Shown: positions 1 through 64,000 of the stretch, piece after piece | How positions within the stretch are numbered: the first letter of the stretch is position 1 | How the letters are laid out: each line of letters begins with the position of its first letter | IMG/VR virus record: IMGVR_UViG_3300021960_000048 | Location: 1 to 64,000 of that record | Origin: a virus | Direction: 5' to 3' (one strand) | Length of the DNA: 64,000 bases | The notes under the pieces: generated by a model | The model's database searches: none | What the model was told of the DNA's origin: nothing | Seen by the model: only the letters and a program-made list of their open reading frames with translations | Position numbers and translations under genes: made by a program

Positions 1-899
1 AATTTTTCAAAGGAAACATCATCGGTTTCAGTAGGAATATGCGTAGGGTCGGAGTAGTCAATTAACGTAGCAGCGTTAGAAGAAACGATAACATTCCAAG
101 GTCGCACATCACCATGCTCTCCCAACAATTTTCTCACATCATCTAGTATCAAAAATGGAACGGGTTTCGTTCCTTGAAAGTATTTCCACGTATGTAGATT
201 GATACCCGGCAACCATTCTCGACGAGGCTCCTTACTATCCATGAACATGACTTCTTTACTGTCCCAGTCCGAAATAATCTTGAGACGCGGCTTCAAATGT
301 TTAGGACATCCAATATATCTTTGACCTAGACGAGTCCGAGATTGCTGCGACAAAAAGATAGGTCGTACTCCGCCATCAAGATGTGACTTCCCTTCACCGA
401 GGCGTTCCCAGTGTTCTCCTATCTCCCAAGACTGTACGAGCCTCTGTCCACACGCATTTGTCTCAGTAGGCATCTCAAAGATGACGTTATCTCCTAGGTT
501 CTCGATGAGCCGACACGTTCTATTCACATCTCCATTGATGTGATGAACAACCGACATTGCTAGAACCAAATCAAAATGCTCGACATCACCAAGTAGTGCC
601 AAGTCTCCTTGGGTCAAACTTTTTGTTAGAACAATTCCTTGTCCGTTGATACCAGACAACTCTGTTAACTGACGTGCGTACGTAGAATGACCTTCAACCA
701 TAACGGCATGACAGTTCTCGAAATCTTCCATAAGTCTGAAAGAAAAATATCCAAGATTAGCACCGATGTCTAAAACTGTAAATGGTCGATTGAATTGTTT
801 GGCTATCGACTTAATTATTTCATATCTATCGGCACACTCACGTACGCCAACACCATCTGCTTTGCCTCTCACCCAACGGGTCTGATACTGTTCCACCAT
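1..899 (-). CDS. WbdD-like SAM methyltransferase fused to a kinase-like domain (3'-partial, runs off the window start)
   Basis: Not in the ORF track. My translation from ATG 899 gives MVEQYQTRW...FTVLDIGANLGYFSF (class I SAM motif I) and, in the same frame near 50-120, HGDVRPWNVIV...LIDY (kinase catalytic loop and DFG-equivalent, resembling the HDDVRPWN...LIDF motif I recall for WbdD). Confidence 0.75.
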   Translation of the reverse strand, partial: MVEQYQTRWVRGKADGVGVRECADRYEIIKSIAKQFNRPFTVLDIGANLGYFSFRLMEDFENCHAVMVEGHSTYARQLTELSGINGQGIVLTKSLTQGDLALLGDVEHFDLVLAMSVVHHINGDVNRTCRLIENLGDNVIFEMPTETNACGQRLVQSWEIGEHWERLGEGKSHLDGGVRPIFLSQQSRTRLGQRYIGCPKHLKPRLKIISDWDSKEVMFMDSKEPRREWLPGINLHTWKYFQGTKPVPFLILDDVRKLLGEHGDVRPWNVIVSSNAATLIDYSDPTHIPTETDDVSFEK

Positions 900-900
900 C

Positions 901-1068
901 TTATCTCAATATGGCGAGGCACTCGATACACTTGTAAATTGTGCGGCCAAAGAATCGTCTTGTCTTTACTTCTTTGAGTTCAACATCCCGCTCACACCAC
1001 TCGCAATAATTGTGACCAGACTTCTCAATTGCTGCATCAATATCAGAATCATTATCATAACGCTTCAT
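901..1068 (-). CDS. Small Zn-ribbon protein (55 aa)
   Basis: My translation: MKRYDNDSDID...YCEWCERD...YKCIECLAILR with two CxxC pairs; GAGGTGA and a TTAAACC box 29 nt upstream. Confidence 0.65.
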   Translation of the reverse strand: MKRYDNDSDIDAAIEKSGHNYCEWCERDVELKEVKTRRFFGRTIYKCIECLAILR

Positions 1069-1111
1069 CGTCTTTCTCACCTCTTAATGTGGTTTAAGGT
1101 CATTGGGTAAT

Positions 1112-1125
1112 GAGCCAAAAGGCTC
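1112..1125 (-). terminator. Short hairpin after the 1131 ORF (putative terminator or stability hairpin)
   Basis: GAGCC-AAAA-GGCTC inverted repeat just downstream of the stop at 1131. Confidence 0.3.
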
Positions 1126-1130
1126 GGTTT

Positions 1131-1304
1131 CTAGTTAATTACTTGAAAGATAGTTCCAGACTTCATATGTATGTCTGCACCATTTTCATGATAGACAACT
1201 GCTGCTATTTCCGTTTTCAAGATTCTAGCATTACCAGTTTTCACATTCACGTCGAAGATATTGTCGTCTTTCTGAGAACCGAATATTTTCTTGTATTTTG
1301 TCAT
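1131..1304 (-). CDS. Hypothetical protein (MTKYKKIF...)
   Basis: GGTGGTGA SD-like sequence before ATG 1304; the longer track ORF overlaps the upstream gene. Confidence 0.55.
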   Translation of the reverse strand: MTKYKKIFGSQKDDNIFDVNVKTGNARILKTEIAAVVYHENGADIHMKSGTIFQVIN

Positions 1305-1305
1305 T

Positions 1306-1605
1306 TCACTCACCACCACTGAAACCGAATAGACAGTCCATTTTTGCATACGGTAAAGACTCACCATGACATTCGTCGCAGTCTCCGTCGTATGCTGTTG
1401 GCTCGATTTCTTCACCATAGTTGTAAGGTTCGTCCTCAAGACATAGACAGACGGAACAAATGTTCATTGCGTCCTCTTCTGGAATAACACAATGATACAT
1501 GGCTGTCATAGATGATGGTTTAATTTTCCACTTCTCAGCCATTACTGCGTTTCCTTGCTTTAGTCTCTTTACTCGCTCACTCGCTTCTGCACTTGTTCTA
1601 CTCAT
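1306..1605 (-). CDS. Cys-rich hypothetical protein (probable Zn finger)
   Basis: CSVC...CDEC; the start ATG overlaps (ATGA) the stop of a 19-aa basic ORF at 1602-1661. Confidence 0.55.
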   Translation of the reverse strand: MSRTSAEASERVKRLKQGNAVMAEKWKIKPSSMTAMYHCVIPEEDAMNICSVCLCLEDEPYNYGEEIEPTAYDGDCDECHGESLPYAKMDCLFGFSGGE

Positions 1606-1661
1606 TTTCTTTGTCTCCTTTTGTACGCTGCTTTCCGTTTGAAGTATTCTTCCCACGTCAT

Positions 1662-1707
1662 GCTGATTTCTCCGAAAGCCCTGTCATATATAAGGTAGTC
1701 GTTATAT
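1662..1707 (-). promoter_or_regulatory. Class-1 (cassette-type) promoter, divergent copy
   Basis: ATATAA-GGTAGTCG-TTATAT inverted repeat (1688-1707); TTATATA on the minus strand 32 nt before ATG 1661. Confidence 0.55.
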
Positions 1708-1713
1708 GCCTTC

Positions 1714-2307
1714 TCATCCCCACTGTTCAGCCATTGCATCTGCAATTCCTTGAAAGGTAGTGCTTCTTATTTTCCATCTGTCTGGGCTTGGTGGTAAATA
1801 GTGAAGCCTTTGACGGACGTTCTTAGGTAGAGCCATAGTTTCGTCTTTCAAATCCGTAGTCGGCTCTAACTTCGGTAAGCCCTGCAACCAAAGACAAGTA
1901 GCCTTCGTTTCTTTATGACCGAATTGATACGGTTGAATTATTTGTGTATATTTACGTCCACCGATTCTTGAGACTGCATACTTGTGAGGGATAGGATTCT
2001 CGATACACTTCATCGGTATATCGCAATCAAGTAGTAGATTGAAGAATGCTGCTGCGTCATCGAGTTTATCCCATCTTGTAGGGTCTTTATGTAGCCAAGA
2101 GACTCCACTGTTCGTAAAGTACGTACAAGGTGGATGTGCGACCATTAAATCCCATCCATCATCAAGAATATCAGTTACGTCGCCTTGAATATGATATGGA
2201 GAGTCGTCATCGGACTCAAGAAGGTCGCAAGACCACGCATTATGTCCTTTAGCACGAAAAGCCTCTCTAACTCGACCGGAATACTCGCAAGCGACCAAAA
2301 CTTTCAT
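1714..2307 (-). CDS. C5 cytosine DNA methyltransferase (short phage type)
   Basis: VLVACEYSG (variant motif I), AHPPCT (catalytic motif IV), IENP (motif VI). Confidence 0.85.
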   Translation of the reverse strand: MKVLVACEYSGRVREAFRAKGHNAWSCDLLESDDDSPYHIQGDVTDILDDGWDLMVAHPPCTYFTNSGVSWLHKDPTRWDKLDDAAAFFNLLLDCDIPMKCIENPIPHKYAVSRIGGRKYTQIIQPYQFGHKETKATCLWLQGLPKLEPTTDLKDETMALPKNVRQRLHYLPPSPDRWKIRSTTFQGIADAMAEQWG

Positions 2308-2311
2308 TTTT

Positions 2312-2806
2312 TCACTCTTCTTCTCGGCTTACCACTTTTGCGTTGTCCCAATCAATGATTGCTTGTTTAGAAGCAAGTTGTTGACGCTCCGCAAACAACG
2401 AACCAAGGAATACATCATTGAAATGGTCAATTCCATTAAACATCTCCATTGGACGGTCGGTAGCGATAGTATTGAGACAATTTGTAATAACTTCTTCATC
2501 TATCGGACCAAGTAATCGCATTAACATCTGAAATTGTCGATTTGTGTTGCCTATGACTTGAATCATTGCTGAATACGCATACGGGTACTCCTTGAAGTCT
2601 CTCAAAAGGTGTTTTTCGTATTGGTCGAGAGTTCCGAGAAGGACGTGGAGCGCGTCAATGTGCGCTTTGACATAATTATCGGCTTTTAGAGCGTCATCAC
2701 GTTGCATTGCCTTCAATCTAGTCTCAAAAGCACTTCTAGCAATGAAATCTTGTTGTGCTTGTTCCCAGTTTGTGTATAACATAGTCATTTCAACGGTTTC
2801 TTCCAT
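2312..2806 (-). CDS. Hypothetical helical protein
   Basis: ORF; start placed at MEETVEM, 29 nt after a TTAATATAGGTGTG box. Confidence 0.6.
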   Translation of the reverse strand: MEETVEMTMLYTNWEQAQQDFIARSAFETRLKAMQRDDALKADNYVKAHIDALHVLLGTLDQYEKHLLRDFKEYPYAYSAMIQVIGNTNRQFQMLMRLLGPIDEEVITNCLNTIATDRPMEMFNGIDHFNDVFLGSLFAERQQLASKQAIIDWDNAKVVSREEE

Positions 2807-2935
2807 ATTTATTCGTCTCATCACACCTATATTAACTACTATCGCTCATAAACCACATTCGGGCGGATGTACGATGCTGTCTGCGGGCTTTGAACCTATG
2901 GAAATGCTTACTAACAACTATACAACGTGAGAAAC

Positions 2936-3157
2936 ATGGCTCAACGTCGCCAACGCATGATGGACCAAGTAAAATCATGTATGCCGCAAGGCCGTTGGAT
3001 GACTTCTCATGAAGTGTTATATTATTTTGGACAAAAATATCCAAAGTATGCTCCAAACAGTCGAGAAATGAGTCAAGTTCTTCAAAGAATGCCGGAAGTT
3101 GATACAAGACAAGTTGGTTATCACGGTGGGAAAGAGTTCCGTCTCAAAAATCGGTAG
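2936..3157 (+). CDS. Winged helix-turn-helix DNA-binding protein (putative regulator)
   Basis: WMTSHEV...PNSREMSQVL...beta wing pattern; one of very few plus-strand genes; TTACTAA box about 29 nt upstream. Confidence 0.6.
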   Translation: MAQRRQRMMDQVKSCMPQGRWMTSHEVLYYFGQKYPKYAPNSREMSQVLQRMPEVDTRQVGYHGGKEFRLKNR

Positions 3158-3686
3158 CGTAACCAAACTTTTTGAAATCCTCAGCATAGTAGGCTCTAAC
3201 TTTCTCCTTAGTTTCATTGTTGTAGTAACTTTCCCAATCTGTGATGCTCCGCAACAAATTAATTTCTTCATTATTGGTAAAATCCAAAGAATAAAAGTCA
3301 TCTTCAAAGGTTTCAAAGTGAATAAAAATGTATGTCCCGTCATCAATGTAATGAGTAAGTGGTTCTAGTATATCGTTGCGGCCAACTACGAAGTCAACAA
3401 ACTCTTCAAACGTCTCTTTGTTGTATTCATGGTCGGGTTGCCAATGGTTTTGGATTAATTGATAGAAAGAAACGAGCCGGGTAAACGGATTTCTCACTGC
3501 TAGTATTCTATGGAAGTCCTTAGCATGGTCGGGAACGATTCTGGAATGACTCATTCGCTTCGGTTCACCACCACCACCGCCGAGAAAACCATACGGCTGT
3601 AAAATAGTGAAAAGATAACGCCCACCAGTTCTAGGTGGGGTCATCAAAACGTATTCTTCATTATATGATGCTGTACCTTCGTACAT
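3144..3686 (-). CDS. Sulfotransferase (Sulfotransfer_2 family)
   Basis: PPRTGG (5'-PSB loop), VRNPFTRLVSFY (3'-PB motif), C-terminal YY...YYAEDFKKFGY. Confidence 0.85.
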   Translation of the reverse strand: MYEGTASYNEEYVLMTPPRTGGRYLFTILQPYGFLGGGGGEPKRMSHSRIVPDHAKDFHRILAVRNPFTRLVSFYQLIQNHWQPDHEYNKETFEEFVDFVVGRNDILEPLTHYIDDGTYIFIHFETFEDDFYSLDFTNNEEINLLRSITDWESYYNNETKEKVRAYYAEDFKKFGYATDF

Positions 3687-3701
3687 ATTTACTACCTTTG
3701 T

Positions 3702-4394
3702 TTAAGCATAGTCGCCGGAAACATTCATCATTCTCGAATTATCGGCGAAAATGAATGTCATTAATCCATTTCTTGTGTCAAGTTCTATCGAATCAAGTGT
3801 TGTGTTGATTCTTCCACCATCTCCCGTTACGGTAATGCTTGCGCCACCGCCGCCACTACCTGCTGGACCAGTAGGGCCAGTCGGACCAGTAGCACCAGTA
3901 GCACCTTGAGCGCCAGTAGCACCTTGAGGACCGGGTGGACCTGTTGCTCCGTTACTTCCGGCAGGGCCAGTAGGACCTGTAGGACCAGTCGGACCTGTAG
4001 CACCGGGTGGACCTGCACTTCCGGTTGAACCTGCACTTCCGGCAGGGCCAGTCGGACCAGTCGGACCTGTAGCCCCAGTAGGGCCAGTAGGCCCAGTAGG
4101 CCCTGTAGGACCTGCTGCTGCTCTTGATACACCTTGTTCCTCTTCTAACTCTCCATAGTCGAACCAAGATGGAACAGATGGGAATACACCATCATCATGA
4201 AAAGTCGATTTAGTAGTAATAGAAGATAAGTTCTTCATCGCAGTTCTAAATGTGTCAAGTTCGGCCTTCTCTGAATCGGTTAAAGTATCATAATAGTTCT
4301 CACCGTATGCGTTTTGTATTCTTTTCAACCATTCTCTTTGGGTTGCTTTCATTCTTTTTTCTGCTACTTCTTCACTTTCAAAACTTCTAGTCAT
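3702..4394 (-). CDS. Collagen-like protein with an N-terminal tail-fibre-assembly-chaperone-like domain
   Basis: About 28 Gly-X-Y triplets; N-terminal [22 protein letters not shown]...FPSVPSWF resembles phage fibre chaperones; GGAGTGA SD before ATG 4394. Confidence 0.7.
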
Positions 4395-4399
4395 TTTTA

Positions 4400-10363
<5,964 letters not shown>

Positions 10364-10379
<16 letters not shown>

Positions 10380-10696
10380 ACGTCGAAGGATGCCCCTCTT
10401 TCGTGGTCATTGAACCGGATAAAGGGTTTATCCTCGTTTCTATTAGATAACTTTTTTCCACCTAGCATTGAAATCAAGAACTCACGCGCTGCTTCTTCGC
10501 TTCCTGTCCTATCCGGCATAACGTATTCTTCTCCGTCGTGATACACTATCCACATGCCATCATCTCTTTTCTTAAGATGAATTGCACTATGTTGACCAGA
10601 GATTGCGGAGTACGTGAATGCCAACATTTCAGTACGATTATTCGTACTTGTTTGAGACCAAGTTAAGACCATTCTTCTGTCCACCCGTCGTCCCAT
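10364..10696 (-). CDS. Hypothetical protein
   Basis: ORF overlapping both neighbours; the true start may be MVLTW at 10672. Confidence 0.55.
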
Positions 10697-10995
10697 TTGA
10701 CCCAGTTGTGGTCAATGTCTGCTTTCTTCATTTTAGGCTTGAATGGAATATCATTTTCGTCGGGTGAAATGAAATGTGTTCTTAGGACTTCTACCATATG
10801 TAATGGATTGTAGTCGCAACCGTTACCGACTTGAATACTGCCTCGACCCGCATAACCTGTGAAAACGAATGTCCACGTGCCATCCGACTTACATACAACG
10901 GTAGCAACATGGTCTCCATTCTCATCAATGCCGAGTAGTTCCATACCGAACGACCCGCTAGTCGTCCAAGTTAATTTCTCGGATTGTGGTATCAT
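10663..10995 (-). CDS. Hypothetical protein
   Basis: 110-aa ORF, co-oriented and tightly packed. Confidence 0.6.
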   Translation of the reverse strand: MIPQSEKLTWTTSGSFGMELLGIDENGDHVATVVCKSDGTWTFVFTGYAGRGSIQVGNGCDYNPLHMVEVLRTHFISPDENDIPFKPKMKKADIDHNWVKWDDGWTEEWS

Positions 10996-11034
10996 GTCTA
11001 TGTTCGAGTCCCCCGACGTGGTTCATTACTGTGT

Positions 11035-11232
11035 TTATGCTTTCATTACTGGGCTTCTAGTTTCCCAACTTTCTTCAATAACACGTACCACATTGACGGA
11101 AACGGGGTTCGTCTTTCTTTCAGCAGTTATTTCATATGCTTGTTTCAAGGCTACACCAACATTATTGGCGTTGACTTCTAACTGCTCCACGCCTTCTTTA
11201 CCAAAGTCAACTGAGACTCGGAATTGAGGCAT
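11035..11232 (-). CDS. Small hypothetical protein
   Basis: 65 aa; TTAAATAGGTGTGGGG box 29 nt upstream. Confidence 0.65.
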   Translation of the reverse strand: MPQFRVSVDFGKEGVEQLEVNANNVGVALKQAYEITAERKTNPVSVNVVRVIEESWETRSPVMKA

Positions 11233-11257
11233 GATAAACCCTTATCCCCACACCTAT

Positions 11258-12091
11258 TTAATCATGTAAGATACGATGAATCTTCTCGGCTGTTTTCTTG
11301 CCTATTCCATCTATTGCCATTATCTCTTCAACAGTAGCATTTGCTAGACTGGCGAAGTTCGGAAATGTCTCAACTATTCTACGTCGCGTCTTAGTTCCAA
11401 TCTTAGGTAATGATTCAATCATGGCGTTTCTATAATCACTCGGCTTCGCACCTTTTGGTCTCGGAACGTAAACTCTAGGGTCGTCATCTTCAATCTTATC
11501 GACCAGTCTCTTGATGAGTTCGGCAGCGTCATGCTTGTCGGGGATGAATAGAGGGGGGTAGCCAACTGCACATAGAGAAGCAATATATCCGAGAAGAATA
11601 CGTTCGTTTACATCTCTACTCATAACGTCCATTTTAATATCTTCATATGACTTAGTTACTACAAGATAAGAAAACTCGGCCTCTTCTCTCATAGCCCCAA
11701 GTTGTCTCAATCTCCTGTCGTCGAAAAGTGAGGGTAGGAAATCATCTTCTTTTCTTTCAACGGACACGCTTCGAGTCGAAATATCCCCCGACCCAGTGTT
11801 GAGATGAACGATTTCAAATCCAAGATTGTTAAGATATTCAGCGATAACCCAATGTTCTCTATGGTCTACCTTTTGCTGTCTATCTAGCATCTCATTGATA
11901 ATAGCCCTACCGAGCCACTCACACCGTTCTTCTATCGAGTCGGGTATTTCCCCCACTTCGACGCTACCGCCGCTTAGAAGGCGCAGCAAGGCAAGTTTTC
12001 GGCCTAATCCACCACTACTCGCCGCCTCTGCAAAAGCAAGGGGGTCATCTAATATTTCTTGAGGCTTGAATGTCTTGTTTGCGGGGGTCAT
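11258..12091 (-). CDS. ERCC4/XPF-type structure-specific nuclease with HhH domain
   Basis: GDI...VERKEDD (GDx...ERK..D) and C-terminal LPKIG...IDGIGKKTA HhH2. Confidence 0.9.
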   Translation of the reverse strand: MTPANKTFKPQEILDDPLAFAEAASSGGLGRKLALLRLLSGGSVEVGEIPDSIEERCEWLGRAIINEMLDRQQKVDHREHWVIAEYLNNLGFEIVHLNTGSGDISTRSVSVERKEDDFLPSLFDDRRLRQLGAMREEAEFSYLVVTKSYEDIKMDVMSRDVNERILLGYIASLCAVGYPPLFIPDKHDAAELIKRLVDKIEDDDPRVYVPRPKGAKPSDYRNAMIESLPKIGTKTRRRIVETFPNFASLANATVEEIMAIDGIGKKTAEKIHRILHD

Positions 12092-13251
12092 ACTTTCTTA
12101 CTCCATTTACGTCTAATCTTCTTTTTCTTAGGGAAGGCTTTGATATATTTAGGACATGCGTCGCCAATACAACAACGGTCTCTTTTCAGAGTTGAACAAT
12201 TGGCGTTGGTGTGGTATCTATCATTATGGAATATCGAAGTGAGTTGATGTCTGCGATAATCATGATTCTCAACATCAACGTAGCCCCTTTCATTCGCTAG
12301 TTCAACCCAGAGAGCATCGAACGTCTCCAAATCCATTCCAAGAGACTTTGCGAACATTGCCGTGTGGACTCTTGCCTTGTGATATGGATTCATTGTTCTC
12401 AACTCATTTATAACGCCGGGACATCTAACTTCTAGTGATGCAAGAAACTGTCCTAGTGATGTTTCAACATTGACATTGATTTGACTTGAGTTAACAGGTC
12501 GTAGTTCAACATCCTCTTTGTTTATTCTCACGTCTATGTATGTAATAAGTTCCTTCAAGTTCATTGTCTTATTTCCAATGATGTAGTTGCCGACATTTTT
12601 TGGACGGTAAGAATGTTTCACAATATTATCATGTCCATTGTAAAGCATCTCCTTTGTTACTGGCATTGAATGTCGCCCAGAAAGTTCTCCATGTCGATTC
12701 ACATGTTTAGTAAATGGAAATCTACACAACCGCTTTGGGTCGCCAGTCGTCTGAACATCAAGTGTATTCAATCCAAGTAAAACTTTCAAATGTGTCTGAG
12801 TTGTATTAACGATTTTACGTAGCGCGTCTGCTGAACCATCAGTGTGTTTGTACTTGAACAAAGTCGGCCTGTGCATGATGAATAAATGATAACCTTTTGA
12901 GCCGGAGTATTGAACCCAATGAGCAATGTCGTTTTCTTCTAGGTACTGAGATAACTTAACCGCATCAGCGTAAGCATTCTCCGGTTTACTATCATGGTCA
13001 AAGTCAAAGAATGTCAGACGGTATTGTATCTGCGTAGGCAGTTGTTTACCACCACCATCATACCCCAAGCCGTCATAACCCTGCGTACTGATAAAGCACG
13101 AATTAGAACCGTTCCATTCAACAAAAGAAGCATAAGCATCTTCGGGTGTGAAGATGAAATGTTGTCTCGGATTTCCAACTGCACGTGGATAATGTGTGAA
13201 GCCTAATTGTTCACACAAATCTTCAAACTGTTGGAAGTCAAGTCTCATCAA
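12088..13251 (-). CDS. Archaeo-eukaryotic primase, fused PriS + PriL(Fe-S)-like domain
   Basis: FDFD (motif I), YSGSKGYH (motif II), D...RLCRFP (motif III); C-terminal CPG...NCSTL...CC...CP Cys cluster. Confidence 0.85.
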   Translation of the reverse strand: MMRLDFQQFEDLCEQLGFTHYPRAVGNPRQHFIFTPEDAYASFVEWNGSNSCFISTQGYDGLGYDGGGKQLPTQIQYRLTFFDFDHDSKPENAYADAVKLSQYLEENDIAHWVQYSGSKGYHLFIMHRPTLFKYKHTDGSADALRKIVNTTQTHLKVLLGLNTLDVQTTGDPKRLCRFPFTKHVNRHGELSGRHSMPVTKEMLYNGHDNIVKHSYRPKNVGNYIIGNKTMNLKELITYIDVRINKEDVELRPVNSSQINVNVETSLGQFLASLEVRCPGVINELRTMNPYHKARVHTAMFAKSLGMDLETFDALWVELANERGYVDVENHDYRRHQLTSIFHNDRYHTNANCSTLKRDRCCIGDACPKYIKAFPKKKKIRRKWSKKV

Positions 13252-13457
13252 TTCCCGTCCAATAAATTAGTAAATGTATCTGAAAGGTTTTGTAATTCTT
13301 TCTTGATTCTCTGTTCATAGGCTAGGTCTACTTGTTGTTCTGTTATACCCATAGCAGCCTTCAACATATCAACTACAACTAAAAGTCGTAGACTCTCTGT
13401 ATCATCTTCCGTAAATCCAAGCATTTTTTCTATTTTTTGTATCGCATCTTCTTTCAT
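13248..13457 (-). CDS. Hypothetical protein
   Basis: 69 aa with ATGA overlaps on both sides. Confidence 0.65.
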   Translation of the reverse strand: MKEDAIQKIEKMLGFTEDDTESLRLLVVVDMLKAAMGITEQQVDLAYEQRIKKELQNLSDTFTNLLDGN

Positions 13458-14281
13458 TCTTTCACCGCTTCTGTTGCTAAAACTGATGTAAACTCTCCAT
13501 CAGTGGAGTCAATAATAACGAATGCTCCGTCTCTATGTTTAGAGATACGGACTTCGGTTGTATCTGTTGAAAACTTACGAATAATAGTATCAAGGTTTTC
13601 ACTGAATCTGATAGTCCAAGATGTAGGCTCAATGACTGATTCGTATTCTACGTCAGACCATGAGCGTGTCGTCTTAGAAGTCCAATGACCCGCCATACAT
13701 CTACCTTCACCTCGATTCTTTTCGTTCAAGAATAATTCAACATACGGCGCTTTCGCTACCTTCATATCTTTCAGACAATTCTTGAGTTGAGCCATAGACA
13801 TTTCAATAACATAGTCAGCAGGTTCATTTCTAAACATTGGGAATGTTCTCACTCCATCCACGATAGGCAAAACCCAACGGTCGGGTATTGTCAGACATTC
13901 ATCTTCGTCAGCACAATTGATTTCTGCTCCTGTGGTTTCTCCTTGTATGCGAATCATACTATGAGTGTCCGTAGTAATACGAACAGTTTCAGCCCTCGGA
14001 AACTTTAGTTTGAGAAGGTTCGAGAGTTCCTTTGGATTAACCAAAAGCACACAAGGCTCTGCCAGTGATGCAACGACACCCCATCGGTCAATGAATACTT
14101 GAAGTGTTCTTGTTTGATTAGTAGTCCAAATAGAAGCACCATCATTGTCGAATAAAATACGTACTGGGGTAGGCGGGTCATCCACTGTACCTGCATCGAG
14201 GAAACGTGTAAGGTGGCTAGTGGCGGCTGTTATGTCCACCAATCGAGATACGGCAGTGTTAGGTGTGTTCTCTCTAGCCAT
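13454..14281 (-). CDS. Putative sliding clamp (PCNA-like)
   Basis: About 275 aa with an alternating beta/alpha two-domain pattern, in a replication context; start MARENT is 29 nt after TTATATTGGTGGGG. The fold is inferred. Confidence 0.45.
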   Translation of the reverse strand: MARENTPNTAVSRLVDITAATSHLTRFLDAGTVDDPPTPVRILFDNDGASIWTTNQTRTLQVFIDRWGVVASLAEPCVLLVNPKELSNLLKLKFPRAETVRITTDTHSMIRIQGETTGAEINCADEDECLTIPDRWVLPIVDGVRTFPMFRNEPADYVIEMSMAQLKNCLKDMKVAKAPYVELFLNEKNRGEGRCMAGHWTSKTTRSWSDVEYESVIEPTSWTIRFSENLDTIIRKFSTDTTEVRISKHRDGAFVIIDSTDGEFTSVLATEAVKE

Positions 14282-14335
14282 AGCCTTAACGTGCTTCCCC
14301 ACCAATATAAACGGACTTGTGTTATTGCCCGCCTA

Positions 14336-14524
14336 CTATTTGACCGAGTTGTGTTCAGGTAGCCAGTCTACCCACATAAGATACTCATTGACTGCCTTAC
14401 AATATTCGCAGTCGTCGTCTAGTTCAGAGATAGAATGACCGCATGGTCCTGTCCAATGATTGTCGATTTCCCATGCGGCCAAACCGTCTTCCAAGAGCCG
14501 AAGTCGAGGGTCGAATGCACTCAT
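14336..14524 (-). CDS. Small Cys/His-rich orphan (second gene of cassette)
   Basis: PCGH...CEYC; ATGA overlap with 14521-14793. Confidence 0.6.
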   Translation of the reverse strand: MSAFDPRLRLLEDGLAAWEIDNHWTGPCGHSISELDDDCEYCKAVNEYLMWVDWLPEHNSVK

Positions 14525-14793
14525 GCGTACACCCTCTCTAATACAGGAGCGACAACCCTGTCAGAAACTCCGTCAACCCTCTCAACGTAAGCCACCATTA
14601 ACTCGTCCATGTTGGTTATGCGAGTAGAATACCAAGCACCGACCTCAGCGTCCCAACGGTGGGTAGCACCGTTGAAAGCAGATACGGTAACGTCTACGGT
14701 CATAGACTCCATTCCGCGACTGTAGTTAACAGTCATTCCCTCTGGCATAGCGTCCCACATTTGTTGAGTCATTTGTTGTTCTTGGCAGTTCAT
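14521..14793 (-). CDS. Cassette orphan protein
   Basis: 90 aa directly behind a class-1 promoter. Confidence 0.75.
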   Translation of the reverse strand: MNCQEQQMTQQMWDAMPEGMTVNYSRGMESMTVDVTVSAFNGATHRWDAEVGAWYSTRITNMDELMVAYVERVDGVSDRVVAPVLERVYA

Positions 14794-14836
14794 GTTCTAA
14801 CGGAGCGGGTGGGGGTATATAACCTTTTAGTTATAG
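14794..14836 (-). promoter_or_regulatory. Class-1 cassette promoter
   Basis: Minus strand CTATAAC-TAAAAG-GTTATATACCCCCACCCGCTCCGTTAGAAC-ATG. Confidence 0.8.
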
Positions 14837-15169
14837 GTCATACGCTTCCGGTAAAGCGAGCCAAGTTTTTTGCGGATATTTGGACCTGCCATCTACGCTG
14901 GAAATCTTTTCAGAACCTACGCATATGAATAGGTGAGGTTTCTTTGCTAGATGATTTGACAAACGATTCATCTCGAATGGTTGATTATCAAGTGCGGCAA
15001 TTTGACCTGTTGTCAAGGCTATGCCATCGGGATGAGTTGCACCCGCTTTCATCATAGCATTCCAAAGACGTTTCACATTACGACCGTCAGACTTGCCTAG
15101 CCGACCTTTTCGGCGTTGACCGTATTTACTGCTAGGCACGTATTTGTCGTCTTGTGGTTTATCATTCAT
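14831..15169 (-). CDS. Basic wHTH-like protein
   Basis: LTTGQIA...MNRLSNHLAK...F...W pattern; Lys/Arg rich. Confidence 0.55.
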   Translation of the reverse strand: MNDKPQDDKYVPSSKYGQRRKGRLGKSDGRNVKRLWNAMMKAGATHPDGIALTTGQIAALDNQPFEMNRLSNHLAKKPHLFICVGSEKISSVDGRSKYPQKTWLALPEAYDL

Positions 15170-16358
15170 CTGCTTTCGATTCCTTTTTCTTTATGTTCAT
15201 CCTACGCTGTGGCTTAACTATTGCAGTCTTTCGGACTTGCGTTGCCAAATCTTCGGGTAAAATTGGAATGACTTTTTCAACGGCGGTTTTGGATAAGGAA
15301 ACCATTTGGCCGAATACAGTAGGTGGAACAAGGTCTTGGACCAATGAGGGAATGTATTCGGTTCGTGTTGTTTCACCCCAGACAACAGACCAATTCTGTG
15401 TCTCGATAACACATTCCTCAACAGGCATTTGCCTATCGAATACGTTGTTCTTTAGGTGAGCGTCAATTGACCTTTGTCTACGGTCTAGCATCTGCTTAGA
15501 GGCTTTGATAGTGGCTAACTCTGTTAGCATGTCATCTAAGTCCTCACCCATAGTAGGGTCGAGTAAATCCCATGCACCCTTCTGCATCAATTCCTGTGCC
15601 TTTGGACATATGTCAGCGAATGCACACCACTTACAACCATCCCCGATAGTTGGATTTCCTTTTTCGATTTTTGAAATCCATTCGTATTGAGTTTTCAGCC
15701 AGTCCTTGAAAGAATCTATTTTCTCATCGGACCATGTAGTTGACACTACGCCGTAGCGTAGCAAGTCGAATGAAAACTTGATTTTCTTTTCCGGCCACCA
15801 TTCTCTCGCAACTGCAAGATAGATTCCGGCCTGTATTGAATTGTCAGCCTCGGCTTGAGTTATGTCAGCGCGTTGAGTCTTGTAGTCAAGAAGTTCAATT
15901 GTTCCATCTCTGTGTTCTAAGATAGCATCAATGAAACCGAATACTGGTGTTCCGTTTGATAATTTGTAAGGACTTCGATGTGTTCCAAATCCTCTTTCAG
16001 TGTCGATGATTCTTACTGGTTGACGACCCCTTCGGTCGAACCAACGTGTCAGCATACGTTTGCCATCTTCATAGAATTGGAAGTCGACTTCTGAGATAGC
16101 GTTTTCTTTCTCATAATATTCCATAAGACGGTCGAAGGTTAGTTTGCCTGTCTTGCCATCTTTATCGGGCTTGCGCCAATGCTCTAGTGCATTGTGAACA
16201 TTAGTTCCGACTCTAGCCGCTTGACTAGAATCTCTATGGTTCGCTTTTGCCTTAAGCGTTATTTCATCATCAGACTTGGGGTCATAATGATACTCATATT
16301 GTTGGGTACAGTTTTTCGCCATTTTTAATCTACTGGCCGATAAGTAGGGTACTTTCAT
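15162..16358 (-). CDS. PD-(D/E)XK exonuclease (AddB/Cas4-like, Fe-S staple)
   Basis: LSASRL...C, GTNVH, GFID...LLDYKT, Q..IY, CKWCAFADIC. Confidence 0.9.
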   Translation of the reverse strand: MKVPYLSASRLKMAKNCTQQYEYHYDPKSDDEITLKAKANHRDSSQAARVGTNVHNALEHWRKPDKDGKTGKLTFDRLMEYYEKENAISEVDFQFYEDGKRMLTRWFDRRGRQPVRIIDTERGFGTHRSPYKLSNGTPVFGFIDAILEHRDGTIELLDYKTQRADITQAEADNSIQAGIYLAVAREWWPEKKIKFSFDLLRYGVVSTTWSDEKIDSFKDWLKTQYEWISKIEKGNPTIGDGCKWCAFADICPKAQELMQKGAWDLLDPTMGEDLDDMLTELATIKASKQMLDRRQRSIDAHLKNNVFDRQMPVEECVIETQNWSVVWGETTRTEYIPSLVQDLVPPTVFGQMVSLSKTAVEKVIPILPEDLATQVRKTAIVKPQRRMNIKKKESKADE

Positions 16359-16401
16359 AATGAAAGCGTATGTCCAGTGTCGTATAAATTAAACGGCTTA
16401 T

Positions 16402-16974
16402 TTACTGCCATCTTGGTCCTTCTATCCATGCAACTAATGACTTCCGCGCTCCACTGGTAATAGGGGTTACGTAGTGTTCATGATAGGAAGGGAATACTAT
16501 GATTGACCCTTTCTTTGCTAGGTCTACTGGAGCAGGTGAAGCAGTATGAGAGAATCCTAATTCTCCACCTTCGTATTCATCGGGGTCAGTCAATTGTATA
16601 ACGATACTTAATTTCCTGTGGCGACCATCTTGTCTCATGTAGTCAATATCGTGGTGTGAATCATAATGATGTCCGACATCTGAATACTCTGTAAATTGTA
16701 GCGGCGGTAATGTTGAAACCGAGACACCGAAGTGTTGGTTTGCTGCCATAGCATATTCCCAAACTGTGTTATGTAATTCTTTGTAAACATCATCATTTGG
16801 GACCCATCGAATATCGGTTTTTCTATGTCCGTCATTCTCATCATCACCATCTTCTCCAGTTCTGAAAGTAGACGCTTTTTGAACAGGAAGTTTGACACAC
16901 TTCTCAACCCATCCATCAATGACATCTGATGGAATAGCCTCAGACCACATTAGCCATGCAGGGTGTTTCATCAT
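16402..16974 (-). CDS. 2OG-Fe(II) oxygenase (prolyl-4-hydroxylase/PKHD-like)
   Basis: YDSHHD (HxD), RKLSIVIQL, YEGGEL, FPSYHEHYVTPITSGARKSLVAW. Confidence 0.9.
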   Translation of the reverse strand: MMKHPAWLMWSEAIPSDVIDGWVEKCVKLPVQKASTFRTGEDGDDENDGHRKTDIRWVPNDDVYKELHNTVWEYAMAANQHFGVSVSTLPPLQFTEYSDVGHHYDSHHDIDYMRQDGRHRKLSIVIQLTDPDEYEGGELGFSHTASPAPVDLAKKGSIIVFPSYHEHYVTPITSGARKSLVAWIEGPRWQ

Positions 16975-17871
16975 TCAGTTCATCCCCTGCTTTTTAGCGG
17001 CATCCCAGAATCTTTCTGGTGTTGGGTTGTCTATTCTGAATGGCTTACAAGCACGTGATTTCTTTACATGCGCTGTGTGTCTTACTTGTGTCTCTCCGCC
17101 TTTGGTTCGCTGTTGCTGAGATAGTTCAATAATCCAATCAAAGAGAGGGTCGGTTTGGTCTGGTCTGCCCGCTGCTGAAACCACTTGTTTCTCGTTTGCA
17201 GTTCCGTAGTCTTGGGTATATTGTCTAAGTAGTACCGTAGATAAGAAGTGATAGTTATACAACTCTCCACCAATTTTGAGTCTCTCGTATGGTTGGAAAA
17301 ATAATTTGTTGATTACTTTGTAAGAGTGCATTTGACCTTCTGCGAATGCAGGTAGTGTCTTTTTCCCTTCTGCTACTGCTTGTTGTTGTCTAGCAAGTAA
17401 TAGTTCACCTTCGGACTTACCGTGTACTTCTTGTGAATAGTAATCACGGCATGATAGGTAATATGCTCCTTCATTTTCCATAACCATTACACGAACGCCG
17501 TCTGGATATTCAGCAGCGTGTTGTCTATGTAAATCAATGAATGCTAGAACCATATCATTGACTTCTTGTGGGTTACGACATACCTTACGGTATAGGCGAG
17601 AACGGAGAGACGGTGGTAGAATATCTTCACGTGCTACCAAGTCGGCTTGGCCTTCAAGGTCGCAGTCAATAATCGTCATCAAGCATTCAGAAGGGTCTCG
17701 ACCTTCACTATGATAAGCAAAATGTTTCAGAGAGAAAGTGGATTTACCCGCACCGCTGAAACCTTGCAGTTTCATGTGGCGTGGTCTTATCTTCACCATT
17801 GAATCTCCTGTATCACAAGATGCAATCAAATTAGCGTAGGCTTCGGTTTTCTTCTTTGCTGATTTTACCAT
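16975..17871 (-). CDS. P-loop ATPase (RecA/Sak4-like recombination ATPase)
   Basis: GFSGAGKST Walker A, IIDCDLEG; lies between the SSB and nuclease genes; start MVKSA is 29 nt after TTAATTAGGTGG. Confidence 0.7.
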   Translation of the reverse strand: MVKSAKKKTEAYANLIASCDTGDSMVKIRPRHMKLQGFSGAGKSTFSLKHFAYHSEGRDPSECLMTIIDCDLEGQADLVAREDILPPSLRSRLYRKVCRNPQEVNDMVLAFIDLHRQHAAEYPDGVRVMVMENEGAYYLSCRDYYSQEVHGKSEGELLLARQQQAVAEGKKTLPAFAEGQMHSYKVINKLFFQPYERLKIGGELYNYHFLSTVLLRQYTQDYGTANEKQVVSAAGRPDQTDPLFDWIIELSQQQRTKGGETQVRHTAHVKKSRACKPFRIDNPTPERFWDAAKKQGMN

Positions 17872-17905
17872 ATGAATCTCTCCGTTCTCCACCTAATTAA
17901 ACTGC

Positions 17906-19060
17906 TTACTCCCAGTCGTCCCAGTCGTCATCAGTTGACGGGGCTTCGTGAGATTTGGCATCCCCCTCTACAGTTTCCGTGTCAGATTCCGCCTCAATAG
18001 AGCCGTCTGTTGCGGTCTCTTCAACGGTTTCTTCAACTGTGGAGTCTTGTGTTTCTTCGTCATCGTCGTCAGCAAAATAATCTGCTGCGTCGTCTGCGCC
18101 GTCGTCCCCTGCTACTGCTTCGGGTACTTCGGGCTTTGGTGGTTCAACAACCACTAGACCGACTGCGATTTCTAGGTTTGCGGATAGTCCGTATTCACCA
18201 TTTACTTTGGTTGTAATGAGTGCTAGGATTCTTGAATATCGACCATATCGAGATGCAATGTCGGGTGTAGTAATACAGTTGAGCATTAGGTTTTCACCGC
18301 TCTCGATTGCATCCATAGTCATAGTTGATTCGTCCTTTAGTAAGACTTTACCGAATTGATTTCCAGTCCTTGAAGTTTGAACCCCTGCATATGATACAGT
18401 CGCTTCAACTAGACGGTAGTCTCTTGGTGTTCTTGAGATGTCGTCCTCTAAGTCTGCTATGTCTGTAACGTCATACAAGTTACGTAGAACGTCCTCAGCG
18501 GGTGAGTGGTCGTATTCTTCCTCATTGAACGCTGTTAAGCCTGTCAATGGTCTTAGGTCTAGCATTTCAGCGTCTAGGTTTCTGCATGATACAGCAGCCT
18601 TCCAAGAGCCTCTTACAAGGTCATCTGCTAGAGCAGCGTCGTCGTCCCATAGAGACATACTGAACATTGCAGGTTCCATGACTGCATCGCCATCTTCAAC
18701 AACGGCTTGACCATATATGAAACATACTGGGCGTGGATTTCCTTTTGCGATTCCGACTGTTCGGTGAGCAACTTCCCATACATCCATATGAGCAGTGTAC
18801 GATTTTTGACGTAGGATGTTAGACAAATCAGTAAGGACACAATCAGTTACGAATCCTTGAGCGGCAGGTGATTTCATTCCACCTAATGCTTGAATTGTTT
18901 CACGTAGATTCGGGTCGTTTGCTTTTCTTGAGAAAAGGTCGACGACTGGAGAATCATCCACGAAAATACCGTTCTGAACACCCCTATCAATGTAGGGCTG
19001 TAAACGGCTCTGTACGTTCTTTGGCAATTTCTTTGTTTTACTAGCGGTCTTTGACGGCAT
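17906..19060 (-). CDS. Putative ssDNA-binding protein (RPA/OB-fold) with acidic tail
   Basis: MSLWDD and FGKVLLKDE OB-like motifs; long acidic C-terminus ending DDDWDDWE. Confidence 0.6.
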   Translation of the reverse strand: MPSKTASKTKKLPKNVQSRLQPYIDRGVQNGIFVDDSPVVDLFSRKANDPNLRETIQALGGMKSPAAQGFVTDCVLTDLSNILRQKSYTAHMDVWEVAHRTVGIAKGNPRPVCFIYGQAVVEDGDAVMEPAMFSMSLWDDDAALADDLVRGSWKAAVSCRNLDAEMLDLRPLTGLTAFNEEEYDHSPAEDVLRNLYDVTDIADLEDDISRTPRDYRLVEATVSYAGVQTSRTGNQFGKVLLKDESTMTMDAIESGENLMLNCITTPDIASRYGRYSRILALITTKVNGEYGLSANLEIAVGLVVVEPPKPEVPEAVAGDDGADDAADYFADDDDEETQDSTVEETVEETATDGSIEAESDTETVEGDAKSHEAPSTDDDWDDWE

Positions 19061-19099
19061 ATTCAAAGTCAGAAATCCCCACCCATATAAAGAGCGTCA

Positions 19100-21055
19100 T
19101 CATTCTTCTAAGTCCTCTAGGTGGGATTCCATCAAACTATCCCAAAGGGAGTCATTATCTATGTCGGCTGTTTTCATTGTGGTAACTCTCATTTCCTCTC
19201 TCAACTCTCTCTTAGCCTCAAGTTTCTCGGTAGCCTTTGATTCCCAAGTATTATCGAACCATGCTTGACCGGAGTATAAGACATCTCGATTATCAGACGT
19301 TCCTATTATCTTCCATAGTAAGTTACCTTTGCTTATTGTTCTGAAATAATTCGGCAAGAATAGACTTCGCCAAATCTCAGATTCCTCTTTGGTTTTACAT
19401 CCGATGCTACGGAGTATCTTACCTTCGTTTTTTGTTAATGCCCGGATTGATTTCGCTCGTTCTGATGTTCCAAGTACATCTGAAAAGTCTGCGATTACAT
19501 CTTTCAGATTATCTCGAACCGCCTCTATGAATAATGGCGTAAGTGCATATGTATCTAGTAGTCCTTCTCTTGACTTAACTATCTTGTAGGTCTTTCGCCC
19601 GCCACCTCGACCGCCACCTCGATTGGCAACTTCGATGAGACCCGCGTCTTCTAATGTAGGCAAATGCTTCTCCTTGATTTGAGATTTTGAAACCGAGAAT
19701 GCGTGAAGGTTTAACCACTGTTGAATAGCATCAATTGTGAGTCGGCGTTTTGAATCTGCCATTGTTTGCATCTGCAAGAATGTATTCCACGCATCGTCCG
19801 GTACACCCGACAATGAAGCACGAAGTACAATGTCGCATAATAACAAGCCAACAATATTATCCTCGATAGAAGATAGAATGTATGTTCCTGTTTTGTCAGT
19901 CTGTGTTGGACGTTGATGACTATGTAATAACGTAACTGCGTCGATTACTGATAGGACTTTTTTCACGTCCCTCTGATGTTGAGCATTTCTCGATGGGAAA
20001 AACTCAGCCAATAAAGGTGCGAATATATTTCGTACTCTGTTCTTTCTAAGGGATAGCATAGATGCTTGTAAAGTATGAACCAATGGATTCACGGTGAAAG
20101 TTTCTGGTCGAGCCTTCGCCATCAATTGATTACGAACAACATTTCCAACTTTACTTACAGATGTTTGAGGTGTCATCAAAAGTTGTCTTGTGATTTGTTC
20201 CTGTTCTTTTGGATTACGTGTTGTTAATGTAATGAAAGCAGGTTGTCCTCTGATAATGAAATCTCTAGTCTCAATCTCTCCTGTCATTTCATTTTTCATT
20301 GGTGTTTTCCAAATGAGTTCCTTATCGTCTCCCGACATGAGAGGTTTCATCCTCTGAATGAATGCAAACGATTCGTCTTTCTCCAAGATGATAATACATT
20401 TCCCATCTACGTTGACAATGAAGTTGCCGTCCTCATCAATTTCATCATAGTCATACTTCATTGCTTCTCTCGATGCACCCGCTAATACCATGCACATTGA
20501 TTTGGGAAAACCGTTTCTAGCAGTGAGTGTCATGTATGTTTTTCCCGACGCGGATTGACCTATCAATTCGAGATTCAATGGTGCATCTGTCTTACATGAT
20601 AGCATGACTAGGAATGTGAGAATAAGATTAGCGTCATCACCTACGAACGGCATGTCTCTTGATTCGTGGAGTATTGTATTCACCTTGTCGAGTAAGTTAG
20701 TATCTCCAAGGAAATCGTTCACGTCTTTATCTTCTATATCTCCGTACAATGATTCGGCTTCTTTCTTTTCAGCAGATACAAACTCGGCTGCTTCGTATTC
20801 TCCATCTTTTAGAATAAGACCCGCTTTCAACATGTTAGTTTGGAAATCCTCATCTTTTATTTTACAGTCTTTTGCTAGACGTTTGATACTGTATTGAGAT
20901 AGAACATTGACTTTGCCTCTAGGTTCGTCATTCAGAGATACAGAGAAGTCCATGCGGCCTTTTGTCGCAGATAGGAAAGTCAAGACTACATCATAGCCAA
21001 TCTCTTCAACGTGATACACTGTTGCATTCTCATTTGACTGTCTTACATGAACCAT
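19100..21055 (-). CDS. AAA+ (MCM-like) replicative helicase with C-terminal wHTH
   Basis: GQSASGKT Walker A, IIILEKDE degenerate Walker B, FITLTT sensor, QITR Arg finger, LEDAGLIE wHTH. Confidence 0.7.
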   Translation of the reverse strand: MVHVRQSNENATVYHVEEIGYDVVLTFLSATKGRMDFSVSLNDEPRGKVNVLSQYSIKRLAKDCKIKDEDFQTNMLKAGLILKDGEYEAAEFVSAEKKEAESLYGDIEDKDVNDFLGDTNLLDKVNTILHESRDMPFVGDDANLILTFLVMLSCKTDAPLNLELIGQSASGKTYMTLTARNGFPKSMCMVLAGASREAMKYDYDEIDEDGNFIVNVDGKCIIILEKDESFAFIQRMKPLMSGDDKELIWKTPMKNEMTGEIETRDFIIRGQPAFITLTTRNPKEQEQITRQLLMTPQTSVSKVGNVVRNQLMAKARPETFTVNPLVHTLQASMLSLRKNRVRNIFAPLLAEFFPSRNAQHQRDVKKVLSVIDAVTLLHSHQRPTQTDKTGTYILSSIEDNIVGLLLCDIVLRASLSGVPDDAWNTFLQMQTMADSKRRLTIDAIQQWLNLHAFSVSKSQIKEKHLPTLEDAGLIEVANRGGGRGGGRKTYKIVKSREGLLDTYALTPLFIEAVRDNLKDVIADFSDVLGTSERAKSIRALTKNEGKILRSIGCKTKEESEIWRSLFLPNYFRTISKGNLLWKIIGTSDNRDVLYSGQAWFDNTWESKATEKLEAKRELREEMRVTTMKTADIDNDSLWDSLMESHLEDLEE

Positions 21056-21082
21056 ATTCCCACTCTCCTTATCCTCACCCTA

Positions 21083-21361
21083 TTAAGGTGTTACATCAGA
21101 CCGCCATTTGGTGTCCGGTGGGAATTGTGATACTAGCGACCAATACAAACCGCAGTCATTGTCTCCACATACAACTACGCTATTCGGCCACATATTGCCC
21201 GGTGCTAGAGCCATACAATCAACTGGACCTTTTCTTTTACAGTTAGGGCATTCGGGTAGGGTGAACAAACCCACCACTTCACACTCACGTGCAGGTTGAG
21301 ATTCAGTCGAAGGAGCAAGGACTTTGTTCGGTATTGTCCTATTCATTAGGTATCTTGTCAT
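21083..21361 (-). CDS. Zn-ribbon protein
   Basis: CPNC...CGDNDC. Confidence 0.65.
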   Translation of the reverse strand: MTRYLMNRTIPNKVLAPSTESQPARECEVVGLFTLPECPNCKRKGPVDCMALAPGNMWPNSVVVCGDNDCGLYWSLVSQFPPDTKWRSDVTP

Positions 21362-21687
21362 TCCTCTTCCCCCAATATCATAGATGCTCTTTTACTTATC
21401 GTGGCATATCTTTGAATGTCCTCACGTGTCGTTATCCATTCGCTATGAGATTCAACAAGCCTGTCCCAAAATAACTCTCGGAAACTTATCCATTCTATCC
21501 ATGCTTTGTTGTTGACATAACCTTGTTTTTGATACTGTCGATTGACTTTGCTCCAAAGAGCCTCGGCTGATTTGTATAACGGTTCTCCGTTTTCGTGCAT
21601 TACAAAACACATTATCGCTCTCTTACTTTTCAACTCTGTTTTGAATTGCGGATTGCGTTTTGCGAATATCATCTTCTTTTTGTTCAT
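21358..21687 (-). CDS. Hypothetical protein
   Basis: Start MNKKK overlaps the helicase stop (ATGA). Confidence 0.6.
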   Translation of the reverse strand: MNKKKMIFAKRNPQFKTELKSKRAIMCFVMHENGEPLYKSAEALWSKVNRQYQKQGYVNNKAWIEWISFRELFWDRLVESHSEWITTREDIQRYATISKRASMILGEEE

Positions 21688-23423
21688 CCTACGTGTCTCC
21701 TTAACCATGTTGGCATAGGTCCGATATTGTTTCTGAACCAAGCCGGAAGCATACCTGCATTCATCCTCTGAAATCTAGCCCACGATGAATCCAAGATGAA
21801 TATTTGTCCCTTGTCTTTTGGTGAACGTACTATTCTACCCGCACCTTGAACGATAGTCAAGGCAGTTTGAAGGTTGTACCATTTCTTACAAGGAGCAGGG
21901 CAAGCAAACGAACCACACATCCCATTACTATACTTACTAGGTGGCTCGTATGGACAATCCTCAGTGCCTTCATACTGCCTACGCCACGCATGTTCGTCCT
22001 CTAGTAATCGCGTCGATATAACAGGGTCTATGACGGGTAAATACGGTACTTTGCACAATACCAACCACTCGGCTAGTTTACCTTTGAAGTCAAACCCTTC
22101 ATTGACATAAGTCGAGATTAAAACTAGGTTGTTTTCTTTGCTTGTCATAAAATAATCAATGGCTGAATCTCGACCGCCCGCATCTGAATCATGAGTTACA
22201 ATTCGGTCTCCATAACCTGCGGCTCTCAAGCCTTCAACTATGCCCTTCCTTATGTAATGTGTATGAGGTAAAACTACACCACGCTTGTTCGGGTACTTCT
22301 CCATTATTCCGATTATTGCTTTGACTTGCTTTGGAATAGTTGAATCCCTCTTTGAAAATGACATAGAACCAACTGGAGCATAATGAATATTGAAACAATC
22401 TTTTGGGAATGGACTTTCAGTTACGTTGACGTAGAGAGTTTTTTGGTCCTCAAGTCCCATAGAATGAAGGTACGTGTCTACGTCAAGTATAGTAGCAGAC
22501 AAGAAGATTCTTTTTCTCGCAACTGAGTTCAACATATCAACTGCATAATCACGTACTCGCACTGGCTTAAACTCAACAAACCTACCGAATCTTGTCTTAT
22601 CCATTTTGACGACCACGTTGTCCGGTTGTTGTAGGAGTGTGAGAATCGTAGTTCCTTTCTCTAAGATACTACGGAACGACTTTATCTTGGGGTCATTCTC
22701 TTCATCTTCTGCGGCCTTGAGATGTGCTTCGCAAGACTTCACGAAGTCCTTTACATCATCAAGCCAGTCGGCGGGGTAATAGTGCATTGGGAAGTTCCAT
22801 TTTGGACCATGTACTTGTTGCCAGTCTTTTTCTGATATTCTAGTGCCGAGAAGGTCAAGAAGAAAACCTTCCATCCTGTGAGCCTCATCTATGATAGCGA
22901 AGTCTCTCTGTTCAAATCTAGGGTCGCCCTGTATGACCCTAAATAGATAAGCGGGATTGGATAGGGTGATTCGTGCGTCAGAGGCAGCAAACTTCTGTTC
23001 GTAGTAGGGGCAGGGGTCGGTCTCTTTTGAATGAGGACAAGAGCCACCTCTCTTCGTCCAACATGGCGCACCGTCAGCAGTCCCGCTCTTTACCCAACAT
23101 GGGAAGTTTGAACGACCCCTCACTTCTTTCACGACATGACCGTAGTCGGCAAGATACTGTGTCGCGAGGCCGAGGCTCGGAGTCAGTAAGTAAGCAGACT
23201 GAAACTGTGCTTGAACGGTCATGGCTATGGCTGATTTCCCTATTCCAGTAGGGGCTTGAATGACTATGTTGTCGAAGTCATCTTTCTTCAATGCGTGATA
23301 GATAACTGATAGTGCTTCATTCTGAAACTTTCTCGGTGAAGGCATTGGGAAATCCGGTTGTATCTCATCCCAAAGATTCGGTAGTTTTGATTTACTGGGA
23401 ATGTTGATTCTTACGACGGCCAT
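21684..23423 (-). CDS. DinG/XPD-family SF2 helicase
   Basis: PRKFQ, APTGIGKS, Fe-S cysteines, IIDEAH, LSAT, EGFDF, QGAGRIVRS...ILDS. Confidence 0.92.
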   Translation of the reverse strand: MAVVRINIPSKSKLPNLWDEIQPDFPMPSPRKFQNEALSVIYHALKKDDFDNIVIQAPTGIGKSAIAMTVQAQFQSAYLLTPSLGLATQYLADYGHVVKEVRGRSNFPCWVKSGTADGAPCWTKRGGSCPHSKETDPCPYYEQKFAASDARITLSNPAYLFRVIQGDPRFEQRDFAIIDEAHRMEGFLLDLLGTRISEKDWQQVHGPKWNFPMHYYPADWLDDVKDFVKSCEAHLKAAEDEENDPKIKSFRSILEKGTTILTLLQQPDNVVVKMDKTRFGRFVEFKPVRVRDYAVDMLNSVARKRIFLSATILDVDTYLHSMGLEDQKTLYVNVTESPFPKDCFNIHYAPVGSMSFSKRDSTIPKQVKAIIGIMEKYPNKRGVVLPHTHYIRKGIVEGLRAAGYGDRIVTHDSDAGGRDSAIDYFMTSKENNLVLISTYVNEGFDFKGKLAEWLVLCKVPYLPVIDPVISTRLLEDEHAWRRQYEGTEDCPYEPPSKYSNGMCGSFACPAPCKKWYNLQTALTIVQGAGRIVRSPKDKGQIFILDSSWARFQRMNAGMLPAWFRNNIGPMPTWLRRHVG

Positions 23424-23452
23424 GATGAATCAGATTAACCCCACCAATATAA
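23424..23452 (-). promoter_or_regulatory. Class-2 (replication-gene) promoter, representative copy
   Basis: TTATATTGGTGGGG 29 nt before ATG; related boxes at 2807-2835, 11233-11261, 14282-14310, 17872-17900, 19061-19090 and 21056-21086. Confidence 0.7.
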
Positions 23453-23612
23453 TGAGAGTTGTATTAGAGGTGCGAGAGATGGATGCAATTATTATGGGAA
23501 ATAACACAAACCCGCCCCGACGGACATCCATCCCTCGACTTCATACATGAGCAACGTATGTTGAGGTATAACCGTCGAGGTAATTGGGGGGTGTTCCCCC
23601 ACCATTATTAAT

Positions 23613-23996
23613 TCAACGGTCTAACCAGTGGGTTCTACCGCCCCAGTAGACATTAAAGCCCTCGTTCTGCAACTCAGCATACAATTCGTTTGTTAGTTGA
23701 TTGCAGCCACATATACAGTCGCGGTCGTCTGCTGATGTGTTGTGAGGCACTTCAACTTCTAAGTCGTAAATGGTGTCGGGGAAGCGGCTTCTACCTTGGT
23801 TGACCCTGTGGTATGAAACTCTTGATGTGATTAAGTTGCGTGGGATTCCAACTGATGTAAGTGGGCGTACTCTGTAAGACCATACACGTACGGATGTTGT
23901 TCCGTACCTTTGCATGTAACAGTCTCCGGGTTCTAAAGTTGGCCTGTCCGGTAGTTCTCTGATTTGTGTTATTAGTTCCGTGATGCGGTTGCTCAT
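23613..23996 (-). CDS. Cassette orphan protein (MSNR...)
   Basis: 127 aa behind a class-1 promoter; CICGC motif. Confidence 0.75.
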   Translation of the reverse strand: MSNRITELITQIRELPDRPTLEPGDCYMQRYGTTSVRVWSYRVRPLTSVGIPRNLITSRVSYHRVNQGRSRFPDTIYDLEVEVPHNTSADDRDCICGCNQLTNELYAELQNEGFNVYWGGRTHWLDR

Positions 23997-24039
23997 GTTC
24001 TATCGGAAGGGGTTAGGGTATATAACATTATGCCTATAG
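23997..24039 (-). promoter_or_regulatory. Class-1 cassette promoter
   Basis: CTATAGG-CATAAT-GTTATATACCCTAACCCCTTCCGATAGAAC-ATG. Confidence 0.8.
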
Positions 24040-24237
24040 GGATTTAATGATGAGTGTTCCCCTAGTGATGTTACACATACACTACCCTTGTATGTGTGTG
24101 CCTGTAAGGGGTATTGGAATTGTATTAATTCTTGTAGAAGGGTTTCCCCCTACGGGGAAACACTTCTAATGATGACCCCTTTTTGTTCACATAGGATGAT
24201 TACACTATATACATGCAAACCTTTATAAGTAAATACA

Positions 24238-24411
24238 CTGCCCCCAATACAGAAGCGAGGCGGCGGAAACAACGCCTCACAACTGCCCCTAGGCACATGA
24301 AGCCTACTAACGTGATGAATGAGATGGGGCGGCTTCTAACGCAGCACCCCTGTGATACAAGGGGTGGTCTGTCCCGATAGACAACCAATGCGAGTACACT
24401 ATTCGGGGCAG
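24238..24411 (+). ncRNA. Candidate structured non-coding RNA of unknown class
   Basis: At least seven nested helices (see findings); G-U pairs and a GAAA loop favour the plus strand; TATA-like boxes at 24205 and 24222. Confidence 0.55.
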
Positions 24412-24412
24412 A

Positions 24413-26224
24413 CTACTGCACCGTTAAACTCGAAGCCAACCTCATAGTTGCTGCTATATCTGATGGTTGTTTACCGACTGTAATTGTCATAACAGAATCA
24501 GTTGTTGAGTATTCCCAATTCACGTCAAATATTTCTTGGCGACCTGCTAATCCACCGTCAACAGATGCAAAGTCCATTATGTCTCCCGCTCTCAAATCAA
24601 ATCGCTCTGGCAAGCCCTCAACTATCCATTGACTGTAAGCAATTCCTTGCCTCATCAATATCTGTCTGCCGAGAGTTTCAGCGTGTGCAACGGTCGTAAC
24701 ACTGTCGTCTTTGATGTATCTATGAACAGGTCTTTCTGAACCTAATGAAACAGTCGCACTAATGTTTAACCCTTCATTTTCAATTGTAACTTTGTTGAAG
24801 AAGTCATCATCGTTTGCATTTCTTTCAATCATTGTTGGATAAAAGTCGAGAGGAACTAATGTCTTTGGAACACGACCTGCTGTGTAAGGTGTCAATGTAG
24901 AATCGTGCAATTCTTTTTTCTTGGCTACGTGAATGTAACCATAAGCGTCTGCGTAGATTTGATATTGTATTGGCCCAGAGTTCACAAAACTCAGCAAAGT
25001 TTGGATTGCTGCGAGTCTTGTTTTTCCTTTGAACTTCAACCCAGTCGGTAATGTAAATGACAAGTCAGAGATGATACGAGCAATAGGTGGATTGTACGAT
25101 GAGTTAGCAACTATGGACTTGATGAGGGTAGCAATATTTCCATTTGCGTGTGCAGGTTGTTCGGTGATATATTCATTCGTCAAGAATCCAAGTGCGTCAA
25201 GACAAGTCAATCGAATACTTTCAGATGATTCTTCAATCCCTGCTACATATCCAGTGAATATCAATGGTGGGTTAGACCACATTCTAGGAGCAAGATGGAC
25301 TTGAATTGTTTCACCTATGGATGCTACGCCACTCCTTCTACCCGCAACTGATGAAATAGTGATTGTTAATTCTCTCGGTGTGTTTAGATTATCTTTGGAA
25401 CTAATTGTTCTTACTCCGTGTAATGGTCTACTACCATTTATCATTACAATTGGTGTTTTAGGTGTCGCTTCATCCTCTGATATTTGACCGTAGATAGTTC
25501 GACCAAAGACTTGTCTTGACCTAACGAAGAATACTTTGTGAGGCCAATTATTTCTTAGGTTGCCTAGTTGAAATTGCCTAGGTCTATTCATCCATTGAAG
25601 TCCTTCGGGATTCCAACCGCCGTTACTATAACCGAGTTTACCTAAGTTAAATGTTGGACTCGGTAGAACCGATGTTGGATAATTGCCTTCTGTTGGTCCA
25701 GTTGTAAATGCAAAACCGCCTCTTGGTCCACCGCCGCGTCTGCTTGTCAAATCGTACTGGTCTGGGAATATCGACGCAGATGCGTAGAGATAACCGAACC
25801 CATCATCTGCCCCGGTGTAGCCGTTGTGAAGATGAGGGTCGAATGGTTTTGGTGATGCGAGATTAGCATAACAGTGAGTTGTTGGTCCGGCTGTCGACCA
25901 TACATTTGAAAGACTGGTCATTGTATCGGGGTGTGGGATTAAACCAAGACCGAAGTCTGTTGGATAGTGGGCGGGTCTGTTTATGGTTTCTTTATCATTG
26001 ACATTCATAGAGTGTTCAGCGACCGTATCTCTTGCTCTATAATTCAACCACTGGACTTCCGCCCATGTTCGAGAAACGAATCGAGCAATTGCCGTTCTCG
26101 GCCTACGTGGGTCTTGCCCTAGTTCCTCAACAAAGTCTTTGAGATTATCCGGCGGAGTAATGACGAACTCATCGTCATCGGGGTCTCTAACGATACGAAC
26201 ATACCGTTCGGCTTCCTCATCCAT
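24413..26224 (-). CDS. Minor tail / baseplate hub-like protein
   Basis: PLIFTGYV...LTCLDALGFL, IYADAYGYIHV, LRAGD hub-like motifs; start MDEEAER is 29 nt after TAAATAAC (the track's upstream extension overlaps groES). Confidence 0.7.
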   Translation of the reverse strand: MDEEAERYVRIVRDPDDDEFVITPPDNLKDFVEELGQDPRRPRTAIARFVSRTWAEVQWLNYRARDTVAEHSMNVNDKETINRPAHYPTDFGLGLIPHPDTMTSLSNVWSTAGPTTHCYANLASPKPFDPHLHNGYTGADDGFGYLYASASIFPDQYDLTSRRGGGPRGGFAFTTGPTEGNYPTSVLPSPTFNLGKLGYSNGGWNPEGLQWMNRPRQFQLGNLRNNWPHKVFFVRSRQVFGRTIYGQISEDEATPKTPIVMINGSRPLHGVRTISSKDNLNTPRELTITISSVAGRRSGVASIGETIQVHLAPRMWSNPPLIFTGYVAGIEESSESIRLTCLDALGFLTNEYITEQPAHANGNIATLIKSIVANSSYNPPIARIISDLSFTLPTGLKFKGKTRLAAIQTLLSFVNSGPIQYQIYADAYGYIHVAKKKELHDSTLTPYTAGRVPKTLVPLDFYPTMIERNANDDDFFNKVTIENEGLNISATVSLGSERPVHRYIKDDSVTTVAHAETLGRQILMRQGIAYSQWIVEGLPERFDLRAGDIMDFASVDGGLAGRQEIFDVNWEYSTTDSVMTITVGKQPSDIAATMRLASSLTVQ

Positions 26225-26291
26225 GCTTATAGACGGTAAAGTAAAGTTATTTACCGTATGCTTAATATTACACTTAAGACTCGAACCACTT

Positions 26292-26558
26292 GTGAAAGTT
26301 CTAACACCGACAAAAGGATATGCCCTAGTGAAGAGATGGATTCCCGAACAAACAACAACAAGTGGAATAATTATACAAGACGAAGCAGCGTCATATGGCT
26401 TTGGAGTGATAGAAGAAATTACTCCTTTTAGTGGAGAAAGCCCATACGAAAAAGGCGCTGTTGTTTTGATAGAAAAAGACTGTGGGACTTCCGTACAGTG
26501 GAATGGAAATGTTTGCTTGATGGTGAAGATAATGCACATAATAGGGGTGGTTGAATGA
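26292..26558 (+). CDS. groES: Co-chaperonin GroES
   Basis: LTPTKGYALVKR...EQTTTSGIII (mobile loop)...IIGVVE; GTG start 30 nt after TTAATATT; ATGA overlap with groEL. Confidence 0.8.
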   Translation: MKVLTPTKGYALVKRWIPEQTTTSGIIIQDEAASYGFGVIEEITPFSGESPYEKGAVVLIEKDCGTSVQWNGNVCLMVKIMHIIGVVE

Positions 26559-28129
26559 AGAAGTCAATATTTGGTGAAGAAGCAAGAGAAGCATTGATGA
26601 GAGGAATAAATGAGGTTGCTAATTCAGTTAAACCAACTCTCGGACCTGCTGCTAGAACTGTAATACTAGAGAGACAATTTGGCTCACCAGTTGTAATTAA
26701 TGACGGTGTTACTATTGCTAAAGATATTGATATGAAAGAAGACCCATACGCAAATCTAGGTGTTCGTCTGATTCAAGAGGCAGCAAGTAAGGCTCAAGAT
26801 AATGCAGGGGATGGAACAACTACCGCCTCTATCTTAACTCAGTCATTATGCAACAAAGGATTAGTTGAAATGAAAACAGGTCGTAACCCAATACACATAA
26901 AGAAAGGATTCGATAAGGCAGTTGAGATAGCAGTAAAGTCAATCGAAGAAGCGGCTACCGAAGTCGATGATGATTCTTTGGTTCATGTTGCCACTATCGC
27001 AGCCAATAACGATGAAGCAATTGGTTCTCTGATTTCTCAAGCGTTTCAAAAAGTTGGCAGAGATGGAATTGTTTCAATCGAAGAGTCGAACGGACTCGAC
27101 ACAACTTTGGAAATTGTAGACGGTCTTGAGTTTACTAAGGGTCTCCTTAGCGCCCACTTCATAACAGACACCGAAAAACAAACCACGACGATGAAGAAAC
27201 CATTGATTCTAGTTACCGATGAAATTGTTAGAACCGCTCAAGAAATTGTTGATGTTCTAAATTATGCAGCAGAAATGAAAAGACCGCTTTTGATTATCGC
27301 AGCAAAGATGGAAGGTGAGGCACTTGCTACACTTGCCCTTAACTGTTCACGTGGTATCTTAGAAGTCGCAGCAGTTGAAGCCCCTTCATTTGGTAATTCA
27401 CGTGAAGAAATCCTAACCGATATTGCCACTGTTGTAGGAGCAATTCCGATTTTTGCCAGTAAGGGAATGTCAACTCAAAGGAACGGCATAGAATCACTAG
27501 GTGGTGCAAAGTCAGTTACTTGCTCGATGAAGAGAACAACAATAGTTGGTGGTCGTGGAACAGATGGTGATATTAAGAAAAGACAAGAAGCATTAATCGC
27601 TCAATCGAAAGAGGCTGAAACTGATTGGGAAGCAGAGGCATTGAAAGCAAGAGCAGGGAAGATTTCTGGCGGTGTTGCAGTATTACACATCGGTGGTAAA
27701 ACCGAAGCAGAGATGAAAGAAAGAATCGCACGTGTGGATGATTCATTGAACGCTACTAGAGCCGCTTTACAAGAGGGTATAGTGGTAGGTGGCTCTATCA
27801 TGTATCTACGTGCTAGAGACGAGATACTAGATGCCTCAGACGACCATGAAGGCGACGAATGGCTAGGTATGATGATGGTACATGACGCACTAGCAGAGCC
27901 GTTCCATCAGTTGTGTTTTAACGCAGGTGTTGATAGTGATGAAGCATTAGAACAAGTCATAGAAATGAACGACCCTAACTACGGTCTAAACGCTAAGACG
28001 TTGGAGTTTGGAGACCTCATTGAACAGGGTGTCATTGACCCTGCCAAGGTTGTCAAAAACTCACTGGAAACAGCCGCTTCGATTGCAGGGCTAGTCCTAA
28101 CAACCGAAGTGCTTGTCGCCGAAGTCTAA
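26555..28129 (+). CDS. groEL: Group I chaperonin GroEL
   Basis: TLGP, NDGVTIAK, AGDGTTT, APSFG, EGIVVGG, GVIDPAKV; lacks the GGM tail. Confidence 0.97.
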   Translation: MKKSIFGEEAREALMRGINEVANSVKPTLGPAARTVILERQFGSPVVINDGVTIAKDIDMKEDPYANLGVRLIQEAASKAQDNAGDGTTTASILTQSLCNKGLVEMKTGRNPIHIKKGFDKAVEIAVKSIEEAATEVDDDSLVHVATIAANNDEAIGSLISQAFQKVGRDGIVSIEESNGLDTTLEIVDGLEFTKGLLSAHFITDTEKQTTTMKKPLILVTDEIVRTAQEIVDVLNYAAEMKRPLLIIAAKMEGEALATLALNCSRGILEVAAVEAPSFGNSREEILTDIATVVGAIPIFASKGMSTQRNGIESLGGAKSVTCSMKRTTIVGGRGTDGDIKKRQEALIAQSKEAETDWEAEALKARAGKISGGVAVLHIGGKTEAEMKERIARVDDSLNATRAALQEGIVVGGSIMYLRARDEILDASDDHEGDEWLGMMMVHDALAEPFHQLCFNAGVDSDEALEQVIEMNDPNYGLNAKTLEFGDLIEQGVIDPAKVVKNSLETAASIAGLVLTTEVLVAEV

Positions 28130-28593
28130 GACATAAGTGAAGCCAATTGTTGCACACTTATTGTTCGCGCATTTTCGTATGGTGGGTTAGCGATAGGGTC
28201 GAACACCCAAGCCGCGTCGTCTCGGTAGTCGCAAGTCCAACCAGTGCCTTCGATGTGGCAGAGTGTTGATATTACGAACTGATGCCATACGTTGAAACTA
28301 CCAGACCATTTTTCACCTTCGTGGCTGCGGTGATTCCAGATAACAGTTTCATTAGGTTTAGTGTGGTCGGAACATACCCAAGATGCAGGGCGGTCGTCGC
28401 ACCAGTCAGCCCAGTGTTCTAAGACAGTCATACCGCAGAAGTAAACATGGTCGTCTCTAACTTCGGCTCTTTCAGAGCGGCCAAAATGCTCTAATGAGAT
28501 ATTTAACTCTCTAACGATGTATTCAGCCCATGTCTCGTCTTCTCTTGTCCAACCTTCTTGTCTTCGTGTCTGCCAGTATTCTCTTGCTTTCAT
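28126..28593 (-). CDS. Cassette orphan protein (Trp-rich)
   Basis: 155 aa behind a class-1 promoter, convergent with groEL. Confidence 0.75.
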   Translation of the reverse strand: MKAREYWQTRRQEGWTREDETWAEYIVRELNISLEHFGRSERAEVRDDHVYFCGMTVLEHWADWCDDRPASWVCSDHTKPNETVIWNHRSHEGEKWSGSFNVWHQFVISTLCHIEGTGWTCDYRDDAAWVFDPIANPPYENARTISVQQLASLMS

Positions 28594-28637
28594 GTTCTAC
28601 CGGAAAGGGTATTGGTATATAACATTAATTGTTCTAT
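28594..28637 (-). promoter_or_regulatory. Class-1 cassette promoter
   Basis: ATAGAAC-AATTAAT-GTTATATACCAATACCCTTTCCGGTAGAAC-ATG. Confidence 0.8.
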
Positions 28638-28649
28638 ACTTTCACAAGC

Positions 28650-31600
28650 CTAAAACCCATGTCGGTTTGTCGTACCTATGACGGCAGTATTGTCTTGGTC
28701 GCCTATGCGGGTTATCAAAGCCCCACTCCAAGGCCAGTACAAAGACGACCCTGCATGTGGTGTTCTGTACCAAGCCAATGGGTTAGTCGTCCAAGCCAAG
28801 TCTAGGTCTGCCGCATTATGCCCCCAAAATCTTTGGTAACGTAACTGTGGTGCATTGTGAGAGAAATCCTCACTACCTGCAAGAGTTTCAGCAGCACCTA
28901 GTATAGACCATTCTGTGCCATCAGTTTTGATTGAAGGTATAGATAACCAACGGACGTTCATAGAACGGATAACATTCTCATCAGCAGTAGCAGCATCAAA
29001 CTCAAAAGATGGAAGCCATATTTCCATGAAGTGAGAACGCTGTGTCCAAACACCAGTTGTAGCAGAGTAAGTTATTCCCCCACCTTTTACACTCGGCCAG
29101 TCGAGTGGATATACGCCATCATCTTCGGGTGTTGGTATTGTACTATATTCTAAGTTACTTCTCCATCTTACAACAATGTGAGTATTACCATCTCCATTTG
29201 TTGTCATTGTTATGTTGGACATATCAAATGGGTCTCCGCTGATAGGATGGAATAAATGTTTTACAGTTTTAGTTGTTGACGAAAGAACGTCTTTACTATT
29301 CATGGCCGTTATCATTACATCATTAGCAACCACGTCATTGACTTTACTTAACTTACATACAACAAGTATTCTATCTTCCTCGTTTATGATTGCATCATAC
29401 CAATCACATACATCAGCATCATTCTCATGTAAATAAAGTGGACTAGCGAAACTATGCACTGTGCCACTACCTAAGTCTCCTTGACAAGCATACACTTTGG
29501 CATTCGCTGTGTTGTTATCTTTTCTAAAGAAGATGAAAGGAATGTCGTCGCTTCTAAGAGCCAACTTAGGTGAGTCGATTCTACCACTTGTCGTATTGTC
29601 AACTGAAACCCATCTCCCATCATCCCAAGTTGTTGGACTGCCACTCGGAAGTGCAACCCAACTCGCATTAGGTTCTTTGATTGAATACACGATTGAATAT
29701 TCGGAAGCACTGTTACGGAAGTGTACCGCAGCCAAATGAAGCCTGTCCTTAGAGTCGCATACTAATGTCGGCTGCATCATGTTATCACCAGTGGAATACG
29801 GATTGTTTGTTGCCGAGATGTTTACGGGTGTAACCGCCGACCAGTCCCACTTATACACATGGTCGGGTGAAGATGCGACTATATTTCTAGTTGCATATGT
29901 ATAGAATAGTCTGCGTATCGGTGCGCCAGTAATTGTTGCTGAGTCGTCTCTTGCCACTTCTATTACAGCATGAATTGTTCCTAGACTATCGGAAGCGAAC
30001 GCTGCTCCGTATATCTTGTCATTACTATCTAAGGCCGAACTCCCTATCTCTGAGTTTAGTAAGACTTCATCGAGGCCACTTGTTGTTGAGCCAAGATTTT
30101 CCGCATGTCGATTCCAGAATAAATCTGAACCCGGTGGTTTGGTGTAATGTACGTACGTAGGTTGATTCCCTCGATTTAATTTTGTGCTAGGGCCAATTGT
30201 GAATTGATGCAATGTTCCATCGGGTGTTCTTAATATTCTTTGACCCTTACCGAGATACCCTTCTGTTGCACCTGTAGCACTTGCACTATCATTCATTTCT
30301 TCTCGGTTTGTAGTAACATGAGATTGTGAGGGTGTTGACCCTCTAGCATTGACTATACTACCACTATCCCAGTAAGGTCTTACGTGGTTTGATACATGGA
30401 CTTCGGTTGATGATTTCAACTGTTCAGCAATAGCAACCCAGTCTTTCTTACTAAGTTCTTGCGCCCTTGCTAATGTTACATGTGGTTGACCCGCAGTGTA
30501 GACTTTATCCCAGTCGTAATCACTGCCTGTCATAATAGGAATTGCACCCGCGTGGAAGTGGTCTGTTGGATGATTGACCCAAAACGCAGACAAAGAATTA
30601 CCACTAACGAATGGGCCACCTGTTAACTCATTCGGTAATAGAATATCATTGTAAAGAACATTACCACTGTTGGTTGTTCTTCTCCCTGTGTCAGCCCATA
30701 GATTAGTACGCAAGTAAGACTGGCCGATTGTACCGCCACTACCTGCTGCATCAAACCCAGACAACAAACCTGCTGCACCTTCTAAGTGAAGGGTGTCCGT
30801 TCTTGAGAATGGAGTTTCAAGTTCTAAGTCGAGACTTCCTTTTCCACCTGCTCTTGCTCGGACTTGGACTTGACCCGGTGCAAGTAGATGTAAAGGAATG
30901 TCGTAGCCTAAGCCAGCATGGACCTGTTTCCAAGTTCTATCAGTTCTGTACGGATGTGCTTGAGATGAAAGACCGTAATGAAGAGGGCCGAAATGTGAGA
31001 ACCCACCGAGAGGGCCGACTAATTGCCTAGCAGCATTTGTTGATAACAACCCCGCGAATGGTGCATCTGTATCACCCTCTGAGTACGACGTAGTGTCATA
31101 GGAACGTGTGTTATACAGAGCCGCAGGGAAAGCCCACCCCGCCCATCCAAACTCGCAGTATGGACTCGCAGATGAGCCGAAATCAGCAAAGCCAATGGTT
31201 GTAGGAATAAATCTAGTCTTTCTCAGATGTTGGTATCTATCAACAGCCCATGTATCTATTCCACTCTTCTCCGTAGTAATGGTGTCATACCCAAGATAAG
31301 AAACACGGTCAGTCATTTGTCTGTAAGGATAACCATGTAAAATAGAACCATCACTTAGTATGTGAGGGAGACACTTAGGTAAGACCGCATGAGAACAACG
31401 GCCTTCTGGATATGAGCCATATGTTATTGGTATCGCTCTTTGTGCTGATTCGGGAAACCAGTAAGCAATTCGAGAACCACTCCACCATGTATCATCTTCT
31501 ATCCAGTTTTGTGTTCCTTTACTTGCCCCATCAACGGTTGAATATTTTATGTCGAACATTGCCTTACCTTTACGCACCTTGCCGTTCTTTGCAGGGGTGT

Positions 31601-34094
31601 CCGACCATAATAGAATGAGACTTCTCGCACTTGAGTTAGCGACCATTTGTCCCCATGTCGGTACAGCACCGAAGTTTGTTCCTGTATAATTATTAGAAGT
31701 TCCAAAGTCTTGTACTGGCTCTGGATATTGAAATGCAGCCTCACCAGTGCCGCTCAGTGGGTCGCTTTGTTCACTTTCTATTGGGTTGCATGTACGTGCC
31801 GATGAATCATAATAGAAACCCGGCGGGCATGGATTAGAGAAACCATCGGGATTCCAAGGCCAAGGGTTAATGTCGGGAGTTGGATATTCCCCATTACTAA
31901 ATATCATATCTCGGTGAATAGCGGCCATCATCATCTTTCCATCTTCCATGATTCGCAATGACGAACAATGTAATGTTGGATGAAGTAACGATGCTGCGTA
32001 GGATGTATGGTCCGGGTGTTTGGCCCGGTCTTTTCTTTCTTGACCTAAGTATCTCATTAGTTCAACTTGAGGAAATACCCAATCGTGGATAGTCCATTGA
32101 TACATATATTCAGAGATAGAAATGCCAGTTCTAGTATCAAGAGATTCAGACTTACCCACTAATAGATTATACAATGGATTGTTTGTTGCAGTTGTAGTAT
32201 CTTCGGTGTATAGAGCGTCATTGTTGGCTGTCCACTTGAATAGTAGTAGTTCACTACCTCTAGGATTCCCTGCTGCTCCATCACCACCATCAGCCCATAC
32301 TTGCCCGTTGCCCCACACTGCCGAGTTGAAGTCCGAAGCGTCGATTGCATCTGCCCCTACAAGCAACTCTCCACCGTAAGCATCTGCGTCCCATAGATGT
32401 GAAATGCCACCCTGTTGATAGAATCCACCGGGTTCTACTGTGCCACATAACTTTGGTATTCTCGCCCATGATGGATTTGCTAAGGGTCTGAATGGTGTCA
32501 TCTGATGTAACCCCCATGCAGATTGTGTTACTTGTTTTGCTTGAGCGGTAGTTCCTAATTTAACACCTGTAAGTGTTGGGTCGAGTCTGAATATAGCATG
32601 ATAAATTGTTACGCTATCTTCGGAATAATTTGCTCGAATGTGAGACTGGGCTAATGTTGGTGCGCCCCTAGTATAGTCAACTGTTCCACCTGCTAGAACT
32701 CCCTTGGGTGTGTTAACAACTGATACTAAAATATGATAGTCAACAATTGGTTTTCTAAATGAAACGCCTTCGACTGTAACATTCTCATATCGAAGAATCG
32801 AAGGAACAACTTTGACACGGGTTGGAACTTTATCAGCAAGGAAGGTTGAGGATATTGCAGTTGTCTTAGTCCAAGCCCCTGTTCCTGTTATGTCTCCATA
32901 TATTCTTCCACCTGCCTGTGCTTGAACAGATGTTCGACTGCTGATTGTTGAAGTTCCATAACTCGTACTAGGAGCGGTTCTAATGTTCCTTCCTGTCATA
33001 AATGTAGTTTGGTTGTCATTGGTATCTCCAGATTGACCGGAGCGTCTAGCAGCAGTTCCTAGTGCTTCTTGTAGTGGAAATATAGGAGTACCGTCTGTGT
33101 AGTTATATCGTGAACCAGTGGCTAAGGAAGAATCGTCATACCACTTACCATTTCTTAGTAGGGTTTGACCCGAATGAACTTGAACATTCAACCCCGAATA
33201 TGTTTCATCCGATTCACTCTCTGGCACACTATGAAACGCAGTAACAACTAACGCACCTTCGTAGCCAACAAGACCACATGAATCTACAACAACGTGATTA
33301 CCTCTTTCAACTGCTCCAATGGAATACGGTAAAGCATCACTGCCCTCAACAACTCTCGGAACTTGAATGGTTGAATAGTTAGTGAGAATGTTAGAAGTTT
33401 CAGTAGCAGATTCAGTGCTTGTTGGGGAAGTTAACGATGTACCACTAGCCAATACGGTTTGTCTTGCGCCTAAGTTAATCCCCCAGTATGAAGAAGTTGC
33501 CCCACTCTCTTCTGCTCTATCAAACATAGCCATATCACTTACCGACTTATCTGAGCGGTCTGCTACGAAACCAATGACTGAATATGCGGTGTTGTGAAAC
33601 GACCCGAATGAAATCCCAAGCCCGTTCGATGGAAGGACTGTTGCTGCGTAATGAGCGATATTCAAAGGAGCGCCGTTAGTTGTAGTTCTACCCAGAGTCA
33701 ACTGATTATCTGTTGCAGGTATCGAAGTTGTATCTCTCTTGATAGAAAAAGTATGGTTAGCAGGTTGGCTACCTGTTTCAGTTCTTCTACTATGCGCCCC
33801 GAACCTACCTGCTTCGGTGAAAGTCATGACTGTCCCCGAAACTGAAACGCTAGTTGCAGTGTTACTATGATGAGAACCCGTTACTGTTATGTTTTCTATT
33901 TGAGATGTTTCAAGCCAACCCATTTCACTATTCAGAGATGGGGGAGAAATGTTTAGCAGTAAGTCGTTTGTTGTAGGTGGTTGTGAAGGAGACCATGTGT
34001 TGCGAAATGTACCTGCCGCATTAACAATAGAAGTCAAAGGGAGACCCGGTTCAGCACCAACAGGCGGTCTCATATCCACTGGGGAATAAGCCAT
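28650..34094 (-). CDS. Very large virion (tail tip/adhesin) protein, C-terminal beta-propeller-like region
   Basis: 1814 aa, S/T/G-rich; repeats such as FASDSLGTIHAV, LVCDSKDRLHLA and MTTNGDGNTHIV; tail module. Confidence 0.7.
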   Translation of the reverse strand: MAYSPVDMRPPVGAEPGLPLTSIVNAAGTFRNTWSPSQPPTTNDLLLNISPPSLNSEMGWLETSQIENITVTGSHHSNTATSVSVSGTVMTFTEAGRFGAHSRRTETGSQPANHTFSIKRDTTSIPATDNQLTLGRTTTNGAPLNIAHYAATVLPSNGLGISFGSFHNTAYSVIGFVADRSDKSVSDMAMFDRAEESGATSSYWGINLGARQTVLASGTSLTSPTSTESATETSNILTNYSTIQVPRVVEGSDALPYSIGAVERGNHVVVDSCGLVGYEGALVVTAFHSVPESESDETYSGLNVQVHSGQTLLRNGKWYDDSSLATGSRYNYTDGTPIFPLQEALGTAARRSGQSGDTNDNQTTFMTGRNIRTAPSTSYGTSTISSRTSVQAQAGGRIYGDITGTGAWTKTTAISSTFLADKVPTRVKVVPSILRYENVTVEGVSFRKPIVDYHILVSVVNTPKGVLAGGTVDYTRGAPTLAQSHIRANYSEDSVTIYHAIFRLDPTLTGVKLGTTAQAKQVTQSAWGLHQMTPFRPLANPSWARIPKLCGTVEPGGFYQQGGISHLWDADAYGGELLVGADAIDASDFNSAVWGNGQVWADGGDGAAGNPRGSELLLFKWTANNDALYTEDTTTATNNPLYNLLVGKSESLDTRTGISISEYMYQWTIHDWVFPQVELMRYLGQERKDRAKHPDHTSYAASLLHPTLHCSSLRIMEDGKMMMAAIHRDMIFSNGEYPTPDINPWPWNPDGFSNPCPPGFYYDSSARTCNPIESEQSDPLSGTGEAAFQYPEPVQDFGTSNNYTGTNFGAVPTWGQMVANSSARSLILLWSDTPAKNGKVRKGKAMFDIKYSTVDGASKGTQNWIEDDTWWSGSRIAYWFPESAQRAIPITYGSYPEGRCSHAVLPKCLPHILSDGSILHGYPYRQMTDRVSYLGYDTITTEKSGIDTWAVDRYQHLRKTRFIPTTIGFADFGSSASPYCEFGWAGWAFPAALYNTRSYDTTSYSEGDTDAPFAGLLSTNAARQLVGPLGGFSHFGPLHYGLSSQAHPYRTDRTWKQVHAGLGYDIPLHLLAPGQVQVRARAGGKGSLDLELETPFSRTDTLHLEGAAGLLSGFDAAGSGGTIGQSYLRTNLWADTGRRTTNSGNVLYNDILLPNELTGGPFVSGNSLSAFWVNHPTDHFHAGAIPIMTGSDYDWDKVYTAGQPHVTLARAQELSKKDWVAIAEQLKSSTEVHVSNHVRPYWDSGSIVNARGSTPSQSHVTTNREEMNDSASATGATEGYLGKGQRILRTPDGTLHQFTIGPSTKLNRGNQPTYVHYTKPPGSDLFWNRHAENLGSTTSGLDEVLLNSEIGSSALDSNDKIYGAAFASDSLGTIHAVIEVARDDSATITGAPIRRLFYTYATRNIVASSPDHVYKWDWSAVTPVNISATNNPYSTGDNMMQPTLVCDSKDRLHLAAVHFRNSASEYSIVYSIKEPNASWVALPSGSPTTWDDGRWVSVDNTTSGRIDSPKLALRSDDIPFIFFRKDNNTANAKVYACQGDLGSGTVHSFASPLYLHENDADVCDWYDAIINEEDRILVVCKLSKVNDVVANDVMITAMNSKDVLSSTTKTVKHLFHPISGDPFDMSNITMTTNGDGNTHIVVRWRSNLEYSTIPTPEDDGVYPLDWPSVKGGGITYSATTGVWTQRSHFMEIWLPSFEFDAATADENVIRSMNVRWLSIPSIKTDGTEWSILGAAETLAGSEDFSHNAPQLRYQRFWGHNAADLDLAWTTNPLAWYRTPHAGSSLYWPWSGALITRIGDQDNTAVIGTTNRHGF

Positions 34095-34097
34095 CTA

Positions 34098-37000
34098 TCA
34101 TGCCCCCAGACCTGCTTCTCTAACGAATACAGCAGTGTAAGGTGTCTGTCCCACATTGCCGCCTTGACGTTGATAGTTGAATGAAGTCATTCTTCCTACA
34201 AAGGTCTTGTTAGTTGCTTGGCCGGAGTAATTAACTGCTTCATATTCAAACTCAACTAAAGCACCACTTTGTAGTAACTCTTCCATAAACTCAATGTCAG
34301 TATTCTCAGTCTCTTTGAGGAATACTCCTTGCATTTCAAACTCATCAACTCTTTGCCCTCTATCTGTTACCTCTGGATAAACAGCATCTAATACGGGTGT
34401 TTGAGTAAAGGTAGCAACTCTCCTTCTACTGAAAGACGAAGGCTTTGTATTCAATGTTAGTGGAATGATTAATGTTGCAGGTAATACTTTCACAACTACC
34501 TTAGCAGTGGCAGACGATGTGCCGTTTGAATCTGTAACAACAAGTGTAGCAAGGAACTCACCTGCTTCCGCGTAAGTATGGTCATTGTAAGATGTTGCAC
34601 CAGACACGGCTGATGAGCCATCACCAAATGTAAATGCGTAGGTAGACAAAGTTGCTGTACTGTTTATCGTGTACGAAGAACTTGCGTCAAGTCGAATTGC
34701 TTGTCCCGCCCTTACCATTGTTGGTATCGCTCTAAGGATAGCAATAGGTTCAGCATTTACAATAGTGTAAGTTATTGTAGGGTCCGAAACAAGTGATTCG
34801 TTACCTACATCATCTTTGACATACGCTTTGACTTCTCTTGTTCCAGATGTTGTTGTATAAACATAGGATATATCTTGAGTTATACTTGTTGCAGGGGTAT
34901 TTACTTTCACCCATCCACTATCTGTACCATCACCGTACTCAACCTTAAACTCAGAGATGAGGCGGTTTGCGTCTGTTGTAACACCTGTAACTCTGAATGT
35001 TATCACATGCCCTACCTTGGTTGTGAATGATGTATCACTTGAGCCTACGCTTGTCGCAGTGCTGCCGTCGTATGAGTTTGAAACAACTGCTACATCGACT
35101 GTCGGCTTCTCATCATACTCAACATCCCATGAAGTAATACAAGGAATGGCAGACCAGTCTATAGGATGTAGTAAGGTTTCAGAAACGGAAGGTATATAAA
35201 AGTTAAACCTCACGACGAAACCACTAGCGACCACGCTGCTTGGCAAACCAGTCAAGTCTAGTGTTCCTATTCCACCAGTGTAGTCCAACTGTCTGTCTAT
35301 GAATCCATCTATTGTTGTAGAAGCCTCTTGGTCTATTGTAACAACAGTTGGTGGCTCTAGTAAAGTAACTCGAATATCCATCCCTTTTGTCTTGTTGATG
35401 TTCGTAGCATAGATATTCAGTTTAGTATATCTTGCCACTGTTGTCGAAGGTTGTTGTTTAATTGAATCAACAGTGAACGGTAGCATACCCCCTGTTGGTA
35501 ATTGACGTAATGTCATAGAGTCGATTTGTAAATCTTGATTCGATTTCTGCAAAGTTGGATTCGTCAACCGGGTTATTTCACCATTTGAGTCAAGGAACTC
35601 CGTAGGGTCAGTAGGTACGTGTAAAAGAGTTCTTGCGGGATATTCGGGTATGGCATAACTTGATTGTGTAAAACCATTCAATGATGTAATCGGCATTGAA
35701 TCGGGTGTGATTGGCTCTCCTTGTAATGTAACAAGAACATAATAACTTGCACCATTAATGAATACACCCGAACTCCCGTAGATATATGTAGCAGTACCCG
35801 TGTTGATAGTTATATTTGCAGGTGAAGCAGTATATGTAACGACTTGCCTTCCTATTGCTATTGGTGTCGCAGAAAGGTCGGTTGAGTCAAATGCTACAAA
35901 GTGTGCTTCGGTTGCGGTTAAGTCGGTTAGGCGGGCAATCATAGCGGCATTCAATGTAGAGTCAGTGTCGAAACTAGCAGATGCCACTAAATCTAGTATA
36001 GTCCCCGATGAAGAATATTCCATTTCATCAAGGTAAAGAGTGTACCTTCCACCTTGATGTTCTGTAAAAGCAACTCTATCATCTCGGTTGTAATCTCTTG
36101 TTCCAGTGTTCATTACCGCAGGGTCGCCCTCAGCCCAATGGTTCGCCCAGTGGTCGGTTGTAGAAGATGGATGAGCGATTGGAGTTCTCATTGGGAATGT
36201 TGCTATGTCGCAAGATTTGATTGACATAGCCCAAACCGGAGTTCTACATGATGGGTCAGTTCCAACAACTTCTCCATTCCAAAGGAAGGTCATTCCCTTT
36301 GAATTAAAGACTGTCCTTAATGTGTTAGTGCCTTCCGAGAATGTGAAATAATTTGAAGTTCCAAAACCATTTGATAATCTACCAAATCCACCAGTGCCGG
36401 GTAGATTGAATGTGTTATCTCCATCCACATCAACAAATCCAGTCCATGTTCCACTTGTTGTTAAGTGAGGAAGGCCACCTGTCATCCATACTCCACATCT
36501 GTTGTATATTGAAGCGGTTGGGAAGGCGTTATCAGCCTTGACACGTGCGTCCTTATTCAGTATGTCAAAGCCCCCTACACTTGCTGATTTATTACCAGTA
36601 GCATTAGGTGTATGATTCCAAAACAACCTCTTCATATTATGTAGGCCGGGTACAGTTTTCACTGTTCCACCCGTTACGTCTACGTCGTCCGAATCGAAGT
36701 ACCCACCACGCCAACCATTCGCATTCTCACCATTATGTTGGGCGGCTGTCAACCTAGTGTAGAATCTCTTAGCACTATCAGTTGGAACAGTCAATGCAGT
36801 TCCACTCACTGATTTTGTTGCACCTAATTGAGATATGCCACTAGTATTCCCATCCCAAACAGGCGATAACCCCATGCCATAATTCTGTGCAGGGGTGTCC
36901 ATGACCATAGAATGTCTGCCGAATACTGGATGTTCTTCATTACTATCAAACTCAACCATAATCATTCTGTTTGGTCTAGCAGGGAAGAACGCAGTAATCT

Positions 37001-39701
37001 CAGCGTCAAGAAAAATAGGAGATGCCGCCATCTCTGAAAGCCCATACTTAGTAGTTGCACTTCTAGCCGGAACAACATCTCCCGATACACTATCTGTCCA
37101 AGTTGCAGAATGGTCGGCACTACGTAACAACGTAGGACTCATAGATAATCTAGTTCCAAGTCGTTCATGACCCGGCCAAGGACGGTTTCTACCATACGTC
37201 CAAGTTCCACTTGTAGTAAGAGCAGTTCCCACTGGCTTAATGTAATCCCACGCTCGGCGACCAGTGTTAGTATCAGTATAAGACCAGAATGGTGTGCTTA
37301 CACCTCGGAACAACCACTTGTCATGTCCATACTCTCCATTCATTCTTGGAAAGCCACTATCGGCTCTCAATCTATCAGTATAGTCGCCACTTACAGTAAT
37401 GTATCTATCCGACAAATCATACCCCAATGGAGACGGAATACGTAAACCACCATCACCTTCATTGTATCTATTCGGAGCAGACAATATCTTACCTTCAACA
37501 TCTTTAGTAACTATACCAATCGAACGTAATACAACTTTTCCATCTCTATGTTTTCCATCAACCGAAGGTAAACTTCTCTCACCGATTGTTGGTCGACCGG
37601 GGTAAGTTGCATCTACGGAACTCCTTGCCGGAACATTGCTGTCCATTTGTGAAACACCAACTTGGAAACCAGTTCCGATTTTTGAATGTGAAGGACTTCC
37701 TTCGGCGTTGGCATTTCTTTTCTCAATTCCAAAGATGTTCCCTGCTGTTGCATCATCATCTGCATCGGGAGTGTGAAAGTATTTCTGTTCTGAACCACCA
37801 ACCATACCTCTTCTTAGGTAAGCATCACCTCTATTGAATAATATAATTTCATTCAAAGCCGTTCCTGTTTCAAACAATGCAGTCTTGAATGTAAAGGCAA
37901 CGAAAGAACGGGTTGTACCACCATAACCATTTGCTACTGTTTGACCGGACTTATCATACATACCTGCCGGAGCATCGGCGGCTTGCCATGCCGCGTCTGA
38001 ATTACCCGTCTCTATTGTAGCATCAGCGTTAGTTATCCACCATCCATTATAGGAACGCCCTACATCAGTAGAGTCGATTGAATCATCATAAGTTGTACCA
38101 TCTTGGTTGCCTCTCAACCCCCATCTATCCGGCCATAGTTTATTCTCTGCGCTTGGGAATGTTGCATCGTTAGTAGTTCCGAGATTGCCTGTTAAGCCTT
38201 CTAAATAGATAGGTGTCCCCGCAGGTAGAAGAGTCTGTTCAGTGGTGTCCATGTGGTCGCAAAAGACGGTGATTGTTGACCCCGATTTCTTTATTCCTAA
38301 TATCGCCATTCTATGAGGCGGTGGAGCAATAACAGTGTTCAATACACCATTTGTATTTGCATTAGTCGTATGCCTAGAAGTCATCTGTTCGTTAGTCCAG
38401 TTGTTGCTTTGAGCGGAAGGGGTAATTGGTCCTTGAGTGAAGTCAAAGAATGGAAATATTTGAGCCGAGCAGTCATCGGTTTCAAGATAACCACCCGAAA
38501 AATAACTACCATCATCTTCACTGCCATAACCTTGTAGACCATCCCATACTGAATACAGTGTGCTTGTTACTGTTCCACCAATGTGTCTTGTTTGGTCGTA
38601 ACTGTATGGAACAATAGCACCATCATTCAATGAGTAAACACCATCTTTTAGGAAGCAAGCCAAAGCCATCTTCATCCTATATTTTGGTGAAGGCACTGCT
38701 GATGAATCAAACGATTGGAAATAATTACTGTTCGGTAAGTTAGCATGAAGGTTCGCATGAAGGAGACCCGTTAAGTGGTCTCCAGATTTTCCGAATACTT
38801 TGTATTTGATAGTTGAAGAATCAAGCCCAGTTGGGTCAGAGTCATATCTAGTAATTCCATTAGAGAAATATGATGCAGATGTTCCCCCATTTCTTATACC
38901 ACTTGATACTTTTGTTGAAGCACCGGATATATCTTTGTGAAACTGATTAACGTCAAGCAACATTGGGTGGAAAACAGTTGCTCTGTAAGGAGAAGTTGCA
39001 GGTATGTCATCATGGCCGAATGTAGACTCACTGTTGGTATCTACCATCCACACAATACGAGGGTCAGCCCCATGTGCGGGGTTCGCAGTTGTCAACAATA
39101 CATCTGCCGCTTCTCCAGTTGGTCTACCTGTAACGCCATGTGGTAAGAATGAAGGCTTACTAGCATTAAGTTGACCGACATGACGATAGTCGTCAATAAA
39201 CTCAGCAAGTTCTTGAACCGTCATAAAAACTGGGTACGGACCATTATCTCGAACATGTTCTGAAAATCCTACATTGTTCTCACCCTGCATTGGACTTGTT
39301 CTCTTCTCAGCAGTATAGTCAGTGTCATAGAGACCGAATGAATCAGTAGGCGCAGATGTTGGAGCAATAAGAAAGACTGATGTCTTAGTAGCATCAGCAT
39401 GAGTAAGCGTACAGATTGGCTTGAAGCCACCAGAGCCAGAGATAGTTAGAGTTGGTTCAGTGGTTACATCTGTTCCATCATCATTGATTGCTTCGACTCG
39501 AATACCGGGTGTATTGGCAACGTCATCTACGAGGCCGCTTAGAGACGCGGTTGTAGGTCCGAACTTTGAGTGAAATATTTGAGGGTCAACGGTCAAACCA
39601 CCGTTGGCTTTTACGAAAGCGGGCCACATTGGTTGTAGTTCAGCAAGACCGTTCTTAATACGAGAGAAGGGCTTGTCAATATTTTGTGTTGAACGTGCCA
39701 T
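34098..39701 (-). CDS. Very large tail protein with PKD/Ig-like domains
   Basis: 1867 aa directly after the tape measure; VEYGDGT and FTFGDGS...HTYAEAGEFLATLVVTD PKD motifs. Confidence 0.75.
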   Translation of the reverse strand: MARSTQNIDKPFSRIKNGLAELQPMWPAFVKANGGLTVDPQIFHSKFGPTTASLSGLVDDVANTPGIRVEAINDDGTDVTTEPTLTISGSGGFKPICTLTHADATKTSVFLIAPTSAPTDSFGLYDTDYTAEKRTSPMQGENNVGFSEHVRDNGPYPVFMTVQELAEFIDDYRHVGQLNASKPSFLPHGVTGRPTGEAADVLLTTANPAHGADPRIVWMVDTNSESTFGHDDIPATSPYRATVFHPMLLDVNQFHKDISGASTKVSSGIRNGGTSASYFSNGITRYDSDPTGLDSSTIKYKVFGKSGDHLTGLLHANLHANLPNSNYFQSFDSSAVPSPKYRMKMALACFLKDGVYSLNDGAIVPYSYDQTRHIGGTVTSTLYSVWDGLQGYGSEDDGSYFSGGYLETDDCSAQIFPFFDFTQGPITPSAQSNNWTNEQMTSRHTTNANTNGVLNTVIAPPPHRMAILGIKKSGSTITVFCDHMDTTEQTLLPAGTPIYLEGLTGNLGTTNDATFPSAENKLWPDRWGLRGNQDGTTYDDSIDSTDVGRSYNGWWITNADATIETGNSDAAWQAADAPAGMYDKSGQTVANGYGGTTRSFVAFTFKTALFETGTALNEIILFNRGDAYLRRGMVGGSEQKYFHTPDADDDATAGNIFGIEKRNANAEGSPSHSKIGTGFQVGVSQMDSNVPARSSVDATYPGRPTIGERSLPSVDGKHRDGKVVLRSIGIVTKDVEGKILSAPNRYNEGDGGLRIPSPLGYDLSDRYITVSGDYTDRLRADSGFPRMNGEYGHDKWLFRGVSTPFWSYTDTNTGRRAWDYIKPVGTALTTSGTWTYGRNRPWPGHERLGTRLSMSPTLLRSADHSATWTDSVSGDVVPARSATTKYGLSEMAASPIFLDAEITAFFPARPNRMIMVEFDSNEEHPVFGRHSMVMDTPAQNYGMGLSPVWDGNTSGISQLGATKSVSGTALTVPTDSAKRFYTRLTAAQHNGENANGWRGGYFDSDDVDVTGGTVKTVPGLHNMKRLFWNHTPNATGNKSASVGGFDILNKDARVKADNAFPTASIYNRCGVWMTGGLPHLTTSGTWTGFVDVDGDNTFNLPGTGGFGRLSNGFGTSNYFTFSEGTNTLRTVFNSKGMTFLWNGEVVGTDPSCRTPVWAMSIKSCDIATFPMRTPIAHPSSTTDHWANHWAEGDPAVMNTGTRDYNRDDRVAFTEHQGGRYTLYLDEMEYSSSGTILDLVASASFDTDSTLNAAMIARLTDLTATEAHFVAFDSTDLSATPIAIGRQVVTYTASPANITINTGTATYIYGSSGVFINGASYYVLVTLQGEPITPDSMPITSLNGFTQSSYAIPEYPARTLLHVPTDPTEFLDSNGEITRLTNPTLQKSNQDLQIDSMTLRQLPTGGMLPFTVDSIKQQPSTTVARYTKLNIYATNINKTKGMDIRVTLLEPPTVVTIDQEASTTIDGFIDRQLDYTGGIGTLDLTGLPSSVVASGFVVRFNFYIPSVSETLLHPIDWSAIPCITSWDVEYDEKPTVDVAVVSNSYDGSTATSVGSSDTSFTTKVGHVITFRVTGVTTDANRLISEFKVEYGDGTDSGWVKVNTPATSITQDISYVYTTTSGTREVKAYVKDDVGNESLVSDPTITYTIVNAEPIAILRAIPTMVRAGQAIRLDASSSYTINSTATLSTYAFTFGDGSSAVSGATSYNDHTYAEAGEFLATLVVTDSNGTSSATAKVVVKVLPATLIIPLTLNTKPSSFSRRRVATFTQTPVLDAVYPEVTDRGQRVDEFEMQGVFLKETENTDIEFMEELLQSGALVEFEYEAVNYSGQATNKTFVGRMTSFNYQRQGGNVGQTPYTAVFVREAGLGA

Positions 39702-42343
39702 CAGATAACCCCCTGCGCCCCTCTTCTCATTGAACGGTTGATGATTTTTGGCAGTTCACGTTCAATCATAGCCTGTATCTCATGTTTGTTCAACCCATCA
39801 CCGTTAATCACAATATCGCCAAATGATATGTTAGCACCCATACCACCGCTTGCACTAGCGATACCTGCCCCTATTTGTTTGAGTTTGTCATTTGTCAAAG
39901 GTATAACTGCTTCTCGGTCTCCACCTTCACCTATCATACCTACTGTTGGTTTACTAACAATACCACCTTTAGCGAACAAAGGCATTGGGGTAGGTTCTAT
40001 TCCTCTAGCCAATAACGCCGCATTGATTTCTTCTTGGGTCATTCCGGCTGTTCCGCCCGTACCTCTGTTACCCAAAGCATTTCCTAATGTACTTCTGTTT
40101 GACATATTAACAGATTTGGCTATTTCATCTGCACTACGTGGGTCGAGTAATGAGTCTTTTACTCTGCCGAAGAACTTTGTGAAACGATTATTCTTCAAGA
40201 CGTTGCCAAGTTGTTGGACTGCGCTTTTCAAAGCATTAACTTTGTTCGTTATGAAGTTGATTGGACGCTTTAAGAAATTAAGACTCTTCAAGAAACTACC
40301 TGCACCACCAGCCGCGCCTCGGAACATACGTCCTAAACCGGGCAACCTTTTGCCAATCTTCTCAAATATTTTTGCGAGACCCTTCCCGAACCCTACGAAG
40401 TCGGCTAAAGTGTGGAAGAACTTAGACGCTGTTTCATTAGTCCCTTCAAAGAAAACACCGAGAGTCCTCAAGGCATATCCAACCCCACTGAATAGAACTA
40501 TTGCTTCCATTACAAAAGAGAAAAGTGTAGTAAATATGTTCAGTAATCCCCTCAATGAACCGTCGAATGTAAGCACCGCATCAACCACGTCCATGAACAT
40601 ATCAAACAGTCTTACTAATGGAGTTGCCAAAGCCGTTAATATTCGACCAAGTAATGCTAGTGCGGGTAGTATTCTTACTACTGCCTTCAAGACTTCTATG
40701 AACAAAGGTACAGTAGCGACCATTGTGTCGATTGCAGACGGTAGATTTGTTTTCAGAGTATTTGCTAATTCTATTATCTGCGGTGTCAATTTTTCAACGA
40801 CTCCACCCGGTTCGTTCAGAGTCTTACCAAAGTCGCTAAGGACACCCGTAGTTTTCTGTCCTTGATAATCTACATCGAATAAGGCTCTAACGAAATGAAC
40901 ACCGAGAGTAATCGACGCTTCTTCAACCTGTGATTTGAAAACACGCAATGCTTCAAAAGATGATTGTTGTAGTGTGGTTGAGAATTGTTCTGTTGTACCT
41001 GCCGCATTTTTGTTTGCTGCTACAAGTTCATCGAACGCATCTACTTGAGACATCAATGAAAGGACCGCCGTACCACCACGAACACCGAATATCTCCAGTG
41101 CTTGAGCCGCAGTAATGTTACCATCACGCATTTGATGAAGTAAGTCCGTTAATGAAGTCAGACCCATAGTCTGCATCTCAACTGTCTTGATTAAGTCATC
41201 AGACCTTTTCTTCAATGACGATTGTCTTTCTTCGGCTGTTTTCATAGCAGCAGATGTCTCCATCAACTGTATTGTTCTCTTTTGAGATGTTATACTAAGT
41301 TCTTCATTAGCCATTTCCAATCTTCTGATTTGTTCTAACTCAGATTCAGTCAACTCTCTTTGTTGTGAAGCCGCTCTAAATCTAATCTCTGAGATTGCTA
41401 ATTGATTCTTTCTTTCAGACATAGCCAAATCATCTAACTCACCTTGTAAGTTATTGACTTCCATAGTTAGTCTTGATGTGATACGTGCTGTAACGTCCAT
41501 CTGCGTCATAGTGGCTTTCAGTGTTGCATTTGCAGACTTACCTGCATCAGATAATACGAATACATCTAACCCCAAATCATTGATAACTTTTCTAGCATCG
41601 AAAGTTGGTTTCAATAGTTTATTTATGGACATACGTAAACCTGTACCTGCCACTGTACCACGTAGACCTGCATTACCTAACGCACCGATAGCCGCCGCTG
41701 TTTCTTCAATTCCAATACCTGCTGCTGCTGCAACTGGAGCAACGAACTTCATTGCTTCTCCAAGACCGACCACATCTACGTTTGCACTTGTGAATGTCTT
41801 AACTAGAACGTCAGTTGCTTCGTTCAGTTGACCCATCTCCATACGGAACGCCTTAACTGATGCTACACCGATTGTTGTAGCAGTTTGAATATCAGTTCCA
41901 CCTGCGATAGCGAACTTCACTAACTTGTCAATAACTTCATCATCAACCATCTCATTAAATGAAACACCTGCGATAGCCAAAACCTCGGCTGCCTGTGCTG
42001 CTTGAGACGCAGTAAATCTTGTTGACTTACCTATGTCTCTGATTGTATTCTCAAGTGTCATGGCTTCTTCGCCTGTCGATTGCATAACCGCTTGTGTACG
42101 GACTAGCGTATCGTTAAACTCAATGAATAGTTCACTGGATTGTTTGAGAAACCCTGCTGTCAGAGATGCACCGACGGCACTGGCTGAAAGAGTGATTGCT
42201 TTGAAATTAGCATTCATCACCGTACCCAAACGAGATACTTTTCCACCTGCTGCTAGTAGAGACCTACCTACAGCAGACATGTTCTTACGAAACGACGTAG
42301 TATCAGCCGTAACCCTTGTCATAATGGTAGTTACTTCTGTCAT
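39701..42343 (-). CDS. Tail tape measure protein (TP901-like core)
   Basis: STRFTASQAAQA, LGEAMKFVAPVA, LGNAGLRGTVAGTGLR, C-terminal FAKGGIV...IGEGG.REAVIPL. Confidence 0.93.
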   Translation of the reverse strand: MTEVTTIMTRVTADTTSFRKNMSAVGRSLLAAGGKVSRLGTVMNANFKAITLSASAVGASLTAGFLKQSSELFIEFNDTLVRTQAVMQSTGEEAMTLENTIRDIGKSTRFTASQAAQAAEVLAIAGVSFNEMVDDEVIDKLVKFAIAGGTDIQTATTIGVASVKAFRMEMGQLNEATDVLVKTFTSANVDVVGLGEAMKFVAPVAAAAGIGIEETAAAIGALGNAGLRGTVAGTGLRMSINKLLKPTFDARKVINDLGLDVFVLSDAGKSANATLKATMTQMDVTARITSRLTMEVNNLQGELDDLAMSERKNQLAISEIRFRAASQQRELTESELEQIRRLEMANEELSITSQKRTIQLMETSAAMKTAEERQSSLKKRSDDLIKTVEMQTMGLTSLTDLLHQMRDGNITAAQALEIFGVRGGTAVLSLMSQVDAFDELVAANKNAAGTTEQFSTTLQQSSFEALRVFKSQVEEASITLGVHFVRALFDVDYQGQKTTGVLSDFGKTLNEPGGVVEKLTPQIIELANTLKTNLPSAIDTMVATVPLFIEVLKAVVRILPALALLGRILTALATPLVRLFDMFMDVVDAVLTFDGSLRGLLNIFTTLFSFVMEAIVLFSGVGYALRTLGVFFEGTNETASKFFHTLADFVGFGKGLAKIFEKIGKRLPGLGRMFRGAAGGAGSFLKSLNFLKRPINFITNKVNALKSAVQQLGNVLKNNRFTKFFGRVKDSLLDPRSADEIAKSVNMSNRSTLGNALGNRGTGGTAGMTQEEINAALLARGIEPTPMPLFAKGGIVSKPTVGMIGEGGDREAVIPLTNDKLKQIGAGIASASGGMGANISFGDIVINGDGLNKHEIQAMIERELPKIINRSMRRGAQGVI

Positions 42344-42866
42344 TATCTACCGACCATCCTTTTCGCTCTTGACGCTTGGCTCGCCCTACGATGTGAGTCA
42401 GCCGCGTTGCGGTTCTTTACGGAGAAGGCGCTTATAAGGAAATGAGTTTCTCTAGGGTCTAATGATTTCCACTCTGTTAAACTCATGCCGAGATAGGCTA
42501 ATAACTCGAAGAGGAATTGACCTTCGTCAGACTCGGCATACTCTTCGATTAATCTAAAGGGACGTTAACTGCTTCCATTATTGCTGTTGTTAGTTGCCCT
42601 ATTACTGTCAATGGAAGTCTTTGAAAACTATCCCATGTAAGTGTTTTATCACACTTCATCATCATCTCAAAGACCATAAGCATTCCAAGTTTTTCTGCTC
42701 TATCTTCTTCGTTTAATCCCCTCAATTCTGGGTTCGCTTTCAAGCCGTTGTATTCCTTTACAGATAGGGGTAAAACTTTGATTTCATCTACTCCTATATT
42801 CAAATGGTTTACAACCACAATTACTGGTTCTGAAGCCTGTTCAATTATATTATCTATCCATGTCAT
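42343..42866 (-). CDS. Tail assembly chaperone, frameshifted long (G-T) form
   Basis: -1 slip at C CCT TTA (42561-42555) opens a ~70-codon frame RLIEEYAES...RMVGR whose stop overlaps the tape measure start (TAATG). Confidence 0.85.
42485..42561 (-). other. Programmed -1 frameshift signal: slippery heptamer plus pseudoknot
   Basis: CCCUUUA, 6-nt spacer, S1 UCGAAGAG/CUCUUCGA and S2 AUGCCGAG/CUCGGCAU in crossed order. Confidence 0.8.
42549..42866 (-). CDS. Tail assembly chaperone (short G form)
   Basis: 105 aa between tail tube and tape measure genes. Confidence 0.85.
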   Translation of the reverse strand: MTWIDNIIEQASEPVIVVVNHLNIGVDEIKVLPLSVKEYNGLKANPELRGLNEEDRAEKLGMLMVFEMMMKCDKTLTWDSFQRLPLTVIGQLTTAIMEAVNVPLD

Positions 42867-42880
42867 GTTTAATCACCGTC

Positions 42881-43318
42881 TCAACTGTCAGCCGCAGTGT
42901 ACGCCCAACTTAACGCTTCAAATGAAGCATTGAGTAATAATGGTCCTTCTCCACCTGCTTCAAGACCTTCTGTTGCTAGGTCAGTAAATACGCAGTTGCT
43001 TAGTGTGAAAACTTTAGTTCCAGATGTTGTTCCTACTGCCTGTGTTCCGGCTGCTGCAAATCTAATCTCGAACTCTTCGTCATTGGTTAACATAGCATGC
43101 AACTCACTTGATTTAAGTCCCCATGCTGCGGTTATTGAGCCGCTTGCTGATTTCAGTCCTCTTGTGTTCGCAGTTGCATAAGATGACCCTAGTTCAACAT
43201 ATTTTCCAGTAGCGGCTGCCAATGTGAAGTCTCCCTGCACATACCCCACCAATGCTCCAGTTGTAGTACCGGAAGTTCTGATTGAACCAGTTACACCTGT
43301 AAATGAATGTAATGCCAT
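42881..43318 (-). CDS. Major tail (tube) protein
   Basis: 145 aa beta-rich protein upstream of the chaperone and tape measure genes; TTAATACCC box upstream. Confidence 0.75.
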   Translation of the reverse strand: MALHSFTGVTGSIRTSGTTTGALVGYVQGDFTLAAATGKYVELGSSYATANTRGLKSASGSITAAWGLKSSELHAMLTNDEEFEIRFAAAGTQAVGTTSGTKVFTLSNCVFTDLATEGLEAGGEGPLLLNASFEALSWAYTAADS

Positions 43319-43406
43319 TGAGTCAAATGCTGTCGAACATGGGTATTAAGTAAAGCGGTTACGTAGGTACTTTGCGTACTTTATATACTGTCAGGATTTA
43401 ATGAAC

Positions 43407-43823
43407 TTACTCTTCCATTAAGTCTTGGTAAAACGCTTCGGAGACGAAAGCAATACCGACGTAAAACTCGCCGTTGTCAGTATTTTCACCGGACTCGAAC
43501 ATTACTGCTCTAAGATTTCTGCTTCTAGCGATTTCAGATGGAGATACTAAGTCTCCCTCGATGGTCGCCATAATGTCGTAGCGTAGTACGTATGGGGATA
43601 GAAGGTGGAATGATGAAAGGCCAGATGGATTTTCACCGTCGCAGTAAGCGTTTTCTGATTCGGTTCTGCGTGAGATGATTCTCTCTAAACAAGGAGATGG
43701 CCCGTTAAAGTATTGAGCCATAGTGTGATTCAATTCGATGTAACCTATTGAACCCTCTTGGATAATGTCATTCCAGTTGTCGGTGTTACGCATGTCGTTT
43801 TCGGCTGTTATTGGGTTGCTCAT
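43407..43823 (-). CDS. Cassette orphan protein (MSNP...)
   Basis: 138 aa, acidic, behind a class-1 promoter. Confidence 0.75.
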   Translation of the reverse strand: MSNPITAENDMRNTDNWNDIIQEGSIGYIELNHTMAQYFNGPSPCLERIISRRTESENAYCDGENPSGLSSFHLLSPYVLRYDIMATIEGDLVSPSEIARSRNLRAVMFESGENTDNGEFYVGIAFVSEAFYQDLMEE

Positions 43824-43866
43824 GTGTTAGGGGAGAGGGTGGGGGTATATAACACTTTAGTTATAT
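43824..43866 (-). promoter_or_regulatory. Class-1 cassette promoter (perfect palindrome)
   Basis: ATATAAC-TAAAGT-GTTATATACCCCCACCCTCTCCCCTAACAC-ATG. Confidence 0.85.
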
Positions 43867-43869
43867 GCT

Positions 43870-44154
43870 TTAGTAAAATCTCTTATTATCCCAACGCCGA
43901 GATACTTGATTAGCCAAAACCTTACGTGGTTTTATTTTACCATCATAAGGGTCGATGCAATACCAACCTGCGGGTCTATCTTCATCCCGCTCTTTGATAC
44001 ATAGAGGACACAAGTGTTTGGAATACTTGTTGTGTTTCTCTGCTTCGGGAACTATCTTTTTTAGTCTATCCATAACGTCTTGCCTTGCATCTTGAAAGCG
44101 TATCTGAATATCACAACCAATGCCATGAGTCTTGCATGTATGTTTACACTTCAT
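43870..44154 (-). CDS. Cys/His-rich basic protein
   Basis: CKHTCKTH..C and H..CPLC. Confidence 0.65.
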   Translation of the reverse strand: MKCKHTCKTHGIGCDIQIRFQDARQDVMDRLKKIVPEAEKHNKYSKHLCPLCIKERDEDRPAGWYCIDPYDGKIKPRKVLANQVSRRWDNKRFY

Positions 44155-44158
44155 ATTC

Positions 44159-45490
44159 TCAACCTATCAATGAGTTATTCCCTAATGGATGTGGTGTCTC
44201 AGAAGCCTCTTTTAATATTTTTTCAACTTGAGTTGTTATTTGATTCCAGTCAAACTTTTCTTCTGCAAACTTTCTGGCGTTCTTACCCATAGTAGTACGG
44301 AGTTCCTTATCTAATGATAAGTCTAACATTGCTTGTGCCTGTTTGACAACATCCACTAATCCCATGTTTACTCCCCACTTTGGACCTGTTATGAATGTCG
44401 AACATGGTACTAAGATTCCTCGTTGATTCTTGCCAATTAATTCTGGACCCGTAGAATTGTCGGGTAAGATACAAGGTAAACCACATGCCATTGCTTCGGC
44501 TGATGGAATACCAAATCCTTCACCGCCTGTTGCCAACATATGAACGTCGCACATTTGGTACAATGCGGCCATCTGGTCGGCTGATAATCCCTGTAATGGG
44601 TTCTCGGACTGGTCGGAAAAAATGACGTGTTCTCGAAGCCCCATTTGCTCGACAAGTAAAGGTAAATCCCAACCACCCATACCATAAGCATCAGTCGGAC
44701 TACCACAATGAATAATCATACCAACCGAAGATGGATTCGGATGTTTGTCAAGCATGAGTCTGAACGACTCTAACATTCTGGGTTGTTGCTTACGGTTTGT
44801 GTTCTTACCTACGGAGAGAAATACAAACTCCCAAGGCACATTCATTTGTTGTCTCATCAAAAGTTTGTCAGACATACTTATTGGCTTGAACTTCTTCAAG
44901 TCAACACCATGATACAATACGTCTCCATAGTTGTCAGTATAACGGTCTAACATCGGGTCTCTCAAACCTTCGGGAGCAGTACCTTCCGAACCCAACCAGT
45001 CAATGTAAGCCTCGAATTGTTCTCGACCATACTCGGCCATCCAAAGAGGTGTATGTAGCAACTTGAGAATATCTTTCCATTTGTATGAAAGTGGGTAGCC
45101 ATCAACAGGCATGTAAGCAACATATGGTACGCCTCTATTATTTGTGGATAATACATTTTTACCAATGAACCAAGGGTCAATCAGAGAAAGCACCACATCT
45201 GGCTGTAATCGGTCTATTGTAGCCCCTAGAACGGTGTCTCCCGCTTGGTTGACTACTTCACCCCCATATTCCCCTACACCTGCGTGTACGAGCGTCCATC
45301 CTTCCGTATGTTTGAAATCTTCACCGTTGTAATCCCAACCCATAACATATACTTCATGTCCTCTCTTAACTAGCCGCTTGACTATTTCTCTAGTAACCAC
45401 ACCATATCCTGTAGGTCTTGTTGGTTGTTCTGAACACCATAGTATTCTCATTCTTTTTGTCTTGGGCTTCTTGGACTTTTTCTTCCCCAT
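44159..45490 (-). CDS. Glycosyltransferase, GT-B fold (GT4)
   Basis: RILW...PTGYG, HGVD, RKQ, EGFGIPSAEAMACGLP; start MGKKK is 29 nt after TTCAAAACC. Confidence 0.92.
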   Translation of the reverse strand: MGKKKSKKPKTKRMRILWCSEQPTRPTGYGVVTREIVKRLVKRGHEVYVMGWDYNGEDFKHTEGWTLVHAGVGEYGGEVVNQAGDTVLGATIDRLQPDVVLSLIDPWFIGKNVLSTNNRGVPYVAYMPVDGYPLSYKWKDILKLLHTPLWMAEYGREQFEAYIDWLGSEGTAPEGLRDPMLDRYTDNYGDVLYHGVDLKKFKPISMSDKLLMRQQMNVPWEFVFLSVGKNTNRKQQPRMLESFRLMLDKHPNPSSVGMIIHCGSPTDAYGMGGWDLPLLVEQMGLREHVIFSDQSENPLQGLSADQMAALYQMCDVHMLATGGEGFGIPSAEAMACGLPCILPDNSTGPELIGKNQRGILVPCSTFITGPKWGVNMGLVDVVKQAQAMLDLSLDKELRTTMGKNARKFAEEKFDWNQITTQVEKILKEASETPHPLGNNSLIG

Positions 45491-45550
45491 ATATCTCGGA
45501 TAGTGGTGAGGGTTTTGAACCAAGCGGTCATTTAGATTTGATGAGCGGGC

Positions 45551-45937
45551 TTAGATAACAAATCGTGTCCTAAGCGTTTCCGTAGGACGGCTGTCTAAAG
45601 TGTGTTGAAGAGTTCCAGACCCACCCACTGCACGATAAGTCTCCACGTCCAATAATAATCTATTACCACTGGTTGTCATCTTCGGTGTTAAGGCATTGCC
45701 AGATGTACTCCAACCCACACGAACCACGCCGCTTAACCCCGGCCTCAGAGATAAGACGTTAGTACCACTGATAGCATATAGTAGGGTTGGTGGCGCTACT
45801 CCTGTCCCGTCCATAAAATCTGATAGAGATGCGAGTAGAACGTCGGCAGTCGATGTTTCAGTCCCCCATGTGCCTAGGCCATACCATACTGGATTCCTAA
45901 ACATAAGACGGACTGTCTCATACCTGTCCATGTCCAT
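45551..45937 (-). CDS. Virion protein, possibly head-closure (stopper)
   Basis: 128 aa beta-rich; GNRLLLDVETYRAV resembles gp16-like stoppers (inference). Confidence 0.4.
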   Translation of the reverse strand: MDMDRYETVRLMFRNPVWYGLGTWGTETSTADVLLASLSDFMDGTGVAPPTLLYAISGTNVLSLRPGLSGVVRVGWSTSGNALTPKMTTSGNRLLLDVETYRAVGGSGTLQHTLDSRPTETLRTRFVI

Positions 45938-45973
45938 ACCCTTGACGGGTCAGACAAGGCTATTGACGCTTAT

Positions 45974-46144
45974 TCAGCGACAAGTAGTACCTGCGTACAC
46001 TCTTTCACTTTGACAGTTGATACAAATGAAGATGATGTCTCCTGTCTCTCGGTCATAGTGTCGGTGTATGTCGTCAGCGTTTCTTTGGTGCATTCCGCCA
46101 CAGTCTTGGCATAGGTTGTCTGTTTGGTCTATTGGGTTGCTCAT
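45974..46144 (-). CDS. Cassette orphan: 56-aa Zn-finger microprotein (MSNP...)
   Basis: Not in the track; MSNPIDQTDNLCQDCGG...FICINCQSERVYAGTTCR behind a class-1 promoter. Confidence 0.75.
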   Translation of the reverse strand: MSNPIDQTDNLCQDCGGMHQRNADDIHRHYDRETGDIIFICINCQSERVYAGTTCR

Positions 46145-46187
46145 GTTCTAACGGAGAGGATGCCCCTATATAACCTTTGTGTTATAT
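46145..46187 (-). promoter_or_regulatory. Class-1 cassette promoter (perfect palindrome)
   Basis: ATATAAC-ACAAAG-GTTATATAGGGGCATCCTCTCCGTTAGAAC-ATG. Confidence 0.85.
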
Positions 46188-46477
46188 TACTTTCTCTTTT
46201 TGTTCCACAAGTCAATGAGATACAATGCTTTTCTAGCGTCTCCTATTGGTTTGGGTTTTACTTTTTTGGGCTTTGGTCTGTCGGCAAAGCAAACTTCGCA
46301 GCGGGTCAACTTTGATTCGTCGGCTAGATATTTTTCTGGCATACCCGCGTCCGGTTGTTTACCACCGTCGCACTTACGAACTTTGTCATAGTAGACACTA
46401 ACGAACTCGCCTTCACCTTCTACTCTTCTCACTTCTTTAAGCAAGTGAAGAACACTCCAGTTATACTTTTGACTCAT
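46187..46477 (-). CDS. Basic hypothetical protein
   Basis: 96 aa, CEVC, Lys-rich tail. Confidence 0.6.
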   Translation of the reverse strand: MSQKYNWSVLHLLKEVRRVEGEGEFVSVYYDKVRKCDGGKQPDAGMPEKYLADESKLTRCEVCFADRPKPKKVKPKPIGDARKALYLIDLWNKKRK

Positions 46478-46682
46478 AGTCGGGATGCTCCTTCGGTAGT
46501 TTGTGTAACCTTCGATATGCTAGATTGCCAATTAAGTCAGACACATTTTCTGCCGCCTGTTTAACTCTCTTTCTACTATGCTCGTCCTTCCCCATTTCTC
46601 TTAACACTGGGGCTATGTCAATTTTAGTCATGATGTGCATGAGGATTTCATACTCTGCGTGGCTAATTGTTTTCGCTCTCAT
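46461..46682 (-). CDS. Hypothetical protein
   Basis: 73 aa; TTATATA box 28 nt upstream. Confidence 0.65.
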   Translation of the reverse strand: MRAKTISHAEYEILMHIMTKIDIAPVLREMGKDEHSRKRVKQAAENVSDLIGNLAYRRLHKLPKEHPDYESKV

Positions 46683-46714
46683 AGTGTCGAGACGGACTAT
46701 ATGTATATAAGACT

Positions 46715-47077
46715 TTATATTAACTCTCTTCTACCTTGTTGCTTTGCTGTTTTCATTCTATGATGATTAGCACAAAGAGGTTCACACTTTGATACTTCTT
46801 CCATTATCGTGTCCCAACCGTAGCCGTCAGACACCATCAGAGATATGTTTGCTACTTTCTTTGAAGGGTCTAAATGATGCAAGTCAATTGCTTCGGGGTC
46901 ATCATTGAAGCCACATACAGCACACGCTAATTGAGACTTGTATTCATCCCACTTACGTTTGAGTAATTGCTTTCTAGCCTTGACCCTAGAACGCATTAAT
47001 TCTTTGTTCTGGTGGTAATACTTGCGTTGATATTCCTTGTTATATTCCCTACGTTTCTTAGGGTCTTTGTAGGGCAT
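46715..47077 (-). CDS. HNH endonuclease
   Basis: CAVCG...DLHH...KCEPLCANHHR, basic N-terminal helix. Confidence 0.85.
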   Translation of the reverse strand: MPYKDPKKRREYNKEYQRKYYHQNKELMRSRVKARKQLLKRKWDEYKSQLACAVCGFNDDPEAIDLHHLDPSKKVANISLMVSDGYGWDTIMEEVSKCEPLCANHHRMKTAKQQGRRELI

Positions 47078-47103
47078 TGAACCGTACAGTAAAAACGTGG
47101 CTC

Positions 47104-47475
47104 TTAACTGTGCTTTTCCTTGTACTCTTTAGAAGCAAATAAACTATCCAACATTTGTTGCCGAGTTAAAGTTCCTAATGGACCTAGAGAACGGACATAA
47201 TGTTTCTTTCCACCTAGGTCTACCTCTCTTCCTAGAACAGCCATGTAAGCCTTCTCTACGAAGTCCTCAACGGACATGTCAAGAGGGTCAACACTTGGTA
47301 ATGTAATATTACCTTTCGATACTTTAACTTCTTCAACAACTTCTTCCTCTTCAGGATAAAGATGATTTGTTAATCTCTCGATAAGGAGAGCCTTCGTTCC
47401 ATCTGATGTTAGTCCATGTTCTTCACACAATGCTACTAATTCTGCTTTCAGTAATGACGTTAATTCGTCGGTCAT
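47104..47475 (-). CDS. SAP-domain + DUF4214-like protein
   Basis: LLKAELVALCEEHGLTSDGTKALLIERL (SAP); FVEKAYMAVLGREVDLGG...SKEY. Confidence 0.7.
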   Translation of the reverse strand: MTDELTSLLKAELVALCEEHGLTSDGTKALLIERLTNHLYPEEEEVVEEVKVSKGNITLPSVDPLDMSVEDFVEKAYMAVLGREVDLGGKKHYVRSLGPLGTLTRQQMLDSLFASKEYKEKHS

Positions 47476-47508
47476 ATTGATAGGGTCAGAGATTACGGTT
47501 TATGACTA

Positions 47509-47898
47509 TCACGGTTCAAGACCATATTCAATTATCTGAATTGAGCCATTTGTAAATGCTTCACGCAGAGTTATAGTATTACAAACTGTATTTTCATAAT
47601 ATGAGTTGACTGGTAAAGTGAGGTAAAGAAGTCGAGAACCTAGAACTTCTGCTTTGTAAGGAGTTCCGTTGTCTATTGTTCCGTTGATTGTGAAAATGTA
47701 AGATGTTCCCGTTTCATCAAACTTGGCTTCTTTCTTTTCAATCACACCACCTACCCAATAACATTCATCATCCACCCAAGGGAAATAAGTGGTTGGGTAT
47801 CTAGCAGGTGAGGTTACTACTACTGCTATCGAGAATGACCACATGACCATCATGACGACCATTAGAACGGCCTTAACAGTGGTAGCCCTATCACTCAC
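47509..47898 (-). CDS. Membrane-anchored protein
   Basis: N-terminal hydrophobic helix followed by a beta-rich domain. Confidence 0.65.
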   Translation of the reverse strand: MSDRATTVKAVLMVVMMVMWSFSIAVVVTSPARYPTTYFPWVDDECYWVGGVIEKKEAKFDETGTSYIFTINGTIDNGTPYKAEVLGSRLLYLTLPVNSYYENTVCNTITLREAFTNGSIQIIEYGLEP

Positions 47899-47946
47899 AA
47901 TTAATGGTTGACTGCGAGGTCAATAAGCGAAGGGCATTGAACCACA

Positions 47947-48138
47947 TTAAGAAGATAATACGATTCTCTCACTGCCGCTGTAGAACGCTCGTCCTCTTCG
48001 GAAGTTAAAGGTCGTCTCTACACCGTTTACCATTGCTGTTTGAGTTTCGTACACGTTTACCATTCTGAATGTGCATGTACTTGGTGTGTGCTGTGTGTTT
48101 ATTATTTCGCCATTGAAGCCTACTATTTGGTTGCTCAT
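47947..48138 (-). CDS. Cassette orphan protein (MSNQ...)
   Basis: 63 aa behind a class-1 promoter. Confidence 0.7.
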   Translation of the reverse strand: MSNQIVGFNGEIINTQHTPSTCTFRMVNVYETQTAMVNGVETTFNFRRGRAFYSGSERIVLSS

Positions 48139-48181
48139 GTTATTGCGGAGCGACTACCCCTATATAAGATGTTCGTTATAT
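48139..48181 (-). promoter_or_regulatory. Class-1 cassette promoter
   Basis: ATATAAC-GAACAT-CTTATATAGGGGTAGTCGCTCCGCAATAAC-ATG. Confidence 0.8.
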
Positions 48182-48184
48182 GGA

Positions 48185-48697
48185 TTACTCTTGCCATCGA
48201 ATCGCAAGCGTGTGCTGAGATTGATAACCAATGCAATCTCCTTCTTTATCTCCACCCATTCCTTTCTTCGGAGATTCAATCTCAACTGCCTTGGTTTCTT
48301 CCGACCTCATGATTTTGATAAAGTGATAATCAGTTCCATTCACCCCGGTTGACCCGGTTAAGTCTGGTGTAGTCAAACTACGGGTGTGCATCAAGTCGAT
48401 GAACTTCCGATACAATTGCCAGTGTTTCGCTCTAGTATCAGCATACAAAGTAACCAACATGAATTGAGTTGCGTCTGTATTTAACGTAGCACCTTCCGTT
48501 AAATGAACAGGGAATGACATTCCGTAGGAAGGCATGATTGAGATTTGAAATGTCTTTTGACGCTTGAACTCTAGCCATCCAGTATTGACTAAAGGTGTCC
48601 ATACACCATCCGGTGAGACCATGTTGGACTCGATTAGATTCTTGACTAATGTATGTGGGTCTGTTGAGGGAACACCAGTATCAGTTATCGCCATCAA
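48185..48697 (-). CDS. Putative tail terminator/completion protein
   Basis: Size, position after the connector gene, alpha/beta pattern. Confidence 0.5.
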   Translation of the reverse strand: MMAITDTGVPSTDPHTLVKNLIESNMVSPDGVWTPLVNTGWLEFKRQKTFQISIMPSYGMSFPVHLTEGATLNTDATQFMLVTLYADTRAKHWQLYRKFIDLMHTRSLTTPDLTGSTGVNGTDYHFIKIMRSEETKAVEIESPKKGMGGDKEGDCIGYQSQHTLAIRWQE

Positions 48698-48747
48698 ATA
48701 TCGACTCCATGCAATCTAAAAACATACGACATGTACTGTACGGTCTT

Positions 48748-49392
48748 TCAGTAGAAGTTGTTGTAGTTGGTTCTGTATTGTCCATAAGTTGCCACCCCCA
48801 TTAATCCCATTCTTTGAATACGCTTTAACATTTCCATATATTCTTTTTCTGAACTAGCAAGTAAGGGTCTCCAGAACTCTTTCATCCTTTCAGTACAGTT
48901 CTCATCATTCAATGCTGCCCTAGCCGCTTGACGTACTACAAGAAGTATGGTAGCCATCTTTGCTTCTATAGGTGCGGTAGCAGTACCATAGACATAGACG
49001 ACTTTCAGATATTGTCTTAGAGACTCAGCCCAAGGCTGATGAAATCTAACGATTCCCGCGTCGCCATCTTCTAACCAATAATCATGAGTCGAACGAATAC
49101 GCCCTGCGTCTAAGACTGTTTCATTCCCAGAAGCGTCGATAGTTGAAATGGAAGTGATTGAGGCTACTGGTCTCTTGGAAAGGCTGAGATGGCGAAGCGA
49201 GTAATGAATATCAAAATACTCTGTTTCTGTTTCTGTTCCCGCTAGTTGTCTACCTGCATAGGCATCAACCATACGAGATGCGTTAGTTATCATGGATTCG
49301 ACTTGAGAATCAGATGGTCCTATTCCTTCGGAAAAGTCTACACCTGCATACATCTCAACGTCTGCTAAAGTACAGTAGTCTATGGCCGCCAT
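48748..49392 (-). CDS. Head-tail connector (adaptor)
   Basis: YCTLADV...ITNASRMVDAYAGR...KVVYVYG...P..AKMA, directly after the capsid gene. Confidence 0.8.
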   Translation of the reverse strand: MAAIDYCTLADVEMYAGVDFSEGIGPSDSQVESMITNASRMVDAYAGRQLAGTETETEYFDIHYSLRHLSLSKRPVASITSISTIDASGNETVLDAGRIRSTHDYWLEDGDAGIVRFHQPWAESLRQYLKVVYVYGTATAPIEAKMATILLVVRQAARAALNDENCTERMKEFWRPLLASSEKEYMEMLKRIQRMGLMGVATYGQYRTNYNNFY

Positions 49393-49430
49393 GTTGATAC
49401 CTTACGCTAAGTGGGTATTAACGAATCCGA

Positions 49431-49456
49431 AAGGATAGGGCCGAAGCCCCGTCCTT
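49431..49456 (-). terminator. UUCG-capped hairpin at the 3' end of the capsid gene
   Basis: AAGGACGGGGC-TTCG-GCCCTATCCTT about 20 nt after the MCP stop. Confidence 0.65.
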
Positions 49457-49475
49457 ACGATTACGGTTAGCCTAT

Positions 49476-50540
49476 TCAGACTGTGTTGATTCCAACAACT
49501 TCGCATATTGCTTCGCCGTATCTTACTGCGAATGCAACGTCTTGCTTTGGTATTAGAATGAACCTGTCTTTGGTTGGTTCGTCGTGGAAACCTATGCTGA
49601 ATCTTCTTTCAGCAACGGTTGAATTACCTACGATTGGGCTTCTGATGTGAGTCAAGATAGCACTTGTGTAAGTAGATGAAGAACCTGCGTCAGATGTACC
49701 ATCTAATGCTTGGTTAACAGGGATAACACCAGTAGCGAACACACGGATTCCGTAGATTCGTCCTACTTCTCCGTTAAGGATAGTAGCCGCTGGTCCGTAT
49801 TTGTCGACTGTCTGGAGTTCAGTTAATCCGAGCAGTTGAACTTCGAGGTTTCTAGGTACTATGAATGCTAAGTCCTCTCTGTTGTCTGCGTAGACACCAA
49901 GGTTGGAGATAGCACTTCTCATGTGAGATAGAGCGAATGTTCCGCTTACTGTTACATCAGATGCAGCAGCACTCTTTCTGATTCCGTCGAATACTAATAG
50001 GTAATCGTTCTTCTCAGAGCCAGATGTTGTGCTTATTCCACCAGTGTTAGTAGATGCGTTGTAAGCACCCATGATGTTGTCAGCCAATGTGGATTCAGTG
50101 TCAGCGTTTAGGAACAAGTTTGCTTCGTTAAATGCTAAACGAGAAGCAATGTCCTCACGTAGAACTGAAAGTAATCCCTCTACACCGTATGCTACTAGGT
50201 AGTTTCCGATTGGGATGTTTGCCATCATAGTCTTAAGTTCCAAACTGATTTCGTTTGTTGCTTGACGGCTCTCTGTAGGTGTATCACCAGACTCGGTGTT
50301 TGTAAGAGTCTGTTGGTGAAAGTCAATACTGCCAGTTAACTTTGGCACTTTCACAATTCTTCGGCTCATTGGCATGGCAGGGAGTAAACTTCTCATGAAG
50401 TTTCTCTCATAAACCAATTCAATGATTTCTTCGGCGGTCTCTGTCGGTAGGAATGTCGCACCAGTAGAGGAAGCCGCACCTGCTAGAGCAGCCTTTACTC
50501 TCTCTACGACATCCGTAAACTCAATTTCTTCTGTTGTCAT
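49476..50540 (-). CDS. Major capsid protein (HK97 fold)
   Basis: GATFLPTETAEEII, DIASRLAFNE..FLN, DGIRK, GRIYGIRV; follows the protease/scaffold gene. Confidence 0.92.
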   Translation of the reverse strand: MTTEEIEFTDVVERVKAALAGAASSTGATFLPTETAEEIIELVYERNFMRSLLPAMPMSRRIVKVPKLTGSIDFHQQTLTNTESGDTPTESRQATNEISLELKTMMANIPIGNYLVAYGVEGLLSVLREDIASRLAFNEANLFLNADTESTLADNIMGAYNASTNTGGISTTSGSEKNDYLLVFDGIRKSAAASDVTVSGTFALSHMRSAISNLGVYADNREDLAFIVPRNLEVQLLGLTELQTVDKYGPAATILNGEVGRIYGIRVFATGVIPVNQALDGTSDAGSSSTYTSAILTHIRSPIVGNSTVAERRFSIGFHDEPTKDRFILIPKQDVAFAVRYGEAICEVVGINTV

Positions 50541-50569
50541 ATCTTTTCACTTCCTATTTAATTTGGGTT

Positions 50570-51220
50570 TCAGACCCCACTCCTATCTTCTAAACGTGCT
50601 GATAACCAGCCCGCTAAACCGACCATGCCCGGAGACACGTTTGGTTGGGGGTCGAACTTTGTTACACCAGTCTTTTTCTTTGGTGTTGTTTCATCAGCAA
50701 CAAGCGACTTACGTGCCGCCTTTGCTTTTGGGGTTGAGATAGGTAAATCACTTACCACATCTGCTAATCTCTTAGAAACTTCTGCCTCAATTTCTGCTTC
50801 TTTCTCAGCAGCGGCTTTCTCTTCTGTTAGAGATAGGATTGTTTGTTCTTTCTCTGCAAGTAATGATTTCAGAGATTCTTGCTCGTCTAACATTGTAGAC
50901 ATGTTGTTGACTGTTTGGTCCATGTCTGCTAATGCTTTTACAACTTGCATTAAAACTTCAACTGTTGAAGGTAGGTCAGATTTTTCTTCTAACTCTTCTT
51001 CAACTTCTTCTTCGAGGTCGTCGTCTGCTTCTTCAACTTCTTCTTCAAGAACTTCTTCTGCTTCTTCTAAGACTTCCTCATCATCTTCGGTCTCGTCCTC
51101 GGACTTTACTACTGTCTCTTCAACAGGCGCAACTGTCTCGATAGGATTCTCTTCTGCGTCCTCAAGGATAGATTTTTCCTCAAGTTCGTCGTCTGTTATC
51201 TCGATGTCCTCAGCGGTCAT
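50570..51220 (-). CDS. Putative nested scaffolding protein (in-frame internal start)
   Basis: TTAATACCC box 32 nt before in-frame ATG 51220 (MTAEDIEI...). Confidence 0.55.
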   Translation of the reverse strand: MTAEDIEITDDELEEKSILEDAEENPIETVAPVEETVVKSEDETEDDEEVLEEAEEVLEEEVEEADDDLEEEVEEELEEKSDLPSTVEVLMQVVKALADMDQTVNNMSTMLDEQESLKSLLAEKEQTILSLTEEKAAAEKEAEIEAEVSKRLADVVSDLPISTPKAKAARKSLVADETTPKKKTGVTKFDPQPNVSPGMVGLAGWLSARLEDRSGV

Positions 51221-52216
51221 TGAACTATTGGATGACACAACGGGGGTATTAAGCAAATCGCTTGGCAAACCTTTCTCTTCAAAAGCCTCTAGGGTTGCTT
51301 CAAGTATAGATAATCGGTCAACCAATGCCGATAAAATAGATTTCATCTCATCATCATCTTCGTCATGATAACTTGCATCTTCCATATCTTCTGCCTTGGC
51401 GTATGTAAGATAGTAGTTGCTGTCATCTTCCTCGATAGCAACTATGTGTTTCTCTTCAACTTCGGTTTGTTTATTGTCGCAAGTGCAACTTGAACCGCCA
51501 TCACATGACTTCTCTTCACTACGTAACACCGTAGCATGAACCTTTGGTTTAACCTCAAACTGAGAATATTTGTTTGAATCGTAAACTTCGTCGATGCTAA
51601 AATCGACATTTGCTATATCTGAACTAAGGAGCGACTTCTCTACGGAAAATAATGCACCGGGTGAAGCGGGTACATCAACAACCGAAGTTTCTAACCATTC
51701 AATATCTGTGAACTTCATGTAGCATGAATCTTCATCCTTACATTCTTTTACAGCCGCTTTAGCAATAAAGCCAATTGAGAATGCTCTCAACATACCTTTG
51801 CGAATCTTTCTAGTAATATCTTTCTCACCGTTATCAATACGTGCTACACCTATTGGTACAGAGACGGTTGTTCCATCCGGTTTCTTGAATGAACCCATTT
51901 GCACATCTTCCATAACACCAATGACACCGTATGTCTTAGAATGGTTGTATAATATAACTGGGTTCTTTCGATAGCCTTCCCATGCTTCTATGATTGCATC
52001 ATTGTCTACCAATTCATTGTGTCTATCTAGCATATCGTCGTCTCCGACATATACTGGTCCTTTGATTCGTACGTCAGAATCTTTGTCGTCGTGTACTCCT
52101 TTCATAGTTACGAAAGGTGTCTCTACACGATAGAGAATTACCGCTTCGGATTCATCTCCTTCTAGTGAGTCAAAGAGCCTGTGGTCTCGAATCAGCGTTG
52201 CCGATAACGTGTCCAT
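50570..52216 (-). CDS. Prohead protease with C-terminal acidic scaffold region
   Basis: DRHNE, NPVILYNH, AFSIGF, ETSVVDVPA (HK97-type S78 motifs); acidic coiled-coil C-terminal half. Confidence 0.9.
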   Translation of the reverse strand: MDTLSATLIRDHRLFDSLEGDESEAVILYRVETPFVTMKGVHDDKDSDVRIKGPVYVGDDDMLDRHNELVDNDAIIEAWEGYRKNPVILYNHSKTYGVIGVMEDVQMGSFKKPDGTTVSVPIGVARIDNGEKDITRKIRKGMLRAFSIGFIAKAAVKECKDEDSCYMKFTDIEWLETSVVDVPASPGALFSVEKSLLSSDIANVDFSIDEVYDSNKYSQFEVKPKVHATVLRSEEKSCDGGSSCTCDNKQTEVEEKHIVAIEEDDSNYYLTYAKAEDMEDASYHDEDDDEMKSILSALVDRLSILEATLEAFEEKGLPSDLLNTPVVSSNSSMTAEDIEITDDELEEKSILEDAEENPIETVAPVEETVVKSEDETEDDEEVLEEAEEVLEEEVEEADDDLEEEVEEELEEKSDLPSTVEVLMQVVKALADMDQTVNNMSTMLDEQESLKSLLAEKEQTILSLTEEKAAAEKEAEIEAEVSKRLADVVSDLPISTPKAKAARKSLVADETTPKKKTGVTKFDPQPNVSPGMVGLAGWLSARLEDRSGV

Positions 52217-52262
52217 GTTTCAGCGGTAGGACATGTCATGGTTAATGAGTATTAACTTTTGA

Positions 52263-52424
52263 TTAATGCTCCATGAAACCCGTACTTGGTGAAGCACAAG
52301 TGGAATAACATTCCCTACATATGAATGTAAAGTAAGTTACTCCTTCAAACACTTCTGATACGTTCCTAACTATGTTAAACTGGTTGCTGTTGCATTCTGG
52401 TTGGCTGCATGCTATAATTGTCAT
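52263..52424 (-). CDS. Cassette orphan: 53-aa Zn-ribbon microprotein
   Basis: Not in the track; MTIIACSQPEC...TYFTFICREC behind a class-1 promoter. Confidence 0.7.
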   Translation of the reverse strand: MTIIACSQPECNSNQFNIVRNVSEVFEGVTYFTFICRECYSTCASPSTGFMEH

Positions 52425-52466
52425 GATTGGCGGTAGGGGTATAGGTATATAACATTTACCCTATAT
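52425..52466 (-). promoter_or_regulatory. Class-1 cassette promoter
   Basis: ATATAGG-GTAAAT-GTTATATACCTATACCCCTACCGCCAATC-ATG. Confidence 0.75.
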
Positions 52467-53422
52467 CACTTACGAAGTCTTGCTTTCTCATCAGAGATTA
52501 CTTTTCTCATATGTGAGAGACCTCTGCTACCAACCATTAACCATTTGACTTGAGCAATCACACCTGCAAGTCTGAAATCCTTGTAGTGCCTAGCCGACCA
52601 TGCTTCTCTGAGACGGACGGCCTTCTCATCTGTTGGAGTCTTGGCTTCTCCCATTTGACTATGGACTTTTGATAATCGAGTAAATTGTGTATTACCTAGA
52701 ATGTTCCCACCCCTTTTCCATATCTGAGGCCATTCCTCTTTCAACTTCTGAGCCTCGGCAAGAGGGAATTGGTCGTACTCAGAATTACGTAGGCTCACCT
52801 TCTTATCATCTCCCCTCTTTGGAAAATTAGTCTTAGGTGCTTTCTCTACTACCTGCTTACTCTTAGAAGATTGAGGATGCCCTGCGGGTAGTAAGTCGGT
52901 GTCATGCTTGCCGCCTCTAAATCTACCATTGCGTAAAACATAGAGAAAAGAATTGACTCTAGCATACGCCCATTGTTCAGCCGAAGTTACGGTTGGACGA
53001 ACGCTGCCGGGATTTGTTTGATATGCACCAACACCTCGGTCAAACACGGCACTCAACGTACGGACGTTGGTTCTCTTACTTGCCACGTTTCCAACATCTG
53101 CGTTATGTTTCTCTGCTTTTTCTTTGAGAGTTTTCTTTACAGCAGCACTGGCTTTTTGCTCACCTTTTGTTTCTGGTTTCTTTATCTTACGGAGCATCTT
53201 AGTTCTAACTGCAACTCTTCTATCGGACCGGGTATAAGTTCCATCTTCGTTATTGACGTACACCCTTACAATACCAACTGTTTCGCTAGAACTTGCTTCG
53301 ATTGTTTCAGTACCACCACTTGAAGTAACAACTTGGTGTTTACCTGCATTATTTACAGACTCGACCTGTCCAACATACCTACCTTTTCGTGTAGCCCAAC
53401 TTACATAATCTCCTTTATTCAT
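52466..53422 (-). CDS. Basic multidomain head-module protein
   Basis: N-terminal SH3/Tudor-like GDYVSW; VFDRGVGAY...QWAYARVNSFL domain; lies between portal and protease genes. Confidence 0.65.
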   Translation of the reverse strand: MNKGDYVSWATRKGRYVGQVESVNNAGKHQVVTSSGGTETIEASSSETVGIVRVYVNNEDGTYTRSDRRVAVRTKMLRKIKKPETKGEQKASAAVKKTLKEKAEKHNADVGNVASKRTNVRTLSAVFDRGVGAYQTNPGSVRPTVTSAEQWAYARVNSFLYVLRNGRFRGGKHDTDLLPAGHPQSSKSKQVVEKAPKTNFPKRGDDKKVSLRNSEYDQFPLAEAQKLKEEWPQIWKRGGNILGNTQFTRLSKVHSQMGEAKTPTDEKAVRLREAWSARHYKDFRLAGVIAQVKWLMVGSRGLSHMRKVISDEKARLRK

Positions 53423-53850
53423 GGTAAATACACCTTCTTTATTGATTCCTTAACTGCTTTACTTACTCCTTTACTACCCATTTTGCTACGTTTATTCTTC
53501 ATAGCAACTGCGTCAACTGCGGGACGTAGATACGGCCTAGGTGCAAATGGAGCATACTCGAATCGTCCAAACTCAACTACACTTGCGTATCTTACCTTTG
53601 TGTTACCGAATCTAACTTCCATTGCTCTCCTGTATTTTGATATTGCTCTCTTACTTCTTACCACTCTTCCAGAGTTTTTGAGAGCCGATGTCTGGACCGG
53701 AACTAACTGTTGAGCAATTCTAAGAATCTCCTTAGCAACCTTCTCCGTGTAAGGTTCGCTGAAACTTTCGTTGATGTGAGCGCCGAGATAATTGAAATCG
53801 TATGCTGCTTTGAAAAACGCATTACCATCAACAGTTGCATACTTCGGCAT
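53419..53850 (-). CDS. HK97 gp10-like neck protein
   Basis: AQQLVPVQTSALKNS, YASVVEFG, PRPYLRPA. Confidence 0.85.
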   Translation of the reverse strand: MPKYATVDGNAFFKAAYDFNYLGAHINESFSEPYTEKVAKEILRIAQQLVPVQTSALKNSGRVVRSKRAISKYRRAMEVRFGNTKVRYASVVEFGRFEYAPFAPRPYLRPAVDAVAMKNKRSKMGSKGVSKAVKESIKKVYLP

Positions 53851-55307
53851 TATTCCTCATTCTCCAGTCCAAGTAAACGATATTCAAGAAGTTCGTCCAT
53901 ACCAAAGACTATGCCTTCTTCAACCAGATTCTCTGCCGCTTCTTCAACTGATTCGGGTTCTTCACCTTCCCCATCTTCAACCTTGCCTTTGTTAATTGCT
54001 AACTTAGGTGATAGGAAGAATGGGTCGTTTGCTTCTTCCTTGTCTAGTAATGGCGCAAGTCCTAATACTTCTCTTGCTTCATTGATACTGATTGCCGACT
54101 CTTGTCTTAGGTTGGAAATTGCTTGTGAGCGTAGACGGAAAGTGTCTGCTCTCTCTGATTCACGTGATGGTCTAATTGTATTGAAATGTATTTTCCAATC
54201 TGTTACTTCTAGTAACGGTAATAGTTTATTGTTGATAGCCGAAGATACTCTATGATGGTAAGACTCGACTACATCATACCAAGCATCTAATTGTTGTTCG
54301 GGGTTAGACATCTTACCTGTCTGAACCCATCCAAGTTTCATTGGTGGAATACCGAACACTGCACATATCTCTTCACGGTAGTAGTATAGTAAATCCAACT
54401 GCTGTCCTTCTTTAGTTGAATCAATAAGCCTGTGCATATTGAAACCCGAACCGCCGTTGATTGCTACAAGTCCGAATGGAGACTTACCTGCTGTCAATTG
54501 TTGTTCTAGTAAACCTAGCATTGCCTTCATTTCAGAATTGCTTATGTCTCCAACATTAAGTATCGTCTTAGGTAGAGTTCCAGTGAACATCTCGTTTAGG
54601 TAGTTGCTGAGATTCATTTGACCTGCAATTGTATTCAACAATGGTATCAATGGCGAAGTTCCGTAGCCTCGCCCTTGTTTGAACTTCGAGATATGAAGAA
54701 TCTTGTTTGAAGCGAACCTACGCTTCTCCTTTCTTATCTCTTGAATGTAAGCCATTTCTGGTGGCTCTGGTCTTTGATTGCCGGGTAATAATCTCATTGT
54801 TTCAGCAGGTACAGGCCACACACTTACTAAGTTCCCACCGTAAACCCAGTCCTCTCCGTTGGCGCTACTCTCATCATCGTCGCCATCTAACTCAAGGTAT
54901 GAGTCTCCGAATAATGCTAAGTCGTAGACTAAAGATTCTAGCCATTCATCACCCATGTCATCGGGGTTAGGTGTTCGGAAAAAATCATGCAACCTTTGTA
55001 ATTGTTCTTCATTGCCTTCTTCTACTCCAGACATAAGTCTGAACTCATAACCATTGGCTAACACGTCATCTACGGTTCTTCGTAGAATAGCATTGACGAC
55101 TTCCGATTTCAGAGAAATATCTCGCAGTAAATGATATGAAATCTGTGTGTTCGCTCCACTTGCCGCCGCTTTCTTTGCTGAGACTGTTGCTATCTTAGAT
55201 AAAGACGCTAGACTTTTAGCGTCCCAAGGGATGTCATTCCTTACAGGTTTGACCTCTTTATTCTCCCGTCGACGAAAGAAATTGAAACGTCTGCGTTCCT
55301 CTGCCAT
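53850..55307 (-). CDS. Portal protein
   Basis: PNP, LALFGDSY, GYGTSP, EICAVFGIPP, ISINEAREVLGL. Confidence 0.92.
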   Translation of the reverse strand: MAEERRRFNFFRRRENKEVKPVRNDIPWDAKSLASLSKIATVSAKKAAASGANTQISYHLLRDISLKSEVVNAILRRTVDDVLANGYEFRLMSGVEEGNEEQLQRLHDFFRTPNPDDMGDEWLESLVYDLALFGDSYLELDGDDDESSANGEDWVYGGNLVSVWPVPAETMRLLPGNQRPEPPEMAYIQEIRKEKRRFASNKILHISKFKQGRGYGTSPLIPLLNTIAGQMNLSNYLNEMFTGTLPKTILNVGDISNSEMKAMLGLLEQQLTAGKSPFGLVAINGGSGFNMHRLIDSTKEGQQLDLLYYYREEICAVFGIPPMKLGWVQTGKMSNPEQQLDAWYDVVESYHHRVSSAINNKLLPLLEVTDWKIHFNTIRPSRESERADTFRLRSQAISNLRQESAISINEAREVLGLAPLLDKEEANDPFFLSPKLAINKGKVEDGEGEEPESVEEAAENLVEEGIVFGMDELLEYRLLGLENEE

Positions 55308-55333
55308 GTCGTACCCTCATAGGTGGTGGGTTT

Positions 55334-55465
55334 TTACGTTGTCGTATCGAGTTCAAGTTCTTTAACTTTACAACAAACACAATGTTCGTCATGCGGTAAA
55401 CTCAACTGAGAGCAAGTATTCACTGGACCATTCAAGCAATATTTGAAATCAGTCTTTATTGTCAT
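55334..55465 (-). CDS. 43-aa Cys-rich microprotein
   Basis: My translation MTIKTDFKYC...C...HCVCCKVKELELDTTT; fills the gap exactly. Confidence 0.45.
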   Translation of the reverse strand: MTIKTDFKYCLNGPVNTCSQLSLPHDEHCVCCKVKELELDTTT

Positions 55466-55697
55466 CTTGTTTCTTCTCTTTTGCCTCTTCGATGATTTCT
55501 TCTACATCTTCTTTGGCTTGTTCCACTTTCTCAACGCCTTCTTCTACTGCATCTAGGACTTCTCCTAAACTCAGTTTGCCGTCAGCCATTAGAGTCTGAT
55601 ACTTACGTAGACCCCATATAGCAAGTGGTATTAGAACCGCTACGACTGCTAAACCCATTAGTAAATCGTCTGTAGTCAGTCCTTCGAGCATGACCAA
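55449..55697 (-). CDS. Single-pass membrane protein (holin-like)
   Basis: One TM helix, ADGKLSLGE motif, charged coiled C-terminus. Confidence 0.65.
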   Translation of the reverse strand: MVMLEGLTTDDLLMGLAVVAVLIPLAIWGLRKYQTLMADGKLSLGEVLDAVEEGVEKVEQAKEDVEEIIEEAKEKKQDDNKD

Positions 55698-55723
55698 AGG
55701 GGGGAGAACATCGTTAATAACGG

Positions 55724-56341
55724 TTACTCGGACTTCTTATCGGTCTTTTTTGCTACTGGTTTCTTGTCTACTGGCTTTGCTCCAGTTGCTATTGAGTTAG
55801 TTCCAGTTACACCGAATGCTTCCATGTTTAATTCGTGTGCTTTAGACATCCTCTCGATTTCTAAATCGTGCTGTAGTTTTAGTTGCTCTAGTAAACGCAC
55901 GTGTGCTTTCTCTGCTTCTGCTGAATCAACTTCACTTTGTAGTTGGTCTGGTAGAATGTTTATCTTTGCTCCTTCTTTACCTTTGAATAAGTCAAGAACA
56001 GATGTAATGATAAGAAGTGCTGGACCGCCTAATAGACCAATAACTGTTAGTTGTGAGTCTGAAATCTCACGTTGCTCTACTATACTAAAGTAAGATGCGG
56101 TGGCTGCTATAACTACCCAAGCCAGTACAACACCCATACCGAATGTCAACATAAGTTTCTCATTAGGATTCGACATTCTCATTGCCATCGGTTTATATGA
56201 GCGAAAGAGGCGGTATTTGAGGGTAGTTGTGAAAAAGTATATAAGCCGCCATCCCATATAGGTAGTGGTTGTGAGTAGGGCGGCGAGCATAATCAACAAA
56301 GATAGTGTTCCTAATGCTATCATTTCCATAGCCTCGCCCAT
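55724..56341 (-). CDS. Multi-pass membrane protein (holin-like)
   Basis: Three hydrophobic segments plus a coiled-coil, Lys-rich tail. Confidence 0.65.
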   Translation of the reverse strand: MGEAMEMIALGTLSLLIMLAALLTTTTYMGWRLIYFFTTTLKYRLFRSYKPMAMRMSNPNEKLMLTFGMGVVLAWVVIAATASYFSIVEQREISDSQLTVIGLLGGPALLIITSVLDLFKGKEGAKINILPDQLQSEVDSAEAEKAHVRLLEQLKLQHDLEIERMSKAHELNMEAFGVTGTNSIATGAKPVDKKPVAKKTDKKSE

Positions 56342-56451
56342 AAGAAATTAAGAGCATGGTTAAGCATTTGCGTAGCCGACATTATACCGAAGCAAAGCAT
56401 GACAACAAAGACACCCATTCCACATGCTGAAATTAAATCGTTTATTGTCAT
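56320..56451 (-). CDS. 43-aa membrane peptide
   Basis: My translation MTINDLISACGMGVFVVMLCFGIMS...WARLWK; fills the gap. Confidence 0.5.
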   Translation of the reverse strand: MTINDLISACGMGVFVVMLCFGIMSATQMLNHALNFLWARLWK

Positions 56452-56452
56452 A

Positions 56453-56692
56453 TCACATCAACATCGGTAAGCCAGACGTAGCAACTATCGCAGCAAGTAG
56501 ATACATGCCATATCTCTTAAGCAAGTCCTTTATTTCTTTAACGAATCCTTCTACACTTGTTAACCGTTGGTCGATTGATTGTACTTCTAATTTCATAGAA
56601 GCCATGTCTTTCTCAACATGATGAAGATGATTGTCTCTGATTGTTCTAACATCTTCTACTAAGACCTTAATCAATTCAGATTGGTCATCCAT
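56453..56692 (-). CDS. Coiled-coil protein with C-terminal TM helix (XhlA-like architecture)
   Basis: Heptad region followed by YLLAAIVATSGLPMLM. Confidence 0.65.
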   Translation of the reverse strand: MDDQSELIKVLVEDVRTIRDNHLHHVEKDMASMKLEVQSIDQRLTSVEGFVKEIKDLLKRYGMYLLAAIVATSGLPMLM

Positions 56693-56725
56693 GTCGATAG
56701 CCCTATACTATCTAGTTATTGACGA

Positions 56726-58252
56726 TTAACCCCCGAATACTCTTATCTCTGGCATCCCTATGTCCTCTACTAACTCTGCTGCAAGCCTAGCATATAGTAA
56801 AGCGTGGAATGCGTGGTCGTCTCCATCTCGTCCATATTTTGTAAGTTTTTGACCTCGCACTGGTCGAGTATCTTTCTCATCTTTTTCTGCTGATGAATTG
56901 AGAGAACACCATTCATGTAGAACCCATTCAAATGAAGTATCTGCGTAGGGTAAGTGAATCTCATTATTTTTTATCGCCTCAATTGTTTCTTCAACGTAAG
57001 TTGTTCTATCAACAACTAACATATAGATTAGATTTCGATTATTGTCTCGCCTCTTATATTCAAACGGAGTCATAGGCCGAGATGAATAATAACACGAACG
57101 TACACGCTCGCCAAACTCTGCTTGTAGTTCCTTCACCTGTCTTGCTCCATACCCTATGTCTGCGACCACTTGCGTACAGTTGTAGCGTAGCATTAGGTCT
57201 TTGATGACCGCTACCTCATCGAACTCATTGTCGGCCTTAGAATCGAGTTTTAGACAATTCAAAATCGTACCGTCTTTCTTCATGATAACGACTGTTGTTT
57301 CATTACCCCAGTCCACACCCATAACAGATTCTTCGGGGGGTGTCAATCCTTTGAGATTCTTTTCTAGTTGCGGTCGGGCCGCTTGTAAAACGACATCGAA
57401 TGTAAGGGGCTTCGTAGAACCTGCGAAGAACTCGCCCAGAACCTCGTTTGCGAATCGTCGTGGAGTGTAGGTGTTTCGTTTGTATTCTATTTCTTCGGGG
57501 TCAATATCGGGGTGCATCTTTTGACTGATATGATAACCAATAATATCTGATTCTCCATGAACCCACTTCTCGCCATCCCACTCACCTTTAGTTGATTTCT
57601 CCCATAGTTTCCAAAACTCTGAACCCTGCTCACGGGCAGTTCCACTTACTACAACCCACTTGTATTCAGACTGAGCAAGCATCTCAATTAGCATTGGCAA
57701 AACATCAGCGTCAGAGTCTTGGTATTCGTCCACACAACATAGGTCAGCCTCAACCCCAAGTAACGCATGTGCGTCGCCCCAGTTAGAGTAAGCATAGAAA
57801 TGATTCAGAGAACGCGCTCCAACATCAAATGTTTGATGACTTACAGATTGTTTTACTCTCGACTTCATTAGACAACCGTGATTGATGGACGACATTAACG
57901 CACCATTGAATCTCTCATCTACGAATCTCGTTACCTGTGGTTGTCTCGGTGCGGTATAGACGGCGTTGAAGTATGGTATGTTCATCAGTCCATACATTAA
58001 GAGATTACAAATCGTTTCAGTTTTCTCAACCTTACGACTACACTTCAAGACTATCATTTTTGTTTTTCTTGATTTCTGAGTTGCACCAAAGTGTCGGTAT
58101 ATCTCAATTAGATATGGTCGCTCATGTAACATGAATGCCTTACCATCTATGGTTCGGAAATACTGAGACCAACGGTCTGGATAGAGAGCAATATCCCTAG
58201 CCTGTTCGGGAGTCAGTTTGCCGCCCGTATAGTCGTGTGTGTCCACGTCCAT
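56726..58252 (-). CDS. terL: Terminase large subunit
   Basis: RKVEKTE (variant Walker A), CCVDEYQD Walker B, SGT, GVDWG nuclease motif, DDHAFHA. Confidence 0.9.
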   Translation of the reverse strand: MDVDTHDYTGGKLTPEQARDIALYPDRWSQYFRTIDGKAFMLHERPYLIEIYRHFGATQKSRKTKMIVLKCSRKVEKTETICNLLMYGLMNIPYFNAVYTAPRQPQVTRFVDERFNGALMSSINHGCLMKSRVKQSVSHQTFDVGARSLNHFYAYSNWGDAHALLGVEADLCCVDEYQDSDADVLPMLIEMLAQSEYKWVVVSGTAREQGSEFWKLWEKSTKGEWDGEKWVHGESDIIGYHISQKMHPDIDPEEIEYKRNTYTPRRFANEVLGEFFAGSTKPLTFDVVLQAARPQLEKNLKGLTPPEESVMGVDWGNETTVVIMKKDGTILNCLKLDSKADNEFDEVAVIKDLMLRYNCTQVVADIGYGARQVKELQAEFGERVRSCYYSSRPMTPFEYKRRDNNRNLIYMLVVDRTTYVEETIEAIKNNEIHLPYADTSFEWVLHEWCSLNSSAEKDEKDTRPVRGQKLTKYGRDGDDHAFHALLYARLAAELVEDIGMPEIRVFGG

Positions 58253-58287
58253 ACAGGGGTCAGCCCACTACACGGCACTTAACGGTT

Positions 58288-59070
58288 CTAAGCCCTTTGA
58301 ATGGTGCTGTGTTGGTCAACCCATTCCTCGGCAGTCCTTCGGTCAGAGAAGGTCATAATGACTCCACCAGTGTCGTTGTCAACTACGTTCCATTCGCCGC
58401 CAGTTGTTTCAAGAATGTCAGCATTTACTTTTTCGTACTGTGCTTCTTGAACTACCCTTGCTGTTTTGGTAGACCAAGGCAAACCCCAGTTCTTCGCACA
58501 TGTTGGACCGTAGCCGTGAGCGGTACTCTCTTCGGTTTTCAAAGCCTTGTGGCAGAAGCAGCAGTTTCCAGTTTTTGCACCGTAGTCTCTAGCCGCATTT
58601 ACTGGGTCGTTGTTTAACAATGTAAGGAACTTGGTAAACAAAGCCTCGTCATTTTCACTGGTTGAGCGAGCAAAAGATAGTCCACCCTGCGGTGAAACTT
58701 TTCCGATGTAGTCCTCGTTCATAGTGCGGATTGCTTTCAGATAAATGCTGCCGGGATTTCTGCCACTAGCAGGGGCTAAGGAAATACATAGGTCAGTGTA
58801 AGCAGATACAGAGAAAGTTACTTTTGGATATTTGAGTTTCTCACCTGCTCGACTTAGCAAAGCGACCATAGGAGCGTAAGGACCTTCGACTATTGGCTGT
58901 GGACTAGAATAGTCGTGGATTCTTTGAAGAATGTTGAGTTGCTTTGGAGACATTCTTCGTCCCTTGTCTAGTTGCTCTTGACAAGATGAGACAAAGGATT
59001 TCTCCCAGTCATTCTTGGCGTTCTCGGTTGCTTTCTTGATTAGAACTGTGGTTTCCATTGTTGCGTTCAT
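58288..59070 (-). CDS. Cassette gene with a DUF6011-like Zn finger
   Basis: CCFCHKALKTEES...GYGPTCA; N-terminal W..SF..S...Q......SPKQ motif; behind a class-1 promoter. Confidence 0.8.
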   Translation of the reverse strand: MNATMETTVLIKKATENAKNDWEKSFVSSCQEQLDKGRRMSPKQLNILQRIHDYSSPQPIVEGPYAPMVALLSRAGEKLKYPKVTFSVSAYTDLCISLAPASGRNPGSIYLKAIRTMNEDYIGKVSPQGGLSFARSTSENDEALFTKFLTLLNNDPVNAARDYGAKTGNCCFCHKALKTEESTAHGYGPTCAKNWGLPWSTKTARVVQEAQYEKVNADILETTGGEWNVVDNDTGGVIMTFSDRRTAEEWVDQHSTIQRA

Positions 59071-59113
59071 GTTATACCGTAGGGGCTAGGGGTATATAAC
59101 AATTCAGTTTTGT
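59071..59113 (-). promoter_or_regulatory. Class-1 cassette promoter (distal arm degenerate)
   Basis: ACAAAAC-TGAATT-GTTATATACCCCTAGCCCCTACGGTATAAC-ATG. Confidence 0.75.
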
Positions 59114-59550
59114 GATTCTTTAATTAACCTTCTGAACACTGCGCCCGGAGATTCGCCAAACTGTTTTTTCATTTGTTCGAGATAATTGATTTCTGTTTCT
59201 CCAACGATAACTGAGATTGTCTTACGGACTTGCTTAGGTTCTATAACGTCGGGGTCGTCAACTGCTTGATTCAAGTTAATTGAATAACCCAATTTGACAC
59301 GCGGATTCCCATGATGGTTGATACCGTTCTTACTCAAGACTACTGCCTCGATGCCATTACCTTCTTCACGTGCCAACTTCTTCAAGTCAAAGGTAAGTTG
59401 TCTAGCACTTCTTTGCATGTTATGTGGCAAGTTTGGGTCGGCATTATAGCGTTCTGCTATTTCACTACTGGTAAGTACCTCATGCCCTTGTCTCTTAGCG
59501 TTCATTAGTGCTTTTTTTATTAGTTGCTTTTGTTTATTCTTTAACTTCAT
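59104..59550 (-). CDS. DNA-binding protein: wHTH + C-terminal ribbon-helix-helix
   Basis: LTSSEIAERY...SARQLTFDLKKL; RKTISVIV-helix-SPGAVFRRLI; AGGTGA SD before ATG 59550. Confidence 0.65.
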   Translation of the reverse strand: MKLKNKQKQLIKKALMNAKRQGHEVLTSSEIAERYNADPNLPHNMQRSARQLTFDLKKLAREEGNGIEAVVLSKNGINHHGNPRVKLGYSINLNQAVDDPDVIEPKQVRKTISVIVGETEINYLEQMKKQFGESPGAVFRRLIKESQN

Positions 59551-61298
59551 TCTTTCACCTCTATTTTTCCATTTCTGCAATGAGGACATTGTACTTCCTC
59601 AACTTTACAGTGCGCGGGAGTTGTTAAGATAACACGGCCATTACATGTCTTACAACGGCGTTCTTTGTGATAGAAACCTATTGGGGGCGCTCCACTTACA
59701 TTAACAGTAATGGGCGCTCTCACGTCCTTCCATGAGGGTATAAACTCGGAAGCATGTGTTGGGCGTGGAACTTTCGTTTCTTCTACTGTGTCGTTCACAA
59801 TTTCACTCCATGTCATTGGCTTATGTTCTGCTTTATAGATACTGCGTAACGCACTATGAAATTGGATTTCTTTGTATATACCACTTTCGGGATATACAGA
59901 TGGTTTGAGAGAGAACCCTTCGTCATTGAGTGTGATAAATGAGTCAGCAAGAATATGACCGCCAGAAGGCTGTTTATATGGACCGTTTTTCTGAATAGAA
60001 CACATACCCACACAAAGCCCATAGAATGCCTTCTGTCTACGTGCATAGTGCCTAGGATTGGCCGAAGCAAGTGCGCTCGACATTGCGAGGTTTCTACATT
60101 CATAATTGAAAGATGTGCGAGGGATTACTTCGCCGTCAGCCATTTTTACAAATAGGTTTTCGTATTCTTCCCCAGTCAATGTAAATATTTTCTTACCTCT
60201 TGGTGAACATTCTGATACGTCAAAAACCTCTTCCTCATATGCTGAAAAAATAGTACGATTGTCAGATTTAAGACTGCTCTTGATATTGTAAACACTTTGA
60301 CGGAAATTAACACATAGTTTCAGTAGTGAGTCATATTCGTCTTCTGGTAATGATGGTTTAGGATGTAAACCCCTCAAACAAAAGAAACCAAGAAGTCTAT
60401 GACAAAACAAGAAATGTGTTTTTGATAATGTAATTTGAAATACATTTGGGTCAGAGATTATTGTTTTTAAGTCCTGTTCTAACTCAAACTGAGGGTACGC
60501 AGGTGGGTAGTCTATTGTAGTCCAATATGGAGTGTAAGATTCGTATTTTGTGTTGACCATTTCGCTGTGAAAATATTGACTCACAAAGTCCTCTTCTGAT
60601 TTCATTGGAACAATTCTCCAAGGGTTCATTTCTAACCTTGCTTTTCCACCGTTTACTGATAAGAAGTCAGAAGCCCCCTTATAGTATTCCCTTCCTACAT
60701 GAGTTTTGGTTTTGGATTCGTCGGACAAGTACCTATTGACGTTGCGATGAAACTCATAGAGATAATTAGTATTCTCACTTGAAGTAATACTTTGGTACAT
60801 TTTATTAAACTGGTAATTACAATTTTGGAATTGAGTTAACCAATTGTAAATTAATGTTTGAGAAGATACTATTGGGTCAGCATAATAATTCTCGTTCTCT
60901 CCATTATTCAACTTTTTGATAGCCGCTTTAGATTGTACGTAACTGTGTTTATGATAGATTTCATTATTGACTTCGTGTTCGTTAAGCAACCTCATATATT
61001 CAAGTCCTAATTTCTCAAGTGGACCGATTTTTTTATTCATTGTTCGCGCACCAAATATGTCATGAATTGTTTCATTAATTTTCATTTCAGACATTATTTT
61101 TGTCATTGCTTTGTCTCCCCAACGGTTGTTAACGTCTTTAGACATACCTTCTAACATACTATAATGGTTAGGTAAAAAATATTCGTTGAATAGTGGGATG
61201 TTCCCTTCTTTACTGGCAACTAACATTGTATGAAACAACGTACCTACTTCGCTCCATTCTTCTTTTGTCCAAATTGATTTATATTCTGCTGCTTTCAT
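59547..61298 (-). CDS. Large hypothetical protein with C-terminal Zn ribbon
   Basis: 583 aa, AT-richer than its flanks; CKTC...CPHC. Confidence 0.75.
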   Translation of the reverse strand: MKAAEYKSIWTKEEWSEVGTLFHTMLVASKEGNIPLFNEYFLPNHYSMLEGMSKDVNNRWGDKAMTKIMSEMKINETIHDIFGARTMNKKIGPLEKLGLEYMRLLNEHEVNNEIYHKHSYVQSKAAIKKLNNGENENYYADPIVSSQTLIYNWLTQFQNCNYQFNKMYQSITSSENTNYLYEFHRNVNRYLSDESKTKTHVGREYYKGASDFLSVNGGKARLEMNPWRIVPMKSEEDFVSQYFHSEMVNTKYESYTPYWTTIDYPPAYPQFELEQDLKTIISDPNVFQITLSKTHFLFCHRLLGFFCLRGLHPKPSLPEDEYDSLLKLCVNFRQSVYNIKSSLKSDNRTIFSAYEEEVFDVSECSPRGKKIFTLTGEEYENLFVKMADGEVIPRTSFNYECRNLAMSSALASANPRHYARRQKAFYGLCVGMCSIQKNGPYKQPSGGHILADSFITLNDEGFSLKPSVYPESGIYKEIQFHSALRSIYKAEHKPMTWSEIVNDTVEETKVPRPTHASEFIPSWKDVRAPITVNVSGAPPIGFYHKERRCKTCNGRVILTTPAHCKVEEVQCPHCRNGKIEVKE

Positions 61299-63508
61299 TG
61301 TACCACCCTGTTCCTTCTAACACGGTCTAACATGTCCTCGATTAAGTGAAGTCCTTTGTCAGTGATGTCTGTTAGGTTCTTTACAGATAAGTGGTGTTCG
61401 TAGTATTGATGTACTGGAGAACCGCAGATTCCTAGAGCGAATAATTCTACGCCTCTTGGTGGATTTGCTGCTACGATAGATAAGTCCTCTGAAACAGAGC
61501 GACCGCTCGGAGATGGGCCGGCGGGCGAGCCGTCAGAGATTGTAAAGACCATGTTAGCCGCAACGTCTGATGGCATTTCTGCTAGTCTGTTGTAACACCA
61601 GTTAACCGCTCTGCCGTCGGAGTTTTCTGCTCCAGTTGAAGGCAATGCGATAGCCGCTTTTGTGCGGTTGTTTAGTGGTGTATTGTATAGTTTGTTGATT
61701 GCGATTTGAGTACCGCCTTGAGTACCGTAGTCGTACTCAGATGAGAAGTCAACTACTTCACAATTGAAACCTAGTCTGTGGAATACTTCATGGAATATGA
61801 TTGAAGCATTTGCAGCGTGGTGAGCCGCAGAAGTACCCTTAGTGTAAACATTCTTACTGTGTCCACCCATTGAACCGGATGCGTCCACTAGAATGATTAC
61901 GTTTGCTGTTGGGTCGTCTTGTACGTTTCTCTTCTTGAATAGGTTGCGAGATTGACCGTAGCGAGATAGTCTGCGAGTGTCGAGTTTGCCTCTGCGTAGT
62001 TGGTTGTTCCAACGTGTGTCTAGCCCTGCTAATTTCCTTTGGTATAATTCTACTAGAGTAGTGATTGAGTCCTCGTACTTTGCTACTATGTTGTCATAGT
62101 GTTCTGATGCTTGGTCGATGTTGTCAGCGTCGCCGTTTACTCTGTAGCCAGTGCGAGTTTCTCTAGTGTCGAAGAAGTCAACTACTTTCATGAAATGACC
62201 GAACTCGTCGTTGCCGCCGATTACTTCGTCAATTCCTGTGTATGCTTCGTACTTCTCTTCGTTGTAGTCTGCTTCGTCGTGCAGAGATATTAGGTCGTCA
62301 GTCTCGACGCACTCTAGTGCTTCTCTGATGATTGTGTCCATGTCAACCATTTCACCGTTGCTTGTGATGATGGTGTTTGAACCTCTACCGCCATAACCTG
62401 CAAGTCCGTCTTTGTCTTGAGCGCCGTCCATGTGGTCAGCATTTACTTCGGTGTCGTCGTAGTCGTCTAGTTCGTTACCCAACTCACTCTCGCCGAGTTC
62501 GACACCAACTTCTTTGCCTTTGCCTTTGCCAGTTGATTCACCTTCTCCTTCGCCCTCTGAGTCGCCCTCTGAGTCGCCCTCTGATGCTGATGCACCTTCG
62601 CCCTCTGCTGTAGGCATAGGAGCGGCCTTAGCGTCCTCTGCTGTAGGCATTTCCATGTCGTCAAACCTTACTGGACTAACGTCTTCTGCTTTGCCACCGT
62701 CTCCGCTGCATTGCTTTGCTGCTGCTTCTTTTAATGAGTCCTCTGTGTGAGAGTCCATAGAGTCCATAGAGTCGGATTCTGAATTGTTTGCTACTGGGAA
62801 GTGTTCACGTAGTTTGTTTACAACTCTTCTTGCTTGGCGGATAACTTCGGATGTGTTTGGTTGCTTGATTGCATTTTGATACAAAGGACGTACGTCGTCA
62901 ATGCAAGCAACTACTTCTTCGTTGGTGAACCAATGTGGAGTATTGGAAATAGTTTCAGACATGATTGCGGTCATTACTGCTGAAAGTTTGTCGTCGTCTG
63001 TTTCGATAGTTTTCTTAGCCCAGTGAGCCATGTGCTGTTGTGTGTAGTAGTGGTTGGTCAAAGCAACTCTCTTACCGCTACCTGCGAAGTCTTGTGAAAG
63101 CAAATGGTTGATTCTTGTGTCCTCTAAGATGTTAACCATGTCCGGCATTAGTCTGTCTTCTTTGCCACTGTTTACTTGTTGGATTAGAGAATGCCATGCG
63201 TTGAAGTCAGTGTAGCGAAGATGCCCTGCTGCTTCGTGGGCTAGGATTGCTTCTTGAGCAATTAGATTCATTGCTTCGTCGTTCGGTACTGCTTCTAACG
63301 GGACCCACACTGTACTGCCGTCAGTACATGCTCTACCATATGGGTCTAAGATAACTTTAGTTGCTTCTGCTCCACCTGCTCCGTATTCACCGGATAGGAT
63401 TCTAGCGACTTGTGCTAGTCTGCGCTGCCTTGCTCTAGCCCTAAACTGTTCGTCATTTGCTTTGCCTGTTATACTGGTCATTGGGTTGTCCATTGTCATG
63501 TTGCTCAA
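61295..63508 (-). CDS. CobT-like vWA protein with N-terminal metallopeptidase-like domain
   Basis: AHEAAGH...NILEDTRI, acidic linker, RGKLDTRRL, LVDASGSM (MIDAS), TISDGSP. Confidence 0.88.
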   Translation of the reverse strand: MSNMTMDNPMTSITGKANDEQFRARARQRRLAQVARILSGEYGAGGAEATKVILDPYGRACTDGSTVWVPLEAVPNDEAMNLIAQEAILAHEAAGHLRYTDFNAWHSLIQQVNSGKEDRLMPDMVNILEDTRINHLLSQDFAGSGKRVALTNHYYTQQHMAHWAKKTIETDDDKLSAVMTAIMSETISNTPHWFTNEEVVACIDDVRPLYQNAIKQPNTSEVIRQARRVVNKLREHFPVANNSESDSMDSMDSHTEDSLKEAAAKQCSGDGGKAEDVSPVRFDDMEMPTAEDAKAAPMPTAEGEGASASEGDSEGDSEGEGEGESTGKGKGKEVGVELGESELGNELDDYDDTEVNADHMDGAQDKDGLAGYGGRGSNTIITSNGEMVDMDTIIREALECVETDDLISLHDEADYNEEKYEAYTGIDEVIGGNDEFGHFMKVVDFFDTRETRTGYRVNGDADNIDQASEHYDNIVAKYEDSITTLVELYQRKLAGLDTRWNNQLRRGKLDTRRLSRYGQSRNLFKKRNVQDDPTANVIILVDASGSMGGHSKNVYTKGTSAAHHAANASIIFHEVFHRLGFNCEVVDFSSEYDYGTQGGTQIAINKLYNTPLNNRTKAAIALPSTGAENSDGRAVNWCYNRLAEMPSDVAANMVFTISDGSPAGPSPSGRSVSEDLSIVAANPPRGVELFALGICGSPVHQYYEHHLSVKNLTDITDKGLHLIEDMLDRVRRNRVVQ

Positions 63509-63549
63509 GCCTTGGGACTAGGTATGCCTATATGAATGCTTGCCTTTAG
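63509..63549 (-). promoter_or_regulatory. Degenerate class-1-like promoter
   Basis: CTAAAGG-CAAGCA-TTCATATAGG... 28 nt before TTG-AGC-AAC (MSN). Confidence 0.45.
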
Positions 63550-64000
63550 ATGTTTGAGGTATGTATGGAGTTTTACGATAGTTAGTGGTTCTACTTCGTA
63601 GTAATTTCACGTTGTCCCAAGATACCATACTAAGGTCGTCCGTAAGCCAAGCCTTTGAATGTAGAAGGTGAGTTTCGTTTACAACATTTGGATTCTCGTC
63701 ATTGTATAATGCACCTTTCAAAACTGCGATTGGATGTACTGTTTGAGAAGCGTGATGAAGTCCTGTAAGGATGGCCTTAGTTACATTAGGTTCAACGACT
63801 CCGTTCGTTACAGAGCCAGTTCCAAATGAGAGTAATTCATTCTTAGCAGTGAGCCAAGATTTACATGTAGTTGAGATTGATTCAATAGCGGTTTCGCTAC
63901 GCTTTAATCCGAGATGAAGTGATAGGTTTCTAAGGTATTCAGATAACTGTTCTTTAGTTGGTGCATGATGATAGGTATGCTTTGCCTGTTTACGGATGTT
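63518..64000 (-). CDS. Hypothetical protein (5'-partial)
   Basis: The frame of the 63518-63721 track ORF stays open to the window end. Confidence 0.6.
   Translation of the reverse strand, partial: NIRKQAKHTYHHAPTKEQLSEYLRNLSLHLGLKRSETAIESISTTCKSWLTAKNELLSFGTGSVTNGVVEPNVTKAILTGLHHASQTVHPIAVLKGALYNDENPNVVNETHLLHSKAWLTDDLSMVSWDNVKLLRSRTTNYRKTPYIPQTSKGKHSYRHT

Follow-up and report, generated by a model that had tools for sequence, protein, structure and literature searches.

An element that recurs in eight clear copies along the genome of a magrovirus-like tailed virus is best explained, with a probability of about 70%, as a set of archaeal core promoters for leaderless mRNAs, each followed by a small gene of fast turnover, with recombination between the copies shuffling promoter-plus-gene units. 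The virus encodes GroEL and has a genome of ~81–82.8 kb; the window analysed here is a stretch of 64,000 nucleotides from it (IMG/VR record IMGVR_UViG_3300021960_000048, positions 1 to 64,000). Among uncultured host-virus pairs of the surface ocean, Marine Group II archaea and their viruses rank with the most abundant, and we know of no published work on transcription in these viruses. The genome under study (G000) was compared with its relatives G001, G002 and a series of L-numbered loci. The relatives are metagenome assemblies throughout, and the key variants were seen again in independent samples. The element-bearing set comprised ~100 related IMG/VR and metagenome loci with about ten fixed slots; the RNA-derived contigs examined contained only capsid and protease genes.

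Layout and conservation of the element

The eight clear copies all lie on the minus strand, directly 5′ of the ATGs at 14793, 23996, 28593, 43823, 46144, 48138, 52424 and 59070 (Table 1). TTATATA starts 29 nt before the ATG in seven of them and 28 nt before it in the copy at 52424. The original prediction had named these copies and this spacing, and had also called two further copies, at 1661 and 63508, weak; our analysis agreed on each point. The weak copy at 1661 has a twin at 82451–82497 in a diverged terminal repeat. Additional copies were found beyond the window at 75176 (−) and at 78645, 79026, 79625 and 79794 (+), those on the plus strand at 78.6–79.8 kb standing 5′ of non-coding units that end in T runs.

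The occurrence of the element is not random. The pattern ATATAAC-N6-GTTATATA gave 17 strand matches where shuffles predict 2.4, and not one of 100 shuffled sequences had as many. With a 39-column PWM, element copies scored 29–49 bits, compared to a shuffle maximum of 0.5. Across the whole 82.8-kb genome, nine of 16 TTATATA heptamers on the coding strand lie 28 or 29 nt before an ATG, compared to none of three on the other strand. The same TATA-to-ATG spacing of 28 or 29 nt is fixed in all eight window copies and in 86 unique copies from relatives.

Numbered from the A of the ATG, which serves as the reference and is not a mapped start, TTATATA occupies −29 to −23 (centre −26). The consensus of the 86 unique elements contains a purine-rich, BRE-like C-g-a-a-A at −37 to −33 in addition to TTATATA and CATG, and nAAAnG, found on the coding strand only, forms the “spacer” of the palindrome in the window copies. 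On the 3′ side of the TATA box follow a G- or C-tract, a conserved CC-N-CT(A/C)CG, an A/T-rich TAGAAC or TTAAAC, and an initiator-like C at −1 with A at +1. The stretch from −22 to −1 is unusually conserved, and conservation extends to about +14. G-type and C-type tracts occupy the same position (55 GGGG, 21 CCCC), and the GGGG of slot E is replaced by CCCC in the orthologous element of G002/L003. Relatives with as little as 65% capsid identity retain the element, and ~34 of roughly 40 credible metagenome matches are contigs encoding proteins of this virus group. It forms a sequence class distinct from the weaker boxes 5′ of other genes, most of which have degenerate boxes at the same distance.

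The combination of a BRE-like box, TATA at a fixed distance and C/A at −1/+1 is promoter-like, as had been proposed, suggesting that each element is a full-length archaeal core promoter for a leaderless mRNA. The A/T-rich TAGAAC or TTAAAC would lie over the melting region and, because of the pyrimidine/purine initiator, the A of the ATG is the predicted first transcribed base. Host TBP, TFB and RNA polymerase would use the elements as the strongest promoter class of the virus. Judging from the interchange of GGGG and CCCC and from the plus-strand copies before non-coding units, the element is probably recognized as DNA rather than as RNA.

The elements are dispersed through the replication (slots A–C), tail (D–F), head (G) and packaging (H) modules alike. 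Intergenic gaps measure 33–56 nt in seven of the eight copies, so that the gap is taken up by the element, which borders on the upstream stop codon, slot B being the exception. Both features are as originally described. The genes behind the elements may form an early or host-takeover regulon, as was also predicted.

Table 1. Element copies in the window and the cargo genes behind them
Feature	Position	Strand	Description
Slot A element	14791..14837	−	CTATAAC distal, BRE-like TAAAAG, TTATATA at −29, CCCC, CTCCG, TAGAAC, ATG; PWM 42 bits
Slot A cargo	14521..14793	−	90 aa, no known family
Slot B element	23994..24040	−	Distal box CTATAGG, imperfect palindrome; PWM 43 bits
Slot B cargo	23613..23996	−	127 aa, MSN start, no known family
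Slot C element	28591..28637	−	Distal arm degenerate (TAGAACA); PWM 33 bits
Slot C cargo	28126..28593	−	155 aa
Slot D element	43821..43867	−	Perfect 7-6-7 palindrome; PWM 41 bits
Slot D cargo	43407..43823	−	138 aa, MSN start
Slot E element	46142..46188	−	Perfect palindrome, GGGG form
Slot E cargo	45974..46144	−	56 aa, two CxxC pairs
Slot F element	48136..48182	−	GGGG form; PWM 42 bits
Slot F cargo	47947..48138	−	63 aa
Slot G element	52422..52467	−	28-nt spacing, distal box ATATAGG
Slot G cargo	52263..52424	−	53 aa, Cys-rich
Slot H element	59068..59114	−	Distal box CACAAAAC, not palindromic
Slot H cargo	58288..59070	−	260 aa, DUF6011 zinc-finger protein, directly upstream of large terminase
Weak extra variant	46680..46726	−	CTTATATA 28 nt before ATG of 73-aa ORF 46461–46682
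Weak copy, vWA/CobT gene	63506..63550	−	TTCATATA box, TTG-AGC-AAC start, little else of the element
Weak copy at 1661	1659..1708	−	Good palindrome; TATA 32 nt from ATG; heads a short ORF only

Cargo genes and their turnover

Each element had been predicted to drive a short, unrelated orphan gene in a self-contained cassette. The cargos are indeed mutually unrelated and, apart from DUF6011 in the slot H protein, without Pfam or PHROG function, but the slot H cargo is conserved group-wide and stands behind the element even in distant relatives, and is therefore not an orphan. The start ATG-AGC-AAC is shared by four cargos (ATGs at 23996, 43823, 46144 and 48138), and the vWA gene has the TTG form of it, as had been noted. 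The units are not self-contained. Neither a T5+ tract nor a strong hairpin was present within 90 nt of the stop codon of any cargo, so the units lack insulation and transcription may continue into the core genes. Directly 3′ of the cargo lies the box that belongs to the following gene. Slot A holds two coupled genes, the cargo stop overlapping the start of a 62-aa ORF (14336–14524), and the slot C cargo is convergent with the GroEL gene (26555–28129, +), with a 4-nt overlap.

With dN/dS values of 0.11–0.54, the cargos are real genes; the first gene behind an element would typically be a small accessory gene under purifying selection that turns over quickly. Among 129 element instances we counted 46 unrelated cargo clusters in about ten slots. 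For element genes, the median of identity multiplied by coverage relative to G001 was 18, compared to 65 for the other genes (p = 0.0015). The slot B cargo is 35% identical to the G001 cargo in the same slot, slot D holds other cargo families in relatives (114 aa in G001/L010, 126 aa in L011), and at least five other families were found in slot F.

Three cargos stand out from their surroundings even in close comparisons, with dS of 0.7–1.3 beside flanks of 0.1–0.3. The slot A cargo shares 64% amino acid identity with that of G002 between flanks of 93–96% (dS 0.72, flanks 0.24–0.30), and the cargos of slots F and G have dS values of 1.09 (flanks 0.17–0.33) and 1.34 (flanks 0.09–0.12). Compared to L003, the flanks of slot G are 100% identical and its cargo ~65% identical at the DNA level. 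The other five of the eight cargos (B, C, D, E and H) have flank-like dS relative to G002.

Gain, loss and exchange of element-headed units

The original prediction had raised the possibility that the element marks a unit of gene acquisition or shuffling, and relatives support it: element-headed units have been gained, lost, exchanged and duplicated, so the cargos are not a conserved, syntenic set without empty sites. Presence and absence between collinear relatives showed slots filled, doubled and emptied. At slot A, L088 and L154, the latter from a separate sample, carry an extra element with a 93-aa unit, the indel junction falling inside the element. At slot E, the cargo of G002/L003 is preceded by an additional cassette of 150 nt with a 33-aa ORF, flanked by two near-identical elements, and here too the indel junction lies inside the element. 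The slot B cargo is deleted in the close relative L082, from just past the TATA box to the last ~25 nt of the ORF; this deletion used a 4–5-nt microhomology and not a second element. Cargos also recur in different slots: the extra slot A cargo of L088 is homologous to the slot F cargo of L012 (48% identity, E = 2e-20), and L045 has paralogous cargos (74%) in two slots.

Cargo replacement was seen in slots F and G, where identity between G000 and G002 breaks at 47902, 47966 and 48115 and at 52249, 52381 and 52448, respectively. Only 23 sharp identity breakpoints separate these two genomes, and four of eight cargo stops and two of eight element ATGs lie within 60 nt of one (random expectation, 0.35 of 8). 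The whole genome is mosaic, and the slots are syntenic over long distances. In G001, the distal halves of the elements are 85% alike among themselves and 69% alike when compared with the same-slot elements of G000; likeness within a genome suggests concerted evolution.

These footprints are what homologous recombination or gene conversion between copies would leave, whether within one genome or between co-infecting relatives, since about ten slots share ~50–60 nt (−45 to about +14) that are nearly identical in sequence. Such recombination would add, delete, duplicate and exchange promoter-plus-gene units that are ready to express.

Alternative explanations

Ordinary strong promoters that head transcription units could produce this picture if the first gene were dispensable and drifting, the genome recombined everywhere and the element had no part in exchange. 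The slots are fixed and syntenic among G000, G002 and G001, the cargos lack terminators, and element ATGs show no significant excess of breakpoints over the remaining gene starts (Fisher p = 0.36). Moreover, dS is heterogeneous genome-wide and not significantly higher in cargos overall (p = 0.15), and the L082 deletion was mediated by microhomology. We nevertheless consider this explanation unlikely: two independent extra cassettes with junctions inside the element bear the footprint of inter-copy recombination, homologous cargos stand behind the element in different slots, about ten slots hold as many as 46 cargo families, and both the GGGG-to-CCCC block swap and the likeness within genomes point to gene conversion. 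If the element does take part in exchange, it might do so as the target site of a site-specific recombinase in an integron-like cassette system, where repeated imperfect inverted repeats would likewise bound variable single-gene units. Yet a Pfam scan of about 70 ORFs recognized no integrase or recombinase family, and what stays invariant among the copies is not the inverted repeat but a promoter held at constant spacing from the ATG. The cassettes are also dispersed instead of arrayed, with junctions at varying positions, and we regard this as the least probable of the readings considered.

The palindrome, which the original prediction took as a defining feature, invites two other readings. 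Its arms are complementary in some copies, but it is limited to this clade: where relatives retain the TATA-to-ATG core, CACAAAAC, TTTGAGCGG or ATAGGCGA boxes stand in place of the distal ATATAAC arm. The 7-6-7 inverted repeat may be the operator of a dimeric virus-encoded regulator that sits over the BRE/TATA region and times an early or repressed regulon of eight genes, in which case the repeat would be kept for regulation and not for recombination. Repressors of archaea and their viruses commonly bind over the TATA box or start site. At least five of seven arm positions are complementary in 25 of 88 unique elements (1.5% expected), and the distal box is uniform within a genome and lineage-specific (ATATAAC here, CACAAAAC in G001), as a co-evolving factor and its site would look. 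On the other hand, the palindrome is missing from most clades that keep the core and, within the window, from three of eight copies (28593, 59070 and, in part, 23996), several distal box types coexist in single relatives such as L046, and the scan of about 70 ORFs recognized no DNA-binding regulator, so an operator is a tentative proposal, albeit one that can be compatible with leaderless promoters whose copies recombine. The element could also act as RNA, the hairpin terminating or processing the upstream transcript or the conserved stretch serving as a translation signal. The arms can pair and the element adjoins the upstream stop codon; however, the predicted hairpins consist largely of A and U, have low stability (−0.2 to −8 kcal/mol, typically about −4), are missing in many copies, including three of the eight in the window, and in most clades, and are not followed by a T run. 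Only in duplex DNA would a swap of G- and C-tracts be neutral. A Shine-Dalgarno sequence is lacking, and the stretch from −22 to −1 would not be transcribed from this promoter because the TATA geometry puts the start at the ATG. A role as RNA is thus very improbable.

Relation to known systems and significance

Like the element, archaeal leaderless core promoters have a BRE, their A/T box is centred at about −26, and the ATG carries a pyrimidine/purine initiator. Their TATA-to-start region is usually poorly conserved, whereas here it is nearly invariant, even at 65% capsid identity. In lambdoid phages, a moron consists of a promoter, a gene and a terminator, and is an extra gene between core genes. 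The units described here resemble morons in having their own promoter, in sitting between core genes and in being present or absent among relatives, but no terminator is detectable and the promoters are copies of one sequence.

A closer parallel is offered by the promoter-early stem-loops (PeSLs) of T4-type phages (Arbiol et al. 2010, PMC2839356; Comeau et al. 2014, PMC4122927). In both systems, a repeated promoter motif of consensus strength, here judged by its sequence, fills short gaps 5′ of small ORFans, some of them inside core modules, the cargo is highly variable, and motif copies bound indels and replacements between close relatives, with the L082 deletion as a counter-example. PeSLs are bacterial sigma-70 promoters with a Shine-Dalgarno sequence, in contrast to the BRE/TATA, leaderless arrangement found here. 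Their G/C stem-loop is stable and was shown to terminate transcription, whereas here the hairpin is weak and clade-specific and there is no terminator; conservation here spans −22 to +14. PeSLs cluster in hyperplastic regions, while these units are dispersed singly. Promoter activity and mini-circles have been demonstrated for PeSLs; for the present element, promoter activity is predicted from its sequence. The similarity is one of function, not of common descent.

The original prediction knew of no such description in an archaeal virus, but there is a precedent. In the haloarchaeal myovirus HGTV-1 (Sencilo et al. 2013, as summarised in PMC3950731), most ORFs of one arm are preceded by a TATA-plus-inverted-repeat motif, which has been compared to the PeSLs of T4 and put forward as a means of shuffling. 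In HGTV-1 (NC_021328, 50–100 kb), we found that roughly two-thirds of 38 gaps contain CGAAA-N3-4-TTAAGTA ~27–31 nt 5′ of the ATG. Both are archaeal tailed viruses with BRE/TATA at a leaderless distance before many small hypothetical ORFs, in HGTV-1 in gaps of 25–40 nt, although the two motifs have no sequence relationship. What recurs in HGTV-1 is the BRE-TATA part alone (~16 nt), compared to the whole of −45 to +14 here, and its motifs fill one genome arm, whereas here units are scattered between core modules. As that summary presents it, the HGTV-1 proposal came from resemblance; here relatives provide direct comparative evidence of gain, loss and exchange.

A more far-reaching view, which we offer as speculation that is rather doubtful as a whole, is that Marine Group II viruses form a gene-exchange network in which the element serves at once as top-strength promoter and as recombination handle. 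Accessory genes, possibly for host takeover or anti-defence, would move between slots and lineages, perhaps via excised circles, and the stretch from −22 to −1 would be read by a dedicated factor, either virus-encoded or a host TFB/TBP with a different normal box, giving a separately controlled regulon.

The element provides a concrete, testable promoter consensus for Marine Group II viruses. Leaderless starts appear to be the rule in this virus, which would also correct gene calling. Slot genes can be harvested from metagenomes by searching for the element, and the about ten slots of accessory-gene turnover are natural candidates for host-takeover or counter-defence functions. Promoter-mediated modular shuffling has been demonstrated in T4-like phages. 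For archaeal viruses it was no more than a suggestion, made for one haloarchaeal virus, and it now gains comparative evidence in a second, unrelated group.

A recurrent element precedes eight genes of the magrovirus genome

On the minus strand, a recurrent sequence of ~45 nt (the element) lies directly before the ATGs at 14793, 23996, 28593, 43823, 46144, 48138, 52424 and 59070, here called slots A to H in that order, and its parts are listed in the table. The original prediction of eight copies was confirmed, with 17 strand matches to the palindrome observed versus 2.4 expected and position-matrix scores of 29–49 bits for element copies versus a shuffle maximum of 0.5. Across the genome, 9 of the 16 TTATATA heptamers on the coding strand and 0 of 3 on the other strand stand 28 or 29 nt before an ATG. 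As claimed, the 1661 and 63508 copies are weak, and the predicted abutment on the upstream stop was borne out in 7 of 8 slots, where the element fills a gap of 33–56 nt and adjoins that stop. Since AGC-AAC-C-N-AATA continues four of the ORFs after the ATG, conservation extends to about +14. Both the conservation over the full length, from -45 to +14, and the dispersed single-unit layout are new here.

The contig is 82.8 kb long, and the window covers its first 64 kb. The two contig ends (window 1-2000, genome 80789-82791) match one another at only 90% identity along ~2 kb, giving a unit length of about 80.8 kb. The contig probably derives from a ~80.8-kb genome that is circularly permuted or has terminal redundancy, with two strain variants merged in its assembly. 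The other end repeat holds a twin of the weak 1661 element, at about 82451. Nearly all genes are on the minus strand, and the encoded functions match those of published GroEL-encoding magroviruses (PMC5434244, PMC11706807). The bacterial-type GroEL gene (26555-28129, plus strand; E = 4e-138 to solved GroELs) is the only long plus-strand gene of the window and is convergent with the gene of slot C, with a 4-nt overlap. No RNA genes emerged from genome-wide Rfam and tRNA scans. Large collagen-repeat proteins are encoded at window 3702-10379, among them an 847-aa protein with eight collagen triple-helix stretches and a CBM_5_12 module; many internal DNA repeats occur at 4–9 kb of the window, and no other large genes are as poorly conserved in comparison with related genomes as the collagen-repeat genes.

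Parts of the element, other promoter-like boxes and gene groups of the genome
Feature	Position	Strand	Remarks
Distal box, ATATAAC or variant	first of the parts, in order	-	
Six purine-rich bases, nAAAnG	after distal box		
(G)TTATATA	starts 29 nt before ATG; 28 nt at 52424		
CCCC or GGGG	after TTATATA		
CC-N-CTCCG	after CCCC/GGGG tract		
TAGAAC, then ATG	after CC-N-CTCCG		
CGTTAAnnC, GTCAATA or GTAAAAAC boxes	-31..-22; within window 42881-56726		before structural genes
TTATAT(T/G)GGTGGGG	-31..-22; window 17906-23423		before several replication genes (17906, 19100, 21684)
Three genes sharing leader GCCTCTCGG-N-AGGTCTGAGGTA	L001:12679-15545 (genome 76679-79545)	-	
Structural proteins			HK97-type capsid, prohead protease, portal, large terminase, tape measure
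Replication proteins			family B DNA polymerase, RFC-like clamp loader, primase-polymerase, SF2 helicase, PD-(D/E)XK nuclease
Accessory proteins			MoxR/vWA pair, GT4 glycosyltransferase, bacterial-type GroEL

The element has the layout of an archaeal core promoter

Counted from the A of the ATG, the middle of the TATA box falls at -26, and C/A at -1/+1 makes up a pyrimidine/purine initiator. Among 86 unique copies from this virus group, C-g-a-a-A is the consensus at -37..-33 and is BRE-like, so that the 'loop' of the palindrome would be the BRE. Archaeal core promoters that drive leaderless transcripts have this arrangement, and from it we infer both promoter activity and the start site. Most other genes have weaker boxes equally far from the ATG; leaderless starts thus predominate, and the element represents the class with a perfect consensus. 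Three minus-strand genes starting at 77221, 78946 and 79545 have in common the leader GCCTCTCGG-N-AGGTCTGAGGTA ~10 nt before the ATG and are therefore not leaderless.

G-tracts and C-tracts swap at the same position of the element (55 versus 21 copies), even at one orthologous slot between close relatives, and plus-strand copies at 78.6–79.8 kb precede non-coding 80–95-nt units ending in T runs; the swap and these copies argue for recognition as duplex DNA rather than RNA. The plus-strand copies number four (78645, 79026, 79625 and 79794; L001:14640-15850, genome 78640-79850, beyond the window) and stand back-to-back with minus-strand promoters. Three of them precede the non-coding units, which start with GGGGTGGACGG, form a closing stem and have T runs at their ends. 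These units may be small RNAs; they matched nothing in Rfam or the tRNA scan, nor any sequence of the related genomes G001, G003 and G005.

Related sequence was detected in five public RNA runs, with all assembled contigs derived from relatives 90–95% alike (four studies). Because these contigs cover mainly the protease and capsid genes, they are uninformative on starts at the elements. One 3-kb contig spans both genes (49132-52157). A Shine-Dalgarno-like GGAAGTGA precedes the capsid gene, which lacks its own box; this is consistent with co-transcription of the capsid gene with the protease gene.

The palindrome is limited to one clade

The original prediction described the element as palindromic, which does not hold as a general property. 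Of 88 unique elements, 25 have a distal arm that matches the complement of the TATA arm at 5 or more of 7 positions, versus 1.5% expected, and all 25 come from the window's own clade and its nearest relatives. In G001, an 80.7-kb relative, all copies have CACAAAAC as the distal box, and more distant relatives have TTTGAGCGG, ATAGGCGA or CTTGAGG there, with the TATA-to-ATG core kept. Predicted hairpins are weak (-0.2 to -8 kcal/mol) and no T-run terminator was found after hairpins or cargos (the first genes behind each element), leading us to reject a hairpin terminator. Given these results and the clade-limited arms, the palindrome is not a defining feature of the element, and a terminator role like that of the promoter-early stem-loops (PeSLs) of T4-type phages is unlikely. 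An integron-like cassette system is also unlikely: the cassettes are dispersed, not arrayed, and no recombinase was found among about 70 ORFs scanned with Pfam. Binding of the distal box by a lineage-specific factor is possible; no virus-encoded regulator was recognised among the ORFs scanned. Just past the stop of the slot B cargo lies a strong G/C palindrome, GGTGGGGGAACACCCCCC (window 23560-23612), the only strong hairpin after any cargo, ahead of the helicase gene's own TATA box.

Cargos are gained, lost and exchanged among relatives

The eight cargos encode proteins of 53–260 aa, several with CxxC pairs, and have no similarity to one another. Searches of Pfam, PHROGs, PDB sequences and the ESM Atlas returned nothing on function beyond DUF6011 in the 260-aa protein. 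Among relatives, cargo dN/dS is 0.11–0.54, and thus the cargos are real genes. The DUF6011 gene lies directly before the large terminase gene and stays behind an element even in distant relatives; it is conserved and no orphan. Slot A holds a second, translationally coupled ORF. The slot A genes (window 14336-14793) are matched at 61–72% in the distant genome G003, whose core proteins mostly show 44–63% identity, and lack a match in the much closer G001, which suggests that the unit may have been transferred between lineages.

For comparison, 106 IMG/VR loci were collected with capsid and helicase protein probes, followed by four more whole contigs, and the element was found in relatives down to 65% capsid identity. 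The 129 element-headed ORFs fell into 46 unrelated clusters in only about ten slots, as set by flanking core genes, with at least six different cargos in the slot between the 170-aa and 129-aa tail-region genes. Identity multiplied by coverage against G001 had a median of 18 for element genes versus 65 for other genes (p = 0.0015), and element genes were also less conserved than small genes only (p = 0.010).

Individual slots record the events. At slot A, L088 carries an additional element and a 93-aa ORF, a structure also present in L154 from a different sample; in the alignment, the indel junction falls within the element, the lone copy of the window corresponding to the first L088 copy upstream and the second downstream. 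At slot E, G002/L003 have an additional 150-nt unit (33-aa ORF) between two near-identical elements. The slot B cargo is missing from the close relative L082 through a deletion from just past the TATA box to the last ~25 nt of the ORF, using a short ACCC microhomology. L012 has, as its slot F cargo in the structural module, a homologue of the extra cargo that L088 carries in the replication module (48% identity, E = 2e-20), and L045 has paralogous cargos (74%) in two slots. In slots F and G, L003 and the window show 100% identity as far as about -10 of the element; identity is only 60–65% across the cargo and is complete again from the box of the next gene onwards. Between this genome and G002 there are 23 sharp identity breakpoints, eight of them at the edges of four cassettes, and 4 of 8 cargo stops lie within 60 nt of a breakpoint (0.35 expected). 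The distal halves of G001 elements are 85% alike mutually versus 69% against same-slot elements of this genome, which together with the GGGG/CCCC block swap indicates apparent gene conversion between element copies.

Several points limit a reading as shuffling at the element. The genome is mosaic throughout, and the slots are stable over long evolutionary distances. Synonymous divergence is clearly above that of the flanks in only 3 of 8 cargos, the overall test of cargo dS against other genes was not significant, and breakpoints between this genome and G002 are not significantly richer at element ATGs than at other gene starts. All sources are metagenome assemblies, with key variants recurring in independent samples. 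The interpretation first proposed was thus partly supported: cassettes appear to be gained, lost and exchanged among relatives, for which the comparative evidence is new here, but the palindrome is clade-limited and the DUF6011 cargo conserved.

Occurrence outside this virus group and comparison with known systems

A metagenome scan for the TATA-to-ATG core returned 48 stretches, about 34 on contigs of this virus group, about 8 that were chance matches on non-marine contigs rich in G+C, and a few on marine contigs without classification. Recognisable cellular genes lay beside none of the 48, a weak hint that the host lacks the element. With the GroEL gene as seed, a scan of genome contigs yielded a Ramlibacter GroEL and a Nanoarchaeia fragment and nothing else. 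On four marine contigs (L129, L130, L132 and L148), the core TATATAGGGG..CCCCTACG.TAGAACATG is preceded by AATAATAAT-rich sequence; they have no homologues of this virus's ORFs, and L148 encodes a Zot-like P-loop ATPase. This suggests that other mobile elements of the same host may use the element.

The nearest functional counterpart is the PeSL, a repeated early promoter and terminator stem-loop before ORFans that mediates indels, replacements and mini-circles (PMC2839356, PMC4122927). The two have in common a repeated consensus promoter, a tie to variable small genes and motif-bounded indels. Unlike the PeSL, the magrovirus element does not qualify as a terminator stem-loop and is built on BRE/TATA, without a leader or Shine-Dalgarno sequence. 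In the haloarchaeal myovirus HGTV-1, most ORFs of one genome arm are preceded by a TATA-plus-inverted-repeat motif that has been likened to PeSLs (PMC3950731), and of 38 short gaps in its record (NC_021328), roughly two-thirds had CGAAA-N3-4-TTAAGTA ~27–31 nt ahead of the ATG. Such motifs are thus already known in archaeal viruses, contrary to the initial statement that no description was known. The magrovirus papers found make no mention of promoters, and so the host–virus group is new for them. The best reading of the element is that of a set of leaderless consensus promoters in front of accessory genes with fast turnover, the repeated promoter sequence doubling as a substrate for cassette gain, loss and exchange.

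What the first reader, a model, noticed from the sequence alone, without database searches (positions are those of the whole stretch)
24238..24411. Candidate novel multi-junction ncRNA at the replication/structural module boundary
Seen: closing stem CTGCCCC.AATA (24238-24249) / TATT.GGGGCAG (24400-24411). Domain 1 is closed by AGAAGC/GCTTCT (24251/24337) and contains a GAGGCG/CGCCTC hairpin with a G-GAAA-C loop, a TGCCCC/GGGGCG stem, a TAGGC/GCCTA hairpin and an unpaired GTGATGA (box C-like). Domain 2 is closed by GCA/TGC and contains CACCCCTGT/ACA.GGGGTG and GGT.TGTC/GACAACC hairpins. Helices abut at junctions and the segment is GC-rich. TATA-like boxes at 24205 and 24222 would place starts at about 24235 or 24251, both helix boundaries. 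ACTGCCCC occurs twice, allowing an alternative fold. It does not match tRNA, SRP, RNase P or hammerhead consensus as far as I can tell.
Basis: partly seen in the sequence, partly recalled or inferred. Interest (0 to 1): 0.75.

Follow-up and report, generated by a model that had tools for sequence, protein, structure and literature searches.

The report
Strain-specific hairpin cluster, not conserved RNA
The reported 174-base "multi-junction RNA" of this marine archaeal virus is a real but strain-specific pair of GC-rich hairpin modules filling a hypervariable gap behind a gene, while the truly conserved structured element lies just next to it.

Summary
Folding exactly 24238-24411 reproduces the drawing (-68.1 kcal/mol, z -4.4). 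The closing stem that makes it a multi-junction depends on where the sequence is cut. With 2-4 more bases, a hairpin (24367-24380/24399-24413) that overlaps the stop codon of the 708-aa gene replaces it.

The genome is a magrovirus-like archaeal tailed virus. Close relatives align colinearly at 85-91% over 10 kb, with one break at exactly 24254-24412. There they carry unrelated 43-48-nt fillers, domain 1 alone, or a different domain 1 with domain 2. No other copy was found in this genome, five relatives' records, IMG/VR, or 185k prokaryote genomes. There is no Rfam or tRNA match. Covariation cannot be tested because all copies are identical.

Best reading (0.5): two exchangeable hairpin modules in the 3' UTR of the 708-aa gene. 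A + strand RNA from the conserved CTATATAC box (24205) remains possible (about 0.2).

The neighbouring block, 24046-24184, is the conserved one. It occurs in 31 distinct relatives, and its main hairpin covaries strongly.

The scan had noted this same stretch twice on this genome, and not on other DNA.

The parts
24254..24412 (.). Hypervariable slot between the conserved intergenic block and the stop codon of the 708-aa gene. In this strain it is filled by 159 nt (domains 1 and 2).
   Evidence: It is the only non-homologous break in 10 kb of 85-91% colinear alignment with L005 and L007. Alignment of relatives.
24251..24338 (.). Module D1. Stem AGAAGC/GCUUCU (24251-56/24332-37) encloses a GNRA-capped hairpin (24257-24278), stem 24284-89/24326-31, hairpin 24290-24306 and a small hairpin 24311-24321.
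   Evidence: alone: -33.3 kcal/mol, z -3.9 on +. It is present without D2 in contig L004. It is replaced by 136 other letters in a contig of run X18.
24339..24415 (.). Module D2. Hairpin A is 24345-51/24360-66. Hairpin B is 24367-80/24399-24413 and includes the stop codon.
   Evidence: It folds alone at -34.6 kcal/mol, z -4.65. Hairpin B has probability 0.83-1.0 in longer contexts. D2 is absent from L004, with CTA at both edges of the missing piece.
24238..24249 (+). It lies in the conserved block. Relatives have CTACCCGCAATA or CTACCCCGAATA here.
   Evidence: Its 3' partner, 24400-24411, pairs better with 24369-24380.
24413..24415 (-). Stop codon (TAG) of the 708-aa gene (24413-26539, minus strand).
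24205..24229 (+). Promoter-like CTATATAC box followed 17 nt later by TTTATAAG. It points into the slot and is conserved in all close relatives.
   Evidence: CTATATAC occurs only here and three times in the ORF-free 73.6-74.8 kb region.
24179..24209 (+). 31-mer present twice in the genome, here and at 73712-73742 on the minus strand.
24046..24184 (+). Neighbouring conserved structured block. It comprises AATGATGA (24046-53), hairpin H1 (24072-81/24089-98), hairpin H3 (24135-49/24154-68), ATGATGA (24169-75) and a T5 run (24180-84).
24018..24025 (-). TTATATAC promoter box of the 127-aa gene; its ATG lies 29 nt downstream, at 23996.

Best explanation
The segment is the strain-specific content of a hypervariable slot that begins at the stop codon of the 708-aa gene. 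It is two self-folding GC-rich hairpin modules: D1 at 24251-24338 and D2 at 24339-24415. Strains gain, lose and swap these modules separately.

The 708-aa gene is read on the minus strand, and no oligo-T terminator follows it. The modules are therefore transcribed at least as that gene's 3' untranslated region (inferred). There, stable stem-loops that start at the stop codon most plausibly protect the mRNA's 3' end from exonucleases. They may also act as a buffer against transcription coming the other way from the conserved + strand promoter-like box (inferred).

The sequence itself is not under conservation. Only 'some filler', often a hairpin, sits there in relatives. It is not a member of a conserved RNA family.
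For: - Position: the slot runs exactly from the stop codon to the conserved block. Hairpin B includes the stop codon.
- Variability: window against L005 or L007 is colinear at 85-91% over 10 kb, with one break at 24254-24412. Relatives carry unrelated 43-48-nt fillers, or D1 alone (L004), or nearly nothing (L010). A contig of run X18 has a different 136-nt piece in place of D1 but keeps the D2 region.
- Modularity: D1 and D2 each fold alone, z -3.9 and -4.65.
- Single copy: there is no repeat in the genome, in five relatives' records or in IMG/VR apart from near-identical contigs. Models R1 and R2 find nothing in 48 loci.
- The minus strand in context is also highly structured (-80.8 kcal/mol, z -3.0).
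- No Rfam or tRNA match.
Against: - The fillers of L005 and L007 type are not significantly structured (z -0.2 to -1.75). A structured 3' UTR is therefore not a conserved requirement at this position.
- The + strand folds slightly better relative to shuffles than the minus strand (z -4.4/-4.6 against -3.5/-3.0).
- A conserved promoter-like box points into the slot on the + strand.
- No transcript data exist for either strand.
- Hairpins are not needed for archaeal termination (established knowledge), so the protective role is only an inference.
Confidence: 0.5

Rival explanations
1. It is a discrete + strand non-coding RNA, or the structured 5' part of an antisense RNA against the 3' end of the 708-aa mRNA. 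It would be made from the conserved CTATATAC box and start at about 24233-24237. The structured body would be an accessory, strain-specific cargo.
For: - CTATATAC (24205) resembles the gene promoters (TTATATAC, ATG at +28/29). The same spacing puts a start 4-5 nt before the first helix.
- The box is conserved in all close relatives, including L010.
- CTATATAC occurs otherwise only in the ORF-free 73.6-74.8 kb region.
- There is a weak shared 'leader' between 24218-24260 (+) and 74512-74470 (-).
- The + strand RNA from 24234 folds at z -4.57.
Against: - No oligo-T terminator follows on the + strand, so the RNA would run antisense into the gene.
- The body is absent from relatives that keep the promoter.
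- The leader similarity scores only about 3 sd above shuffles, and comparable scores occur elsewhere in the genome.
- There are no transcript data.
- There is no D box for the proposed K-turn.
Confidence: 0.2
2. It is a functionless by-product. The filler would have been built by local duplication and inversion of a 12-15-nt motif and by illegitimate recombination in a tolerant spacer. Its stability would simply follow from repeated CCCC/GGGG blocks.
For: - The motif CTG[CT]CCC[CG](A)ATA[CG] occurs three times only here: 24238 (+), 24369 (+) and 24411 (-). That gives both the 'closing stem' and hairpin B.
- L004 differs by a clean 77-nt loss bounded by CTA microhomology.
- The slot is the only break in 10 kb.
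- Alternative folds are nearly isoenergetic.
- Other fillers are unstructured.
Against: - D1 has no internal repeats of that motif apart from CTGCCCC, yet it folds at z -3.9.
- The identical insert persists, with one SNP outside the helices, in DNA runs from several studies and years.
Confidence: 0.2
3. It acts at the DNA level, as part of an origin-like or recombination-prone region together with the neighbouring palindromic block. Cruciform or hairpin DNA, rather than RNA, would be the functional form.
For: - The adjacent conserved hairpin H3 is a perfect palindrome with no G-U in about 230 cells.
- The composite block is duplicated at 73.7 kb next to a 75-nt AT-rich tract.
- The slot is a recombination breakpoint.
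Against: - The insert itself is not conserved, so it cannot be an essential cis element.
- Its + strand fold contains G-U pairs.
- Nothing links it to replication.
Confidence: 0.05

Closest known systems
3' UTR / terminator-proximal stem-loops of viral and archaeal mRNAs
   Same: It starts at the stop codon, has GC-rich stable hairpins, and its sequence varies freely between strains. One hairpin (GAGGCG-GGAAAC-CGCCTC type) is the same kind that serves as a terminator hairpin in unrelated viral contigs.
   Different: No U-tract follows on either strand. It has four or five hairpins in 160 nt, which is far more than usual. Relatives manage with unstructured fillers.
Promoter/stem-loop 'mobile regulatory cassettes' (PeSLs) of hyperplastic regions in T4-type phages (recalled from the literature, not checked here)
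   Same: A conserved promoter-like sequence sits next to stem-loops at a spot where close relatives differ by replacement of the DNA in between.
   Different: No ORF is carried, the host domain and promoter type are archaeal, and there is only one such slot in the 10 kb compared.
Archaeal C/D box sRNAs (L7Ae-binding K-turn RNAs)
   Same: A GUGAUGA heptamer (24312-24318) fits box C, and the host is archaeal.
   Different: There is no CUGA box D anywhere in the segment, the box is internal, the size is 174 nt rather than 50-70 nt, and no Rfam snoRNA/sRNA model matches.
MITE-like or REP/Correia-type small palindromic insertions
   Same: It is an insertion-like presence/absence polymorphism. Its ends can pair (11 of 12). 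CTA lies at both edges of D2.
   Different: It is single copy. No other copy was found in this genome, in relatives, in IMG/VR or in 185k prokaryote genomes. The left 'repeat' belongs to the conserved flank.
The neighbouring conserved block 24046-24184
   Same: Same intergenic region, same + orientation, and hairpins rich in C and G runs.
   Different: That block is found in 31 distinct relatives with strong covariation. The reported segment is found in none.

Membership tests
Any Rfam 15 family | Covariance-model score at or above the family's gathering score | tested here: not met
   There were 0 matches in the whole window. At E<=10 on 23950-24470, the only match inside the segment is hairpin ribozyme at 14.4 bits against 65.
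tRNA / tmRNA / tRNA-like | Cloverleaf recognised by ARAGORN | tested here: not met
   0 genes in the window.
Archaeal C/D box sRNA | Box C (RUGAUGA) near the 5' end | tested here: inconclusive
   GUGAUGA is present at 24312-24318, but it is internal, 75 nt from any proposed 5' end.
Archaeal C/D box sRNA | Box D (CUGA) near the 3' end, forming a K-turn with box C | tested here: not met
   There is no CTGA in 24238-24411 (read directly).
Conserved structured ncRNA (any new family) | Homologues in related genomes with compensatory base changes | tested here: not met
   Relatives lack the segment. R1 and R2 find nothing in 48 loci. The only other copies are identical (L003, L004; X12 and X13 with one SNP at 24237, outside the helices), so covariation is untestable.
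Intrinsic / oligo-T terminator | Hairpin followed by a U-tract (bacterial type), or T5 or longer (archaeal type) | tested here: not met
   The scan lists only a weak minus-strand site at 24256-24240. There is no run of five T on either strand within 24238-24440. The nearest T5 is at 24180-24184 on +, upstream of the segment.
MITE-like mobile element | Multiple copies | tested here: not met
MITE-like mobile element | Terminal inverted repeats belonging to the insert, plus a target-site duplication | tested here: inconclusive
   CTA lies at both edges of the 77 nt missing in L004. The 12-nt inverted repeat has its left arm in the conserved flank, which is present in relatives without the insert.
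Small protein gene | Conserved ORF with a start and family similarity | tested here: not met
   The ORFs 24213-24380 (+, 55 aa) and 24200-24388 (-, 62 aa) have no Pfam match. The ATG at 24213 is lost in L007. The body is absent from relatives.

The most novel reading that the evidence does not exclude
The slot is an accessory non-coding RNA cassette of a magrovirus. A dedicated promoter type (CTATATAC, found only at non-coding regions of this genome) with a shared short leader would drive a strain-specific structured RNA body. Strains would swap that body as modules, in the manner of an anti-defence or host-interaction locus. This would be the first such RNA described for viruses of Marine Group II archaea.
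Probability: 0.12. Interest if true: 0.65.

Novelty: new member of a known kind. Interest (0 to 1): 0.27.

Why it matters
As reported, it matters little. It is a strain-specific structured filler with no sign of conservation, so it should not be counted as a new RNA family.

It is useful as a marker of a recombination-prone slot in an abundant, uncultured group of marine archaeal viruses. It also led to the neighbouring block, which is conserved across dozens of related viruses with clear compensatory changes and deserves its own study. If stranded RNA data showed a discrete + strand transcript, the slot would become a rare case of a swappable viral ncRNA cassette in archaea.

Tried and rejected
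- Cultured-phage similarity: no DNA or protein match for the region or the 708-aa protein. The terminase is only 26-32% identical to Bacillus-type phages.
- My first reading was a bacterial sigma-70 or T7-like promoter in the 31-mer. I dropped it once gene content (DNA polymerase B, RFC, XPF-HHH, Prim-Pol, GroEL) and the TTATATAC-29-ATG rule pointed to an archaeal magrovirus-like virus (PMC5434244).
- The pattern GAGGCG..GGAAAC..CGCCTC gave 15 viral contigs. All but the two known ones are unrelated terminator hairpins.
- The metagenome scan with the 31-mer core found only three contigs already held.
- The 127-aa protein as a query gave no new contigs.
- Two gapped patterns from D2 and D1 found nothing in 185k prokaryote genomes, so there is no near-identical host source. 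Diverged copies would be missed.
- RNA-labelled runs hold only small shares and are kept as contigs, so they say nothing about strand, ends or level. In run X16 the contigs leave 24329-24400 uncovered; this is not interpreted.
- The 708-aa protein has no Pfam, PHROG, NCBIfam or PDB-sequence match.
- The long-range pairing of 24034-24070 with 24188-24228 in the conserved block is broken in L010 and L011 and was not pursued.
- A genome-wide 174-nt fold scan on a 29-nt grid does not contain the exact window, so it gives no rank for it.

Full report
**Context.**
The window is the first 64 kb of an 82,791-bp IMG/VR virus record that CheckV rates as complete. Nearly all genes lie on the minus strand. 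Gene content is as follows:
- Structural genes: portal, terminase, HK97-type capsid, prohead protease and tape measure.
- Replication and repair genes: family B DNA polymerase, RFC-like clamp loader, XPF/ERCC4-HHH nuclease, Prim-Pol and an SF2 helicase.
- Others: a GroEL-type chaperonin and an AAA_5 plus VWA pair.

This is the set described for magroviruses, the viruses assigned to Marine Group II archaea (PMC5434244).

Genes carry TTATATAC with the ATG 28-29 nt after its first base. That fits archaeal TATA boxes and leaderless mRNAs (established knowledge).

The finding lies in the 416-nt gap between two minus-strand genes. One is a 708-aa gene (24413-26539) with no family match. The other is a 127-aa gene (23613-23996).

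**The observation.**
The minus strand is also unusually stable (z -3.5). Rfam and ARAGORN find nothing.

The closing stem that turns the hairpins into one multi-junction RNA is not robust:
- Its 3' half (24400-24411) pairs even better with 24369-24380.
- With only 2-4 more bases at the 3' end, the closing stem falls to probability 0.17.
- With 25-30 nt of flank it falls to 0.0.
- Hairpin 24367-24380/24399-24413 rises to 0.83-1.0.

The cause is a short motif, CTG[CT]CCC[CG](A)ATA[CG]. It occurs three times, only here: twice direct and once inverted. Several CCCC and GGGG blocks add to the effect.

The robust picture is two self-contained modules. D1 is 24251-24338 (z -3.9). D2 is 24339-24415 (z -4.65).

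**Comparison with relatives.**
Thirteen IMG/VR contigs encode the 708-aa protein at 75-100% identity (one at 50%).
- The part of the gap next to the 127-aa gene (23997-24253) is 89-95% identical in them.
- Homology stops sharply at 24253/24254 and resumes at the stop codon.
- Over 10 kb, window against L005 or L007 is colinear at 85-91%, and this is the only break.

The slot holds different things in different strains:

| Strain or source | Content of the slot |
|---|---|
| This strain and contig L003 | The full 159 nt (D1 and D2) |
| L004 | D1 only; the missing 77 nt are bounded by CTA on both sides |
| L005, L008, L009, L011, L013, L015 | An unrelated 44-48 nt |
| L006, L007 | Another unrelated 43-46 nt |
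| L010 | Almost nothing |
| A contig of run X18 (<90% identical) | 136 other letters in place of D1, yet it aligns from 24341 on |

The short fillers are not significantly structured.

DNA runs X12 and X13, from different studies, carry the whole insert with one SNP (24237, outside the helices). No sequence variation is therefore available to test covariation.

**Search for other copies.**
None was found:
- in the rest of the genome;
- in five relatives' whole records;
- in IMG/VR by exact or degenerate patterns, where the extra hits were ordinary terminator hairpins;
- in 241 million metagenome records, via the adjacent 31-mer;
- in 185,579 prokaryote genomes, via two gapped patterns.

Covariance models of D1 and D2 found only themselves among 48 loci of relatives at 41-90% protein identity. 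Small ORFs in the segment have no family match and no conserved start.

**What it most likely is.**
The minus strand must be transcribed through the stop codon, and no run of five T follows. The modules are therefore part of the 3' UTR of the 708-aa mRNA (inferred). In that sense the region folds at -80.8 kcal/mol (z -3.0), with the first hairpin starting at the stop codon.

I rate 'exchangeable 3' UTR hairpin modules in a hypervariable slot' at 0.5. The role would be 3'-end protection or a buffer against convergent transcription, and that role is inferred.

The main rival (0.2) is a + strand RNA.
- For it: CTATATAC at 24205 is conserved in all close relatives and resembles the gene promoters. 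It would place a start at 24233-24234. It is found otherwise only in the ORF-free 73.6-74.8 kb region. There is also a weak shared leader.
- Against it: such an RNA has no terminator and would run antisense into the gene, and its 'body' is dispensable in relatives.

A neutral origin by local duplication/inversion and illegitimate recombination is rated 0.2. It fits the thrice-repeated motif and the CTA-bounded 77-nt difference. A DNA-level role is rated 0.05.

**What is conserved instead.**
The adjacent block, 24046-24184, has the following parts:
- an AATGATGA motif;
- a CA/TG hairpin, H1 (24072-81/24089-98);
- a long hairpin, H3 (24135-49/24154-68), followed by ATGATGA;
- a T5 run.

The same architecture recurs beside the 708-aa homologue in most relatives. 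A model built from seven of them (R3) hits 44 loci, 31 of them distinct sequences.
- In H3, 8 of 9 pairs show changes on both sides, 98.7% of cells pair, and there is no G-U at all.
- H1 keeps U-G wobbles that would be C-A on the other strand.
- The whole structure pairs in 87.8% of cells, against 73% in shuffles and 30-65% when partners are slid.
- Complete relatives have one copy.
- This genome has a diverged second copy, with the same 31-mer, at about 73.7 kb next to an AT-rich tract.

This block was noted separately by the scan (e1-6073075). It is either a + strand small RNA ending at the T run or a DNA-level element such as an origin. I did not resolve which.

**Verdict.**
The stretch is real and strikingly foldable. 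However, it is strain-specific and modular, and its multi-junction form depends on the chosen ends. It is not a member of any known RNA family, and by the comparative test it is not a new conserved family either.

Noticed in passing
window 24046-24184 (+): A conserved structured block next to the finding, made of hairpins H1 and H3, three TAATGAT-type motifs and a T5 run. Model R3 finds it in 31 distinct relatives. H3 covaries strongly (8 of 9 pairs, no G-U) and H1 keeps U-G wobbles. It is either a small + strand RNA or an origin-like DNA element.
   Followed up: partly
genome 73712-73880 (-) = L002:1501-1670; window 24073-24209 (+): The composite block plus a 31-mer (CTTTTTGYTCACATAGGWTGATTACACTATA) occurs twice in the genome in opposite orientations. 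The second copy abuts a 75-nt AT-rich tract.
   Followed up: partly
genome 73593-74765 (L034:9593-10765): A 1.17-kb region with no ORF of 60 aa or more and no Rfam match. It begins with a CTATATAC box (74533, minus strand). Only its ends are conserved in the complete relative G003.
   Followed up: partly
window 14815, 24018, 28615, 43845, 46703, 52445, 59092 (-), and others: TTATATAC boxes lie 28-29 nt before the ATG of minus-strand genes, with C-rich spacers and no Shine-Dalgarno sequence. They look like archaeal promoters of leaderless mRNAs.
   Followed up: partly
L069-L074, L083, L094: 1244-1385 (+): In one subgroup of relatives the R3 block lies upstream of the 708-aa homologue and in the opposite orientation, so the block has moved relative to the gene.
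   Followed up: no
window 24413-26539 (-); L007:4316-6127, L010:4308-6119, L014:2160-3971: The 708-aa ORF is only 603 aa in several relatives. The first roughly 105 residues are a separate or interrupted reading frame there (L007 has three stops in the equivalent stretch).
   Followed up: no
genome 76470-79200 (-): The most stable 174-nt windows of the minus strand cluster in the early region: 77373, 77431, 78968 and 76503 (regression z -3.2 to -4.5).
   Followed up: no
window 24416-24440: The last 8 or so codons of the 708-aa gene differ much more between this strain and L004/L005 than the rest of the gene does. The variable zone seems to reach slightly into the coding end.
   Followed up: no
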